Positions 1 to 64,000 of a DNA stretch of 64,000 bases are shown here, piece after piece. The stretch spans positions 1-64,000 of the forward strand of contig OZ037841.1 in NCBI GenBank assembly GCA_964035575.1, given 5' to 3'. This DNA comes from Rhynchopus sp. YZ270_cl-10 (Eukaryota). The position numbers and the translations under genes are program-made. Numbering within the stretch: the stretch's first letter is position 1; the number at the start of each line of letters is the position of its first letter. Below the pieces are notes generated by a model. That model did no database searches and was not told where the DNA came from. It worked only from the letters and a program-made list of their open reading frames with translations.

Positions 1-160
1 CCCATACCCCATACCCCATACCCCATACCCCATACCCCATACCCCATACCCCATACCCCATACCCCATACCCCATACCCCATACCCCATACCCCATACCC
101 CATACCCCATACCCCATACCCCATACCCCATACCCCATACCCCATACCCCATACCCCATA
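1..160. repeat. Telomere-like tandem repeat (CCCCATA)n, G-strand (TATGGGG)n, ~23 units
   Basis: Perfect 7-bp repeat from base 1 with the C-rich strand on +, as expected for a left chromosome end; abrupt junction to unique sequence at 161. Confidence 0.85.
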
Positions 161-1188
161 TCTTTATCGGGTTTGTGGTAGACTTAAGAGCAGATTTGAG
201 ATGTTCACACGCAGTCAAACAGTAATTTTGCCCTATTTAGCAATATTATGACGATTAAGACCCTGTCTGATGGGACTGCGTTTAGGAAGCACTATTTGCG
301 TTGGTTGCGTTCCGTTGTGTTCAGGCGGGTTTGCCGTTGCGTTGCGTTGGCTGTGTTAAGATAGATTACGCTGTGTAAGCACTTCTGGCTTAGTTACGTT
401 GCGTTCAGGTAGTTGCGTTCATATCAGCTGCGTTTTGCTGGTTCCGTTCAGAGCGGGTTTGTGTACATAACTACGATAAAAATCAAGTGGTAAGGCTTAC
501 TACTAGCAAGGGTAAATTTCAACCAGTCCGGGTCAGTGTTTGTGTTTAGTTACGTGCACTGAGTTCAGCTCAGATTGGTTACTGTGGTTGCGTTGTGCTG
601 GTTCCGTGTGTTCGGCGGTCGTTCAGATCGGTGTTCTAATCTAAACGGAACTATGTATTACCTTCGTACATACAGGAATTCATTCAGATTGGTTCTGTGC
701 GTTCGTATTAGTCTACTCAATTCTATTGTTGTATTGTGCTGGTTCCGGTTATGTTAAGTTGCTTTGCAAATTTGATCTATGTGATCTATATGATGTTCGT
801 TTGCGTCCATCAAAGTCCCAAAAATGTCCAAATCGGTTTCTGGTTTCTGGTTTCTCTTTGTTTTGAGTTTCCTGTTAAAAGGCTACCAGTTCCAACCCAG
901 TTGCTCAATACCTGTACAACAATATTGGTAATGAACTTGCTAATGATTTCAGTCATTACGAAAATATACACTTCTTCTCCATATTTCACACTTCAGAATA
1001 CCTCCATCACACTCCCATGTCTGATGATCACTTTGGAAACTAGCAGAACATAACACCAACCGCCTTTCTACACCACAATAACATGCATACCCATGGTTGC
1101 TCACCCACCCAAAGGTCAAGTATCATAAAAGTAGACCAGTCTTCTATCAGCCACACCAGCTGGATAACGATGGTTGCTCACTTCTCGT

Positions 1189-1371
1189 GCGGGTTTACGG
1201 GTTTGCGGGTTTGCGGGTTTGCGGGTTTGCGGGTTTGCGGGTTTGCGGGTTTGCGGGTTTGCGGGTTTGCGGGTTTGCGGGTTTACGGGTTTGCGGGTTT
1301 GCGGGTTTGCGGGTTTGCGGGTTTGCGGGTTTGCGGGTTTGCGGGTTTGCGGGTTTGCGGGTTTGCGGGTT
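1189..1371. repeat. (GCGGGTTT)n microsatellite, ~23 units, at an element junction
   Basis: Read directly; flanked by ...CTTCTCGT and TCTAGTTATTACGG. Confidence 0.97.
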
Positions 1372-4300
1372 TCTAGTTATTACGGGTTTGAGGGGTACAA
1401 AATGGCGACGCTGCAGGATTGCTGGATCGCGTGGTCCCAGTATTTCTGATAATACACTCCGGTAGATTGGGGCCCAAAAACGACGTAATGTACTGGGTTT
1501 GGATGTTAGCATTTTCTGAAGATACCTAAAATGGGTGCGGCATTTCACGGCTATTTTTGTGAAGGAATTGACGATATTTTGTGGTTCTAAGGTGTGTGTA
1601 TTGTATGTGACGAAAATTTCAAAATGTGACATAAGTATGAAATATGGCCAGTATGCCCATAAAATGAGGCCATTGCAACCCTGGAGGACCACATTGGACA
1701 TATTGGGCCAAATTTAGGTGTGTAAGTGTATCGGCTTTAAAATATTTTTTTTCGTGATTTTTGGGGTCATTTTTTGGCTGGGAAAATTGGGCCACATTTA
1801 ACCACAACTACTCAAAACATCAAATCTGTGGCTTTAATGGACTGATTGGGCGTTTTTATGACCTGGACATGGGGGTCAGATACCATTTTAGACATGTTAA
1901 AAATTGGTCAGAAGACCCTGAGAGAAGAACCAAGGTCAAATTGACCTTGAGTACTGGGTCAAATTTGTGTGGGAAAAATGCCCAGTACATAATTGTTGAT
2001 GCGCAAAAGTGCAAAATTCCTTCAGCAATGGCTTCATATGACATTTCCATAACCTGGACATGGGGGTCAGACTCCACTTTTGACCACCTAAAATTTGGTC
2101 ATACACATGTATGAGACCCCAAAAACCAGGATTTTGACCAAAAAATTTTTCCCAGCAATTTTTGCCTACAAAAAATCGAAAAAAAAATTTTTTGATTTTG
2201 GCTCTCCGGAGTCTGTGCGTGCTGTGGTGGGGTCAATTTGCGCTGAGAAATGGGTATTTTTGACCTAAAATGCATGTATCAGTTTTTACATGATTTTTGG
2301 TGTTTTTGGGTTTTAGGTGGGTTTTTTGGTCAGTACCTAATTTCTGATGCTCAAAAGTACAAAATTCCTTCGGCAATGGCTTCATAGGACATTTCCATAA
2401 CCTGGACATGGGGGTCAGACTCCACTTTTGACCACCTGAAATTTGGTCATACACATGTATGAGACCCAAAAACCAGGATTTTTGACCAAAAAATATTTTC
2501 CCACCAATTTTTGCCTACAAAAAATCGAAAAAAAAAAAATTTGATTTTGGCTCTCCGGAGTCTGTGCGTGCAGTGATGGGGTCAATTTGCGCTGAGAAAT
2601 GGGTATTTTTGACCTAAAATGCATGTATCAGTTTTTACATGATTTTTGGTGTTTTGGGGGTTTTAGGTGGGTTTTTTGGTCAGTACATAATGTGCAATGC
2701 TCAAAAGTACAAAATTCCTTCGACAATCGCTTCATAGGACATTTCCATAACCTGAACATGGGGGTCAGACACCACATTAGAGCAGCTAAAATTTGGTCAT
2801 ACACACGTATGAGACCCCAAAAACCAGGATTTTGACCAAAAAATTTTTCCCAGCAATTTTTGCCTACAAAAAATCGAAAAAAAAAATTTTTGATTTTGGC
2901 TCTCCGGAGTCTGTGCGTGCAGTGATGGGGTCAATTTGCGCTGAGAAATGGGTATTTTTGACCTAAAATGCATGTATCAGTTTTTACATGATTTTTGGTG
3001 TTTTTGGGGTTTTAGGTGGGTTTTTTGGTCAGTACCTAATTTCTGATGCTCAAAAGTACAAAATTCCTTCGACAATCGCTTCATAGGACATTTCCATAAC
3101 CTGGACATGGGGGTCAGACTCAACTTTTGACCACCTAAAATTTGGTAATACACATGTATGAGACCCCAAAAACCAGGATTTTGACCAAAAAATTTTTCCC
3201 AGCAATTTTTGCCTACAAAAAATCGAAAAAAAATATTTTTGATTTTGGGTCTCCGGAGTCTGTGTGTGCTGTGATGGGGTCAATTTGCGCTGAGAAATGG
3301 GTATTTTTGACCTAAAATGCATGTATCAGTTTTTACATGATTTTTGGTGTTTTGGGGGTTTTAGGTGGGTTTTTTGGTCAGTACATAATGTGCAATGCTC
3401 AAAAGTACAAAATTCCTTCGACAATCGCTTCATAGGACATTTCCATAACCTGAACATGGGGGTCAGACACCACATTAGAGCAGCTAAAATTTGGTCATAC
3501 ACACGTATGAGACCCCAAAAACCAGGATTTTGACCAAAAAATTTTTCCCAGCAATTTTTGCCTACAAAAAATCGAAAAAAAAAATTTTTGATTTTGGCTC
3601 TCCGGAGTCTGTGTGTGCTGTGATGGGGTCAATTTGCGCTGAGAAATGGGTATTTTTGACCTAAAATTCATGTTTCAGTTTTTACATGTTTTTTGGTGTT
3701 TTTGGGGTATTGTGTGGGTTTTTTGGTCAGTACATAATGTGCAATGCTCAAAAGTACCAAATTCCTTCGCAATGGCTTCATAGGACATTTCCATAACCTG
3801 GACATGGGGGTCAGACACCACTTTTGACCACCTGAAAATTGGTCATACACATGTATGATACCCCAAAAACCAGGATTTTTGACCAAAAAATTTTCCAAGC
3901 AATTTTTGCCTACAAAAAATCAAAAAAAAAAAATTTTGATTTTGGGTCTCTGGAGTCTGTGCGTGCTGTGGTGGGGTCAATTTGCACTGAGAAATGGGTA
4001 TTTTTGACTTAAAATGCATGTATCAGTTTTTACATGATTTTAGAAAACAGAAAACCACCATATTTTTGACATTGATGACAGGCTTCCCAGCACAAGTCAG
4101 TATTTAGAACAGTGTCGTTGTTCATTGGAAGCACAACGATTATCGCTTGCCACACAACTTTGTCAAACATGGGAAGTCTCAAAATAAACGTGCCTTCCTT
4201 ACGTTAAGATGTGTGGAAAATAGCCAAGCACACAAGTACCATTATTTTGACACTGGTAGCAGTCTTCCCCGGAGATGATAGTAAATAACATTGTGCAAAC

Positions 4301-4830
4301 TGTGCAAACTTTCTTATAGTCATGCAAACCTGAAAAATTAATAGCGGCGGAGCAACCACACCACAACCAGACAAGCTTGCTACATGTTGGCGAGCTTTCT
4401 TATCCCTGTGAGTAATTTTGCGGCGGATCCAAACAGCTTAACAACCACAGTCTCTTATGTGTCAATATTAGCGGCGGAGCAAAATATCCTTCCTTAAACA
4501 CACTGCTAAACTGCTAAATTTAGCAGTTTTTGTCCAAATATTTAGTGGGTAAATCCTGCTACATTTCAGTGACCTTTTCTGATAATCTTTTACTGTATCA
4601 GTCATGTCAGCAGCATGTATCAATAATTCGCGGCGTAGCAACGTGCCTCAAAACTACATCCTCCCTCATTTTTTCGACTTTTCCGTGTCATTTCAGGTTT
4701 TCTATGAATGAATAGGCACATCATTTCTGCATTTGCTGAATGATACTAATCTTTTCAACATTAATTCGCGGCGGAGCCATATACCTCACAACCACACCAT
4801 CCTGCCACATTTTAGCGAGCTTTCTTCTAG
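1372..4830. mobile_element. Non-autonomous Helitron derivative: A-type left end, ~6 x 349-bp internal repeat, alternative right end
   Basis: Begins TCTAGTTATTACGG and ends GCGAGCTTTCTTCTAG. The first ~900 bp are near-identical to 6689-7600, and the last ~255 bp match 21615-21870. No RepHel coding sequence. Confidence 0.8.
1985..4040. repeat. 349-bp tandem repeat, ~6 copies, internal to the element
   Basis: Anchor CCTGRACATGGGGGTCAGAC at 2053, 2401, 2751, 3100, 3449 and 3797 (period 348-350). Copies 3 and 5 share diagnostic variants (GACACCACATTAGAGCAGCT), indicating a 698-bp higher-order duplication. Confidence 0.95.
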
Positions 4831-4831
4831 T

Positions 4832-6688
4832 GCGGGTTTGCGGGTTTGCGGGTTTGCGGGTTTGCGGGTTTGCGGGTTTGCGGGTTTGCGGGTTTGCGGG
4901 TTTGCGGGTTTGCGGGTTTGCGGGTTTGCGGGTTTGCGGGTTTGCGGGTTTGCGGGTTTGCGGGTTTGCGGGTTTGCGGGTTTGCGGGTTTGCGGGTTTG
5001 CGGGTTTGCGGGTTTGCGGGTTTGCGGGTTTGCGGGTTTGCGGGTTTGCGGGTTTGCGGGTTTGCGGGTTTGCGGGTTTGCGGGTTTACGGGTTTGCGGG
5101 TTTGCGGGTTTGCGGGTTTGCGGGTTTGCGGGTTTGCGGGTTTGCGGGTTTACGGGTTTGCGGGTTTGCGGGTTTGCGGGTTTGCGGGTTTGCGGGTTTG
5201 CGGGTTTGCGGGTTTGCGGGTTTGCGGGTTTGCGGGTTTGCGGGTTTGCGGGTTTGCGGGTTTGCGGGTTTGCGGGTTTGCGGGTTTGCGGGTTTACGGG
5301 TTTACGGGTTTGCGGGTTTGCGGGTTTGCGGGTTTGCGGGTTTGCGGGTTTGCGGGTTTGCGGGTTTGCGGGTTTGCGGGTTTACGGGTTTGCGGGTTTG
5401 CGGGTTTGCGGGTTTGCGGGTTTGCGGGTTTGCGGGTTTGCGGGTTTGCGGGTTTGCGGGTTTGCGGGTTTGCGGGTTTGCGGGTTTGCGGGTTTGCGGG
5501 TTTGCGGGTTTGCGGGTTTGCGGGTTTGCGGGTTTGCGGGTTTGCGGGTTTGCGGGTTTGCGGGTTTGCGGGTTTGCGGGTTTGCGGGTTTGCGGGTTTG
5601 CGGGTTTGCGGGTTTGCGGGTTTGCGGGTTTGCGGGTTTGCGGGGTTTGCGGGTTTGCGGGTTTGCGGGTTTGCGGGTTTGCGGGTTTGCGGGTTTGCGG
5701 GTTTGCGGGTTTGCGGGTTTGCGGGTTTGCGGGTTGCGGGTTTGCGGGTTTGCGGGTTTGCGGGTTTGCGGGTTTGCGGGTTTGCGGGTTTGCGGGTTTG
5801 CGGGTTTGCGGGTTTGCGGGTTTGCGGGGTTTGCGGGTTTGCGGGTTTGCGGGTTTGCGGGTTTGCGGGTTTGCGGGTTTGCGGGTTTGCGGGTTTGCGG
5901 GTTTGCGGGTTTGCGGGTTTGCGGGTTTGCGGGTTTGCGGGTTTGCGGGTTTGCGGGTTTGCGGGTTTGCGGGTTTGCGGGTTTGCGGGTTTGCGGGTTT
6001 GCGGGTTTGCGGGTTTGCGGGTTTGCGGGTTTGCGGGTTTGCGGGTTTGCGGGTTTGCGGGTTTGCGGGTTTGCGGGTTTGCGGGTTTGCGGGTTTGCGG
6101 GTTTGCGGGTTTGCGGGTTTGCGGGTTTGCGGGTTTGCGGGTTTGCGGGTTTGCGGGTTTACGAGTTTGCGGGTTTGCGGGTTTGCGGGTTTGCGGGTTT
6201 GCGGGTTTGCGGGTTTGCGGGTTTGCGGGTTTGCGGGTTTGCGGGTTTGCGGGTTTGCGGGTTTGTGGGGTTTGCGGGTTTGCGGGTTTGCGGGTTTACG
6301 GGTTTGCGGGTTTGCGGGTTTGCGGGTTTGCGGGTTTGCGGGTTTGCGGGTTTGCGGGTTTGCGGGTTTGCGGGTTTGCGGGTTTACGGGTTTGCGGGTT
6401 TGCGGGTTTGCGGGTTTGCGGGTTTGCGGGTTTGCGGGTTTGCGGGTTTGCGGGTTTGCGGGTTTGCGGGTTTGCGGGTTTGCGGGTTTGCGGGTTTGCG
6501 GGTTTGCGGGTTTGCGGGTTTGCGGGTTTGCGGGTTTGCGGGTTTGCGGGTTTGCGGGGTTTACGGGTTTGCGGGTTTGCGGGTTTGCGGGTTTGCGGGT
6601 TTGCGGGTTTGCGGGTTTGCGGGTTTGCGGGTTTGCGGGTTTGCGGGTTGCGGGTTTGCGGGTTTGCGGGTTTGCGGGTTTGCGGGTT
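4832..6688. repeat. (GCGGGTTT)n microsatellite, ~232 units
   Basis: Read directly, with rare ACGGGTTT variants and 1-bp slips; flanked by CTAG on both sides. Confidence 0.98.
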
Positions 6689-9600
6689 TCTAGTTATTAC
6701 GGGTTTGAGGGGTACAAAATGGCGACGCTGCAGGATTGCTGGATCGCGTGGTCCCAGTATTTCTGATAATACACTCCGGTAGACTGGGGCCCAAAAACGA
6801 CGTAATGTACTGGGTTTGGATGTTAGCATTTTCTGAAGATACCTAAAATGGGTGCGGCATTTCACGGCTATTTTTGTGAAGGAATTGACGATATTTTGTG
6901 GTTCTAAGGTGTGTGTATTGTATGTGACGAAAATTTCAAAATGTGACATAAGTATGAAATATGGCCAGTATGCCCATAAAATGAGGCCATTGCAACCCTG
7001 GAGGACCACATTGGACATATTGGGCCAAATTTAGGTGTGTAAGTGTATCGGCTTTAAAATATTTTTTTTCGTGATTTTTGGGGTCATTTTTTGGCTGGGA
7101 AAATTGGGCCACATTTAACCACAACTACTCAAAACATCAAATCTGTGGCTTTAATGGACTGATTGGGCGTTTTTATGACCTGGACATGGGGGTCAGATAC
7201 CATTTTAGACATGTTAAAAATTGGTCAGAAGACCCTGAGAGAAGAACCAAGGTCAAATTGACCTTGAGTACTGGGTCAAATTTGTGTGGGAAAAATGCCC
7301 AGTACATAATTGTTGATGCGCAAAAGTGCAAAATTCCTTCAGCAATGGCTTCATATGACATTTCCATAACCTGGACATGGGGGTCAGACTCCACTTTTGA
7401 CCACCTAAAATTTGGTCATACACATGTATGAGACCCCAAAAACCAGGATTTTGACCAAAAAATTTTTCCCAGCAATTTTTGCCTACAAAAAATCGAAAAA
7501 AAAATTTTTTGATTTTGGCTCTCCGGAGTCTGTGCGTGCTGTGGTGGGGTCAATTTGCGCTGAGAAATGGGTATTTTTGACCTAAAATGCATGGATCAGT
7601 TTTTTCATGATTTTTGGTGTTTTTGGTGTTTTGTGTGGGTTTTTTGGTCAGTACATAGTGTGCAGTGATCAAAAGTGCAAAGTTCCTTCGTCAATGGCTT
7701 CACAGGAAATTTTTATGACCGGGACATGGGGGTCAGACTCCACTTTTGACCACCTAAAATTTGGTCATACACACGTGTGAGACCGCAAAAACCAGGATTT
7801 TGACCAAAAAAATTTTCCCAGGTACATAATCTGTGCACTGATCAAGATTACAAAATTCATTTGTATGGATGAATTGAATATCAGGTATGTGTAGGTTTCT
7901 GTGTGGGAAGTGGTGGTGATGAGGATAGGAAAAAAGAAACAGTAAAAGTGCGTGAGCTATTCAGTCATTTTGTGTGTTTTTTCTTTTTCTTTTTCTTTTT
8001 CCTTTTCTCATTTTTGATCTTTTTATTTTTATGGCATGACAATACTCTCACCCGCCAAAGTGAGCGCCTTCTTCAAGGTGTAGTCTTTTTTTAAAGCTAT
8101 GTTTTAACCTCTTCCGCAAACCCGAAAACCCGCAAACCCTATATTTCCTTATTTTTTTTAATCCAAGACAAAAATATTTTCTTCATCACAAGAGAGTATC
8201 TCCGGCTGGGAAGAAAAAAACAACAAAAACTGCTGATCAAACCGGTCAAAAAGTCTCTGTAAAAATAAAAACTGCTACAATTTCCAAACTAATTGATTTT
8301 TTTTAAAACTAAACGAACTCCACAAAAACAGTTTAAAAAAACAGTGAAACAGAAACAAAAATAAAATCCTTTTTTTTTAGATGGGCTAAGCTTACCCAGT
8401 TTTTTTTTTCTCATATTTTTTTTCAATCCAATGAACATGTTCAAACAAATATTTCTTCATCACAAGAGATTTAATCTGATTCTCTCCGGCTGGGAAGAAA
8501 AAAAAAATAAAAATAAAAATAAAAGTCTTTTACAGTAATTTACTGTAAAGAAAAAAAGGAAAAAATTTTTTTAGTCAAGATCACCCGGTTGAAAGTCAGA
8601 AAGGTGATTGTCTGGAAATGTGGGGTAAATTAGGGCTTTTTTATGTTAGGGCTTTTTTATGTGCTTTCAGTACATTTTCTGGAGTTCCTGTACCAATGTT
8701 GAAGTGGGGAGGTTGATAAGTTTGCACTATCAGCAGTCTCTTTTCTGATGGTATTTGCATAAGAACATCTTCAGGAGATTGCCCCTTTGGCAAAAAATGA
8801 AAGCAAGAATATCCTTCTGTCTCATAGGTCCTAGAAGTGACTACTGTGATAAGAGACCTAAGCATGAGAGACATCAGTGCTACTTCTACCTCCTGCGCAT
8901 AACTGTCATCGGCATTATTTGTGACGCGTTGAAGAAGGTCATCAAAGTTCCTGTTTTGTTTACAGGTGTGGTAGAAAAGTTTAGGTTTGCGGGTTTGCGG
9001 GTTTGCACAAATACAAATGCTACATACCTTTTTTTTTTCTCTTCATCATCAAAAAGTAAGGGATGCTCCTGGATCATAATCTCATTCCTGAGCAAGAACT
9101 CTGCAAATCTTCTGCGTAGAGCATGACCATCATTTCTTTTTCCAGTGAGGAGCTGCTGTATGGCGTGATAGAAACACGTTCCATCACCAGTAACGTCAAT
9201 TTGTCCGAGGTTGAACCTGCTCAGAACATGTTGAATATTATTCTCATTGTTCCTGTAAAATATTGGTAATGGTTTTAAAGTTGTTGACCACGAAAAAAAC
9301 ATACCTATTTTTTTCAGAAACTGTAGTTGTTACATTTTTTTGTGGATGAGAAGCTTCTGGAACGTTGTTGTGGATATATTCCCTGTATAAATTGTAGTGT
9401 ATTATTTAATTAAAAATGTACAATAATTACTGTAACCATAATGTAATGCTAACATACCATCCCCCCTCTGGAAATGTAAAAGGATAGAAATCCATCGGTT
9501 GTTCTTCTTCATCCTTTGTCCAGGGAGTTACTACAAGAGACCTTCCACATGCCGGGTTGTTGATTTCGTGTTCTTTATCATCAATGGGGCTTCCATCAGC

Positions 9601-12600
9601 ATCAGGGGAACACACCACTGCAGGGTTTTCTGAAGGGTTTGCTGCACGTTCATGCATGGCCTTTGCATATACAGCCTCTGTAAGCCTCAGGTCCCGCTTC
9701 AGCTGATTCCTCCTTTCCTTACTGACCTTCATCTTTATTCCCCCAACTGACTCCTCAATGGCAGAGATGACCTCCTGGTGGACACAGTTATACAAATTTG
9801 TATCACCTTGAGGTGGAAGACAAATCTTGATGTCATTCCTGCTGCACACCCTTGACATTGCAACGTACAGATGGCCATGAGAGAAGCAGGGCGACTGTGA
9901 CACATCAAGACCCACCCTCCTGAGAGTTTGTCCCTGAGACTTATTAATCGTCATGGCAAAAGACAGCCGCACTGGAAACTGCTGACGTACAAAGTCGATG
10001 GTGAGATCCTTCGCATCACCATCGCAGGGCAGGCGAGGTATGGCAACAGTTTCTGGCTTTTTCCCGTTTTTGTTCCGCCACTCGCATTCTTCCGCCAGGT
10101 GGGTGCAGACAAGGATGTTCTTCTTCACCTCCTTCACAACAAGACGCGTTCCATTGCACAGTCCACCTGCGGGGTCGAGGTTCTTTAGAAGCATTACAAT
10201 ACAGTTGACCTTCAGGTTCAGGATGTGTGGAGGAAGACGTGCATGGTTCATTGCATTGAGTGCTTCAGTGGTGAAGAATTCATTTGCTCCTGGGTCCTTG
10301 CAGGTATCCTCTGACATACGGGTAATTGTCTCTCCTGGGAAGCTGCTGAGAATTTTTTCGTTCATGTAGACCTGGCGTGCGTTTGTAGGGCACAGCAAAG
10401 CACAGTTCTCATACATTCCATTCTTGATGTCAGGAAATGTAAAGTCAATCAAAGTATCCTCAGTCACCTTTTTGTTCTTTTTTTCAAAAATGATAGCATG
10501 TGGCACCTGCATAACTGCTTCTGTGTCCTCAGCACCCTCCACATCCCCAGCCTCATTCACAGACCCATCACCAACCTTCATGAGGTACTCACGGAAAGCG
10601 TCGTCGTCCTTCACCCTCATGACCTGCGTCAGGGACATTTTTGTGAGTTGGTTCCAGAGGTATGAGTTGTGGAGCGAAATCGAGATGCTTTCAAAGCTCC
10701 CTTTGTTTGCCCCTGGAACAGGAAGGATTTGCCTGAAGTCTCCTCCAAGAAGCACTGTCACTCCTCCAAATGGTTGTGAACATCCCCTCAACCTCTGAAG
10801 CGTTCTGTCTACTACCTCTATGCTTGCCTTTTGTGCCATTACCACCTCATCCCAGACAATGAGGTCAGTGCGCCTTAGGAGTTCGACATGGTCATCATCA
10901 AGCCCGCACATCCGCTTTGAGTTTGGTTCAAGATCTATTGGGATCTTAAATCGGCTGTGTGCAGTTCTGCCTCCTGGTAGTAGTGTAGCTGCTATCCCTG
11001 ATGTTGCCACAGCGATTGAAAAGCGGTCCTCCTCATTCTGTTGAAGTGGCTGCTGCTGCTGCTGCTGCTGTTGTTGCTTTGCCCTTGCCCTTCTGCTCCT
11101 GGCCCAGTACAAACACGCCTGGTACAGGAATGTCTTGCCTGTTCCTGCTGCACCCTGCAAAAATATGACCTTCCCCTGGTTACCTTCAACAGATTCCTTC
11201 ACAGAGTTGAAGACATTCTGCTGCCCTTCGTTGAGGTTGCCTTGAATCTGTTCAAACTTCTTCAGCATTTCACCCTCATCATACCTCTCTGTGTTTAAGA
11301 CAAACTCTGTGCTCTGCCCTGTAGTACCTTCAGGAGGAGTGGGGAGCCCAAGATCTTCCATTGAAGTCTTAACGTTCGCTTCCTTAAGGAGCCGTTGCAT
11401 GTCTAGCAAAGCTTTACGCTTCTCTTTAGGGTAGATGTGGTTGCTTGGTACTGCTTCCTCCCGTTCCTGCCTTTTTACTCTGTCCAAAGGTGGCGCACAC
11501 AGCTCAAACTCATACTCTGCCCACGCCTTTGCAACGTCTTCTGCAGTGGTCATGTAGTTTATTATTATCATTGCAAACGTAAAACGGATGGCACGTGAGG
11601 ACAGTGTTGTATTGATGCACTCTTTCAGGGCGTTACGCAAGATTGCCCCATCATGGATAAGCCCCATTTCTGCTGCAGCTGCATAAAATGTAGGATGAAC
11701 AACGGAGCCTATGGTTCTCAGCTCTTCAAAGCTGCATGATCCACGCTTGCACAGAAGAAGTAGACGGAGACAGTGCAACTCCTTATCCTTTACAGGGGCC
11801 CAGTACATCCTGCCGATTGAGAGGCCTTCTCCTTCATTTCTTTTTGAGTGAGGGCCAGGTTTATAGCAGCCTTCTTCCTCGCACCACCCATATCCCGGTC
11901 TCAGCTGCCATTCCTTCTTTTCTCTGGGGTAAGAAAAGAATTCTGGGACATCATTGTAAAGTAGTTTGTCAAAGCCTTTGTAGGCTTCATGTGCTGGAAT
12001 GCCTTCACGATGCTTCTTGCATCTTTCATTTGCTTCGAAAAAGGCAAGGAGTGTACTTTTGGATTTTGCAGCCGCATCCCTTCTCCTTGAGTCATCACCA
12101 TAATTCTTTAAAGGAAAGTACACCCTCTGCTCATCTTCGAGGTGGATGTGGAGTCTCTGCACTCCTGGGTAAATCCGCACCATCTTTGTTCCGAGTAGGT
12201 ACCCACAAGCATCAGCCGCAGTCAAACAATGTGCCTTCAGAAACCTCATAATGCTCCCAGTGGTCGTGGTCGTTGTTGTGGTTTTTGCTTCTGATGGCCC
12301 TCCTTTATGCTTTGTATCTTCCTTTATCACACCATCTACCTCATTCTCCCCCTTGAATAAGTATTTGAACAAATATTTAGCAGCAAGAATCCCGCGCACT
12401 GCCTCAATGTTGATGTGGCACTGGTACTTGAGGAGAAGATACGCATTGTAGGGAACCACCCACCTGTTGTTCCTCTGGTTTGGGTGAGTAGTTTCCCCTG
12501 GGTGTTTTTCTTTCCATTTCTTCACAACGTCTGGATCCACATAAGACAGTATCCCATGATCCCTTCTTATGACAAAGGCGTAGCCATCATTGCCAGAGGT

Positions 12601-15205
12601 GGTGAAATCTCTGAAGTCCTTGGGGAAGTTGGACTTGCAATATTTGCACTTTCCATCCTTTCCCTTCTGTAGACAGGGAGAGCCTCTATTTTTAAGGCAG
12701 TCATTGTGCATGAGGTACTCGCTTACAGCTTTGTAGAGGTTAGGATGTGTTTCTGGGTCCGGGAGCTCAGCATGCACGATGTGGTCGATGTTGAACGGGT
12801 CCTTAGGTGACGTTTTATTGTTGTTCCAAAGGATTGCGTGGCAGTGAGGGAGCCCTCTCTTCTGGTACTCGGTCACCATCACCATTGCAATATTTTGTCC
12901 AAGAACATTCTTTTTGCGTATGTCGTCCACAAGTTCCTTGACTTTTAAGTCGAACACACGGTGAACAAGCTCCGGACGGTCGAGGGCCGTTTCTCCTTCG
13001 AGAAGATTGGATTGTATCTCCTCCCACATCGGGTTGCATGTCATTGTGAGAAAGAAATCAGCTTTCCCATACTTTGCGTATATTGCAAGTGTGTCGTTGA
13101 GTAATTGTGCCCTCGCAGCTACTCCTCTCTCAAATGAAGAAGGCATAGAGATTTCGTTTGTCGGTGGAATCTGTTTCCCAGAGGTGATGTCTTTCTTGGA
13201 GGCGTAGCCCATTCCCCTTCCAACAATATGGTATTTCAGTCGCTGATACATGCCACGCATCGCCATGTCGATGAAGAACTGCTGTGTCAGCGTTCCATGC
13301 ATGAGCAGGGGGTTGTAGGACAACGGGTCTTTGCTGCTGTTCGGACGGTGGTGCATGAGATATGTTGCGTACTGCTTTGCTGAGATGAATGTTGAAGATG
13401 GTGTCGTTTCAGCTAGGTTAGTAGCGTTGCGAAGAACCTCATGCATTGAGTCCACAGCTCTGTCTTCTTCTGCACAACGTTCCCATCCACCATTCCACTC
13501 TTCAGGGTCTACCTGCATCGCATCATCCTTTTCACCGCTGTTGAGCGCTTCAGGGTTTGGTGCTGTTGGTTCAGGGTTGTTCGTGTTTTGGGCATCATCA
13601 TCATCATCATCATCACTGTCAGATGCAGCTCCGCGGTTCACCACCCTGTGAGGCATCTTCAGGCGGAACCCATTATTCTCGGTGGGATTCAGATGGGCTA
13701 ATGGATATGAAAGCAGTTCATAGAGTTGGTTAAAGTCATCAATGATGATTGGTGCGTTCCACTTTGGATCCTTACCCCCATTTTCAGCACACGTAAACAT
13801 TGGGTACACAGTAAATTTGCGCTCTGCAGGTGCGGCTTCATCGATGGTGTAGAACATCTTAACAGCACCCTTTGCCTCATCGGTTGTATATTCTGACCCT
13901 GTCTTGCTTGCCAGGACTTCATGGAAGTCAATCCTCATCTTCTTCAGCTCATCCTCGCGACCCTTATACTGCTGTGAAATTGCTTTGAACTTTGCTGCAA
14001 ATGCATTGTCTCCAAGAAGAAGATGACACTTCTCAGCAAGACCAAGAAGATTGTCAGGGAGGACCCCTCCAGTCATGCTTTTTTTATTGTCTGTGCTGCT
14101 GACGTTTGGATCAACAAACCAGGACTCTGTGAGAGCATCGTCATAAAAGCCATTGAATTTTTTTAATCCCCTACCTTCCAGAGCCACTGCTGAGAAGCCC
14201 TTTGGCACACGGCTGTCTCGGCGGATTTTGTTCTCTACCATCGCGAAGAATGCGTTCAGCTGAATTGAAACCCTTTTGTAGAATTTGTCCTGAAGAAGTT
14301 CAAGGTGGTCTTGGCTGATTATTTTGGGCATATCTGGCAGGGACACCTTTCCACCAGTGCAGCATATTTTTGATGACTCTCCACGAAACAGCAATGCCCC
14401 GCAATGCTTGCAGGGTTTGTCCATCTCTCCGCATGAGTGCTTCTTAATGCTGTCATCCACCTCTTCGCGCAGTGCTGCCCCCAGGTGCCGGTAGGTGAAT
14501 ATTTTTTTGACTCCCTGTCTCTGCAGCTTTCTGTTTAGATCAGCTCTTTGTTCCTCAACAATACTGCTCTGTTTTTCCATCTGAAACTCTGCTTCGTGAA
14601 ACAGGGTCCCAGACATGTATTTTGCCTCTGACTGTACAACGTCAAAATCAGCTTTGGAATGTTTCTCTATAAGCTCCCCCATGAGGTTCTGCTCTTTGAT
14701 CATGAGCTCCTTGAGGTTTCTTATTTGCCGTGCACTCCATATAGACTTTGCTTCCTCCACAGAAGCTGGGTCGAACACCATTTTTGACATTGGGTCCACG
14801 TTTCTCAGCGTAACAAAACTGGCCTCATGCTCAAGCAAAAAAATCCTAGCTTTAACCTCCTCAAGCTCATCAAGTTTGGTATACGTCTGCTGCCTTTTTG
14901 TTTCAAGTGACTTTAGCTTTCTGAGATCCCATTTTTTTTGCATGATGTCGACCACACAGTCGTTGAAGGTGTGAGATTTTGGTTTGTTGTCCTTAATCAA
15001 GGGAACATTTATGTGTGACCACAGCAGCACTTTTTGGAACCTTAGCAGATTATCCTGTGTGGCATAGTATGGCCTTGAAGAAGTCCTTAACGCCGAAATG
15101 CGAAATACTTCAGCTGAATGGAACAGCCAGGAAAATAACGGCGGTGTGTAATCGTTGAAGTCAAAGTACTGGGGAAGTTCTATGGCTGCCAAACACAAAA
15201 CTGCT
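6689..15205 (-). mobile_element. Helitron family A, copy 1 (cut by the assembly gap)
   Basis: TCTAG terminus, internal 349-bp repeats and RepHel-OTU gene; near-identical to 40404-48806. Confidence 0.92.
8641..15205 (-). CDS. RepHel-OTU transposase, family A, 5'-partial; exons <15205-9458, 9382-9305, 9252-9028, 8950-8641
   Basis: HUH Rep motifs FFLTMTCNP, EYQKRGLPHCH and KYLFKYLFKG. PIF1 helicase motifs GAAGTGKT, DEVVM, GDFRQILPV, AMTINKSQGQT and HGHLYVAMSRV. Three GTATGT..CAG introns keep the frame into the OTU motifs GDGTCFYHA and HFNIG. A 16-bp duplication at 8630-8661 shortens the C-terminus. Confidence 0.9.
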
Positions 15206-15405
15206 NNNNNNNNNNNNNNNNNNNNNNNNNNNNNNNNNNNNNNNNNNNNNNNNNNNNNNNNNNNNNNNNNNNNNNNNNNNNNNNNNNNNNNNNNNNNNNN
15301 NNNNNNNNNNNNNNNNNNNNNNNNNNNNNNNNNNNNNNNNNNNNNNNNNNNNNNNNNNNNNNNNNNNNNNNNNNNNNNNNNNNNNNNNNNNNNNNNNNNN
15401 NNNNN
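15206..15405. other. Assembly gap (200 N)
   Basis: Run of N. The left side is family A and the right side is family B, and the two cover overlapping homologous coding regions. Confidence 0.99.
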
Positions 15406-16567
15406 TCGAGTGTGGATCTACGTCCCTCAGTGCAGTAAAGCAAGCATCATTCTGAAGTAAATTCAGCTTTACCCGGACCTCCTCAAGCTCATCAAGGCTG
15501 GTGTAGATAGGGTCTCTATTTGTTCTTAGTGCCTTATACATTCTGATGTCCCACCTTTTCTTCATTATATACATGAAGCAGTCTTTGAATGTGTATCCTT
15601 TGTCCTCTGGTGGTTCTGATCGCAGCAAATGCACATTCTTATGACACCACAGCAGAACAATTTTGAACTTTATCAGATTCTGCTGTGTGGCATAGTGAGG
15701 TCGTGCAGAAGTCTTCTGCCCAGAAACGCGAAACATTTCTGCTGTATGAAACGTCCAGGAGGATAATGGGCTGCCGTCCATGTGAAGAGCTCTTGGCAAT
15801 TCTGCTGCTGTCAAACACAATGCAGCTGCAATTAAAGCGGACTCTGCAGGTGTAGAAGAATTCGTTTTGTGGTGCGGAAGTGCTAATGTAGCCTCATCTG
15901 CTTGGAGAAATATGTCGGACTTATAGCGGGACTTTCCGTTCAGAACTCTGAACCGGATGCAGAATGGTGTATGATTTTGGAGTGATCTCATATCTGTAAA
16001 TTGATAATAGCAATACTGGCATTGTGTTTTGCATGTAGCCTCATGTGCAGTAAGGTTTTTCACATCATCAAACTCTTCACCACAGTGCTGACAGCAGATC
16101 TTCCCTAAGCACATATGGTTTTCTTCACACTCCCGTCTACACAATATGCACACCTTCACACATTTTTCAAGGTGCTCATTTAGTTTCCATACATTTTTGT
16201 ACGAAGCATCACATTGCGAACATGTAAAACGGTTATTTTTTTTATCAGCTTCCATCTTGGGTTTCTTCTGGGGTGGGGCTGTCTGACATTCTCCTGCACA
16301 GGTCTTTTGGTGTTTGTATCTAGCATTCTTAGACGGAAACCTCACTCGGCACTTTGGGCAAGTTTCTTTGCACTTCTTTGTCTGTTTGTGATTCTTGCTC
16401 TGCTTTTCATGTGTAAAGTATGAGCCACAATGGTCGCACATAAATCCCTCATCATCTCTCTTTCGTTTTGGGGAAGTGTTTCCCTCTTCAGCTTCTGTTG
16501 TCTTTGTATTAGCCTTCTTCTTAGTGTGCCCATCATCAGATCTTTCCTCGCTTCGTTGTCTTTTCAT
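15406..16567 (-). CDS. N-terminal part (tandem C2H2-like zinc fingers) of family B RepHel, 3'-partial
   Basis: Repeated CxxC...F.....L..H...C patterns (CDHC, CPKC, CSQC, CQHC, CQYC). Same protein as 29825-31078 apart from one visible K/Q change. Confidence 0.85.
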
Positions 16568-16892
16568 TTTTTTTGCAAAAAGTAAAGTACCCAGACCACT
16601 GTTATGTGAGTTTTGAATAGTTGTGATAAATTGCTAGAAATTGTATTGTAGAAAATATAAAATGGTGGGTGGGAGAAAGTTTTGCGTTTTCAAGAAGGAA
16701 AATAAAAAAGTCTCACAACTAAGTTTTCAAAAAAAAATAATTAAAAAATGATCTTGAAAATTTTGACAAAATTAAAACCAATCTGCATGTGCATATAAAA
16801 AAGGGGAACCCATATTTTTGCGCAGGAAGAAGTAATTTGCACATTCTCTGCGATAAGAAATACCCCCAAACGAAAAAAAAATAAATTATTCT

Positions 16893-17457
16893 CTAATGAT
16901 GTGCTTTATTGTGCTGGAAAAGAGCACCTTTGTGTTGAAATTCCCTTCCCCTCCAAGTACTAGAGCATTCGTGAGCATAACACGTCTTTTCCATTTTTTC
17001 GTCTTCTGCTGCTTCGCGCTTTCTCTTTCTGTCTAGCTCCTGTTGAGTTTCAGTTGTTGAAAGTGATACTTGAAAAGTTGATACATACCTTTTTCATGTC
17101 CTGACACAGAAGGAACACTTCGTTCAGCTGTTTCTTGAGATCTGAGACAGTCTGTTTCACCTCTTTCAGCTCTTCAGTCACTGAGGAAAAGCTTTCTGCA
17201 GAAACAGGAATTTCCAATGCTGCGGCCTGTTCTGACGGAAGCACAGATTCCTTCTGAGTTTGCTCCTCTGTTTTAACGCCTTGCTCCTGTACCTTCGTTA
17301 GTACTGTCTCCTTCTTCTGGGAGCACACTGGAATTGGTGGCAATTCCTCACTCTCATGAGGAGCTTGATCCTGCACATTGAACACCGGCAACATGCTTGG
17401 TGCATCTTTCTTCTGCACAAAGGGCACTGGCTTCCGCTTAATCTTCATGGTGTTCAT
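16893..17457 (-). CDS. Accessory protein (171 aa): low-complexity N-terminus, coiled coil, RKRKR NLS-like motif, C-terminal C2H2 zinc finger; intron 17040-17088
   Basis: Donor AAG|GTATGT and acceptor CAG|GAG. Spliced exon 2 reads ELDRKRKREAAEDEKMEKTCYAHECSSTWRGREFQHKGALFQHNKAHH*, which has a C-x4-C...F-x5-L-x2-H-x3-H pattern. Confidence 0.75.
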
Positions 17458-17668
17458 AGTTTTTTGAGAAATAGTTCACCTGTTTTTGGTGTGTGAGTAC
17501 ACAAATGCTATGAAAAGAGAAATGAGGGGTGAGCCAAGTTCAATTCATTTTTCTATTCAATTTTTTCGGCTTTCACATTTGTAAAAATGCAAAACCTTCA
17601 TACAATAAAAAAAAAATTCTGTTCACAACCACACCAGCCTCCTACATTTTAGCGAGCTTTCTTCTAGT

Positions 17669-17715
17669 GCGGGTTTGCGGGTTTGCGGGTTTGCGGGTTT
17701 GCGGGTTTGCGGGTT
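17669..17715. repeat. (GCGGGTTT)6 junction tract
   Basis: Read directly, between two CTAG termini. Confidence 0.97.
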
Positions 17716-19491
17716 TCTAGTTATTACGGAATAGAGGGCTTGCTTTTGGCATCTCATCTTTCATGGCGGTTTGCTACTTCCGAGTGATTCTGATATGATA
17801 CTCCAGTAGTATGGGGCCCAGAAACGACAGCCCCGACCGGGGGCCTCAGTCCCCAGGATCTGGGAATATCTAAAATGTGTGCGGCATTTCACGGCTATTT
17901 TTGTGAGTAAAATTGCGATATTTTGTGTTTCTGAGGTACTGGGTGTATATGTTATAAAAATTTCAAAAAACGAGATAACCATGAAATATGGCCAGTATCC
18001 CCATAAAATGAGGCTATTGCGACCCTGGAGGCCCACTTTTGACACTTAGGGCCAAATTTAGGTGTGTAAGAGTATCGGCTTGAAAATATTTTTTTTCGTG
18101 ATTTTTGGGGTCATTTTCTGGCTGGGAAAATTGGGCCACATATAACTACAACTGCTCAAAAGGTCAAATCAGTGGCTTTAAATGACTCATTGGGCATTTT
18201 TATGACCTGGACATGGGGGTCAGATTCCATTTTTAACATGATTAAAATTGGTCACAAGACCCTGAGAGAAAACCCAAGGTCAAATTGACCTTGAGTACCA
18301 GGTCAAATTTGTGTGGAAAAATTTTTCAGTACCTAATTTCTGATGCTCAAAAGTACAAAATTCCTTCGGGAATGGCTTCATAGGACATTTCCATAACCTG
18401 GACATGGGGGTCAGACTCCACTTTTGACCACCTAAAATTTGGTCATACACATGTATGAGACCCAAAAACCAGGATTTGACCAAAAAAAATTTTCCCACCA
18501 ATTTTTGCCTACAAAAAATCGAAAAAAAAAAATTTTGATTTTGGCTCTCCGGAGTCTGTGCGTGCAGTGATGGGGTCAATTTGCGCTGAGAAATGGGTAT
18601 TTTTGACCTAAAATGCATGTATCAGTTTTTACATGTTTTTTGGTTTTTGTGTAAGTTCCTGTAGGACAGTTGGGTTGATTGGTAAGTAATTTACAACTGG
18701 AAAACTAGGTGGATCGATTCTTTTGTGCGTTTTTACTACAGAAATATTCTGTTTTCCCTTTTTTTCTTTTTTTGATCTTTATTTTTGTGGCATGACAATA
18801 CTCTCACCGGCCAAAGTGAGCGCCTTCTTCAAGGTGTAGTCTTTCTTTTGTTTAAGCTATGTTTTAACCTATTTCCTTATTTTTTTCAATCCAAGACAAA
18901 AATACTTCTTCATCACAAGAGATTACCTCCGGCTGGGAAGAAAAAAACAACAAAACTGCTGATGAAACCGGTAACCTGAAACCGGTCAAAAAGTATCTGA
19001 CAATTTCCAAACTAATTGATTTTTTTTAAACTAAACAAACTCCACAAAAACAGTTTGATTTATCCATCACAAGATATAGTCAAAACTCCAATTAATAACT
19101 TATGATAACCTTTTTTTCTTTTTTTATGCAATCAACAAAATCCCAAAAATACAACAATATAAAAAAAGCAACACACAAAATATTCACAATTTTTAAATAA
19201 TTTGAAAGTCAGAAAAAATCTTTGATGGAAATGTTGGAGACAATAGGGCTTTTTTGTGTGCTTAATCTTCATGGTGTTCATAGTTTTTTGAGAAATAGTT
19301 CACCTGTTTTTGGTGTGTGAGTACACAAATGCTATGAAAAGAGAAATGAGGGGTGAGCCAAGTTCAATTCATTTTTCTATTCAATTTTTTCGGCTTTCAC
19401 ATTTGTAAAAATGCAAAACCTTCATACAATAAAAAAAAAATTCTGTTCACAACCACACCAGCCTCCTACATTTTAGCGAGCTTTCTTCTAG
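17716..19491. mobile_element. Family B internal-deletion derivative (non-autonomous, 1.8 kb)
   Basis: Both B termini are intact. A GCTT microhomology junction at 19260-19263 fuses the OTU last exon to the start of the accessory ORF, removing about 8165 bp relative to 21887-32178. Confidence 0.9.
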
Positions 19492-19492
19492 T

Positions 19493-19507
19493 GCGGGTTT
19501 GCGGGTT
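19493..19507. repeat. (GCGGGTTT)2 junction tract
   Basis: CTAG-T-GCGGGTTTGCGGGTT-TCTAG. Confidence 0.95.
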
Positions 19508-21870
19508 TCTAGTTATTACGGAATAGAGGGCTTGCTTTTGGCATCTCATCTTTCATGGCGGTTTGCTACTTCCGAGTGATTCTGATATGATACTCCAGTA
19601 GTATGGGGCCCAGAAACGACAGCCCCGACCGGGGGCCTCAGTCCCCAGGATCTGGGAATATCTAAAATGTGTGCGGCATTTCACGGCTATTTTTGTGAGT
19701 AAAATTGCGATATTTTGTGTTTCTGAGGTACTGGGTGTATATGTTATAAAAATTTCAAAAAACGAGATAACCATGAAATATGGCCAGTATCCCCATAAAA
19801 TGAGGCTATTGCGACCCTGGAGGCCCACTTTTGACACTTAGGGCCAAATTTAGGTGTGTAAGAGTATCGGCTTGAAAATATTTTTTTTCGTGATTTTTGG
19901 GGTCATTTTCTGGCTGGGAAAATTGGGCCACATATAACTACAACTGCTCAAAAGGTCAAATCAGTGGCTTTAAATGACTCATTGGGCATTTTTATGACCT
20001 GGACATGGGGGTCAGATTCCATTTTTAACATGATTAAAATTGGTCACAAGACCCTGAGAGAAAACCCAAGGTCAAATTGACCTTGAGTACCAGGTCAAAT
20101 TTGTGTGGAAAAATTTTTCAGTACCTAATTTCTGATGCTCAAAAGTACAAAATTCCTTCGGGAATGGCTTCATAGGACATTTCCATAACCTGGACATGGG
20201 GGTCAGACTCCACTTTTGACCACCTAAAATTTGGTCATACACATGTATGAGACCCAAAAACCAGGATTTTTGACCAAAAAAAATTTTCCCACCAATTTTT
20301 GCCTACAAAAAATCGAAAAAAAAAAATTTTGATTTTGGCTCTCCGGAGTCTGTGCGTGCAGTGATGGGGTCAATTTGCGCTGAGAAATGGGTATTTTTGA
20401 CCTAAAATGCATGTATCAGTTTTTACATGTTTTTTGGTTTTTGTGTAAGTTCCTGTAGGACAGTTGGGTTGATTGGTAAGTAATTTACAACTGGAAAACT
20501 AGGTGGATCGATTCTTTTGTGCGTTTTTACTACAGAAATATTCTGTTTTCCCTTTTTTTCTTTTTTTGATCTTTATTTTTGTGGCATGACAATACTCTCA
20601 CCGGCCAAAGTGAGCGCCTTCTTCAAGGTGTAGTCTTTCTTTTGTTTAAGCTATGTTTTAACCTATTTCCTTATTTTTTTCAATCCAAGACAAAAATACT
20701 TCTTCATCACAAGAGATTACCTCCGGCTGGGAAGAAAAAAACAACAAAACTGCTGATGAAACCGGTAACCTGAAACCGGTCAAAAAGTATCTGACAATTT
20801 CCAAACTAATTGATTTTTTTTAAACTAAACAAACTCCACAAAAACAGTTTGATTTATCCATCACAAGATATAGTCAAAACTCCAATTAATAACTTATGAT
20901 AACCTTTTTTTCTTTTTTTATGCAATCAACAAAATCCCAAAAATACAACAATATAAAAAAAGCAACACACAAAATATTCACAATTTTTAAATAATTTGAA
21001 AGTCAGAAAAAATCTTTGATGGAAATGTTGGAGACAATAGGGCTTTTTTGTGTGCTTTCAATATATTTCCATCAGTTCCCGTACCAATGTTAAAATGGTC
21101 AGGATAAAAAGTTTGCACTAACAGCAGTCTATTTTGTGGTGGTATTTTTTCGAGAATCTCTTCAGGAGAAAGATCCTTTGGCAAAAAATGAAAACAAGAG
21201 TAGCCATCATTTTCAAATGTTCTAGAAGTTACAACAGTGATGAGAACATGATGCATAACTGACATTAATGCTATCTCAGTGTCCTGTGCATATTTGTCAG
21301 CTGCCCTAAGCTGAACACGGCTGAGTATGATATCAAAGCTTCTGTTGTTTTATGATAGTGGTTAGTATGAAGTCAAGCAGTTACAAGAAGTACATACGTA
21401 TTTTTGTCTCCACTTATGAGGGGATGCTCCCTGAACAGAATCTCATTTTCTTCTAAGAATGCTCCAAAGGTTCTACGAAGACTGAACCCATCATCTACTT
21501 TCCCAGTGAGAAGCTGCTGCACTGCATGATAGAAACAAGTTCCATCACCTCGAACATTTATTAGTTGCAGATCACATATCGACAGAACATCCTGCAGATT
21601 GTAATATCCATCATTTTTCTGATAATCTTTTACTGTATCAGTCATGTCAGCAGCATGTATCAATAATTCGCGGCGTAGCAACGTGCCTCAAAACTACATC
21701 CTCCCTCATTTTTTCGACTTTTCCGTGTCATTTCAGGTTTTCTATGAATGAATAGGCACATCATTTCTGCATTTGCTGAATGATACTACTCTTTTCAATA
21801 TTAATTCGCGGCGGAGCCATATACCTCACAACCACACCATCCTGCCACATTTTAGCGAGCTTTCTTCTAG
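19508..21870. mobile_element. Family B derivative carrying only the OTU exons plus an alternative right end
   Basis: B left end and OTU exons match 21887-24340 (one fewer 349-bp unit). At ~21612 the sequence switches to the end module also seen at 4575-4830. Confidence 0.85.
20987..21645 (-). CDS. Stand-alone OTU-like cysteine protease (200 aa, intron 21342-21397)
   Basis: In-frame ATG at 21645 (MTDTVKDYQKNDGYYNL...). Contains the RGDGTCFYHA Cys box, a YAQDTEIALMS helix and the DHFNIG His box. Exons of 248+355 nt give 201 codons with no internal stop. Confidence 0.65.
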
Positions 21871-21871
21871 T

Positions 21872-21886
21872 GCGGGTTTGCGGGTT
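21872..21886. repeat. (GCGGGTTT)2 junction tract
   Basis: CTAG-T-GCGGGTTTGCGGGTT-TCTAG. Confidence 0.95.
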
Positions 21887-23714
21887 TCTAGTTATTACGG
21901 AATAGAGGGCTTGCTTTTGGCATCTCATCTTTCATGGCGGTTTGCTACTTCCGAGTGATTCTGATATGATACTCCAGTAGTATGGGGCCCAGAAACGACA
22001 GCCCCGACCGGGGGCCTCAGTCCCCAGGATCTGGGAATATCTAAAATGTGTGCGGCATTTCACGGCTATTTTTGTGAGTAAAATTGCGATATTTTGTGTT
22101 TCTGAGGTACTGGGTGTATATGTTATAAAAATTTCAAAAAACGAGATAACCATGAAATATGGCCAGTATCCCCATAAAATGAGGCTATTGCGACCCTGGA
22201 GGCCCACTTTTGACACTTAGGGCCAAATTTAGGTGTGTAAGAGTATCGGCTTGAAAATATTTTTTTTCGTGATTTTTGGGGTCATTTTCTGGCTGGGAAA
22301 ATTGGGCCACATATAACTACAACTGCTCAAAAGGTCAAATCAGTGGCTTTAAATGACTCATTGGGCATTTTTATGACCTGGACATGGGGGTCAGATTCCA
22401 TTTTTAACATGATTAAAATTGGTCACAAGACCCTGAGAGAAAACCCAAGGTCAAATTGACCTTGAGTACCAGGTCAAATTTGTGTGGAAAAATTTTTCAG
22501 TACCTAATTTCTGATGCTCAAAAGTACAAAATTCCTTCGGGAATGGCTTCATAGGACATTTCCATAACCTGGACATGGGGGTCAGACTCCACTTTTGACC
22601 ACCTAAAATTTGGTCATACACATGTATGAGACCCAAAAACCAGGATTTTTGACCAAAAAAAATTTTCCCACCAATTTTTGCCTACAAAAAATCGAAAAAA
22701 AAAATTTTTGATTTTGGCTCTCCGGAGTCTGTGCGTGCTGTGGTGGGGTCAATTTGCGCTGAGAAATGGGTATTTTTGACCTAAAATGCATGTATCAGTT
22801 TTTACATGATTTTTGGTGTTTTTGGGTTTTGTGTGGGTTTTTTGGTCAGTACCTAATTTCTGATGCTCAAAAGTACAAAATTCCTTCGGCAATGGCTTCA
22901 TAGGACATTTCCATAACCTGGACATGGGGGTCAGACTCCACTTTTGACCACCTGAAATTTGGTCATACACATGTATGAGACCCAAAAACCAGGATTTTTG
23001 ACCAAAAAAAATTTTCCCACCAATTTTTGCCTACAAAAAATCGAAAAAAAAAAATTTTGATTTTGGCTCTCCGGAGTCTGTGCGTGCAGTGATGGGGTCA
23101 ATTTGCGCTGAGAAATGGGTATTTTTGACCTAAAATGCATGTATCAGTTTTTACATGTTTTTTGGTTTTTGTGTAAGTTCCTGTAGGACAGTTGGGTTGA
23201 TTGGTAAGTAATTTACAACTGGAAAACTAGGTGGATCGATTCTTTTGTGCGTTTTTACTACAGAAATATTCTGTTTTCCCTTTTTTTCTTTTTTTGATCT
23301 TTATTTTTGTGGCATGACAATACTCTCACCGGCCAAAGTGAGCGCCTTCTTCAAGGTGTAGTCTTTCTTTTGTTTAAGCTATGTTTTAACCTATTTCCTT
23401 ATTTTTTTCAATCCAAGACAAAAATACTTCTTCATCACAAGAGATTACCTCCGGCTGGGAAGAAAAAAACAACAAAACTGCTGATGAAACCGGTAACCTG
23501 AAACCGGTCAAAAAGTATCTGACAATTTCCAAACTAATTGATTTTTTTTAAACTAAACAAACTCCACAGAAACAGTTTGATTTATCCATCACAAGATATA
23601 GTCAAAACTCCAATTAATAACTTATGATAACCTTTTTTTCTTTTTTTATGCAATCAACAAAATCCCAAAAATACAACAATATAAAAAAAGCAACACACAA
23701 AATATTCACAATTT

Positions 23715-26700
23715 TTAAATAATTTGAAAGTCAGAAAAAATCTTTGATGGAAATGTTGGAGACAATAGGGCTTTTTTGTGTGCTTTCAATATATTTCCAT
23801 CAGTTCCCGTACCAATGTTAAAATGGTCAGGATAAAAAGTTTGCACTAACAGCAGTCTATTTTGTGGTGGTATTTTTTCGAGAATCTCTTCAGGAGAAAG
23901 ATCCTTTGGCAAAAAATGAAAACAAGAGTAGCCATCATTTTCAAATGTTCTAGAAGTTACAACAGTGATGAGAACATGATGCATAACTGACATTAATGCT
24001 ATCTCAGTGTCCTGTGCATATTTGTCAGCTGCCCTAAGCTGAACACGGCTGAGTATGATATCAAAGCTTCTGTTGTTTTATGATAGTGGTTAGTATGAAG
24101 TCAAGCAGTTACAAGAAGTACATACGTATTTTTGTCTCCACTTATGAGGGGATGCTCCCTGAACAGAATCTCATTTTCTTCTAAGAATGCTCCAAAGGTT
24201 CTACGAAGACTGAACCCATCATCTACTTTCCCAGTGAGAAGCTGCTGCACTGCATGATAGAAACAAGTTCCATCACCTCGAACATTTATTAGTTGCAGAT
24301 CACATATCGACAGAACATCCTGCAGATTGTAATATCCATCTGGTATGGAATTTGATCTTCCCCTGTTGTTTAATTATGATTAAATCATAGACAAATGATC
24401 ACATACATATATTTTTCAGAAACTGTTGTTGACATTTGCAAAGCTTTTGAAAGTTTCTTGCTGTTGTCGATTGTCTTCTCCCTGTACATTATTTTTATGT
24501 AAATTATGCACCAATATTTTCCAACATACCTGTCATCCTCTGGATACTTAAACGGATGGTAATCTTCTCTGAAGTTTTCATTTTCATATGTTACTTCTGC
24601 AAGAAGCCTCCCACAAGCAGGATTGCAGGCTTCATATTCATCATCATCAATAGGGCTCTCTCCATCAGCAGATGTTTGCAGGTTTTTGGGTTTGCGTATC
24701 ACAGACGGGTCTTCTGTTGGGTTTGCTGCAATATCATGTAGGCTTTTTGCATAGTCTGCTTCTGTGAGCCTCAGGTCACGCTTAAGCTGCTTCCTCCTTT
24801 CCGCACTGAGATTCATTTTGATTCCCCCAACAGACTCCTCAACTGCAGATATGACCTCCTGGTGGACGCAGTTGTAGAGATATGTGTCACCTCTAGGTGG
24901 AAGACAAATCTTGATGTCGGTCCTGCTGCACACCCTTGACATTGCAACGTACAGATGGCCATGAGAAAAGCAGGGCGACTGTGACACATCAAGGCCCACC
25001 CTACGGAGCGTTTGCCCCTGCGATTTATTAATAGTCATTGCAAAGGAGAGTCTTACAGGAAACTGCTGACGCGTAAAATCAATCGTTAAATCCTTCGCGT
25101 CACCGTCGCAGGGAAGCCTAGGGATGGCAACTGGATGTGGTCTATCTGACCCGTTATTCTTTTTCCACTCGCATTCTTCTGTCAGGTTGGTGCAGACAAG
25201 GATGTTCTTCTTCACCTCCTTCACAACAAGGCGCGTCCCATTGCAGAGTCCTCCTGCTGGGTCTAGGTTCTTTAGAAGCATCACTATGCAGTTCACCTTC
25301 AAGTTTAGAGCGTGTGGAGGAAGACGCGGATGGTCCATTTTATTTAGGGCCTCTGTGGAGAAGAACTCGGCTGCGGTGGGATCCTTGCACGTGTCCTCTG
25401 ACAGGCTGGTGATTGTATTCCCGGGGAATCTGCTGAGAATTTTTTCGTTCATAAACACCTGGCGTTCGTTTGTTGGGCACAACAGCGCACAATTCTCATA
25501 ATGTCCCTCACTGATGCCTGGAAAGGTAAAAGAAATCAGACTCTCCTCGGTCACCTTTTGGTTGTTTCTGTCGTAGATTAGAGCACGTGGAACCTGCAGA
25601 ACTGCTGTTGTATCTCCTCCATCTTCAGTAGTACCTCCTTCAACGCACCCATCTTCATTAATGGATCCGTCTCCCACCTTCATCAAATACTCCCTGAAAG
25701 CATCATCATTCTTCACCCTCATGACCTGTGTGAGGGACATTTTCAGCAGGTCATTCCAAAGGTACGAGTTGTTTAGGGAAATCGCAATACTCTCATAGCT
25801 GGCTTTGTTTTTTCCTGGGACAGGAAGAATCTGTCGGAAGTCTCCTCCAAGCAAAACAGTAACACCTCCAAAAGGTTTCTGACATTCCCTCACCTTGCGC
25901 AGTGTTCTGTCAACTACCTCGATCACAGACTTCTGCGCCATAACAACCTCATCCCAGACAATGAGGTCTGTGCGCTTAAGAAGTTCTACATGATCACTAT
26001 CAAGAGGGCAAAGCTTCTTTGCGTTTGATTCAAGATCTATGGGTATCTTGAACCGGCTGTGGGCGGTCCTGCCTCCTGGGAGAAGTGTCGCTGCTATTCC
26101 TGACGTTGCCACAGCAATCGCAAATCTGTCCTCCAGTTGTTGTGGAAGCGGCTGCTGTTGTTGTTGTTCTTGCTCTGCCCTTGCCCTTCTGCTCCTGGCC
26201 CAGTAAAGACATGCCTGGTATAGGAAGGTCTTTCCTGTCCCTGCAGCACCCTGCAAAAATATTATCTTTCCCTGGCTGTCTTCCACAGAGGCCTTAACAG
26301 TGTTGAAGACCCTGTTTTGTCCGTCGTTGAGGTTGGGTGCAATGGCGTCAAACTTTTTAAGCATCTTCTCCTCATTGTACCTCTCAGTGTCAAGTACAAA
26401 CTCAGTTCTCTGCCCTGCAGTGCTTTCAGGAGGAGTAGGAAGACCAAGCTCTGCCATGGTTGCTTTTACGTTTGCTTCCTTCAGCAGCCGCTCCAGGTCC
26501 TTCAGGGCATCGCACTTCTCCTTGGGGTAGAGGTATCTTTCTCCCATTGTCTGCACCCGTTGAAGCCTTTCTCCTCTCTCCAGTGCTGGCACACACAGCT
26601 CATACTCATATTGGTCCCATGCTTTTTTCACGTCAGCTGCAGAAGCCATGTAATGAATAATGACCATGGCAAAGGTAAAACGTATCGCCCGTGAAGACAA

Positions 26701-29700
26701 CGTCGTCTGTTTGCACTCCTCCATCGAGTTCATGAGTATTTGCCCATCGTGGATCAACCCCAATTCGGCTGCAGCTTCAAAAAATGTGTCGTGAACCAAG
26801 CCTGAAGATTGTGATGTTCTCAGCTCTGCAAAGCTCACAGGCCCACACTTGCGCAGAAGAAGGAGGCGAAGGCAGTGTAGTTCCTTATCCTTCACAGGAA
26901 CCCAGTACATTCTCCCAATGGAGAGATGTTCTCCTTCATTTCTATGTGAGCAAGGTCCAGAGGTGTAGATGCGTTCTTCCTGATTCCACACAAATCCCGG
27001 CCTCAGCTTCCACTCCTTATCTTTTTTGGTGTACGAAAAAAACTCAGGAACGTCGTTGTAGAGCAGACTGTCAAATCCTTTGTAGGCGTCATGTCCTAGA
27101 ATTCCTTCGTTGTATTTCCTGCATCTCTCATTAGCTTCAAAAAAAGCAAGGAGGGTACTTTTTGATGTAACAGCCGCATCCCTTCTCCTTGACTCATCAC
27201 CAGCATTCTTGAGAGGGAAATAAACTCTCTGTTCGTCCTCAAGATGAATATGAAGCCTGATCACCCCTGGGTATATCCTCACCATTTTGGTAGAAATGAG
27301 GTATCCACATGCATCAGCAGCAGTCATACAATGCGCCTTCAGCCACCTGTGGATGTCTGGAGCCTTTTTTTTGGATGTTGGTGGTGAGATGTCTTTAGGT
27401 GCTTCCCCTGCAGTTGATTCTGTCTTCTTTGTCTCCTTATCTTCCTTGATCTCGCCCTCAACCTCCTTCTCCCCCTTGAACAAGTATTTGAAAAGGTATT
27501 TTGCAGCTAGAATCCCGCGCACTGCCTCAACATTTATGTGACATTGGTATCTCAGGAGAAGATAGGCATTGTATGGAACGACCCACCTGTTGCTCCTCTG
27601 ATTTGGATGTGTGGTTTCCCCTTTGTATTTGTCCTTCCATCTCTTCACAACGTCTGGATCCACGTATGACAGTCTTCCATCATCCCTTCTTCGGACGTCT
27701 GCATAGCCATCGCGTTGGATTCCTGTGCTGTGGCTGAAGTCCTTGGGGAAGTTGGACTTGCAGTGGCATTTGCCATCCTTCCCCCTCTGGAGGCAGGGTG
27801 AGGCTCTGTTCCTAAGGCAGTCAGTGTGCATGACGTACTCACTGACGGCTCTGTACAGCTTTGGATGGGTTTCATGGTTCGGAATCTCAGCATGCACCAC
27901 GTGGTCCACATTGAAAGGGTCCTTTGGTGACGTTTTTTTATTGTTCCACAATATCGCGTGGCAATGAGGGAGCCCCCTCTTCTGGTACTCTGTTACCATC
28001 ACCATTGCAATGTTCTCACCAAGAACATTTTTTTTGCGGATGTCATTCACAAGCTCCTTCACCTTGAGGTCGAATACTCTGTGAACCAGATCCGGTCTGT
28101 CAAGTGCTGTTTCATTTTGCAGAAGGTTCGACTGAATCTCCTCCCACATTGGGTTGCAGGTCATTGTTAGAAAGTAGTCGGCCTTGCCATACTTTGCGTA
28201 GATAGAAAGGGTATCATTCAGCAGCTGCGCACGCGCTGGCATTCCTCTCTCGAATGATGTCGGCATTGAGATCTCATTTGTTGGCGGAATCTGCTTCCCA
28301 GACACAATATCCTTTTTTTGTGCATACCCCATCCCCCTTCCAACAATGTGGTACTTCAGACGCTGATAAATGCTGCGCATTGCTAAGTCTATAAAAAATT
28401 GTTGTGTGAGAGTGCCTTGCATGAGAAGAGGGTTGTAGGAGAGCTCATCTTTGTCTTCGTTCGGGCGGTGATGCATCTGGTATGCGGCATACTGCTTTGC
28501 AGAAACGAATGTTGAAGAGGGTGTTGTGTCTTCAAGGTTATTAGCGTTTCTTAGAACCTCTAGCATTGCGTCCTGAGCGTTGTCTGCTTCTGCACCGTCG
28601 CATTCTTCTACAGTTTCTTCGTGCACGTCTTCGTCCATATTTTCGTCGTGTGCAGGTAGGGTTCTATTTTTTAAATCTTCTTTCTTCATGTCATCATCCT
28701 GCATGTTGTCGTCATTTTCTTCACCATTTGTATTATTTTCATTTCTGTTTTGGTTTGTAGAATCTGAATCTTCATCATCACTGTCAGCAGTTGCGGCAGC
28801 TGGAACTACAATTCTGTGAGGCATTTTGAGTCGGAATCCATCATGCTCGGTGGGATACAAAAATTGCAATGGGTATGCCAATAGCTCATAGAGCTGGTTA
28901 AAGTCATCGATGATGACTGGTGAGTTCCACTTGGCATCCTTCCCCCTGTTATTATCAGCTGACGTAAATAAGGGGTAGACTGTAAATCTGCGCTCTGCAG
29001 GTGCGTCTTCATTGATGGTGTAGAACAGCTTAACAGCCCCCTTTGCCTCATCGGTGGTGTATTCAGTGCCAGTCTTGCTTTTCAGCACTTCGTTGAAGTC
29101 GATTTTAAGCTTTTTCAGCTCATCCTCCTTCCCCTTATACTGCTGGGCAATTGTTTTAAATTGGGAAGCAAATGCATTGTTTCCCAGCAGAATATGACAT
29201 ATTTCAGCAAGTTGCCTCAGGTTTTCTGGGAGGATTTCACCAGTCATGCTTTTGTGGTTATTAGGATCAGCAAACCACGACTCTGCAACATCAGTGTCTG
29301 AAAAAGTGTACTTCTTCATTCCCCTCCCTTCTACTGACACTGCGGCTATTCCTGTATTTGGCACACGGCTGTCACGGCGCATTTTGCCCTCAACCATGGC
29401 GAAGTGCGCATTGAGAATCATTGCGAATTTTTTGTATTGTTTGTCCTTGAGGAGGGAAAGATGCTCTTCGTTGAGGATTTTGATCTGAGGCAGTGATACC
29501 TTCCCACCAGTGCAGCATATTCTTGATGTCTCTCCAGGAAAAAGCAACGCAGCACAATGCTTACACCGCCGATCCATCCTTCCACAGGAGTGTTTTTCTG
29601 TGTTGTCGTCAACCTCCTCCGGAAGCGCAGCCCCTTTGTGCTTATAGGTGAAAATATTCCTGATCCCCTTGCTTTGTAGCTTTTTGGATAGCTCATCTTT

Positions 29701-31078
29701 TTTCTGTTCCAGGATGCTGGAGAAGTTTTCCAAAAGGAAGCGTGATTCTTCAAGCAAAGCACCGGAAAGTTCTTCCACCTCTAAAGCAAGGTCCTGCTCA
29801 AAATTACAGTCGGAAAGTTCCTCCTCAAGCTCCTCCATCAGGCTTCAGGCTTCTAATTTGGCGTGCACTCCATATGGATCGTGCCTCCTCTGGACAACTT
29901 GGGTCAAACATCATATTCGAGTGTGGATCTACGTCCCTCAGTGCAGTAAAGCAAGCATCATTCTGAAGTAAATTCAGCTTTACCCGGACCTCCTCAAGCT
30001 CATCAAGGCTGGTGTAGATAGGGTCTCTATTTGTTCTTAGTGCCTTATACATTCTGATGTCCCACCTTTTCTTCATTATATACATGAAGCAGTCTTTGAA
30101 TGTGTATCCTTTGTCCTCTGGTGGTTCTGATCGCAGCAAATGCACATTCTTATGACACCACAGCAGAACAATTTGGAACTTTATCAGATTCTGCTGTGTG
30201 GCATAGTGAGGTCGTGCAGAAGTCTTCTGCCCAGAAACGCGAAACATTTCTGCTGTATGAAACGTCCAGGAGGATAATGGGCTGCCGTCCATGTGAAGAG
30301 CTCTTGGCAATTCTGCTGCTGTCAAACACAATGCAGCTGCAATTAAAGCGGACTCTGCAGGTGTAGAAGAATTCGTTTTGTGGTGCGGAAGTGCTAATGT
30401 AGCCTCATCTGCTTGGAGAAATATGTCGGACTTATAGCGGGACTTTCCGTTCAGAACTCTGAACCGGATGCAGAATGGTGTATGATTTTGGAGTGATCTC
30501 ATATCTGTAAATTGATAATAGCAATACTGGCATTGTGTTTTGCATGTAGCCTCATGTGCAGTAAGGTTTTTCACATCATCAAACTCTTCACCACAGTGCT
30601 GACAGCAGATCTTCCCTAAGCACATATGGTTTTCTTCACACTCCCGTCTACACAATATGCACACCTTCACACATTTTTCAAGGTGCTCATTTAGTTTCCA
30701 TACATTTTTGTACGAAGCATCACATTGCGAACATGTAAAACGGTTATTTTTTTTATCAGCTTCCATCTTGGGTTTCTTCTGGGGTGGGGCTGTCTGACAT
30801 TCTCCTGCACAGGTCTTTTGGTGTTTGTATCTAGCATTCTTAGACGGAAACCTCACTCGGCACTTTGGGCAAGTTTCTTTGCACTTCTTTGTCTGTTTGT
30901 GATTCTTGCTCTGCTTTTCATGTGTAAAGTATGAGCCACAATGGTCGCACATAAATCCCTCATCATCTCTCTTTCGTTTTGGGGAAGTGTTTCCCTCTTC
31001 AGCTTCTGTTGTCTTTGTATTAGCCTTCTTCTTAGTGTGCCCATCATCAGATCTTTCCTCGCTTCGTTGTCTTTTCAT
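23715..31078 (-). CDS. ZnF-RepHel-OTU transposase, family B, with one frameshift at ~29839-29852; introns 24482-24529, 24363-24406, 24070-24125
   Basis: ORFs 29825-31078 and 24385-29838 together are colinear with the single family A ORF. All Rep and helicase motifs are intact, and three GTATGT..CAG introns splice in frame to the OTU domain. Confidence 0.88.
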
Positions 31079-31403
31079 TTTTTTTGCAAAAAGTAAAGTA
31101 CCCAGACCACTGTTATGTGAGTTTTGAATAGTTGTGATAAATTGCTAGAAATTGTATTGTAGAAAATATAAAATGGTGGGTGGGAGAAAGTTTTGCGTTT
31201 TCAAGAAGGAAAATAAAAAAGTCTCACAACTAAGTTTTCAAAAAAAAATAATTAAAAAATGATCTTGAAAATTTTGACAAAATTAAAACCAATCTGCATG
31301 TGCATATAAAAAAGGGGAACCCATATTTTTGCGCAGGAAGAAGTAATTTGCACATTCTCTGCGATAAGAAATACCCCCAAACGAAAAAAAAATAAATTAT
31401 TCT

Positions 31404-31968
31404 CTAATGATGTGCTTTATTGTGCTGGAAAAGAGCACCTTTGTGTTGAAATTCCCTTCCCCTCCAAGTACTAGAGCATTCGTGAGCATAACACGTCTTT
31501 TCCATTTTTTCGTCTTCTGCTGCTTCGCGCTTTCTCTTTCTGTCTAGCTCCTGTTGAGTTTCAGTTGTTGAAAGTGATACTTGAAAAGTTGATACATACC
31601 TTTTTCATGTCCTGACACAGAAGGAACACTTCGTTCAGCTGTTTCTTGAGATCTGAGACAGTCTGTTTCACCTCTTTCAGCTCTTCAGTCACTGAGGAAA
31701 AGCTTTCTGCAGAAACAGGAATTTCCAATGCTGCGGCCTGTTCTGACGGAAGCACAGATTCCTTCTGAGTTTGCTCCTCTGTTTTAACGCCTTGCTCCTG
31801 TACCTTCGTTAGTACTGTCTCCTTCTTCTGGGAGCACACTGGAATTGGTGGCAATTCCTCACTCTCATGAGGAGCTTGATCCTGCACATTGAACACCGGC
31901 AACATGCTTGGTGCATCTTTCTTCTGCACAAAGGGCACTGGCTTCCGCTTAATCTTCATGGTGTTCAT
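31404..31968 (-). CDS. Accessory coiled-coil/C2H2-ZnF protein, copy 2 (intron 31551-31599)
   Basis: Matches 16893-17457. Confidence 0.75.
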
Positions 31969-32179
31969 AGTTTTTTGAGAAATAGTTCACCTGTTTTTGG
32001 TGTGTGAGTACACAAATGCTATGAAAAGAGAAATGAGGGGTGAGCCAAGTTCAATTCATTTTTCTATTCAATTTTTTCGGCTTTCACATTTGTAAAAATG
32101 CAAAACCTTCATACAATAAAAAAAAAATTCTGTTCACAACCACACCAGCCTCCTACATTTTAGCGAGCTTTCTTCTAGT

Positions 32180-32226
32180 GCGGGTTTGCGGGTTTGCGGG
32201 TTTGCGGGTTTGCGGGTTTGCGGGTT
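32180..32226. repeat. (GCGGGTTT)6 junction tract
   Basis: Read directly, between two CTAG termini. Confidence 0.97.
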
Positions 32227-34484
32227 TCTAGTTATTACGGAATAGAGGGCTTGCTTTTGGCATCTCATCTTTCATGGCGGTTTGCTACTTCCGAGTGATT
32301 CTGATATGATACTCCAGTAGTATGGGGCCCAGAAACGACAGCCCCGACCGGGGGCCTCAGTCCCCAGGATCTGGGAATATCTAAAATGTGTGCGGCATTT
32401 CACGGCTATTTTTGTGAGTAAAATTGCGATATTTTGTGTTTCTGAGGTACTGGGTGTATATGTTATAAAAATTTCAAAAAACGAGATAACCATGAAATAT
32501 GGCCAGTATCCCCATAAAATGAGGCTATTGCGACCCTGGAGGCCCACTTTTGACACTTAGGGCCAAATTTAGGTGTGTAAGAGTATCGGCTTGAAAATAT
32601 TTTTTTTCGTGATTTTTGGGGTCATTTTCTGGCTGGGAAAATTGGGCCACATATAACTACAACTGCTCAAAAGGTCAAATCAGTGGCTTTAAATGACTCA
32701 TTGGGCATTTTTATGACCTGGACATGGGGGTCAGATTCCATTTTTAACATGATTAAAATTGGTCACAAGACCCTGAGAGAAAACCCAAGGTCAAATTGAC
32801 CTTGAGTACCAGGTCAAATTTGTGTGGAAAAATTTTTCAGTACCTAATTTCTGATGCTCAAAAGTACAAAATTCCTTCGGGAATGGCTTCATAGGACATT
32901 TCCATAACCTGGACATGGGGGTCAGACTCCACTTTTGACCACCTAAAATTTGGTCATACACATGTATGAGACCCAAAAACCAGGATTTGACCAAAAAAAA
33001 TTTTCCCACCAATTTTTGCCTACAAAAAATCGAAAAAAAAAAATTTTGATTTTGGCTCTCCGGAGTCTGTGCGTGCAGTGATGGGGTCAATTTGCGCTGA
33101 GAAATGGGTATTTTTGACCTAAAATGCATGTATCAGTTTTTACATGTTTTTTGGTTTTTGTGTAAGTTCCTGTAGGACAGTTGGGTTGATTGGTAAGTAA
33201 TTTACAACTGGAAAACTAGGTGGATCGATTCTTTTGTGCGTTTTTACTACAGAAATATTCTGTTTTCCCTTTTTTTCTTTTTTTGATCTTTATTTTTGTG
33301 GCATGACAATACTCTCACCGGCCAAAGTGAGCGCCTTCTTCAAGGTGTAGTCTTTCTTTTGTTTAAGCTATGTTTTAACCTATTTCCTTATTTTTTTCAA
33401 TCCAAGACAAAAATACTTCTTCATCACAAGAGATTACCTCCGGCTGGGAAGAAAAAAACAACAAAACTGCTGATGAAACCGGTAACCTGAAACCGGTCAA
33501 AAAGTATCTGACAATTTCCAAACTAATTGATTTTTTTTAAACTAAACAAACTCCACAAAAACAGTTTGATTTATCCATCACAAGATATAGTCAAAACTCC
33601 AATTAATAACTTATGATAACCTTTTTTTCTTTTTTTATGCAATCAACAAAATCCCAAAAATACAACAATATAAAAAAAGCAACACACAAAATATTCACAA
33701 TTTTTAAATAATTTGAAAGTCAGAAAAAATCTTTGATGGAAATGTTGGAGACAATAGGGCTTTTTTGTGTGCTTTCAATATATTTCCATCAGTTCCCGTA
33801 CCAATGTTAAAATGGTCAGGATAAAAAGTTTGCACTAACAGCAGTCTATTTTGTGGTGGTATTTTTTCGAGAATCTCTTCAGGAGAAAGATCCTTTGGCA
33901 AAAAATGAAAACAAGAGTAGCCATCATTTTCAAATGTTCTAGAAGTTACAACAGTGATGAGAACATGATGCATAACTGACATTAATGCTATCTCAGTGTC
34001 CTGTGCATATTTGTCAGCTGCCCTAAGCTGAACACGGCTGAGTATGATATCAAAGCTTCTGTTGTTTTATGATAGTGGTTAGTATGAAGTCAAGCAGTTA
34101 CAAGAAGTACATACGTATTTTTGTCTCCACTTATGAGGGGATGCTCCCTGAACAGAATCTCATTTTCTTCTAAGAATGCTCCAAAGGTTCTACGAAGACT
34201 GAACCCATCATCTACTTTCCCAGTGAGAAGCTGCTGCACTGCATGATAGAAACAAGTTCCATCACCTCGAACATTTATTAGTTGCAGATCACATATCGAC
34301 AGAACATCCTGCAGATTGTAATATCCATCATTTTTCTGATAATCTTTTACTGTATCAGTCATGTCAGCAGCATGTATCAATAATTCGCGGCGTAGCAACG
34401 TGCCTCAAAACTACATCCTCCCTCATTTTTTCGACTTTTCCGTGTCATTTCAGGTTTTCTATGAATGAATAGGCACATCATTTC
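32227..34484. mobile_element. Second OTU-only family B derivative, right end truncated
   Basis: Matches 19508-21767, then breaks at 34484/34485 into GC-rich foreign sequence. Confidence 0.85.
33704..34362 (-). CDS. Stand-alone OTU-like cysteine protease, copy 2 (intron 34059-34114)
   Basis: Same translation as 20987-21645. Confidence 0.65.
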
Positions 34485-34916
34485 ACGCACCGGACACGGA
34501 CAGAGCGAGGGGGCAAGGACCAGGAGCGACGTTTGACGAGCACCTGGGGGAAGGACTTGGAGGCTTGGAAGGCTGGCCAGTATGTCGCCCTGTGGGAGCA
34601 AACGGTAGAGGAGCGGAAGCCAAGGCCCTCTGGGTGGTCGGATGAAGACACTGACGAAGGGAGACGGAAGCGCACCATAGCCAAAGCGAGAGCAGGACTC
34701 CCGAGCCAGGCCATGTCATGCGCTACCAGCGACGGCCTCGCCCCACAGACACCGGCGACGCTGGAAAAGCTTCAGACGAAGCACCCAGCCGCAGCTGATG
34801 CCAAGGCCCTGGAGCAGGCGGATTGGCCACAGCCTCAGGAGGTCCCACCGGTGACAGTGGTGGAGGTGATGAAGGCCCTGCGGAGCATGCCGAAGTCATC
34901 GGCGGCGGGTCCCTCG
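34485..34916 (+). pseudogene. Fragment of a non-LTR retrotransposon ORF (region just N-terminal to the RT, CRE/R2-like)
   Basis: GC-rich island. The open frame reads RGGK...WKAGQYVALW...GLPSQAM...SDGLAPQTPATLEKLQTKHP...VMKALRSMPKSSAAGPS, matching my recollection of the KHP / SAAGPSG (RT motif 0) signature of restriction-endonuclease-type LINEs. Truncated at both ends. Confidence 0.65.
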
Positions 34917-35794
34917 AACGGACTAATACCTAATATGACCCTGGGTATAGCGTACCGTCTCAGAAACACCCCAAAATCAGTGTTTTTGAAGGGTTGTCAC
35001 AGCTAAAATCGATGAAAAAGTGTCAAAATCACTTTCCCGTGACCCAATAGCGTGAAATATGACCCATGTGGGCCCCCAGGACCTATAACACCCCCAATCG
35101 GTCGATTCCATGCACATTTCACACCCCCAGATACATGCGCCCATAGGGTGACACACCCCAAAATCATGATTTTTTCATGATTTTTGGCCGGATGCACTGA
35201 CCAGCAGGGCCATACCGTCTACCGGGGCAACCATATTTTTGAAAAATCGGCCTTGCATAGGGCCCAGTATGTCCCACAGGGTATATTGCCCCAGTATCAG
35301 GTCCCCGCACAAGCCAAACCAATATTTTAAAATCGATTTTTTTGAAAAAAATATTTTTCAAAAAAAATCGTGATTTTTGGGATTTTGGTGATTCTTACAG
35401 TTTTGCACACCCTGAAAATCGATTTTTTCGGCTCCGCCGGTGAAATATCGACATAATTTAGGTATGTTATGTGCATAATATACCCATTAGAGCCCATTCA
35501 AGTCACATTCCGACCATTTTTCGTGAAAAAATGCAACTTTTTGTCACCGTGACCCCCAAAAATGACGATTTTTTGGTCGATTTTTTCGGCCAAAAATTTC
35601 GTACCACAGGGCCATACCATATACTGGGATTATCAACTTTTTGAAAATACGGCCTGGTATTCGGGTGTATATGTCCCGTGGGGCCCATAGTAACCTTACT
35701 GGGTCATGCCCAAAGCCAATCTTAATAGTAAAATTCGATTTTCTGTGAAAAATATTTTCACCAAAAAATCGACTTTTTTCAAAATATTTCTCAG

Positions 35795-37235
35795 GTAGAC
35801 ATTATGCGATGCTCGGATCTGACCGTACGACCCCGCAATTGACTCAGATGCGCTCAAATACCCCATATACCCAAGAAAAATGCATTTTAGAGTGAAAAGA
35901 AGGTTCGTACATAGGTCATATGTCTGTGTACAGGTATATTTGCCTGTAACCCCAATGTTTGAGCACCAGCTAAGTTGTAGAGAGGGCCTGATACTCGGAA
36001 TTGACCGTGCGACCCCGGAATTGACTCAGATTGGCCCAAAAACCCTATAGTCCCAAGATTTCTTCATTTTCGTGCATATTTGAGGTATTTAGATAAGGTT
36101 ATATGCATGTTGCACCAAAATACAGGTGTTTGTTGCACCTGTAAAATTTGAGACATTGTGTGATGCTCTAATCCGATCGTACGACCCCGCAATTGACTCA
36201 AAAATGCCCAAAAACCCCATATACCCAAGGTTTTTGCATTTTAGAGCATATATGAGCCATTTAGATATGATTATTAGCCATTTTACCCAAAATACAGGTG
36301 TTTGTTGCATAGCTAAAATTTGATAGACATTGTCTGATGCTCGGAACTGACCGTACGACCCCGCAATTGACTCAGATGTGCCCAAAAACCCTATATACCG
36401 AAGATTTATTCATTTTCGTGCGTATTTGAGACATTCAGATATGGTTATATGCATTTTACACCAAAATACATGTGATGGTTGCATATTTGAAATTCTAGAC
36501 ATTGTGTGATACTCGGATCTGATCGTCCGACCCCGCAATTGACTCAAAAATGCCCAAAAACCCCATATTCCCAGGATTTTTGCATTTTAGAGCATTTTTA
36601 AGCTACTTACATGTGGTTATTAGCCATTTTACCCAAAATAGACATGTTTGTTGCATAGTTGAAATTCTAGGTATTGTGTGATGCTCGGATCTGACCGTGC
36701 GACCCCGCAATTGACTCAGATGTGCCCAAAAAACCCATATACCCAAGATTTTTACATTTTCGTGCAAATTTAAGGTATTCAGATATGGTTATATACATTT
36801 TACACCAAAATACAGGTATTCGTTACACAGGTAAAATTCTAGACATTATGTTATGCTCAGATCTGATCGTACGACCACGCAATGAACTCAGATGTGCCCA
36901 AAAACCCCATATACCCAAGATTTTTGCGTTTTAGAGCACATTTTAATTGCTTAGATAGGGTATAAAGGCATTTTGCCCATAATTTTGCGACATTTTACCG
37001 ATTAGGATACTTCTCAAATCGTCCGACCCCGCAATGGATTCAGAATGGCCCAAAAACCCTATATTCCCAAGATTTTTGCACTTTTAAGGGTTTCTGACAT
37101 CCTTAGAGACATTTTCAGGTATTTTGATAAACGGACATTTTGTCTATTAGGATATGTGTGATGCTCAGATTGATTCATCTGACCTCATAATGGATTCAGG
37201 AGCCCCTAAATATGCCATTTTCCCAAAAATTTCTC
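35795..37235. repeat. ~172-bp diverged satellite, 8-9 copies
   Basis: Anchor CGACCCCGCAATTGACTCA near 35828, 36010, 36182, 36356, 36528, 36700, 36872 and 37024. Confidence 0.9.
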
Positions 37236-37373
37236 ACTTTTGACAATTTTGAAGATTCTCAGAAAGAGTGAGGAGACAAAAAAATGAGAAAAATCTGAAA
37301 AAGTCAAAATATAATATCTGTCTCAGGTGTTGAACCCGGGACCGAAAGAATATCGGACCACGGTACAACACAC

Positions 37374-38107
37374 TAGGATTTGGTGACGGGCTAAAAAACC
37401 TGTCGTTCTTGTGTGACACTTCCATGGAAACGTGATGAGGACCACACTTTTTTTACAGGTGGTTTTTTTTGTAAGCACCTCACGCACTGGGCAGGCGGTC
37501 AGCTATTCGCTTCCCGCGGGGCGTTCGCATCACAAAAAAACCTCACTCATGCCTTCATGAACTGGCTTTTCAGGTGAAAAGTGCCCTGTTAAAAAGTGGT
37601 GTTTTTGTGGTACATGACAGATGGTCAAAAGAGTGATCTGACCATATTCCCCAGGTATAACTGGTACTCAAAAAGTTCATTAACGAAGGAATCTTGCACT
37701 TTTGACCATCACATATTACATGTGTTTTTTCAGGTTTTTCAATGCACTTTCCTGTACTGGGAAGCATGCCACAAGTGTCATGTTTTACAAGGTAAAAATG
37801 ACCAAAAAAGCTGATTTTTGGCCGAATGCCACATGTCATTTGGCAGTCCAATTTCTGAACACGACTGAAAAAAAATTTTTTTTTGGGCCTCAATACCCCC
37901 AAACAACACGTTAAGCCCAAAAAATTCACTTTTGGATGAGCAACTATTTATTTAAAAAAATCGATTTTTTGGTCAAATCCCCCTGGTGGTGAGGGGGTGT
38001 GTGTGTGTGTGTTTGATAACTAGTAGGGGTAATTCTTGCTCAGAATATGGCCCCAATGTGTGTGTGTGTGTGGGTGTGTGTGGGTGTGCTGTGTGTGGGT
38101 GTGTAGT
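37374..38107. repeat. ~700-bp direct repeat, copy 1 (ends in a TG-rich tract)
   Basis: Starts TAGGATTTGGTGACGGGCTAAAAAACC; highly similar to 39216-39918. Confidence 0.9.
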
Positions 38108-39215
38108 AGTTTTAGGGGTTCATTTTTTTTTAGGGGTTCATTTTTTTTTACACAAAAAACTATGTTAAGACGAAATCCTACCGATGTGCCTACATGGGGC
38201 GTCCCCCGTTAGTAGTGCGCCAGATGAGGGGCATGAAGCGAAAAGCGGCTAAAGGTGCAGGCCTGTGTTGCAGCACAGGTCTGGAGAGTTGAGGCAACTC
38301 GCCTGCTGAGCGTGAGAGGAATCAAGGCAGAGGTTCGCTGTCCAAGTAAAACCTACCCTGGTCATCCTCTGCCTGTTTTGTTTTCTGTCGTGATTGTTTG
38401 TGTTTGTGGGCGGGATCAGATGGGTGGAGGGTGTTTGCTTTTTGTTTAGCTTGGAGAAGGGCCACTCTCGCACACTCCTTGTTATCTATCATCTAGTTTC
38501 ATTTTTTCATGCATCCCCAAAGTATGTAGACAGAGAGTCAAGACCACCTTGGCCAAAAGGGTTTTTTCACCACACTTTTCTTTTGCTTCCATTCGTGGAA
38601 GCGTTTGCTTTTCTTCTGTTCCTGGCCTGACGTGTGTTCAACAGGTGTGCTATTTTTACCAAGTGGAATCCATTTTTCTTTTTCCAGGTGAGGCACTAAA
38701 ACAAGACATCCTGCAGACAACGAAACAATGGGCACGTGTGTTTTTTATTCTCCCTTCCCTTCTTTTAAGTAAGGAGGATTAGGTCTTCTTTTTTTCCTTT
38801 TTTTGCCCCATAAGTGTGACGCCTGTGTATTCAAATTGATTAAAAAGAATAAAAAACAAACACACGATGCAGTTTCTTGTTTTGTTTAGGAGGAAGTGGC
38901 CACTTACTTTACTTTACCGCCCACCTTTTATACTAAAACTTGAAACACCGACCTTTTTTGGTCATCATTTTTTCATTTCCTTTTTCCTTTTCCATTTTCC
39001 TGTTCATTTTATTGTCTTTATTGTTTACTCCATTCTTCCTTTTTCCTTTCTTCTATTCTCACATACAAAAAAAGACCAAGTACATAAAAGAGAAAAAAAA
39101 AAAAACAACAAACTTTGGGAGGTGTGAAAGAAATTTTTGATGTGTGTTCTGTACATTTGAACTTAGCTAGGGCTAGAGGAAGAAGCTAAAGTCAGACAGA
39201 CAGAAGGAGAAACAG

Positions 39216-39918
39216 TAGGATTTGGTGACGGGCTAAAAAACCTGTCGTTCTTGTGTGACACTTCCATGGAAACGTGATGAGGACCTCACCTTTTTTTACA
39301 GGTGGTTTTTTTTGTAAGGACCTCACACACTGGGCAGGCGGTCAGCTATTCGCTTCCCGCGGGGCGTTCGTGTGCGCGCTTCGCGCGCCCGCTCACGGTA
39401 ACGTGTACAAAAAAACCTCACTCGTGCCTTCATGAACTGGCCTGTAAAGTGGCCTGTAAAAAGTGGTGTTTTTGTGGTAAACGCCAGATGGTCAAAAGAG
39501 TGATCTGACCATATTCCCCAGGTATAACTGGTACTCAAAAGGTTCATTAACGAAGGAATCTTGCACTTTTGACCATCACATATTAGATGTGTTTTTTCAG
39601 GTTTTTCAATGCACTTTCCTGTACTGGGAAGCATGCCACAAGTGTCATGTTTTACAAGGTAAAAATGACCAAAAAAGCTGATTTTTGGCCGAATGCCACA
39701 TGTCATTTGGCAGTCCAATTTCTGAACACGACTGAAAAAAAATTTTTGTTTGGGCCTCATACCCCCAAACAACACGTTAAGCCCAAAAAATTCACTTTTG
39801 GATGAGCAACTATTTATTTAAAAAAATCGATTTTTTGGTCAAATCCCCCTGGTGGTGAGGGGGTGTGTGTGTGTGTGTGTGTGGGTGTGTGTGGGTGTGC
39901 TGTGTGTGGGTGTGTAGT
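39216..39918. repeat. ~700-bp direct repeat, copy 2, with a GCGCGC-TTC-GCGCGC hairpin at 39374-39388
   Basis: Direct comparison with copy 1, which lacks the hairpin segment. Confidence 0.9.
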
Positions 39919-40018
39919 GTGTGTGGTGTGGGTGGCGCACATCTCTATAGTAAAGACTAAAAAACTAAGGTTTTTTAGGACTTAAATGACCTTCCAGAAC
40001 TCTTCCCAATGCGTACCA

Positions 40019-40404
40019 AGCTAAGGAGCTAAGGAGCTAAGGAGCTAAGGAGCTAAGGAGCTAAGGAGCTAAGGAGCTAAGGAGCTAAGGAGCTAAGGAG
40101 CTAAGGAGCTAAGGAGCTAAGGAGCTAAGGAGCTAAGGAGCTAAGGAGCTAAGGAGCTAAGGAGCTAAGGAGCTAAGGAGCTAAGGAGCTAAGGAGCTAA
40201 GGAGCTAAGGAGCTAAGGAGCTAAGGAGCTAAGGAGCTAAGGAGCTAAGGAGCTAAGGAGCTAAGGAGCTAAGGAGCTAAGGAGCTAAGGAGCTAAGGAG
40301 CTAAGGAGCTAAGGAGCTAAGGAGCTAAGGAGCTAAGGAGCTAAGGAGCTAAGGAGCTAAGGAGCTAAGGAGCTAAGGAGCTAAGGAGCTAAGGAGCTAA
40401 GGAG
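40019..40404. repeat. (CTAAGGAG)n 8-bp microsatellite, ~48 perfect units
   Basis: Read directly; abuts the truncated end of Helitron A copy 2. Confidence 0.98.
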
Positions 40405-42187
40405 GGGCCCAAAAACGACGTAATGTACTGGGTTTGGATGTTAGCATTTTCTGAAGATACCTAAAATGGGTGCGGCATTTCACGGCTATTTTTGTGAAGG
40501 AATTGACGATATTTTGTGGTTCTAAGGTGTGTGTATTGTATGTGACGACAATTTCAAAATGTGACATAAGTATGAAATATGGCCAGTATGCCCATAAAAT
40601 GAGGCCATTGCAACCCTGGAGGACCACATTGGACATATTGGGCCAAATTTAGGTGTGTAAGTGTATCGGCTTTAAAATATTTTTTTTCGTGATTTTTGGG
40701 GTCATTTTTTGGCTGGGAAAATTGGGCCACATTTAACCACAACTACTCAAAACATCAAATCTGTGGCTTTAATGGACTGATTGGGCGTTTTTATGACCTG
40801 GACATGGGGGTCAGATACCATTTTAGACATGTTAAAAATTGGTCAGAAGACCCTGAGAGAAGAACCAAGGTCAAATTGACCTTGAGTACTGGGTCAAATT
40901 TGTGTGGGAAAAATGCCCAGTACATAATTGTTGATGCGCAAAAGTACAAAATTCCTTCAGCAATGGCTTCATATGACATTTCCATAACCTGGACATGGGG
41001 GTCAGACTCCACTTTTGACCACCTAAAATTTGGTCATACACATGTATGAGACCCCAAAAACCAGGATTTTGACCAAAAAAATTTTCCCAGCAATTTTTGC
41101 CTACAAAAAATCGAAAAAAAAATTTTTTGATTTTGGCTCTCCGGAGTCTGTGCGTGCTGTGGTGGGGTCAATTTGCGCTGAGAAATGGGTATTTTTGACC
41201 TAAAATGCATGGATCAGTTTTTTCATGATTTTTGGTGTTTTTGGTGTTTTGTGTGGGTTTTTTGGTCAGTACATAGTGTGCAGTGATCAAAAGTGCAAAG
41301 TTCCTTCGTCAATGGCTTCACAGGAAATTTTTATGACCGGGACATGGGGGTCAGACTCCACTTTTGACCACCTAAAATTTGGTCATACACACGTGTGAGA
41401 CCGCAAAAACCAGGATTTTGACCAAAAAAATTTTCCCAGGTACATAATCTGTGCACTGATCAAGATTACAAAATTCATTTGTATGGATGAATTGAATATC
41501 AGGTATGTGTAGGTTTCTGTGTGGGAAGTGGTGGTGATGAGGATAGGAAAAAAGAAACAGTAAAAGTGCGTGAGCTATTCAGTCATTTTGTGTGTTTTTT
41601 CTTTTTCTTTTTCTTTTTCCTTTTCTCATTTTTGATCTTTTTATTTTTATGGCATGACAATACTCTCACCCGCCAAAGTGAGCGCCTTCTTCAAGGTGTA
41701 GTCTTTTTTTAAAGCTATGTTTTAACCTCTTCCGCAAACCCGAAAACCCGCAAACCCTATATTTCCTTATTTTTTTTAATCCAAGACAAAAATATTTTCT
41801 TCATCACAAGAGAGTATCTCCGGCTGGGAAGAAAAAAACAACAAAAACTGCTGATCAAACCGGTCAAAAAGTCTCTGTAAAAATAAAAACTGCTACAATT
41901 TCCAAACTAATTGATTTTTTTTAAAACTAAACGAACTCCACAAAAACAGTTTAAAAAAACAGTGAAACAGAAACAAAAATAAAATCCTTTTTTTTAGATG
42001 GGCTAAGCTTACCCAGTTTTTTTTTTCTCATATTTTTTTTCAATCCAATGAACATGTTCAAACAAATATTTCTTCATCACAAGAGATTTAATCTGATTCT
42101 CTCCGGCTGGGAAGAAAAAAAAAATAAAAATAAAAATAAAAGTCTTTTACAGTAATTTACTGTAAAGAAAAAAGGGAAAAAATTTTT

Positions 42188-45100
42188 TTAGTCAAGATCA
42201 CCCGGTTGAAAGTCAGAAAGGTGATTGTCTGGAAATGTGGGGTAAATTAGGGCTTTTTTATGTGCTTTCAGTACATTTTCTGGAGTTCCTGTACCAATGT
42301 TGAAGTGGGGAGGTTGATAAGTTTGCACTATCAGCAGTCTCTTTTCTGATGGTATTTGCATAAGAACATCTTCAGGAGATTGCCCCTTTGGCAAAAAATG
42401 AAAGCAAGAATATCCTTCTGTCTCATAGGTCCTAGAAGTGACTACTGTGATAAGAGACCTAAGCATGAGAGACATCAGTGCTACTTCTACCTCCTGCGCA
42501 TAACTGTCATCGGCATTATTTGTGACGCGTTGAAGAAGGTCATCAAAGTTCCTGTTTTGTTTACAGGTGTGGTAGAAAAGTTTAGGTTTGCGGGTTTGCG
42601 GGTTTGCACAAATACAAATGCTACATACCTTTTTTTTTTCTCTTCATCATCAAAAAGTAAGGGATGCTCCTGGATCATAATCTCATTCCTGAGCAAGAAC
42701 TCTGCAAATCTTCTGCGTAGAGCATGACCATCATTTCTTTTTCCAGTGAGGAGCTGCTGTATGGCGTGATAGAAACACGTTCCATCACCAGTAACGTCAA
42801 TTTGTCCGAGGTTGAACCTGCTCAGAACATGTTGAATATTATTCTCATTGTTCCTGTAAAATATTGGTAATGGTTTTAAAGTTGTTGACCACGAAAAAAA
42901 CATACCTATTTTTTTCAGAAACTGTAGTTGTTACATTTTTTTGTGGATGAGAAGCTTCTGGAACGTTGTTGTGGATATATTCCCTGTATAAATTGTAGTG
43001 TATTATTTAATTAAAAATGTACAATAATTACTGTAACCATAATGTAATGCTAACATACCATCCCCCCTCTGGAAATGTAAAAGGATAGAAATCCATCGGT
43101 TGTTCTTCTTCATCCTTTGTCCAGGGAGTTACTACAAGAGACCTTCCACATGCCGGGTTGTTGATTTCGTGTTCTTTATCATCAATGGGGCTTCCATCAG
43201 CATCAGGGGAACACACCACTGCAGGGTTTTCTGAAGGGTTTGCTGCACGTTCATGCATGGCCTTTGCATATACAGCCTCTGTAAGCCTCAGGTCCCGCTT
43301 CAGCTGATTCCTCCTTTCCTTACTGACCTTCATCTTTATTCCCCCAACTGACTCCTCAATGGCAGAGATGACCTCCTGGTGGACACAGTTATACAAATTT
43401 GTATCACCTTGAGGTGGAAGACAAATCTTGATGTCATTCCTGCTGCACACCCTTGACATTGCAACGTACAGATGGCCATGAGAGAAGCAGGGCGACTGTG
43501 ACACATCAAGACCCACCCTCCTGAGAGTTTGTCCCTGAGACTTATTAATCGTCATGGCAAAAGACAGCCGCACTGGAAACTGCTGACGTACAAAGTCGAT
43601 GGTGAGATCCTTCGCATCACCATCGCAGGGCAGGCGAGGTATGGCAACAGTTTCTGGCTTTTTCCCGTTTTTGTTCCGCCACTCGCATTCTTCCGCCAGG
43701 TGGGTGCAGACAAGGATGTTCTTCTTCACCTCCTTCACAACAAGACGCGTTCCATTGCACAGTCCACCTGCGGGGTCGAGGTTCTTTAGAAGCATTACAA
43801 TACAGTTGACCTTCAGGTTCAGGATGTGTGGAGGAAGACGTGCATGGTTCATTGCATTGAGTGCTTCAGTGGTGAAGAATTCATTTGCTCCTGGGTCCTT
43901 GCAGGTATCCTCTGACATACGGGTAATTGTCTCTCCTGGGAAGCTGCTGAGAATTTTTTCGTTCATGTAGACCTGGCGTGCGTTTGTAGGGCACAGCAAA
44001 GCACAGTTCTCATACATTCCATTCTTGATGTCAGGAAATGTAAAGTCAATCAAAGTATCCTCAGTCACCTTTTTGTTCTTTTTTTCAAAAATGATAGCAT
44101 GTGGCACCTGCATAACTGCTTCTGTGTCCTCAGCACCCTCCACATCCCCAGCCTCATTCACAGACCCATCACCAACCTTCATGAGGTACTCACGGAAAGC
44201 GTCGTCGTCCTTCACCCTCATGACCTGCGTCAGGGACATTTTTGTGAGTTGGTTCCAGAGGTATGAGTTGTGGAGCGAAATCGAGATGCTTTCAAAGCTC
44301 CCTTTGTTTGCCCCTGGAACAGGAAGGATTTGCCTGAAGTCTCCTCCAAGAAGCACTGTCACTCCTCCAAATGGTTGTGAACATCCCCTCAACCTCTGAA
44401 GCGTTCTGTCTACTACCTCTATGCTTGCCTTTTGTGCCATTACCACCTCATCCCAGACAATGAGGTCAGTGCGCCTTAGGAGTTCGACATGGTCATCATC
44501 AAGCCCGCACATCCGCTTTGAGTTTGGTTCAAGATCTATTGGGATCTTAAATCGGCTGTGTGCAGTTCTGCCTCCTGGTAGTAGTGTAGCTGCTATCCCT
44601 GATGTTGCCACAGCGATTGAAAAGCGGTCCTCCTCATTCTGTTGAAGTGGCTGCTGCTGCTGCTGCTGCTGTTGTTGCTTTGCCCTTGCCCTTCTGCTCC
44701 TGGCCCAGTACAAACACGCCTGGTACAGGAATGTCTTGCCTGTTCCTGCTGCACCCTGCAAAAATATGACCTTCCCCTGGTTACCTTCAACAGATTCCTT
44801 CACAGAGTTGAAGACATTCTGCTGCCCTTCGTTGAGGTTGCCTTGAATCTGTTCAAACTTCTTCAGCATTTCACCCTCATCATACCTCTCTGTGTTTAAG
44901 ACAAACTCTGTGCTCTGCCCTGTAGTACCTTCAGGAGGAGTGGGGAGCCCAAGATCTTCCATTGAAGTCTTAACGTTCGCTTCCTTAAGGAGCCGTTGCA
45001 TGTCTAGCAAAGCTTTACGCTTCTCTTTAGGGTAGATGTGGTTGCTTGGTACTGCTTCCTCCCGTTCCTGCCTTTTTACTCTGTCCAAAGGTGGCGCACA

Positions 45101-48100
45101 CAGCTCAAACTCATACTCTGCCCACGCCTTTGCAACGTCTTCTGCAGTGGTCATGTAGTTTATTATTATCATTGCAAACGTAAAACGGATGGCACGTGAG
45201 GACAGTGTTGTATTGATGCACTCTTTCAGGGCGTTACGCAAGATTGCCCCATCATGGATAAGCCCCATTTCTGCTGCAGCTGCATAAAATGTAGGATGAA
45301 CAACGGAGCCTATGGTTCTCAGCTCTTCAAAGCTGCATGATCCACGCTTGCACAGAAGAAGTAGACGGAGACAGTGCAACTCCTTATCCTTTACAGGGGC
45401 CCAGTACATCCTGCCGATTGAGAGGCCTTCTCCTTCATTTCTTTTTGAGTGAGGGCCAGGTTTATAGCAGCCTTCTTCCTCGCACCACCCATATCCCGGT
45501 CTCAGCTGCCATTCCTTCTTTTCTCTGGGGTAAGAAAAGAATTCTGGGACATCATTGTAAAGTAGTTTGTCAAAGCCTTTGTAGGCTTCATGTGCTGGAA
45601 TGCCTTCACGATGCTTCTTGCATCTTTCATTTGCTTCGAAAAAGGCAAGGAGTGTACTTTTGGATTTTGCAGCCGCATCCCTTCTCCTTGAGTCATCACC
45701 ATAATTCTTTAAAGGAAAGTACACCCTCTGCTCATCTTCGAGGTGGATGTGGAGTCTCTGCACTCCTGGGTAAATCCGCACCATCTTTGTTCCGAGTAGG
45801 TACCCACAAGCATCAGCCGCAGTCAAACAATGTGCCTTCAGAAACCTCATAATGCTCCCAGTGGTCGTGGTCGTTGTTGTGGTTTTTGCTTCTGATGGCC
45901 CTCCTTTATGCTTTGTATCTTCCTTTATCACACCATCTACCTCATTCTCCCCCTTGAATAAGTATTTGAACAAATATTTAGCAGCAAGAATCCCGCGCAC
46001 TGCCTCAATGTTGATGTGGCACTGGTACTTGAGGAGAAGATACGCATTGTAGGGAACCACCCACCTGTTGTTCCTCTGGTTTGGGTGAGTAGTTTCCCCT
46101 GGGTGTTTTTCTTTCCATTTCTTCACAACGTCTGGATCCACATAAGACAGTATCCCATGATCCCTTCTTATGACAAAGGCGTAGCCATCATTGCCAGAGG
46201 TGGTGAAATCTCTGAAGTCCTTGGGGAAGTTGGACTTGCAATATTTGCACTTTCCATCCTTTCCCTTCTGTAGACAGGGAGAGCCTCTATTTTTAAGGCA
46301 GTCATTGTGCATGAGGTACTCGCTTACAGCTTTGTAGAGGTTAGGATGTGTTTCTGGGTCCGGGAGCTCAGCATGCACGATGTGGTCGATGTTGAACGGG
46401 TCCTTAGGTGACGTTTTATTGTTGTTCCAAAGGATTGCGTGGCAGTGAGGGAGCCCTCTCTTCTGGTACTCGGTCACCATCACCATTGCAATATTTTGTC
46501 CAAGAACATTCTTTTTGCGTATGTCGTCCACAAGTTCCTTGACTTTTAAGTCGAACACACGGTGAACAAGCTCCGGACGGTCGAGGGCCGTTTCTCCTTC
46601 GAGAAGATTGGATTGTATCTCCTCCCACATCGGGTTGCATGTCATTGTGAGAAAGAAATCAGCTTTCCCATACTTTGCGTATATTGCAAGTGTGTCGTTG
46701 AGTAATTGTGCCCTCGCAGCTACTCCTCTCTCAAATGAAGAAGGCATAGAGATTTCGTTTGTCGGTGGAATCTGTTTCCCAGAGGTGATGTCTTTCTTGG
46801 AGGCGTAGCCCATTCCCCTTCCAACAATATGGTATTTCAGTCGCTGATACATGCCACGCATCGCCATGTCGATGAAGAACTGCTGTGTCAGCGTTCCATG
46901 CATGAGCAGGGGGTTGTAGGACAACGGGTCTTTGCTGCTGTTCGGACGGTGGTGCATGAGATATGTTGCGTACTGCTTTGCTGAGATGAATGTTGAAGAT
47001 GGTGTCGTTTCAGCTAGGTTAGTAGCGTTGCGAAGAACCTCATGCATTGAGTCCACAGCTCTGTCTTCTTCTGCACAACGTTCCCATCCACCATTCCACT
47101 CTTCAGGGTCTACCTGCATCGCATCATCCTTTTCACCGCTGTTGAGCGCTTCAGGGTTTGGTGCTGTTGGTTCAGGGTTGTTCGTGTTTTGGGCATCATC
47201 ATCATCATCATCATCACTGTCAGATGCAGCTCCGCGGTTCACCACCCTGTGAGGCATCTTCAGGCGGAACCCATTATTCTCGGTGGGATTCAGATGGGCT
47301 AATGGATATGAAAGCAGTTCATAGAGTTGGTTAAAGTCATCAATGATGATTGGTGCGTTCCACTTTGGATCCTTACCCCCATTTTCAGCACACGTAAACA
47401 TTGGGTACACAGTAAATTTGCGCTCTGCAGGTGCGGCTTCATCGATGGTGTAGAACATCTTAACAGCACCCTTTGCCTCATCGGTTGTATATTCTGACCC
47501 TGTCTTGCTTGCCAGGACTTCATGGAAGTCAATCCTCATCTTCTTCAGCTCATCCTCGCGACCCTTATACTGCTGTGAAATTGCTTTGAACTTTGCTGCA
47601 AATGCATTGTCTCCAAGAAGAAGATGACACTTCTCAGCAAGACCAAGAAGATTGTCAGGGAGGACCCCTCCAGTCATGCTTTTTTTATTGTCTGTGCTGC
47701 TGACGTTTGGATCAACAAACCAGGACTCTGTGAGAGCATCGTCATAAAAGCCATTGAATTTTTTTAATCCCCTACCTTCCAGAGCCACTGCTGAGAAGCC
47801 CTTTGGCACACGGCTGTCTCGGCGGATTTTGTTCTCTACCATCGCGAAGAATGCGTTCAGCTGAATTGAAACCCTTTTGTAGAATTTGTCCTGAAGAAGT
47901 TCAAGGTGGTCTTGGCTGATTATTTTGGGCATATCTGGCAGGGACACCTTTCCACCAGTGCAGCATATTTTTGATGACTCTCCACGAAACAGCAATGCCC
48001 CGCAATGCTTGCAGGGTTTGTCCATCTCTCCGCATGAGTGCTTCTTAATGCTGTCATCCACCTCTTCGCGCAGTGCTGCCCCCAGGTGCCGGTAGGTGAA

Positions 48101-49732
48101 TATTTTTTTGACTCCCTGTCTCTGCAGCTTTCTGTTTAGATCAGCTCTTTGTTCCTCAACAATACTGCTCTGTTTTTCCATCTGAAACTCTGCTTCGTGA
48201 AACAGGGTCCCAGACATGTATTTTGCCTCTGACTGTACAACGTCAAAATCAGCTTTGGAATGTTTCTCTATAAGCTCCCCCATGAGGTTCTGCTCTTTGA
48301 TCATGAGCTCCTTGAGGTTTCTTATTTGCCGTGCACTCCATATAGACTTTGCTTCCTCCACAGAAGCTGGGTCGAACACCATTTTTGACATTGGGTCCAC
48401 GTTTCTCAGCGTAACAAAACTGGCCTCATGCTCAAGCAAAAAAATCCTAGCTTTAACCTCCTCAAGCTCATCAAGTTTGGTATACGTCTGCTGCCTTTTT
48501 GTTTCAAGTGACTTTAGCTTTCTGAGATCCCATTTTTTTTGCATGATGTCGACCACACAGTCGTTGAAGGTGTGAGATTTTGGTTTGTTGTCCTTAATCA
48601 AGGGAACATTTATGTGTGACCACAGCAGCACTTTTTGGAACCTTAGCAGATTATCCTGTGTGGCATAGTATGGCCTTGAAGAAGTCCTTAACGCCGAAAT
48701 GCGAAATACTTCAGCTGAATGGAACAGCCAGGAAAATAACGGCGGTGTGTAATCGTTGAAGTCAAAGTACTGGGGAAGTTCTATGGCTGCCAAACACAAA
48801 ACTGCTGCAACACTAGCAGACAGTGCAGGTGTTATAGCACTCACATTCTCCTTTTGTAACTCTCTCTCATCCTGTCCAAGCAAAATGTATGAAAGATAGT
48901 CCATTTTGCAATTGAGAGTTTTGAACCTCAGGCAGTATTGTGTGATGTGTTTCAGTAGAATATTTACCTCTGCAAACTGTGCATAGCAGTACGGACATGT
49001 TTTTTCGCAGGTTGCTGCATGTGATTTCATGTTTTTAACCTCGGTGAATTCTTCCCCACAGTGCTCACAGCAAAGTTTTCCTAAGCACGCATGATTTTCC
49101 TTCTGTGCCTGCAGAGGTGATGAAAAACTGCGCCTACAAAGAGTACAGGCAGGTTGACATTTTTTCAGATGCTCCGTCAATTTGTGAATACGTTTGTATG
49201 TAGCATCGCAATTAGGACATTTGAAACGGCCGTCTGAAGTCTTATCCAGTTTTTGCTTCTTGGGGGGTGGCACATCAGGAGTAGAAGGTGCTTCCTGAGG
49301 AGAAGGAGTAGAAGGTGCTTCCTGAAACCCACCTGTGCAGCCCTTATGATGATTGTGCCTCTCAAGGAAATTAGAAAACGTAATTCTGCACTTTGGACAC
49401 GTTTTTTTGCATTTTTTTGAGCCTTTTTTGTGTGCTTTGAGCTGTTTATCTACTGCAAAGCTGGCACCACAGTTTTCACAAATGAAAGGTTTCTGCTCCT
49501 GCGCACTTCTTGGTTCATCATCTCCCCTCTTCCGTTTTGTACTGCATTCTACTGTTGTAGGTTCATTGCGCTCATCTTCTGTTTTTTCCTTTTCTTCATC
49601 ATCCTCTCCAGTCTGTTTTTGAAAAGCTTCTGTATCATCTTCTTCTGCCTCCTGTGTTGCTTCTTTTGTTGTCTTAGGCTTTTTGTCAGCACGCCCATCC
49701 GCAGACCCGCTCTCACTACGTTGCCTTTTCAT
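42188..49732 (-). CDS. Intact ZnF-RepHel-OTU transposase, family A, predicted 2446 aa; exons 49732-43059, 42983-42906, 42853-42629, 42551-42188
   Basis: Likely start MKRQRSESG at 49732, homologous to the B start. Contains zinc fingers, HUH/Y2 Rep, PIF1 helicase motifs and OTU Cys/His boxes. Exon lengths sum to 7341 nt, or 2447 codons. Confidence 0.92.
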
Positions 49733-49823
49733 ATTATTTATGCCATGTGTTCCTATGCTAATGTATGTGAAGAAAGAAGGAATCTGGGAAACAATGTGAA
49801 TAGAAATATTAATTCTCATTAAA

Positions 49824-49936
49824 CTCTCTTTCGTTTTGGGGAAGTGTTTCCCTCTTCAGCTTATGTTGTCTTTGTATTAGCCTTCTTATTAGTGTGCCCA
49901 TCATCAGATCTTTCCTCGCTTTCGTTGTCTTTTCAT
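49824..49936 (-). pseudogene. Decayed first ~38 codons of family B RepHel, upstream of the family A start
   Basis: Matches 30966-31078 but with a 1-bp insertion and a GAA>TAA change. Confidence 0.85.
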
Positions 49937-50264
49937 TTTTTTTTTTGCAAAAAGTAAAGTACCCAGACCACTGTTATGTTAGTTTTGAATAGTTGTGATA
50001 AATTGCTAGAAATTGTATTGTAGAAAATATAAAATGGTGGGTGGGAGAAAGTTTTGAGTTTTCAAGAAGGAAAATAAAAAAGTCTCACAACTAAGTTTTC
50101 AAAAAAAAATAATTAAAAAATGATCTTGAAAATTTTGACAAAAATTAAAACCAATCTGCATGTGCATTAAAAAAAGGGGAACCCATATTTTTGCGCAGGA
50201 AGAAGTAATTTGCACATTCTCTGCGATAAGAAATACCCCCAAACGAAAAAAAAAAAATTATTCT

Positions 50265-50829
50265 CTAATGATGTGCTTTATTGTGCTGGAAAAGAGCACC
50301 TTTGTGTTGAAATTCCCTTCCCCTCCAAGTACTAGAGCATTCGTGAGCATAACACGTCTTTGCTATTTTTTCGTCTTCTGCTGCTTCGCGCTTTCTCTTT
50401 CTGTCTAGCTCCTGTTGAGTTTGAGTTGTTGAAAGTGATACTTGAAAAGTTGATACATACCTTTTTCATGTCCTGACACAGAAGGAACACTTCGTTCAGC
50501 TGTTTCTTGAGATCTGAGACAGTCTGTTTCACCTCTTTCAGCTCTTCAGTCACTGAGGAAAAGCTTTCTGCAGAAACAGGAATTTCCAATGCTGCGGCCT
50601 GTTCTGACGGAAGCACAGAGTCCTTCTGAGTTTGCTCCTCTGTTTTAACGCCTTGCTCCTGTACCTTCGTTAGTACTGTCTCCTTCTTCTGGGAGCACAC
50701 TGGAATTGGTGGCAATTCCTCATTCTCATGAGGAGCTTGATCCTGCACATTGAACACCGCCAACATGCTTGGTGCATCTTTCTTCTGCACAAAGGGCACT
50801 GGCTTCCGCTTAATCTTCATGGTGTTCAT
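50265..50829 (-). CDS. Accessory coiled-coil/C2H2-ZnF protein, copy 3 (intron 50412-50460)
   Basis: Same structure as 16893-17457 with a few substitutions; splice sites and ZnF ligands are kept. Confidence 0.75.
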
Positions 50830-51040
50830 AGTTTTTTGAGAAATAGTTCACCTGTTTTTGGTGTGTGAGTACAAAAGTGCTATGAAAAGAGAAATGAGGG
50901 GTGAGCCAAGTTTAATTCATTTTTCTATTCAATTTTTTCGGCATTCACATTTGTAAAAATGCAAAACCTTCAGACAATAAAAAAAAAGTTCTGTTCACAA
51001 CCACACCAGCCTCCTACATTTTAGCGAGCTTTCTTCTTGT

Positions 51041-51143
51041 GCGGGTTTGCGGGTTTGCGGGTTTGCGGGTTTGCGGGTTTGCGGGTTTGCGGGTTTGCGG
51101 GTTTGCGGGTTTGCGGGTTTGCGGGTTTGCGGGTTTGCGGGTT
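51041..51143. repeat. (GCGGGTTT)13 junction tract
   Basis: Read directly. Confidence 0.97.
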
Positions 51144-51190
51144 ACACTCTGTATATTACCGCGTTTCAGGTAGCTGAGCCGGCATCTAGT

Positions 51191-54100
51191 TGCGGGTGTG
51201 GCGGGTCTGCGGGTCTGCGGGTCGGCGGGTCTGCGGGTGTGGTGTGTGTGGGTGTGGCGGGTCTGCGGGTCTGCGGGTCTGCGGGTCTGCGCGTGTGGTG
51301 TGTGTGGGTGTGGCGGGTCTGCGGGTCTGCGGGTCTGCGGGTCTGCGGGTCTGCGGGTCTGCGGGTGTGGTGTGTGTGGGTGTGGCGGGTCTGCGGGTCT
51401 GCGGGTCTGCGGGTCTGCGGGTCTGCGGGTCTGCGGGTCTGCGGGTGTGGTGTGTGTGGGTGTGGCGGGTCTGCGGGTCTGCGGGTCTGCGGGTCTGCGG
51501 GTGTGGTGTGTGTGGGTGTGGCGGGTCTGCGGGTCTGCGGGTCTGCGGGTGTGGTGTGTGTGGGTGTGGCGGGTCTGCGGGTCTGCGGGTCTGCGGGTCT
51601 GCGGGTGTGGTGTGTGTGGGTGTGGCGGGTCTGCGGGTCTGCGGGTCTGCGGGTGTGGTGTGTGTGGGTGTGGCGGGTCTGCGGGTCTGCGGGTCTGCGG
51701 GTCTGCGGGTCTGCGGGTCTGCGGGTCGGCGGGTCTGCGGGTGTGGTGTGTGTGGGTGTGGCGGGTCTGCGGGTCTGCGGGTCTGCGGGTCTGCGGGTCT
51801 GCGGGTCTGCGGGTCTGCGGGTGTGGTGTGTGTGGGTGTGGCGGGTCTGCGGGTCTGCGGGTCTGCGGGTCTGCGGGTGTGGTGTGTGTGGGTGTGGCGG
51901 GTCTGCGGGTCTGCGGGTCTGCGGGTGTGGTGTGTGTGGGTGTGGCGGGTCTGCGGGTCTGCGGGTCTGCGGGTCTGCGGGTGTGGTGTGTGTGGGTGTG
52001 GCGGGTCTGCGGGTCTGCGGGTCTGCGGGTGTGGTGTGTGTGGGTGTGGCGGGTCTGCGGGTCTGCGGGTCTGCGGGTCTGCGGGTCTGCGGGTCTGCGG
52101 GTCGGCGGGTCTGCGGGTGTGGTGTGTGTGGGTGTGGCGGGTCTGCGGGTCTGCGGGTCTGCGGGTCTGCGGGTCTGCGGGTCTGCGGGTCTGCGGGTCT
52201 GCGGGTCTGCGGGTCTGCGGGTCTGCGGGTCTGCGGGTCTGCGGGTCTGCGGGTCTGCGGGTCTGCGGGTCTGCGGGTCTGCGGGTGTGGTGTGTGTGGG
52301 TGTGGCGGGTCTGCGGGTCTGCGGGTCGGCGGGTCTGCGGGTGTGGTGTGTGTGGGTGTGGCGGGTCTGCGGGTCTGCGGGTCTGCGGGTCTGCGGGTCT
52401 GCGGGTCTGCGGGTCTGCGGGTCTGCGGGTCTGCGGGTGTGGTGTGTGTGGCTGTGGCGGGTCTGCGGGTCTGCGGGTCTGCGGGTCTGCGGGTCTGCGG
52501 GTCTGCGGGTCTGCGGGTCTGCGGGTCTGCGGGTCTGCGGGTCTGCGGGTCTGCGGGTCTGCGGGTCTGCGGGTGTGGTGTGTGGTGTGTGTGGGTGTGG
52601 CGGGTCTGCGGGTCTGCGGGTCGGCGGGTCTGCGGGTGTGGTGTGTGTGGGTGTGGCGGGTCTGCGGGTCTGCGGGTCTGCGGGTCTGCGGGTCTGCGGG
52701 TCTGCGGGTCTGCGGGTCTGCGGGTCTGCGGGTCTGCGGGTCTGCGGGTCTGCGGGTCTGCGGGTCTGCGGGTCTGCGGGTCTGCGGGTGTGGTGTGTGT
52801 GGGTGTGGCGGGTCTGCGGGTCTGCGGGTCTGCGGGTCTGCGGGTCTGCGGGTCTGCGGGTCTGCGGGTCTGCGGGTCTGCGGGTCTGCGGGTCTGCGGG
52901 TCTGCGGGTGTGGTGTGTGTGGGTGTGGCGGGTCTGCGGGTCTGCGGGTCTGCGGGTCTGCGGGTCTGCGGGTGTGGTGTGTGTGGGTGTGGCGGGTCTG
53001 CGGGTCTGCGGGTCTGCGGGTCTGCGGGTCTGCGGGTCTGCGGGTCTGCGGGTGTGGTGTGTGTGGGTGTGGCGGGTCTGCGGGTCTGCGGGTCTGCGGG
53101 TCTGCGGGTCTGCGGGTCTGCGGGTCTGCGGGTCTGCGGGTGTGGTGTGTGTGGGTGTGGCGGGTCTGCGGGTCTGCGGGTCGGCGGGTCTGCGGGTGTG
53201 GTGTGTGTGGGTGTGGCGGGTCTGCGGGTCTGCGGGTCTGCGGGTCTGCGGGTCTGCGGGTCTGCGGGTCTGCGGGTCTGCGGGTCTGCGGGTGTGGTGT
53301 GTGTGGGTGTGGCGGGTCTGCGGGTCTGCGGGTCTGCGGGTCTGCGGGTCTGCGGGTCTGCGGGTCTGCGGGTCTGCGGGTCTGCGGGTCTGCGGGTCTG
53401 CGGGTCTGCGGGTGTGGTGTGTGTGGGTGTGGCGGGTCTGCGGGTCTGCGGGTCTGCGGGTCTGCGGGTCTGCGGGTCTGCGGGTGTGGTGTGTGTGGGT
53501 GTGGCGGGTCTGCGGGTCTGCGGGTCTGCGGGTCTGCGGGTCTGCGGGTCTGCGGGTCTGCGGGTCTGCGGGTCTGCGGGTCTGCGGGTCTGCGGGTCTG
53601 CGGGTCTGCGGGTGTGGTGTGTGTGGGTGTGGCGGGTCTGCGGGTCTGCGGGTCTGCGGGTCTGCGGGTCTGCGGGTCTGCGGGTCTGCGGGTGTGGTGT
53701 GTGTGGGTGTGGCGGGTCTGCGGGTCTGCGGGTCTGCGGGTCTGCGGGTGTGGTGTGTGTGGGTGTGGCGGGTCTGCGGGTCTGCGGGTCTGCGGGTCGG
53801 CGGGTCGGCGGGTCTGCGGGTGTGGTGTGTGTGGGTGTGGCGGGTCTGCGGGTCTGCGGGTCTGCGGGTCTGCGGGTCTGCGGGTGTGGTGTGTGTGGGT
53901 GTGGCGGGTCTGCGGGTCTGCGGGTCTGCGGGTCTGCGGGTCTGCGGGTCTGCGGGTCTGCGGGTGTGGTGTGTGTGGGTGTGGCGGGTCTGCGGGTCTG
54001 CGGGTCTGCGGGTCTGCGGGTGTGGTGTGTGTGGGTGTGGCGGGTCTGCGGGTCTGCGGGTCTGCGGGTCGGCGGGTCGGCGGGTCGGCGGGTCTGCGGG

Positions 54101-55110
54101 TGTGGTGTGTGTGGGTGTGGCGGGTCTGCGGGTCTGCGGGTCTGCGGGTCTGCGGGTGTGGTGTGTGTGGGTGTGGCGGGTCTGCGGGTCTGCGGGTCGG
54201 CGGGTCTGCGGGTGTGGTGTGTGTGGGTGTGGCGGGTCTGCGGGTCTGCGGGTCTGCGGGTGTGGTGTGTGTGGGTGTGGCGGGTCTGCGGGTCTGCGGG
54301 TCGGCGGGTCTGCGGGTGTGGTGTGTGTGAGTGTGGCGGGTCTGCGGGTCTGCGGGTCTGCGGGTCTGCGGGTCTGCGGGTCTGCGGGTCTGCGGGTCTG
54401 CGGGTCTGCGGGTCTGCGGGTCTGCGGGTCTGCGGGTCTGCGGGTGTGGTGTGTGTGGGTGTGGCGGGTCTGCGGGTCTGCGGGTCTGCGGGTCTGCGGG
54501 TCTGCGGGTCTGCGGGTCGGCGGGTCGGCGGGTCTGCGGGTGTGGTGTGTGTGGGTGTGGCGGGTCAGCGGGTCTGCGGGTCTGCGGGTCTGCGGGTCTG
54601 CGGGTCGGCGGGTCGGCGGGTCTGCGGGTGTGGTGTGTGTGGGTGTGGCGGGTCTGCGGGTCTGCGGGTCTGCGGGTCTGCGGGTCGGCGGGTCTGCGGG
54701 TGTGGTGTGTGTGGGTGTGGCGGGTCTGCGGGTCTGCGGGTCTGCGGGTCTGCGGGTCTGCGGGTCTGCGGGTCTGCGGGTCTGCGGGTCTGCGGGTCTG
54801 CGGGTCTGCGGGTCTGCGGGTCTGCGGGTGTGGTGTGTGTGGGTGTGGCGGGTCTGCGGGTCTGCGGGTCTGCGGGTCTGCGGGTCTGCGGGTCTGCGGG
54901 TCTGCGGGTCTGCGGGTCTGCGGGTCTGCGGGTCTGCGGGTCTGCGGGTCTGCGGGTCTGCGGGTCTGCGGGTCTGCGGGTCTGCGGGTCTGCGGGTCTG
55001 CGGGTGTGGTGTGTGTGGGTGTGGCGGGTCTGCGGGTCTGCGGGTCGGCGGGTCTGCGGGTCTGCGGGTCTGCGGGTCTGCGGGTGTGGTGTGTGTGGGT
55101 GTAGCGGGTC
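51191..55110. repeat. Compound satellite: (GCGGGTCT)n interrupted by the 24-bp unit GCGGGTGTGGTGTGTGTGGGTGTG
   Basis: Read directly; the 24-bp unit equals 3 x 8 and preserves the phase. Confidence 0.97.
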
Positions 55111-55139
55111 TGTGGCGGGTTTGCGGGTTTGCGGGTTTG

Positions 55140-57041
55140 TGGCAAATGATGGCAAATGATGGCAAATGATGGCAAATCATGGCAAATTATGGCAAATGAT
55201 GGCAAATGATGGCAAATGATGGCAAATGATGGCAAATGATGGCAAATGATGGCAAATGATGGCAAATGATGGCAAATGATGGCAAATCTTGGCAAATTAT
55301 GGCAAATGATGGCAAATTATGGCAAATGATGGCAAATCATGGGAAATGATGGCAAATCATGGCAAATCATGGCAAATCATGGCAAATGATGGCAAATGAT
55401 GGCAAATGATGGCAAATGATGGCAAATGATGGCAAATCATGGCAAATCATGGAAAATTATGGCAAATGATGGCAAATGATGGCAAATGATGGCAAATCAT
55501 GGCAAATGATGGCAAATGATGGCAAATCATGGCAAATCATGGCAAATGATGGCAAATCATGGCAAATCATGGCAAATCATGGCAAATCATGGCAAATCAT
55601 GGCAAATCATGGCAAATTATGGCAAATGATGGCAAATCATGGCAAATGATGGCAAATCATGGCAAATTATGGCAAATGATGGCAAATGATGGCAAATGAT
55701 GGCAAATGATGGCAAATCATGGCAAATCATGGCAAATCATGGCAAATCATGGCAAATCATGGCAAATGATGGCAAATCATGGCAAATGATGGCAAATCAT
55801 GGTAAATCCCTAGTTAGCCATAAAACTGATATCCAAAAAAAATTTACAATGTTCGGAAATTTTGAACAGTATTTATGTGGGGTGGTTTTTGGGCCCAAAA
55901 TATCAACACAGTGTCTCCACTGGGGAAATTGCGTCAATTTAAGTGGGATAAGTGCTATGTGGCGAAAAAAATCGAAAATTTTGAAATTTGTTCACCACAG
56001 TGGGAAAATAGTGCAAATCATGGCAAAGCATGGCAAATCATGGCAAATCATGGCAAATGATGGCAAATGATGGCAAATCATGGCAAATGATGGCAACTGA
56101 TGGCAAATGATGGCAAATCATGGCAAATTATGGCAAATGATGGCAAAACATGGCAAATGATGGCAAAACATGGCAAATGATGGCAAATCATGGCAAATCA
56201 TGGCAAATCCTGGCAAAACAATGCAAATGATGGCAAATCCTGGCAAATGATGGCAAATGATGGCAAATGATGGCAAATCATGGCAAAACATGGCAAATCA
56301 TGGCAAATCATGGTAAATCCCAAGTTAGCCATAAAACTGATATCCAAAAAAAATTTACAATGTTCGGAAATTTTGAACAGTATTTATGTGGGGTGGTTTT
56401 TGGGCCCAAAATTTCAACACAGTGTCTCCACTGGGGAAATTGCGTCAATTTAAGTGGGATAAGTGCTATGTGGCGAAAAAAATCGAAAATTTTGAAATTT
56501 GTTCACTACAGTGGGAAAATAGTGCAAATCATGGCAAATCATGGCAAATCATGGCAAAGCATGGCAAATCATGGCAAATGATGGCAAATCATGGCAAATC
56601 ATGGCAAATCATGGTAAATCCCAAGTTAGCCATAAAACTGATATCCAAAAAATATTTACAATGTTCGGAAATTTTGAACAGTATTTATGTGGGGTGGTTT
56701 TTGGGCCCAAAATTTCAACACAGTGTCTCCACTGGGGAAATTGCGTCAATTTAAGTGGGATAAGTGCTATGTGGCGAAAAAAATCGAAAATTTTGAAATT
56801 TGTTCACTACAGTGGGAAAATAGTGCAAATCATGGCAAATCATGGCAAATCATGGCAAATGATGGCAAATCATGGCAAATCATGGCAAATGATGGCAAAT
56901 GATGGCAAATGATGGCAAATCATGGCAAATTATGGCAAATGATGGCAAATCATGGCAAATGATGGGAAATCATGGCAAATGATGGCAAATCATGGCAAAG
57001 CATGGCAAATGATGGCAAATCCTGGCAAATGATGGGAAATC
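55140..57041. repeat. 10-bp satellite (ATGGCAAATS)n with three near-identical ~215-bp inserts (from 55801, 56312, 56613)
   Basis: Read directly. Confidence 0.96.
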
Positions 57042-57042
57042 A

Positions 57043-57504
57043 TTGACACTCCGTGACACTTTTCAGAACACTTCTGATACTGATGCCCCTGAAGTTGTAG
57101 AGACCTCAGTCGCTGGAGTGAATACGCTTCTACCCGATGTGAGCAGCTTGCAGGCTACTCACAAAAATATTCTTGGGGATCACATTGCAATGGTGGTGGT
57201 GATGGAGTACCAGAAGAGGGGTCTGCCTCATGCTAATGCAATTCTTTGGAACAACAACAGAACATCACCGAAGAATCCTTTAAATGTGGGTCACATCGTA
57301 CAACTCCCTGGACCAGCACACCCAAACCTCTACAAAGCTTTCAGTCAGTATCTGATGAACAACAGGTGGATGGTTCATTACAATCTTCTCCTGAAATATC
57401 GGCGCCACAGAAACAATGAGGAAGTGCGCGGGGTCCTTGTTGTTAAGTATTTGTTTAAATACTTATTCAAGGGTGAGCCTGTGACAGGTCTATTGATGCA
57501 ATGA
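57043..57504 (+). pseudogene. Internally deleted Helitron Rep relic
   Basis: KNILGDHIAMVVVMEYQKRGLPHANAILWNNN (HUH changed to HAN), NNRWMVHYN and KYLFKYLFKG are colinear with A/B Rep, with large in-frame deletions. Opposite strand to the intact genes. Confidence 0.88.
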
Positions 57505-58215
57505 TTTGTGTGGTAGAGTTGTGAACATTAAGGATAAAATAAGAAAACAAATAAAAAATAGCGATAAGTGGGGAGATGTCTTTGTGGGCTTGCGGGTTTG
57601 CGGGTTTTTTTGTCTCAGTTAATTTTTGTTTTTGCAAAGGAAATCTCTTGTGATGAAGAAAACATTATTTTTGGGGAGTTTGTTGTTAATTGCATAAAAA
57701 GAAAAGAAAAAAAGAAAAAGAAAAAGATAAAAGTTGAAGTGAAGTTACAATTACTGGCAGTAAAGCAAATAAAAAACTTCAACACCAAAACACAGTTCAA
57801 ATGATCTAAGAAGTGTTTATTTTTCTATTTTAAATTGTTTTTTGTTTGGGTTTGTATTGGATACTTCTTCCCAGCCGGAGAGAAATCTCTTGTGATGAAG
57901 AAAACATTGTTTTTGGGGAGTTTGTTGTTGATTGCATAAAAAAAAAGGGAAAAAAAGAAAAAGAGAAAAGGTGTATCTACATTTATCAGAGCAAACCCGC
58001 AAACAAAATAACTGGGGTGTCACAGTTTTTGTTTTTTTTTATTTATTGTTTTTAGTGCCTGCTTCCGTCAGAGGTGTTTGTCAAAAATGAAATATGTCTG
58101 AACAAAAACAAAGAACACTTCAAATTTCGTTTTTTTACTACTAGTAAAGTAATTTTACGCTTCCAAAACACACACACTACCTCAGTCAATCATACACATA
58201 TTCATACACAAAAAA

Positions 58216-58719
58216 ATGCCCAAAACCCAAAGGCAACAGCTGCAGCACGACATTGACACGTTTTTGGACCTTCCTGTCACAGCTGGCCCTATAGAGCTAG
58301 CCCTGCACAAGGCAGTGGTGGCTGTCCTCTACTGCGGAGGAATTAATGAATCCGTGTGTGCAACACTGAAATCCACTGCAATGACAAGTGACGATTATGG
58401 TGCCACATTCGAGTACAAGATCGGCGGGAAGCAAAAAAGATTCTCAATTCCAGTGGGAACTCCGGCTTACGATGCCGTTCACAACTATGTGAGCGTGCGT
58501 ACGGGGTTCAAAAGCCCATACTTCTTCCTGGAATGTGACGCCACAAAATGCTTTCTGAGAGACAGGAGGATGCCAGTGAAAGCAGTGCACATGATCCTGC
58601 AAAGAATGGCTGTTACCGTAGGCACTAATCCTGCGGCTAAGCGACCTCCGTATGATGAGCATGACGCGCAGGCTGTACTAAATATTTTTTTCTACCATGT
58701 CATCTCTCTCTTTAAGTAA
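58216..58719 (+). CDS. 167-aa protein resembling a degenerate tyrosine-recombinase (Crypton/integrase-like) catalytic domain
   Basis: ATG start and a GC-richer island within AT-rich flanks. The pattern DIDTFL...KAVVAVLYCGGIN-E...YVSVR...YFFL...MAVTVG..P...YDEH follows YR domain order as I recall it, but the catalytic R, HxxR and Y appear lost. Recognition by eye only. Confidence 0.5.
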   Translation: MPKTQRQQLQHDIDTFLDLPVTAGPIELALHKAVVAVLYCGGINESVCATLKSTAMTSDDYGATFEYKIGGKQKRFSIPVGTPAYDAVHNYVSVRTGFKSPYFFLECDATKCFLRDRRMPVKAVHMILQRMAVTVGTNPAAKRPPYDEHDAQAVLNIFFYHVISLFK

Positions 58720-59162
58720 AAGAAATAGCAATACGTTTGTGGGGTGTGGGTTTCTAGGGTTTCGGGTTTTTTCGTAGTAGTAGTATCTTAAGGTGTCTTC
58801 AATATTTTGGTAGTAGTAGTATTATAAATCGTCTTAAATTTTTTGGTAGTGGTAGTATGCGGGTATTTTAAAACATCTTCAATCAGAAAAAAAAACAAAA
58901 AAAACAAAACAAAAAAAAAGAAAATAATGTCACGATAAAAACAAAGAAAAGAATCTATATATTTTTTCCTTTTTTGCAAAACATTGTACCCCTCCCAAAA
59001 CACACACATCACAACAGAGTAGTAACACTATGTTAGAGTAAAATGAAATAGAAAAGGTGAGACAACGTATTAGATAGTTGTAATCTAACATAATTACGCT
59101 TCAGGCACACCAGCCAGCTATCACACACACCAGCTAGATAACGATGGTTGCTCACTTCTCGT

Positions 59163-59369
59163 GCGGGTTTGCGGGTTTGCGGGTTTGCGGGTTTGCGGGT
59201 TTGCGGGTTTGCGGGTTTGCGGGTTTGCGGGTTTGCGGGTTTGCGGGTTTGCGGGTTTGCGGGTTTGCGGGTTTGCGGGTTTGCGGGTTTGCGGGTTTGC
59301 GGGTTTGCGGGTTTGCGGGTTTGCGGGTTTGCGGGTTTGCGGGTTTGCGGGTTTGCGGGTTTGCGGGTT
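59163..59369. repeat. (GCGGGTTT)n junction tract, ~26 units
   Basis: Read directly. Confidence 0.97.
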
Positions 59370-59416
59370 ACTCTCTGTATATTACCGCGTTTCAGGTAGC
59401 TGAGCCGGCATCTAGT

Positions 59417-62400
59417 TGCGGGTGTGGCGGGTCTGCGGGTCTGCGGGTCGGCGGGTCTGCGGGTGTGGTGTGTGTGGGTGTGGCGGGTCTGCGGGTCTGC
59501 GGGTCTGCGGGTCTGCGGGTGTGGTGTGTGTGGGTGTGGCGGGTCTGCGGGTCTGCGGGTCTGCGGGTCTGCGGGTGTGGTGTGTGTGGGTGTGGCGGGT
59601 CTGCGGGTCTGCGGGTCTGCGGGTCTGCGGGTCTGCGGGTGTGGTGTGTGTGGGTGTGGCGGGTCTGCGGGTCTGCGGGTCTGCGGGTCTGCGGGTGTGG
59701 TGTGTGTGGGTGTGGCGGGTCTGCGGGTCTGCGGGTCTGCGGGTCTGCGGGTCTGCGGGTCTGCGGGTCTGCGGGTCTGCGGGTCTGCGGGTGTGGTGTG
59801 TGTGGGTGTGGCGGGTCTGCGGGTCTGCGGGTCTGCGGGTCTGCGGGTGTGGTGTGTGTGGGTGTGGCGGGTCTGCGGGTCTGCGGGTCTGCGGGTGTGG
59901 TGTGTGTGGGTGTGGCGGGTCTGCGGGTCTGCGGGTCGGCGGGTCTGCGGGTGTGGTGTGTGTGGGTGTGGCGGGTCTGCGGGTCTGCGGGTCTGCGGGT
60001 CTGCGGGTCTGCGGGTCTGCGGGTCTGCGGGTCTGCGGGTCTGCGGGTCTGCGGGTCTGCGGGTCTGCGGGTCTGCGGGTCTGCGGGTCTGCGGGTCTGC
60101 GGGTCTGCGGGTGTGGTGTGTGTGGGTGTGGCGGGTCTGCGGGTCGGCGGGTCTGCGGGTGTGGTGTGTGTGGGTGTGGCGGGTCTGCGGGTCTGCGGGT
60201 CTGCGGGTCTGCGGGTCTGCGGGTCTGCGGGTCTGCGGGTCTGCGGGTCTGCGGGTGTGGTGTGTGTGGGTGTGGCGGGTCTGCGGGTCTGCGGGTCGGC
60301 GGGTCTGCGGGTGTGGTGTGTGTGGGTGTGGCGGGTCTGCGGGTCTGCGGGTCTGCGGGTCTGCGGGTCTGCGGGTCTGCGGGTCTGCGGGTCTGCGGGT
60401 CTGCGGGTCTGCGGGTCTGCGGGTCTGCGGGTCTGCGGGTCTGCGGGTCTGCGGGTGTGGTGTGTGTGGGTGTGGCGGGTCTGCGGGTCTGCGGGTCTGC
60501 GGGTCTGCGGGTCTGCGGGTCTGCGGGTGTGGTGTGTGTGGGTGTGGCGGGTCTGCGGGTCTGCGGGTCTGCGGGTCTGCGGGTCTGCGGGTCTGCGGGT
60601 CTGCGGGTCTGCGGGTCTGCGGGTCTGCGGGTGTGGTGTGTGTGGGTGTGGCGGGTCTGCGGGTCTGCGGGTCTGCGGGTCTGCGGGTCTGCGGGTGTGG
60701 TGTGTGTGGGTGTGGCGGGTCTGCGGGTCTGCGGGTCTGCGGTTCTGCGGGTCTGCGGGTGTGGTGTGTGTGGGTGTGGCGGGTCTGCGGGTCTGCGGGT
60801 CTGCGGGTCTGCGGGTCTGCGGGTCTGCGGGTCTGCGGGTGTGGTGTGTGTGGGTGTGGCGGGTCTGCGGGTCTGCGGGTCTGCGGGTCGGCGGGTCTGC
60901 GGGTGTGGTGTGTGTGGGTGTGGCGGGTCTGCGGGTCTGCGGGTCGGCGGGTCTGCGGGTGTGGTGTGTGTGGGTGTGGCGGGTCTGCGGGTCTGCGGGT
61001 GTGGTGTGTGTGGGTGTGGCGGGTCTGCGGGTCTGCGGGTCGGCGGGTCTGCGGGTGTGGTGTGTGTGAGTGTGGCGGGTCTGCGGGTCTGCGGGTCTGC
61101 GGGTCTGCGGGTCTGCGGGTCTGCGGGTCTGCGGGTCTGCGGGTCTGCGGGTCTGCGGGTCTGCGGGTCTGCGGGTGTGGTGTGTGTGGGTGTGGCGGGT
61201 CTGCGGGTCTGCGGGTCTGCGGGTCTGCGGGTCTGCGGGTCTGCGGGTCGGCGGGTCGGCGGGTCTGCGGGTGTGGTGTGTGTGGGTGTGGCGGGTCAGC
61301 GGGTCTGCGGGTCTGCGGGTCTGCGGGTCTGCGGGTCTGCGGGTCTGCGGGTCTGCGGGTCTGCGGGTCGGCGGGTCTGCGGGTGTGGTGTGTGTGGGTG
61401 TGGCGGGTCTGCGGGTCTGCGGGTCTGCGGGTCTGCGGGTCTGCGGGTCTGCGGGTCGGCGGGTCTGCGGGTGTGGTGTGTGTGGGTGTGGCGGGTCTGC
61501 GGGTCTGCGGGTCTGCGGGTCTGCGGGTCTGCGGGTCTGCGGGTCTGCGGGTCTGCGGGTCTGCGGGTCTGCGGGTCTGCGGGTCTGCGGGTCTGCGGGT
61601 CTGCGGGTCTGCGGGTCTGCGGGTCTGCGGGTGTGGTGTGTGTGGGTGTGGCGGGTCTGCGGGTCTGCGGGTCTGCGGGTCTGCGGGTCTGCGGGTCTGC
61701 GGGTCTGCGGGTCTGCGGGTCTGCGTGTCTGCGGGTCTGCGGGTCTGCGGGTCTGCGGGTGTGGTGTGTGTGGGTGTGGCGGGTCTGCGGGTCTGCGGGT
61801 CTGCGGGTCTGCGGGTCTGCGGGTCTGCGGGTCTGCGGGTCTGCGGGTCTGCGGGTCTGCGGGTCTGCGGGTCTGCGGGTCTGCGGGTCTGCGGGTCTGC
61901 GGGTCTGCGGGTCGGCGGGTCGGCGGGTCTGCGGGTGTGGTGTGTGTGGGTGTGGCGGGTCAGCGGGTCAGCGGGTCTGCGGGTCTGCGGGTCTGCGGGT
62001 CTGCGGGTCTGCGGGTCTGCGGGTCTGCGGGTCGGCGGGTCTGCGGGTGTGGTGTGTGTGGGTGTGGCGGGTCTGCGGGTCTGCGGGTCTGCGGGTCTGC
62101 GGGTCTGCGGGTCTGCGGGTCTGCGGGTCTGCGGGTCTGCGGGTCTGCGTGTCTGCGGGTCTGCGGGTCTGCGGGTCTGCGGGTCTGCGGGTCTGCGGGT
62201 CTGCGGGTCTGCGGGTCTGCGGGTCTGCGGGTCTGCGGGTCTGCGGGTCTGCGGGTCTGCGGGTCTGCGGGTCTGCGGGTCTGCGGGTCTGCGGGTCTGC
62301 GGGTCGGCGGGTCGGCGGGTCTGCGGGTGTGGTGTGTGTGGGTGTGGCGGGTCAGCGGGTCTGCGGGTCTGCGGGTCTGCGGGTCTGCGGGTCTGCGGGT

Positions 62401-62720
62401 CTGCGGGTCTGCGGGTCTGCGGGTCGGCGGGTCTGCGGGTGTGGTGTGTGTGGGTGTGGCGGGTCTGCGGGTCTGCGGGTCTGCGGGTCTGCGGGTCTGC
62501 GGGTCGGCGGGTCTGCGGGTGTGGTGTGTGTGGGTGTGGCGGGTCTGCGGGTCTGCGGGTCTGCGGGTCTGCGGGTCTGCGGGTCTGCGGGTCTGCGGGT
62601 CTGCGGGTCTGCGGGTCTGCGGGTCTGCGGGTCTGCGGGTCTGCGGGTCTGCGGGTCTGCGGGTCTGCGGGTCTGCGGGTCTGCGGGTCTGCGGGTCTGC
62701 GGGTCTGCGGGTCTGCGGGT
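59417..62720. repeat. Compound (GCGGGTCT)n / TG-rich 24-mer satellite, copy 2
   Basis: Read directly. Confidence 0.97.
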
Positions 62721-63324
62721 ATGATGGCAAAACATGGCAAATGATGGCAAATCATGGCAAATCATGGCAAATCCTGGCAAAACAATGCAAATGATGGCAA
62801 ATCCTGGCAAATGATGGCAAATGATGGCAAATGATGGCAAATCATGGCAAAACATGGCAAATCATGGCAAATCATGGTAAATCCCAAGTTAGCCATAAAA
62901 CTGATATCCAAAAAATATTTACAATGTTCGGAAATTTTGAACAGTATTTATGTGGGGTGGTTTTTGGGCCCAAAATTTCAACACAGTGTCTCCACTGGGG
63001 AAATTGCGTCAATTTAAGTGGGATAAGTGCTATGTGGCGAAAAAAATCGAAAATTTTGAAATTTGTTCACTACAGTGGGAAAATAGTGCAAATCATGGCA
63101 AATCATGGCAAAGCATGGCAAATCATGGCAAATCATGGCAAATGATGGCAAATCATGGCAAATCATGGCAAATGATGGCAAATGATGGCAAATGATGGCA
63201 AATCATGGCAAATTATGGCAAATGATGGCAAATCATGGCAAATGATGGGAAATCATGGCAAATGATGGCAAATCATGGCAAAGCATGGCAAATGATGGCA
63301 AATCCTGGCAAATGATGGGAAATC
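62721..63324. repeat. 10-bp (ATGGCAAATS)n satellite with one ~215-bp insert
   Basis: Read directly. Confidence 0.95.
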
Positions 63325-63325
63325 A

Positions 63326-63787
63326 TTGACACTCCGTGACACTTTTCAGAACACTTCTGATACTGATGCCCCTGAAGTTGTAGAGACCTCAGTCGCTGGA
63401 GTGAATACGCTTCTACCCGATGTGAGCAGCTTGCAGGCTACTCACAAAAATATTCTTGGGGATCACATTGCAATGGTGGTGGTGATGGAGTACCAGAAGA
63501 GGGGTCTGCCTCATGCTAATGCAATTCTTTGGAACAACAACAGAACATCACCGAAGAATCCTTTAAATGTGGGTCACATCGTACAACTCCCTGGACCAGC
63601 ACACCCAAACCTCTACAAAGCTTTCAGTCAGTATCTGATGAACAACAGGTGGATGGTTCATTACAATCTTCTCCTGAAATATCGGCGCCACAGAAACAAT
63701 GAGGAAGTGCGCGGGGTCCTTGTTGTTAAGTATTTGTTTAAATACTTATTCAAGGGTGAGCCTGTGACAGGTCTATTGATGCAATGA
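63326..63787 (+). pseudogene. Helitron Rep relic, copy 2
   Basis: Identical translation to 57043-57504. Confidence 0.88.
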
Positions 63788-64000
63788 TTTGTGTGGTAGA
63801 GTTGTGAACATTAAGGATAAAATAAGAAAACAAATAAAAAATAGCGATAAGTGGGGAGATGTCTTTGTGGGCTTGCGGGTTTGCGGGTTTTTTTGTCTCA
63901 GTTAATTTTTGTTTTTGCAAAGGAAATCTCTTGTGATGAAGAAAACATTATTTTTGGGGAGTTTGTTGTTAATTGCATAAAAAGAAAAGAAAAAAAGAAA

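Follow-up and report, generated by a model that had tools for sequence, protein, structure and literature searches.

Helitron units arrayed head to tail beside a telomere-like repeat in Rhynchopus, with one position of an 8-bp repeat as their probable target

The target choice of Helitrons usually comes down to a dinucleotide. What, then, places eleven Helitron units head to tail next to a telomere-like repeat, where they fill 55.2 of the 64 kb of Rhynchopus sp. DNA analysed here (the window, meaning the whole 64-kb stretch; Table 1)? An earlier note on this DNA had described about ten stacked units; the stacking stands, and the count is corrected to eleven. Their ten boundaries consist of eight (TGCGGGTT)n tracts of 2 to 232 units, one assembly gap of 200 N, and one 5.9-kb block of non-Helitron DNA. 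The array beside the telomere-like repeat is real. The statements that a telomere-like repeat, found here to be perfect, opens the window and that repeat tracts separate most units (GCGGGTTT at 8 of 10 boundaries) also held up. Neither an Rfam family nor a tRNA was found in the window.

Table 1. Units, tracts and other features of the window
Feature	Position	Strand	Remarks
(CCCCATA)n, telomere-like	1..160		22.9 copies, 100% matches; C-rich on +
U0	161..1187	+	1.03-kb non-autonomous; left-end-like TC motif; C-type right end CTCG
Tract	1188..1371	+	23 units
U1	1372..4830	+	Non-autonomous; A-type left end; 349-bp satellite x5.9; D-type right end CTAG
Tract	4831..6688	+	~232 units, few imperfect
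U2	6689..15205	+	Family-A element, cut by gap; RepHel 9427-15205 on -
Assembly gap	15206..15405		200 N
U3	15406..17667	+	Family-B element; RepHel 5' part and right end CTAG
Tract	17668..17715	+	6 units
U4	17716..19491	+	Non-autonomous, family-B internal-deletion derivative; 4-bp microhomology at break
Tract	19492..19507	+	2 units
U5	19508..21870	+	Non-autonomous; B left part with OTU-like exons; D-type right end
Tract	21871..21886	+	2 units
U6	21887..32178	+	Full-length family-B element, 10.3 kb; RepHel on -, split by frameshift near 29830
Tract	32179..32226	+	6 units
U7	32227..34484	+	U5-type copy; right end removed by interruption
Non-Helitron interruption	34485..40404		Other repeat-family protein gene fragment, 172-bp satellite, 0.68-kb duplication, (AGCTAAGG)48
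U8	40405..51039	+	Family-A element without first 98 bp; intact RepHel on -; right end CTTG
Tract	51040..51143	+	13 units
U9	51144..59161	+	C-type non-autonomous; left-end-like motif; right end CTCG
Tract	59162..59369	+	26 units
U10	59370..64000	+	Second C-type unit, runs past window edge

The (CCCCATA)n repeat has no second tandem copy elsewhere in the window and adjoins only the outermost unit, U0. Judged from its sequence, with the C-rich strand on + as expected at a left end, it would represent a true chromosome end. A literature search for the two repeat motifs turned up no telomere paper containing them. The array had been thought to start 1.2 kb inside the telomere, but it probably starts at position 161, directly at the telomere repeat; the U0 left end there carries a TC motif with a score of 24 (mean of 2.0 and SD of 5.4 for 6372 TC sites), and the last 53 bp of U0 are 88.7% identical to positions 59109 to 59161. 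At the 200-N gap that divides the array, the 3' portion of one gene, from family A, meets the 5' portion of another, from family B, which leaves the order of the units across it unverified. This fusion, and the fact that no contig from other sequencing runs spans the whole stretch, could point to an assembly artefact with collapsed or mis-joined repeats. However, the architecture is alike on both sides of the gap, there is no further N, each copy is distinguished by substitutions, indels, and tract lengths of its own, and element ends as well as one deletion joint recur in runs from other studies, so we consider an artefact very improbable.

The 8-base repeat between the units, GCGGGTTT/TGCGGGTT, differs from the telomere repeat. 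Between like end types the tracts contain 2, 2, 6, 6, 13, 23, 26, and 232 units, and this variation led us to reject the tract as a fixed part of the element. A telomerase origin of the tract was ruled out as well, as the polarity is wrong for an end at position 1. On the + strand the units read 5'-TC...CT(A/T/C)G-3' and sit in one register, GCGGGTT^TGCGGG. All eight right ends (CTAG in five, CTCG in two, CTTG in one) are followed by TGCGGGTT, and at all six intact A or B left ends GCGGGTT is followed by TCTAG, with a T^T insertion step at 6 of 6 junctions and a 5'-TC end on the strand opposite to the ORF. Both C-type left ends have 4 extra bases ahead of the TC motif. The three right-end types share a CACACCA(G/T)C motif 36 to 38 bp from the end and the same site, and are otherwise different in sequence. 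Removal of U4, U5, U6, or U9 in silico left pure (TGCGGGTT)n in all four cases tested whole, and after removal of U1 the repeat was continuous over the 48 bases examined. A target-site duplication in whole 8-bp units would stay invisible despite this restored register. U8 lacks its left end and adjoins a different 8-bp repeat, and U0 borders the telomere repeat rather than a tract; like the C-type left ends, these cases count against insertion at a single position.

Long tracts at 51.1 to 55.1 and 59.4 to 62.7 kb, previously taken for spacers, turned out to belong to a variant satellite, TGCGGGTC, that lies within units of a third type, which is non-autonomous. No element is inserted in the 524 units of this variant, which is without the T^T step and whose two arrays are related copies. 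In U9, the 4-kb TGCGGGTC satellite is accompanied by 10-bp and 301-bp satellites and a Rep fragment on the + strand. A tyrosine-recombinase-like ORF lies at 58198 to 58719 in the same unit.

No 3' hairpin was found at any right end (folding energies of the final 60 nt were 0 to -3.8 kcal/mol), and the opposite orientation (-2.0 to -4.6 kcal/mol) gave no terminal stem. Terminal inverted repeats were not detected in the 300-bp ends of six units, the C unit being taken with its inner left boundary; the best result was internal matches of 8 to 10 bp. Since CTAG is present in both element ends, the assignment of the + strand as the transposed strand rests on the TC/CTNG^T polarity, not on experiment. 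An element read on the - strand was rejected, as this would give an AC start and insertion ahead of an A.

As predicted from sequence, an HUH-Y2 Rep and a Pif1 helicase with their catalytic residues place the elements in the Helitron superfamily. RepHel matches the Pfam families Helitron_like_N (E 2e-34) and PIF1 (E 8e-54), and both HUH histidines, both tyrosines, and Walker A align with those of Helraiser (PDB 7lcc; E 3e-149). Rep motif 2 is GLPH in families A and B (MVTEYQKRGLPHCH), the HLE1 motif; HLE1 is recognized by GLPH with no F/Y-x-R ahead of it (PMC4067079). The predicted transposase is HLE1-like, within a branch without a name that consists of 13 proteins in unrooted FastTree trees made from search hits only, without Paramecium or HLE2 sequences. 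Families A and B have 71% protein identity, and a dN/dS ratio of 0.165 between them (0.066 for Rep) shows that RepHel is under purifying selection. Only the ORF of U8 is intact (2263 amino acids on the - strand, from the ATG at 49732 to 43028), and it is likely spliced onward into an OTU-like domain at about 42.2 to 42.9 kb; a second ORF is cut by the gap, and the full-length B copy is frameshifted. That all RepHel genes point toward the telomere, as claimed before, is true of the five long reading frames, which are all on the - strand, run toward position 1, and are antisense to the TC...CTNG ends, but not of two Rep pseudogene fragments on the + strand (57.06 to 57.48 and 63.34 to 63.76 kb).

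We consider it probable that the array was built by sequence-specific insertion into a subtelomeric microsatellite, in addition to local duplication. This explanation starts from what was directly observed, namely, the unit map, the ends, their register, the ORF direction, the catalytic residues, and the purifying selection. In the Helitron pathway, RepHel nicks 5' of the left-end T and the Pif1 helicase peels off one strand up to the right end, after which the strand circularises and joins a nicked target 5' of a T (PMC4778049). Here, the insertions driven by RepHel would all fall at the same point, GCGGGTT^TGCGGG, in (TGCGGGTT)n next to the likely telomere. As the presumed 8-bp target is asymmetric, all copies would have the same orientation, with the left end distal and the gene toward the chromosome end, and each insertion would split a tract into two shorter targets, so that elements pile up. 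ORF-less derivatives with matching ends may use RepHel in trans, and blocks may be copied by local duplication or by ectopic exchange between chromosome ends. Repeated insertion had been suggested previously; our results support this and allow it to be narrowed to a single position within the GCGGGTTT repeat, formerly seen as a mere spacer. More speculatively, and based on the one junction of U0 with the telomere repeat, the chromosome may have been broken by a nick at the left end of this unit and then healed there by telomerase.

The near-identity of copies within a family was confirmed. Family-A copies differ by 4 substitutions and by 1-bp and 16-bp indels over 8.4 kb, and the 3.86-kb family-B blocks at 15406 to 19263 and 29917 to 33774 differ by one base and have the same 6-unit tract, which indicates that part of the array results from duplication and not from insertion and that the junctions are not independent. 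A near-identical RepHel protein is encoded on 11 contigs (the longest 2.16 Mb) that may span more than one assembly. The duplicated block with its equal tract length, these 11 contigs, and the truncation of U7 and U8 would also fit a history in which unequal or ectopic recombination among chromosome ends produced many copies of a few old insertions, with the tract acting as a hot spot for recombination or slippage rather than as a target. We think this quite unlikely, as it leaves unexplained the single register of three unrelated right-end types and of families that are 71% identical, the dN/dS of 0.17, and the deletion derivatives in which both ends are retained and which are found again in other runs.

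Elements were present in all four sequencing runs examined. The U4 deletion joint recurs in runs X3 and X5, contigs of X1, X3, and X5 have a 23-letter gap at the position of the U6 frameshift, and six X5 contigs have a C-type right end joined to the tract. In single X7 contigs the right-end motif is reverse-complemented beside a tract, for which we have no explanation. No pair of empty and filled alleles was seen, the junction pattern had no match in either metagenome or viral contigs, and none of 599 pattern matches to RepHel in metagenome contigs was confirmed. Rolling-circle concatemers inserted as one piece, an option raised in the earlier note, would agree with the head-to-tail polarity and with U4 and U5 as adjacent near-copies. 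We now give them hardly any weight, and in pure form they are largely refuted for this window: there is no direct joint between a right end and a left end in the window and none among 15 of 24 joints in other runs (where the flanks come from 24 loose ends, with 332 further ones beyond these), neighbours differ in family and length, and spacers range from 2 to 232 units.

The tract may also be related to the element in another way, as the element could carry and regenerate its own target. Without a hairpin as terminator, RepHel would start at GCGGGTT^TCTAG and stop at a variable in-tract GCGGGTT^T, so that circles carry k repeat units and each insertion seeds a new target. The absence of a hairpin from every right end is in line with this, as Helraiser without its hairpin shows more frequent read-through (PMC4778049). 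In addition, the 7 bases upstream are common to the left-end nick and the in-tract site, the tract follows 8 of 8 right ends, and tract-like sequence is present inside elements (2 units in the A intron and the 4-kb variant satellite in C). Nevertheless, we regard it as unlikely, as across families the right ends show conservation up to their final base and have the motif at a fixed spacing, which is expected if termination takes place at CTNG, and a tract of 232 units is easier to understand as pre-existing or grown by slippage. A still broader picture, in which an HLE1-type branch independently evolved a strict 8-bp non-telomeric target, spreads the repeat by hairpin-less read-through, and builds a self-renewing subtelomere at many ends, with the distal edge reset by telomerase healing at its own left-end nick, is doubtful.

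Oriented arrays at chromosome ends, like the array here, are formed by TRAS/SART, MoTeR, Drosophila HeT-A/TART, and yeast Y' elements, and for TRAS/SART the insertion site is a set position within a short repeat. These systems are based on reverse transcriptase or recombination, and they are directed at telomeric repeats or at the chromosome end as such. A lack of Helitron precedent at chromosome ends had been implied for this locus. However, in Paramecium aurelia, the only direct precedent among the papers found on target-specific Helitrons, Helitrons that have inserted into telomeric repeats cap the germline chromosome ends (PMC13085455). That report describes Helitrons stacked at ends, with runs of a short repeat, which differ in length and are regarded as the target, on both flanks, the left end distal and the right end inward, a fixed ORF direction per family, satellites between the ORF and the ends, and many ORF-less derivatives, all as seen here (at one end); an ORF pointing to the chromosome end is shared with Paramecium clade B (PMC13085455). 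This same geometry counts for insertion at a repeat in our window. The target in Paramecium is the telomeric repeat on its C-rich strand, whereas the presumed target here is a different 8-bp repeat, with its G-rich sequence on the strand that is C-rich in the telomere; right ends there have a stem-loop and end in CCAA, whereas here they have no hairpin and end in CT(A/T/C)G; and the transposase there forms a third clade outside HLE1 and HLE2, whereas the one here carries the HLE1 motif and can be aligned with Helraiser across both Rep and helicase (PMC13085455). Seven supplementary files of that paper had no match to end names or Rep motifs.

The likeness to HLE1 and Helraiser comprises a RepHel with zinc fingers, an HUH-Y2 nuclease, a Pif1 helicase, and the GLPH motif, the 5'-TC end, and CTAG, then T, at 5 of 8 right ends (PMC4778049; PMC11417382). 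OTU cargo is also known in HLE1, but HELIANO found it upstream, whereas the OTU-like domain here is downstream and likely spliced in frame (PMC11417382). Canonical HLE1 elements show dispersed A^T insertion and a hairpin some 11 nt before the 3' terminus, in contrast to T^T in a fixed repeat and no hairpin here, and unlike them our elements have an ORF antisense to the TC...CTAG strand (PMC4778049; PMC11417382). HLE1 elements further end in CTRR-3' and make no target-site duplication; CTAG, CTTG, and CTCG are present at five, one, and two right ends here. T^T insertion is shared with HLE2 (Helentron, Helitron2, and proto-Helentron), where reversed structures, HLE2-reverse, are known (PMC4067079; PMC11417382). 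HLE2 membership was rejected, as the elements have no terminal inverted repeats, GSPH motif, or match to DUF6570 or AP-endonuclease. In Hydractinia, Helitron-related tandem sequence is likewise concentrated at subtelomeres, but it is a decayed 372-bp repeat of partial affinity, and the available text of that report mentions neither intact elements in the array nor a target repeat (PMC11934779).

The general idea is already in print, as Paramecium Helitrons cap chromosomes through insertion in telomeric repeats (PMC13085455). New here are the non-telomeric target repeat, the opposite strand polarity, and the HLE1-like transposase of an unnamed branch. With a RepHel of intact ORF that apparently lands, always the same way round, at a single bond of an 8-bp repeat, target recognition becomes testable against Helraiser, and this may be a lead for site-specific rolling-circle integration. 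After Paramecium, this would be the second case, probably of independent origin, in which chromosome ends are built by DNA transposons, and the use of a private satellite in place of the telomere repeat would separate the targeting of telomeric DNA from life at chromosome ends.

The earlier note described about ten Helitron units stacked head to tail with repeat tracts between most of them, and both points hold: self-comparison and end analysis resolved eleven units in the window (U0 to U10, numbered inward from the telomere-like end), and pure (TGCGGGTT)n tracts of 23, ~232, 6, 2, 2, 6, 13 and 26 units lie at 8 of the 10 boundaries. Another boundary is a non-Helitron block. The remaining one is a 200-N gap, across which the 3' portion of a gene of family A runs into the 5' portion of one of family B (the two families carrying the transposase RepHel); unit order across it is unverified, and the design is alike on both sides. 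Coordinate sums give 55,238 bases of Helitron units, 2,482 of pure tracts, 5,920 of interruption, 160 of telomere and 200 of gap. The array is real and well defined, and its main features are no artefact. Since 15406-19263 and 29917-33774 differ by one base in self-comparison, the junctions represent fewer than 14 independent events; that recombination alone built the array appears quite improbable. Tandem-repeat analysis found 22.9 perfect copies of CCCCATA opening the window (1-160), with the C-rich strand on + as for a left telomere, and we infer a true chromosome end. Searches of an open-access library turned up no paper on telomeres that has this motif (TATGGGG/CCCCATA), which could be a telomere repeat not yet reported. 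The first base of U0 directly adjoins it, a single junction that suggests healing at a transposase nick.

Coordinates of Helitron units and of other sequences inside or between them
Feature	Position	Strand	Remark
U0	161-1187
U1	1372-4830
U2	6689-15205
U3	15406-17667
U4	17716-19491
U5	19508-21870
U6	21887-32178
U7	32227-34484
P0251-like fragment	34485-34920	+	94% identical to part of P0251
(AGCTAAGG)48	40019-40404		second perfect 8-bp repeat; adjoins U8 at the edge from which 98 bp, its first, are gone
U8	40405-51039
U9	51144-59161
173-aa ORF	58198-58719	+	inside C-type unit U9
U10	59370 to window end

All eight right ends read TTCT(A/T/C)G and pass directly into TGCGGGTT, and all six intact A/B left ends show GCGGGTT followed by TCTAG. 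The + strand thus reads 5'-TC...CTNG-3' and then T, which is Helitron polarity, with the gene antisense. Excision of U4, U5, U6 or U9 in silico left pure repeat in 4/4 cases, as did that of U1 over the 48 bases examined. The earlier note had offered repeated insertion or rolling-circle concatemers as the origin; the restored repeat and fixed register favour insertion, and concatemers become highly improbable, as the window holds no direct right-end/left-end joint. The three right-end types (B/A, D and C) differ in sequence and keep CACACCA(G/T)C 36-38 bp from the end. Folding revealed no terminal hairpin at the element ends, and the unit ends showed no terminal inverted repeat. The main rival, unlikely in our view, is that a hairpin-less element, by terminating inside the tract downstream of it, takes its own target along. 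When 6372 TC sites on both strands were scored for likeness to the A left end, high scores other than those of the six ends already known and of matches derived from tract fell at 161, 51148 and 59372/59374 alone; U9 and U10 left ends start 4 bases past pure tract. The variant TGCGGGTC, which has no T^T step, forms 275 units in U9 and 249 in U10 and contains no insertions there, although these arrays are related copies that weigh about once. CGGGTTTG, which is part of the target repeat, lies 8-12 bases inside the terminus of A-type and U0 left ends (1372-1397, 161-180); donor and target may be recognised by the enzyme through this one motif. Upstream of the functional D-type right end, 4334-4401 is a degenerate internal copy of it, such as read-through or nested ends leave behind. 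The elements also bear satellites of 349, 172, 10 and 301 bp (1983-4041 and A/B left parts; 35989-36943; 55140-57043), the 349-bp one in ~1 to 5.9 copies per unit.

U8 codes for an intact protein of 2263 aa, which carries C2H2 fingers, a Helitron_like_N domain and a PIF1 domain. Against Helraiser (7lcc; E 3e-149), the HUH histidines, both tyrosines and Walker A align in place, residues that the accessible part of PMC4778049 reports as essential there. The A and B proteins are 71% identical, with dN/dS of 0.165 over 1733 codons and 0.066 within Rep, showing that RepHel is under purifying selection. The family-B copy in the window is frameshifted, and contigs of sequencing runs X1, X3 and X5 have a 23-letter gap at that site. 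Downstream of RepHel in both families, short GTATGT...AG intron candidates lead into an OTU-like domain; its homologue in the relative P0014 is the C-terminus, which is unspliced there (E 1e-28). RepHel is probably spliced onward into the domain. The OTU-like exons by themselves had no Pfam match; OTU matches in the relatives P0010, P0013, P0017 and P0182 are weak to passing.

An unrooted FastTree was built with 170 rows, namely the window and cluster proteins and those 165 search hits, out of 182, that passed coverage. A branch with support 100 sets 13 proteins, A and B among them, on one side, away from the named plant, animal and fungal matches, and a 54-row tree gave the same split. Both trees lack HLE2 (Helentron/Helitron2) rows, Paramecium rows and a root, so A/B appears as a distinct branch whose position they do not give. 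A protein one residue different from that of U8 occurs on 11 contigs, the longest 2.16 Mb, within a cluster of 34 members; contigs of 0.02-2.2 Mb, of which some are equal in size between clusters, carry its remaining members and further families (P0008, P0014 and P0012 clusters). Related RepHels form clusters of 70 (P0011) and 19 (P0016) members, located on further large contigs that reach 3.5 and 0.8 Mb. The U8 stretch recurs, whole or partial, in 10 of 22 listed runs (half or more in 7), these belonging to 6 studies, and the four of these ten compared with U6 all contained element sequence. Runs X11 and X16-X22, which share the study or species label of X1, contain almost none of its sequence words, which hints, short of proof, that this label does not belong to the organism bearing the chromosome. 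The U4 deletion joint and a second one recur in X3 and X5, and six X5 contigs place a C-type right end against tract. Assembly artefact is thus a very remote explanation. None of the listed run contigs spans the stretch compared, and one X7 contig reaches just 11 letters into tract, below the bridging threshold. Two single X7 contigs carry the right-end motif reverse-complemented beside tract, which insertion leaves unexplained.

Other sequences accompany the units. The nearest ESM Atlas cluster of the ORF in U9 is, with very high confidence, a tyrosine-recombinase domain; it has 5 relatives and no Pfam or PHROG match. Tyrosine recombinases usually carry a catalytic Arg and HxxR, and because neither is evident here, the ORF is likely a dead or DNA-binding derivative. 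The P0251-like fragment cuts the right end of U7; the P0251 cluster has 48 members without Pfam match, and the fragment's motifs are presumably reminiscent of what lies upstream of reverse transcriptase in retroelements of the CRE/R2-like type. The (AGCTAAGG)48 array could be another family's target or a repair scar.

Architecture, register, the intact catalytic set, purifying selection and recurrence in other runs are shown; with moderate confidence, we favour insertion into a repeat read by the enzyme, with derivatives moved in trans, plus block duplication. The known pathway runs from left-end nick through strand displacement, termination and a circle to strand transfer 5' of T (PMC4778049, accessible part). 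Reading an asymmetric repeat would fix position and orientation, every insertion would leave two targets, non-autonomous derivatives would be mobilised in trans, and block duplication would supply extra copies.

As far as the accessible texts go, the elements have the protein state (Rep motif 2 is GLPH, without F/Y-x-R; PMC4067079) and TC end of canonical HLE1 Helitrons but not their hairpin or A^T insertion, and share T^T insertion but no other tested feature with HLE2 (PMC11417382). Of 1751 Helraiser insertions, 46 lay at sites other than AT, some of them at TT (PMC4778049), so T^T is in itself not new; the novelty is the fixed repeat as target. Among the papers listed by searches of an open-access library, none was on a Helitron targeted to a non-telomeric microsatellite. 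The subtelomeres of Hydractinia hold repeats that are decayed units of Helitron-like type (PMC11934779, in part). According to the accessible part of PMC13085455, Paramecium germline ends consist of Helitrons of a third clade inserted in C4A2 repeats; their left end lies distally, ORFs of clade B face the chromosome end, and satellites and ORF-less derivatives are present. The window array resembles that system in its working, whereas the Paramecium flank is the telomere repeat and the flank here another repeat of opposite G/C polarity. Confinement to chromosome ends is a candidate trait, the array being seen at this one end. On the accessible sources, these are a variant, with a non-telomeric target, of the repeat-targeted, end-associated Helitrons known from Paramecium.

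What the first reader, a model, noticed from the sequence alone, without database searches (positions are those of the whole stretch)
1187..59370. Every intact terminus sits at the same register of a (GCGGGTTT)n tract: apparent microsatellite-targeted insertion
Seen: left junctions read GCGGGTT|TCTAG (1372, 6689, 17716, 19508, 21887, 32227) or GCGGGTT|AC (51144, 59370). Right junctions read CTAG|TGCGGG (4830, 17667, 19491, 21870, 32178), CTTG|TGCGGG (51039) or CTCG|TGCGGG (1187, 59161). Removing any complete unit restores a perfect GCGGGTTTGCGGG with no duplication, and the spacer varies from 2 to ~232 units. Knowledge: no TSD and TC...CTRR ends are Helitron hallmarks, but the usual target is just A|T. 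Inference: sequence-specific targeting of an 8-bp repeat, shared by three distinct end types and perhaps read by the N-terminal zinc fingers. I am not aware of such a specificity being established for Helitrons.
Basis: partly seen in the sequence, partly recalled or inferred. Interest (0 to 1): 0.9.

Follow-up and report, generated by a model that had tools for sequence, protein, structure and literature searches.

The report
Helitrons locked into an 8-base microsatellite
Several rolling-circle jumping genes (Helitrons) lie head to tail, each one sitting at exactly the same position of a short GCGGGTTT repeat, which likely means their enzyme picks this repeat as its landing site, a precision so far described only for a distant Helitron group in Paramecium telomeres.

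Summary
Confirmed. All 16 terminal signals in the window abut (GCGGGTTT)n at GGGTT|TGCGG, in one orientation, without duplication. The repeat holds no AT, the canonical Helitron target. The transposase is HLE1-like (Helraiser E=3e-149; HUH and both tyrosines intact; no EN or DUF6570), yet its ORF runs antisense to the TC…CTAG ends and no conserved hairpin exists. Duplication shrinks the evidence: eight junctions reduce to six configurations. Contigs from other studies show the same junctions, further end types and a 28–30-base insert in the same register, and no intact end in other DNA, but low depth limits that absence. Best reading: sequence-specific insertion into a likely subtelomeric, non-telomerase repeat (0.6), probably read by the Rep domain. 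The zinc fingers fit poorly: base-contact positions vary and lack arginines. Rivals: repeat carried by the element, or passive duplication. Precedent exists: Paramecium Helitrons insert into telomeric repeats (PMC13085455), so this is a new variant, apparently in another clade with another target. The scan had not reported it on other DNA.

The parts
1..160 (-). (CCCCATA)23 perfect repeat; likely the telomere (G-rich strand TATGGGG on minus), opposite in polarity to the target repeat
   Evidence: TRF period 7, 100%; telomere status inferred from position and purity, not tested; no relevant paper found
161..1187 (+). Partial unit C0 ending in a type-C right end (CTCG)
   Evidence: Last 53 bases 89% identical to the C1 right end
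1188..1371 (+). Spacer, 23 units of TGCGGGTT (2 TACGGGTT variants)
1372..4830 (+). E1, non-autonomous unit: A-left end, six copies of a 349-base satellite, a-right end
4831..6688 (+). Spacer, about 232 units
6689..15205 (+). Family A copy up to the assembly gap; RepHel ORF on minus strand; 4 substitutions and 2 gaps in 8419 bases against 40405-48806
15406..17667 (+). Family B right part after the gap, ending in b-right (CTAG); near-identical duplicate of 29917-32178
17668..17715 (+). Spacer, 6 units
17716..19491 (+). E4, 1776-base non-autonomous unit: B-left, b-right
19492..19507 (+). Spacer, 2 units
19508..21870 (+). E5, 2363-base non-autonomous unit: B-left, a-right
21871..21886 (+). Spacer, 2 units
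21887..32178 (+). E6, full-length family B element (10292 bases); transposase on minus strand at 24385-31144, broken by a frameshift near 29830
32179..32226 (+). Spacer, 6 units
32227..34484 (+). E7, E5-like unit lacking about the last 100 bases of its right end
34485..40404 (.). Foreign block: retrotransposon-like fragment, 172/346-base satellite, (AGCTAAGG)48
40405..51039 (+). E8, family A element lacking the first 98 bases of the left end; right end CTTG
43028..49855 (-). Intact 2275-residue RepHel ORF (likely start M42 at 49732): zinc-finger array residues 126-308, HUH H1137/H1139, Y1294/Y1298, PIF1 helicase
42590..42604 (+). Internal (GCGGGTTT)2 in family A, unoccupied (also 8989-9003)
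51040..51143 (+). Spacer, 13 units
51144..59161 (+). C1, 8018-base non-autonomous unit: AC start, 4-kb (GCGGGTCT)-type satellite, 10-base satellite, decayed Rep fragment in + orientation near 57150-57480, CTCG end
59162..59369 (+). Spacer, 26 units
59370..64000 (+). C2, second type-C unit, cut by the window end

Best explanation
A lineage of Helitrons with an HLE1-like transposase lies head to tail in a (GCGGGTTT)n tract, always at GGGTT|TGCGG with no duplication, likely because the transposase inserts sequence-specifically into this repeat near a probable chromosome end. Shown: intact HUH-Y2 Rep and PIF1 helicase, three left and four right end types in one register, autonomous and deleted copies. 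Inferred: the G-rich strand is the transferred strand (left end as start, T|TC; right end as stop, CTNG|T; ORF reversed); the Rep domain would recognise single-stranded GCGGGTT|TGCGG with the surface that reads its own start end, which in family A carries two degenerate target units; each insertion would split a tract and leave both halves as new targets, and slippage and block duplication then vary the spacers.
For: 16 of 16 termini at one register and orientation, none nested in about 55 kb of AT- and TT-rich element bodies. The repeat has no AT site, whereas Helraiser prefers AT in AT-rich DNA (PMC4778049 passages). Families A and B are about 74% identical in DNA over the ORF and type C ends differ strongly, yet the register is the same. 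In other runs, 7 of 7 listed contig pieces that clearly span an intact terminus continue into the repeat (X2 records 3, 6, 7, 8; X7 records 9, 10, 11), plus X1 record 7 and X3 record 16; 0 of 17 loose-end rows put other DNA at an intact terminus. A further left-end variant (X2), a further right-end type (X2, X9) and a 28-30-base insert at the same register (X2, X7, X8, probably X9) appear there. A protein one residue from the window's ORF occurs unchanged on 11 contigs, cluster of 34, which suggests recent activity. About 650 GCGGGTC units, changed at the base just 5' of the cut, hold no terminus (suggestive only, as they lie inside type C). A-left resembles the target more than shuffles do (p=0.003). 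Precedents: PMC13085455 sections 14 and 18; AAV integration site mirrors the viral terminus (PMC11014581 passages).
Against: No solo copy, array edge or empty allele was seen. Duplicated blocks cut eight junctions to six configurations, and identical blocks carry spacers of 2 and 6 units, so spacer variation can arise after duplication. None of the spanning contigs has the 31 letters on both sides that the tool asks for to count as bridging; X1 and X2 may be the source sample; depths of 3-18 in X2 and X7 could hide single-copy flanks; one search showed only 24 of 236 loose ends. One right-end-like match in X7 record 10 stops 3 bases short of the terminus and is not followed by the repeat. Target likeness of the left end is weak in B (p=0.05) and in C (p=0.07 to 0.65), with 32 comparisons made. 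Type C starts with AC, breaking the T-after-the-cut rule. Internal (GCGGGTTT)2-3 sites at 8989, 42590, 55115, 57592 and 63875 are unoccupied. The transferred strand was not determined.
Confidence: 0.6

Rival explanations
1. The repeat travels with the element: replication runs past the stop end into the tract and is cut there, or rolling-circle concatemers are laid down head to tail, so the repeat is a variable tail rather than a pre-existing target.
For: All units share one orientation. Family A's left end holds degenerate units and type C holds 4 kb of a target-derived satellite. Helraiser bypasses its 3' end and carries flanks along (PMC4778049 abstract and passages). In X2, X7 and X8 no repeat boundary other than element ends, the short insert or adapter-like letters was listed.
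Against: Three families with different ends share the spacers; a tail of variable length ending always in one register still needs sequence-specific cutting of the repeat; no contig shows a terminus against unique DNA, which array edges should give (depth-limited).
Confidence: 0.2
2. Passive amplification: one or a few old insertions into the tract, then unequal recombination, gene conversion and block duplication in a subtelomere (or assembly duplication near the gap) multiplied the junctions and kept the register.
For: Blocks of 2.5 to 8.4 kb are 99.9% identical, one starting right after the gap. Families A and B share a 1.2-kb right region with 19 substitutions although their ORFs differ by about a quarter. 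Recombination inside the repeat keeps the register by itself.
Against: Junction bases stay exact across ends that diverged long ago; further end types and the short insert in other runs keep the register; an intact ORF nearly identical on many contigs suggests ongoing transposition.
Confidence: 0.15
3. Targeting is real but is read by the N-terminal zinc-finger array on double-stranded repeat DNA.
For: Five pattern-matching fingers in families A and B against 0 to 2 in ten next relatives; weak matches to DNA-binding finger proteins (E 1.5e-5 to 2e-4).
Against: Mostly CCHC-type, 59% identity between families, variable -1/2/3/6 residues, arginine nearly absent; the expectation of arginine for G-rich triplets is recalled from the C2H2 code and may not hold for these fingers. 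The structure model was unusable (pLDDT 39).
Confidence: 0.15

Closest known systems
Paramecium aurelia telomeric Helitrons (PMC13085455; abstract, passages and sections 14 and 18 read)
   Same: Copies flanked on both sides by a short G/C-skewed tandem repeat of variable length and fixed polarity, at chromosome ends, one orientation, several interchangeable ends, satellites between ORF and ends, ORF reversed in some families, ORF-less derivatives; targeting proposed, not assayed.
   Different: Those form a third clade with 9-10-kb ORFs and insert into the telomerase repeat in telomere polarity, ending in CCAA after a stem-loop. Here the 6.8-kb ORF is close to Helraiser, the target is an 8-mer that differs from the likely telomere repeat and has the opposite polarity, a single-base register is seen, and no conserved hairpin was found.
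Canonical Helitrons, HLE1 (Helraiser; PMC4778049 passages, PMC11417382 passages, PDB 7LCC)
   Same: RepHel with HUH and both tyrosines, PIF1, Herpes_Helicase hit, no EN or DUF6570, no target duplication, TC and CTAG at most ends.
   Different: Target is T|T in a GC-rich repeat, not A|T in AT-rich DNA; ORF antisense to TC…CTAG; no conserved 3' hairpin; extra N-terminal finger array.
HLE2: Helitron2, Helentron, HLE2-reverse (PMC3627910 and PMC11417382 passages)
   Same: T|T target; Helitron-1N1_CRe inserts between TTTT and T/C; some have reversed ORFs; non-autonomous copies with internal satellites.
   Different: No EN or DUF6570, no terminal inverted repeats in A or B; the published specificity is a T run, not a register in a longer repeat.
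Telomeric Helitrons of Drosophila biarmipes (PMC6581046 passages)
   Same: Helitrons and satellites at chromosome ends.
   Different: Those are fragmented, randomly oriented and not targeted.
AAV Rep integration at AAVS1 (PMC11014581 passages)
   Same: An HUH enzyme with a helicase uses a short tandem motif shared by its own terminus and the chromosomal target; a mechanistic analogy.
   Different: Virus, SF3 helicase, unrelated protein family; analogy untested here.

Membership tests
HLE1 (canonical Helitron) | RepHel transposase with HUH motif, two tyrosines and PIF1 helicase | tested here: met
   Pfam Helitron_like_N E=2e-34, PIF1 E=8e-54; Helraiser E=3.3e-149, H1137/H1139 and Y1294/Y1298 align to its HUH and Y727/Y731
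HLE1 (canonical Helitron) | No EN domain, no DUF6570 | tested here: met
   Neither found at E<=0.1 in the three transposase ORFs; marker value from PMC11417382
HLE1 (canonical Helitron) | 5' TC and 3' CTRR | tested here: inconclusive
   TC in 6 of 8 left ends, CTAG in 5 of 8 right ends, read on the strand opposite to the ORF
HLE1 (canonical Helitron) | Hairpin just inside the 3' end | tested here: not met
   Five right ends fold at -1.9 to -5.9 kcal/mol on either strand with no shared stem
HLE1 (canonical Helitron) | Insertion between A and T | tested here: not met
   T|T in 7 of 7 units; the spacers contain no AT
HLE1 (canonical Helitron) | No target-site duplication | tested here: met
   Flanks rejoin to an intact repeat in 7 of 7 units; a duplication of whole repeat units could not be seen
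HLE1 (canonical Helitron) | Falls in the HLE1 clade | tested here: inconclusive
   Rep tree of 56 sequences chosen from 123: A and B group with unnamed relatives (support 0.97), apart from named plant and animal elements under midpoint rooting; no HLE2 or Paramecium reference was available
HLE2 (Helitron2/Helentron) | Insertion between T and T | tested here: met
HLE2 (Helitron2/Helentron) | Short asymmetric terminal inverted repeats with hairpins | tested here: not met
   Exact inverted matches between the outer 200 bases of A or B left ends and a or b right ends reach at most 10 bases and start 154 bases inside the left end
HLE2 (Helitron2/Helentron) | DUF6570 and, for Helentrons, EN | tested here: not met
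Paramecium telomeric Helitrons | Both ends flanked by a variable tandem repeat of fixed polarity | tested here: met
Paramecium telomeric Helitrons | The flanking repeat is the telomerase repeat in telomere polarity | tested here: inconclusive
   The window starts with a different perfect repeat of opposite polarity; which repeat caps the chromosomes could not be checked
Paramecium telomeric Helitrons | Transposase in the third clade | not testable with these tools
   No reference protein was available; strong similarity to Helraiser and the shorter ORF argue against

The most novel reading that the evidence does not exclude
An active Helitron lineage with a Helraiser-type transposase has evolved true single-base target specificity for a GC-rich, AT-free 8-base microsatellite that is not the telomere repeat, independently of the Paramecium clade, and its own derivatives carry a one-base variant of the repeat that is immune to insertion. 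It would be a natural site-specific Helitron integrase whose target-reading surface can be mapped against Helraiser.
Probability: 0.4. Interest if true: 0.82.

Novelty: new variant of a known kind. Interest (0 to 1): 0.64.

Why it matters
How Helitrons choose and nick their target is the least understood step of rolling-circle transposition; the one reconstituted element prefers only an AT dinucleotide. An intact, many-copy transposase that aligns to the solved Helraiser structure and appears to use one phosphodiester bond in an 8-base repeat makes the question testable with oligonucleotide nicking assays and domain swaps. It would also show repeat targeting arising a second time in Helitrons, as a safe-harbour strategy familiar from site-specific retrotransposons, and would hint at retargetable Helitron vectors.

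Tried and rejected
No whole genome is held, so no genome-wide target logo. Metagenome scan for the repeat-to-left-end junction: 0 hits. Metagenome scan for the repeat: 32 loci, 0 of 32 with a tblastn hit to four transposases; uninformative about this organism. Viral contigs: 0 hits for the repeat, the right end, or the Rep protein. No RNA holder listed; no evidence either way. Fold of the N-terminal 523 residues: pLDDT 39, not used, no fold search run. The protein atlas gave no answer. Base-pairing guide model: no right end pairs with either target strand better than shuffles (16+ tests, p 0.09 to 0.94), and only A-left does; rejected as a general mechanism. Helentron membership rejected (no EN, DUF6570 or terminal inverted repeats). 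Paper searches for Helitron microsatellite targeting, for HLE1/HLE2 and for the repeat motifs (one search was weakened by a whole-word term) found only the Paramecium precedent; Repbase reports, subscription papers and supplements (including Paramecium Figure S15, which may show a fixed register) were not seen.
Full report
Observation. A search of both strands for the four terminal signals, allowing mismatches, found exactly these 16, all on the + strand and all touching the repeat. Spacers hold 23, about 232, 6, 2, 2, 6, 13 and 26 units; seven are exact multiples of eight bases. The flanks of 7 of 7 bounded units rejoin to an intact repeat at GGGTT|TGCGG. For families A and B one T is ambiguous; type C, which starts with AC, fixes the register. 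The spacers contain none of the window's 4024 AT sites and 5% of its TT/AA sites, so neither the HLE1 nor the HLE2 dinucleotide rule predicts this clustering.

Anatomy. The window opens with 23 perfect copies of CCCCATA, likely a telomere; the G-rich strand of the target runs the other way, so the target is probably not the telomerase repeat (inference). Behind it lies a head-to-tail array: family A (6689 onward and 40405-51039), family B (21887-32178), deletion derivatives with a 349-base satellite (1372-4830, 17716-19491, 19508-21870, 32227-34484) and satellite-filled type C units (51144-59161, 59370 onward). A and B left ends share their first 14 bases; all right ends share a CACACCA motif about 40 bases inside and end in CTTCT[A/T/C]G. 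Left and right types are mixed among units.

Transposase. Three long ORFs lie on the minus strand, antisense to TC…CTAG. [quoted passage not shown] It aligns to Helraiser at E=3.3e-149 with the HUH motif and both tyrosines kept. The best matches outside the A/B families are at most 40% identical over the Rep region. A protein one residue away occurs unchanged on 11 contigs; the contigs of this cluster reach about 2 Mb. In a Rep tree of 56 sequences chosen from 123, A and B group with unnamed relatives at support 0.97, apart from named plant and animal Helitrons; HLE2 and Paramecium references were lacking. No conserved hairpin and no terminal inverted repeat was found. The element is therefore HLE1-like in protein but fails the HLE1 tests for target, hairpin and ORF orientation; I do not file it as a canonical member.

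Independence. Large blocks are near-identical: 15406-19263 and 29917-33774 (1 substitution), 19260-21767 and 31947-34484 (none), 6787-15205 and 40405-48806 (4). The three b-right/B-left junctions may be one event, and they carry spacers of 6, 2 and 6 units, so spacer length changes after duplication. Six configurations remain. The duplicate beginning at the gap may be an assembly repeat.

Other sequencing runs. Ten runs from six studies hold the element; seven were laid, as contigs only. On 17590-17800, 110 contigs from four runs were laid. Of the 30 pieces listed (81 not shown), seven clearly span an intact terminus and all seven continue into the repeat; one piece with six mismatches (X9 record 29) was left out. 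The loose-end table was complete, 17 rows: five are element ends, including a new left variant and two new right types; six are a 28-30-base insert that begins CTAG or CGAG after GGGTT and ends in G before TGCGGG, the same register, and that resembles the type-C right end in inverted form; three look like sequencing adapters (recalled); three in X9 are other, one of them a plain tract edge. No row puts other DNA at an intact terminus. One search adds two spanning pieces (X1 record 7, X3 record 16) but showed only 24 of 236 loose ends. Against this: no piece has 31 letters on both sides, X1 and X2 may be the source sample, depths are low in X2 and X7, and X7 record 10 holds a right-end-like stretch that stops three bases short and lacks the repeat.

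Mechanism. I favour sequence-specific insertion (0.6). On the G-rich strand every A/B cut has T just after it (T|TC, CTNG|T, target T|T), as in Helraiser's junctions A|TC and CTAG|T (PMC4778049 passages); left ends are more varied than right ends, as reported for start ends (PMC11417382 passage); reversed ORFs are known. This strand assignment is inferred, about 60% likely. Family A's left end carries two degenerate target units (p=0.003 against shuffles, one of 32 comparisons; B and C weak), recalling how the AAV integration site mirrors the viral terminus (PMC11014581 passages). About 650 GCGGGTC units inside type C, altered at the base before the cut, hold no insertion, which is suggestive only. 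Rivals are a repeat tail carried by the element (0.2) and passive duplication (0.15); the first can coexist with targeting.

Comparison and novelty. Paramecium Helitrons flanked on both sides by telomeric repeats, with fixed polarity, reversed ORFs and internal satellites, were described in PMC13085455 (abstract, passages, sections 14 and 18 read). That removes the claim that repeat targeting is unknown for Helitrons. What appears new is a Helraiser-like transposase, a target that seems not to be the telomerase repeat, and a single-base register; my searches found no such case, but they miss Repbase, subscription journals and unread supplements. Earlier notes of this scan held nothing on this genome or protein; one note on a microsatellite carried inside a Helitron sharpened the tail rival. 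Verdict: real, new variant of a known kind, interest 0.64.

Noticed in passing
window 1-160: Perfect (CCCCATA)23 at the window start; a possible unusual telomere repeat (TATGGGG) for which no relevant paper was found.
   Followed up: partly
window 34485-34916 (+): 144-residue open frame resembling the region upstream of the reverse transcriptase in CRE-type non-LTR retrotransposons (resemblance recalled; no Pfam hit); it replaces the end of unit E7.
   Followed up: partly
window 34920-40404: Block with a 172/346-base satellite, a duplicated 650-base segment and a perfect (AGCTAAGG)48 tract joined to a truncated family A left end; possibly another element with its own target repeat.
   Followed up: no
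runs X2, X7, X8, X9 laid on window 17667-17707: A higher-order satellite of a 28-30-base insert alternating with about five repeat units; the insert resembles the type-C right end in inverted orientation and may be a minimal or abortive element.
   Followed up: partly
window 49824-51039 versus 16456-17667 and 30967-32178: Families A and B share a 1.2-kb right region at 98% although their ORFs are about 74% identical: recent exchange of the promoter-side end.
   Followed up: partly
window 57150-57480 and 63440-63760: Decayed Rep fragment in + orientation inside type C, opposite to the ORFs of families A and B.
   Followed up: partly
window 58153-58719 (+): 188-residue open frame in type C with no Pfam match.
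   Followed up: partly
proteins P0011, P0009, P0185: A second multicopy Helitron lineage (36-39% identical in Rep, no finger array) whose clusters list contig lengths shared with the A/B clusters; its target is unknown.
   Followed up: partly
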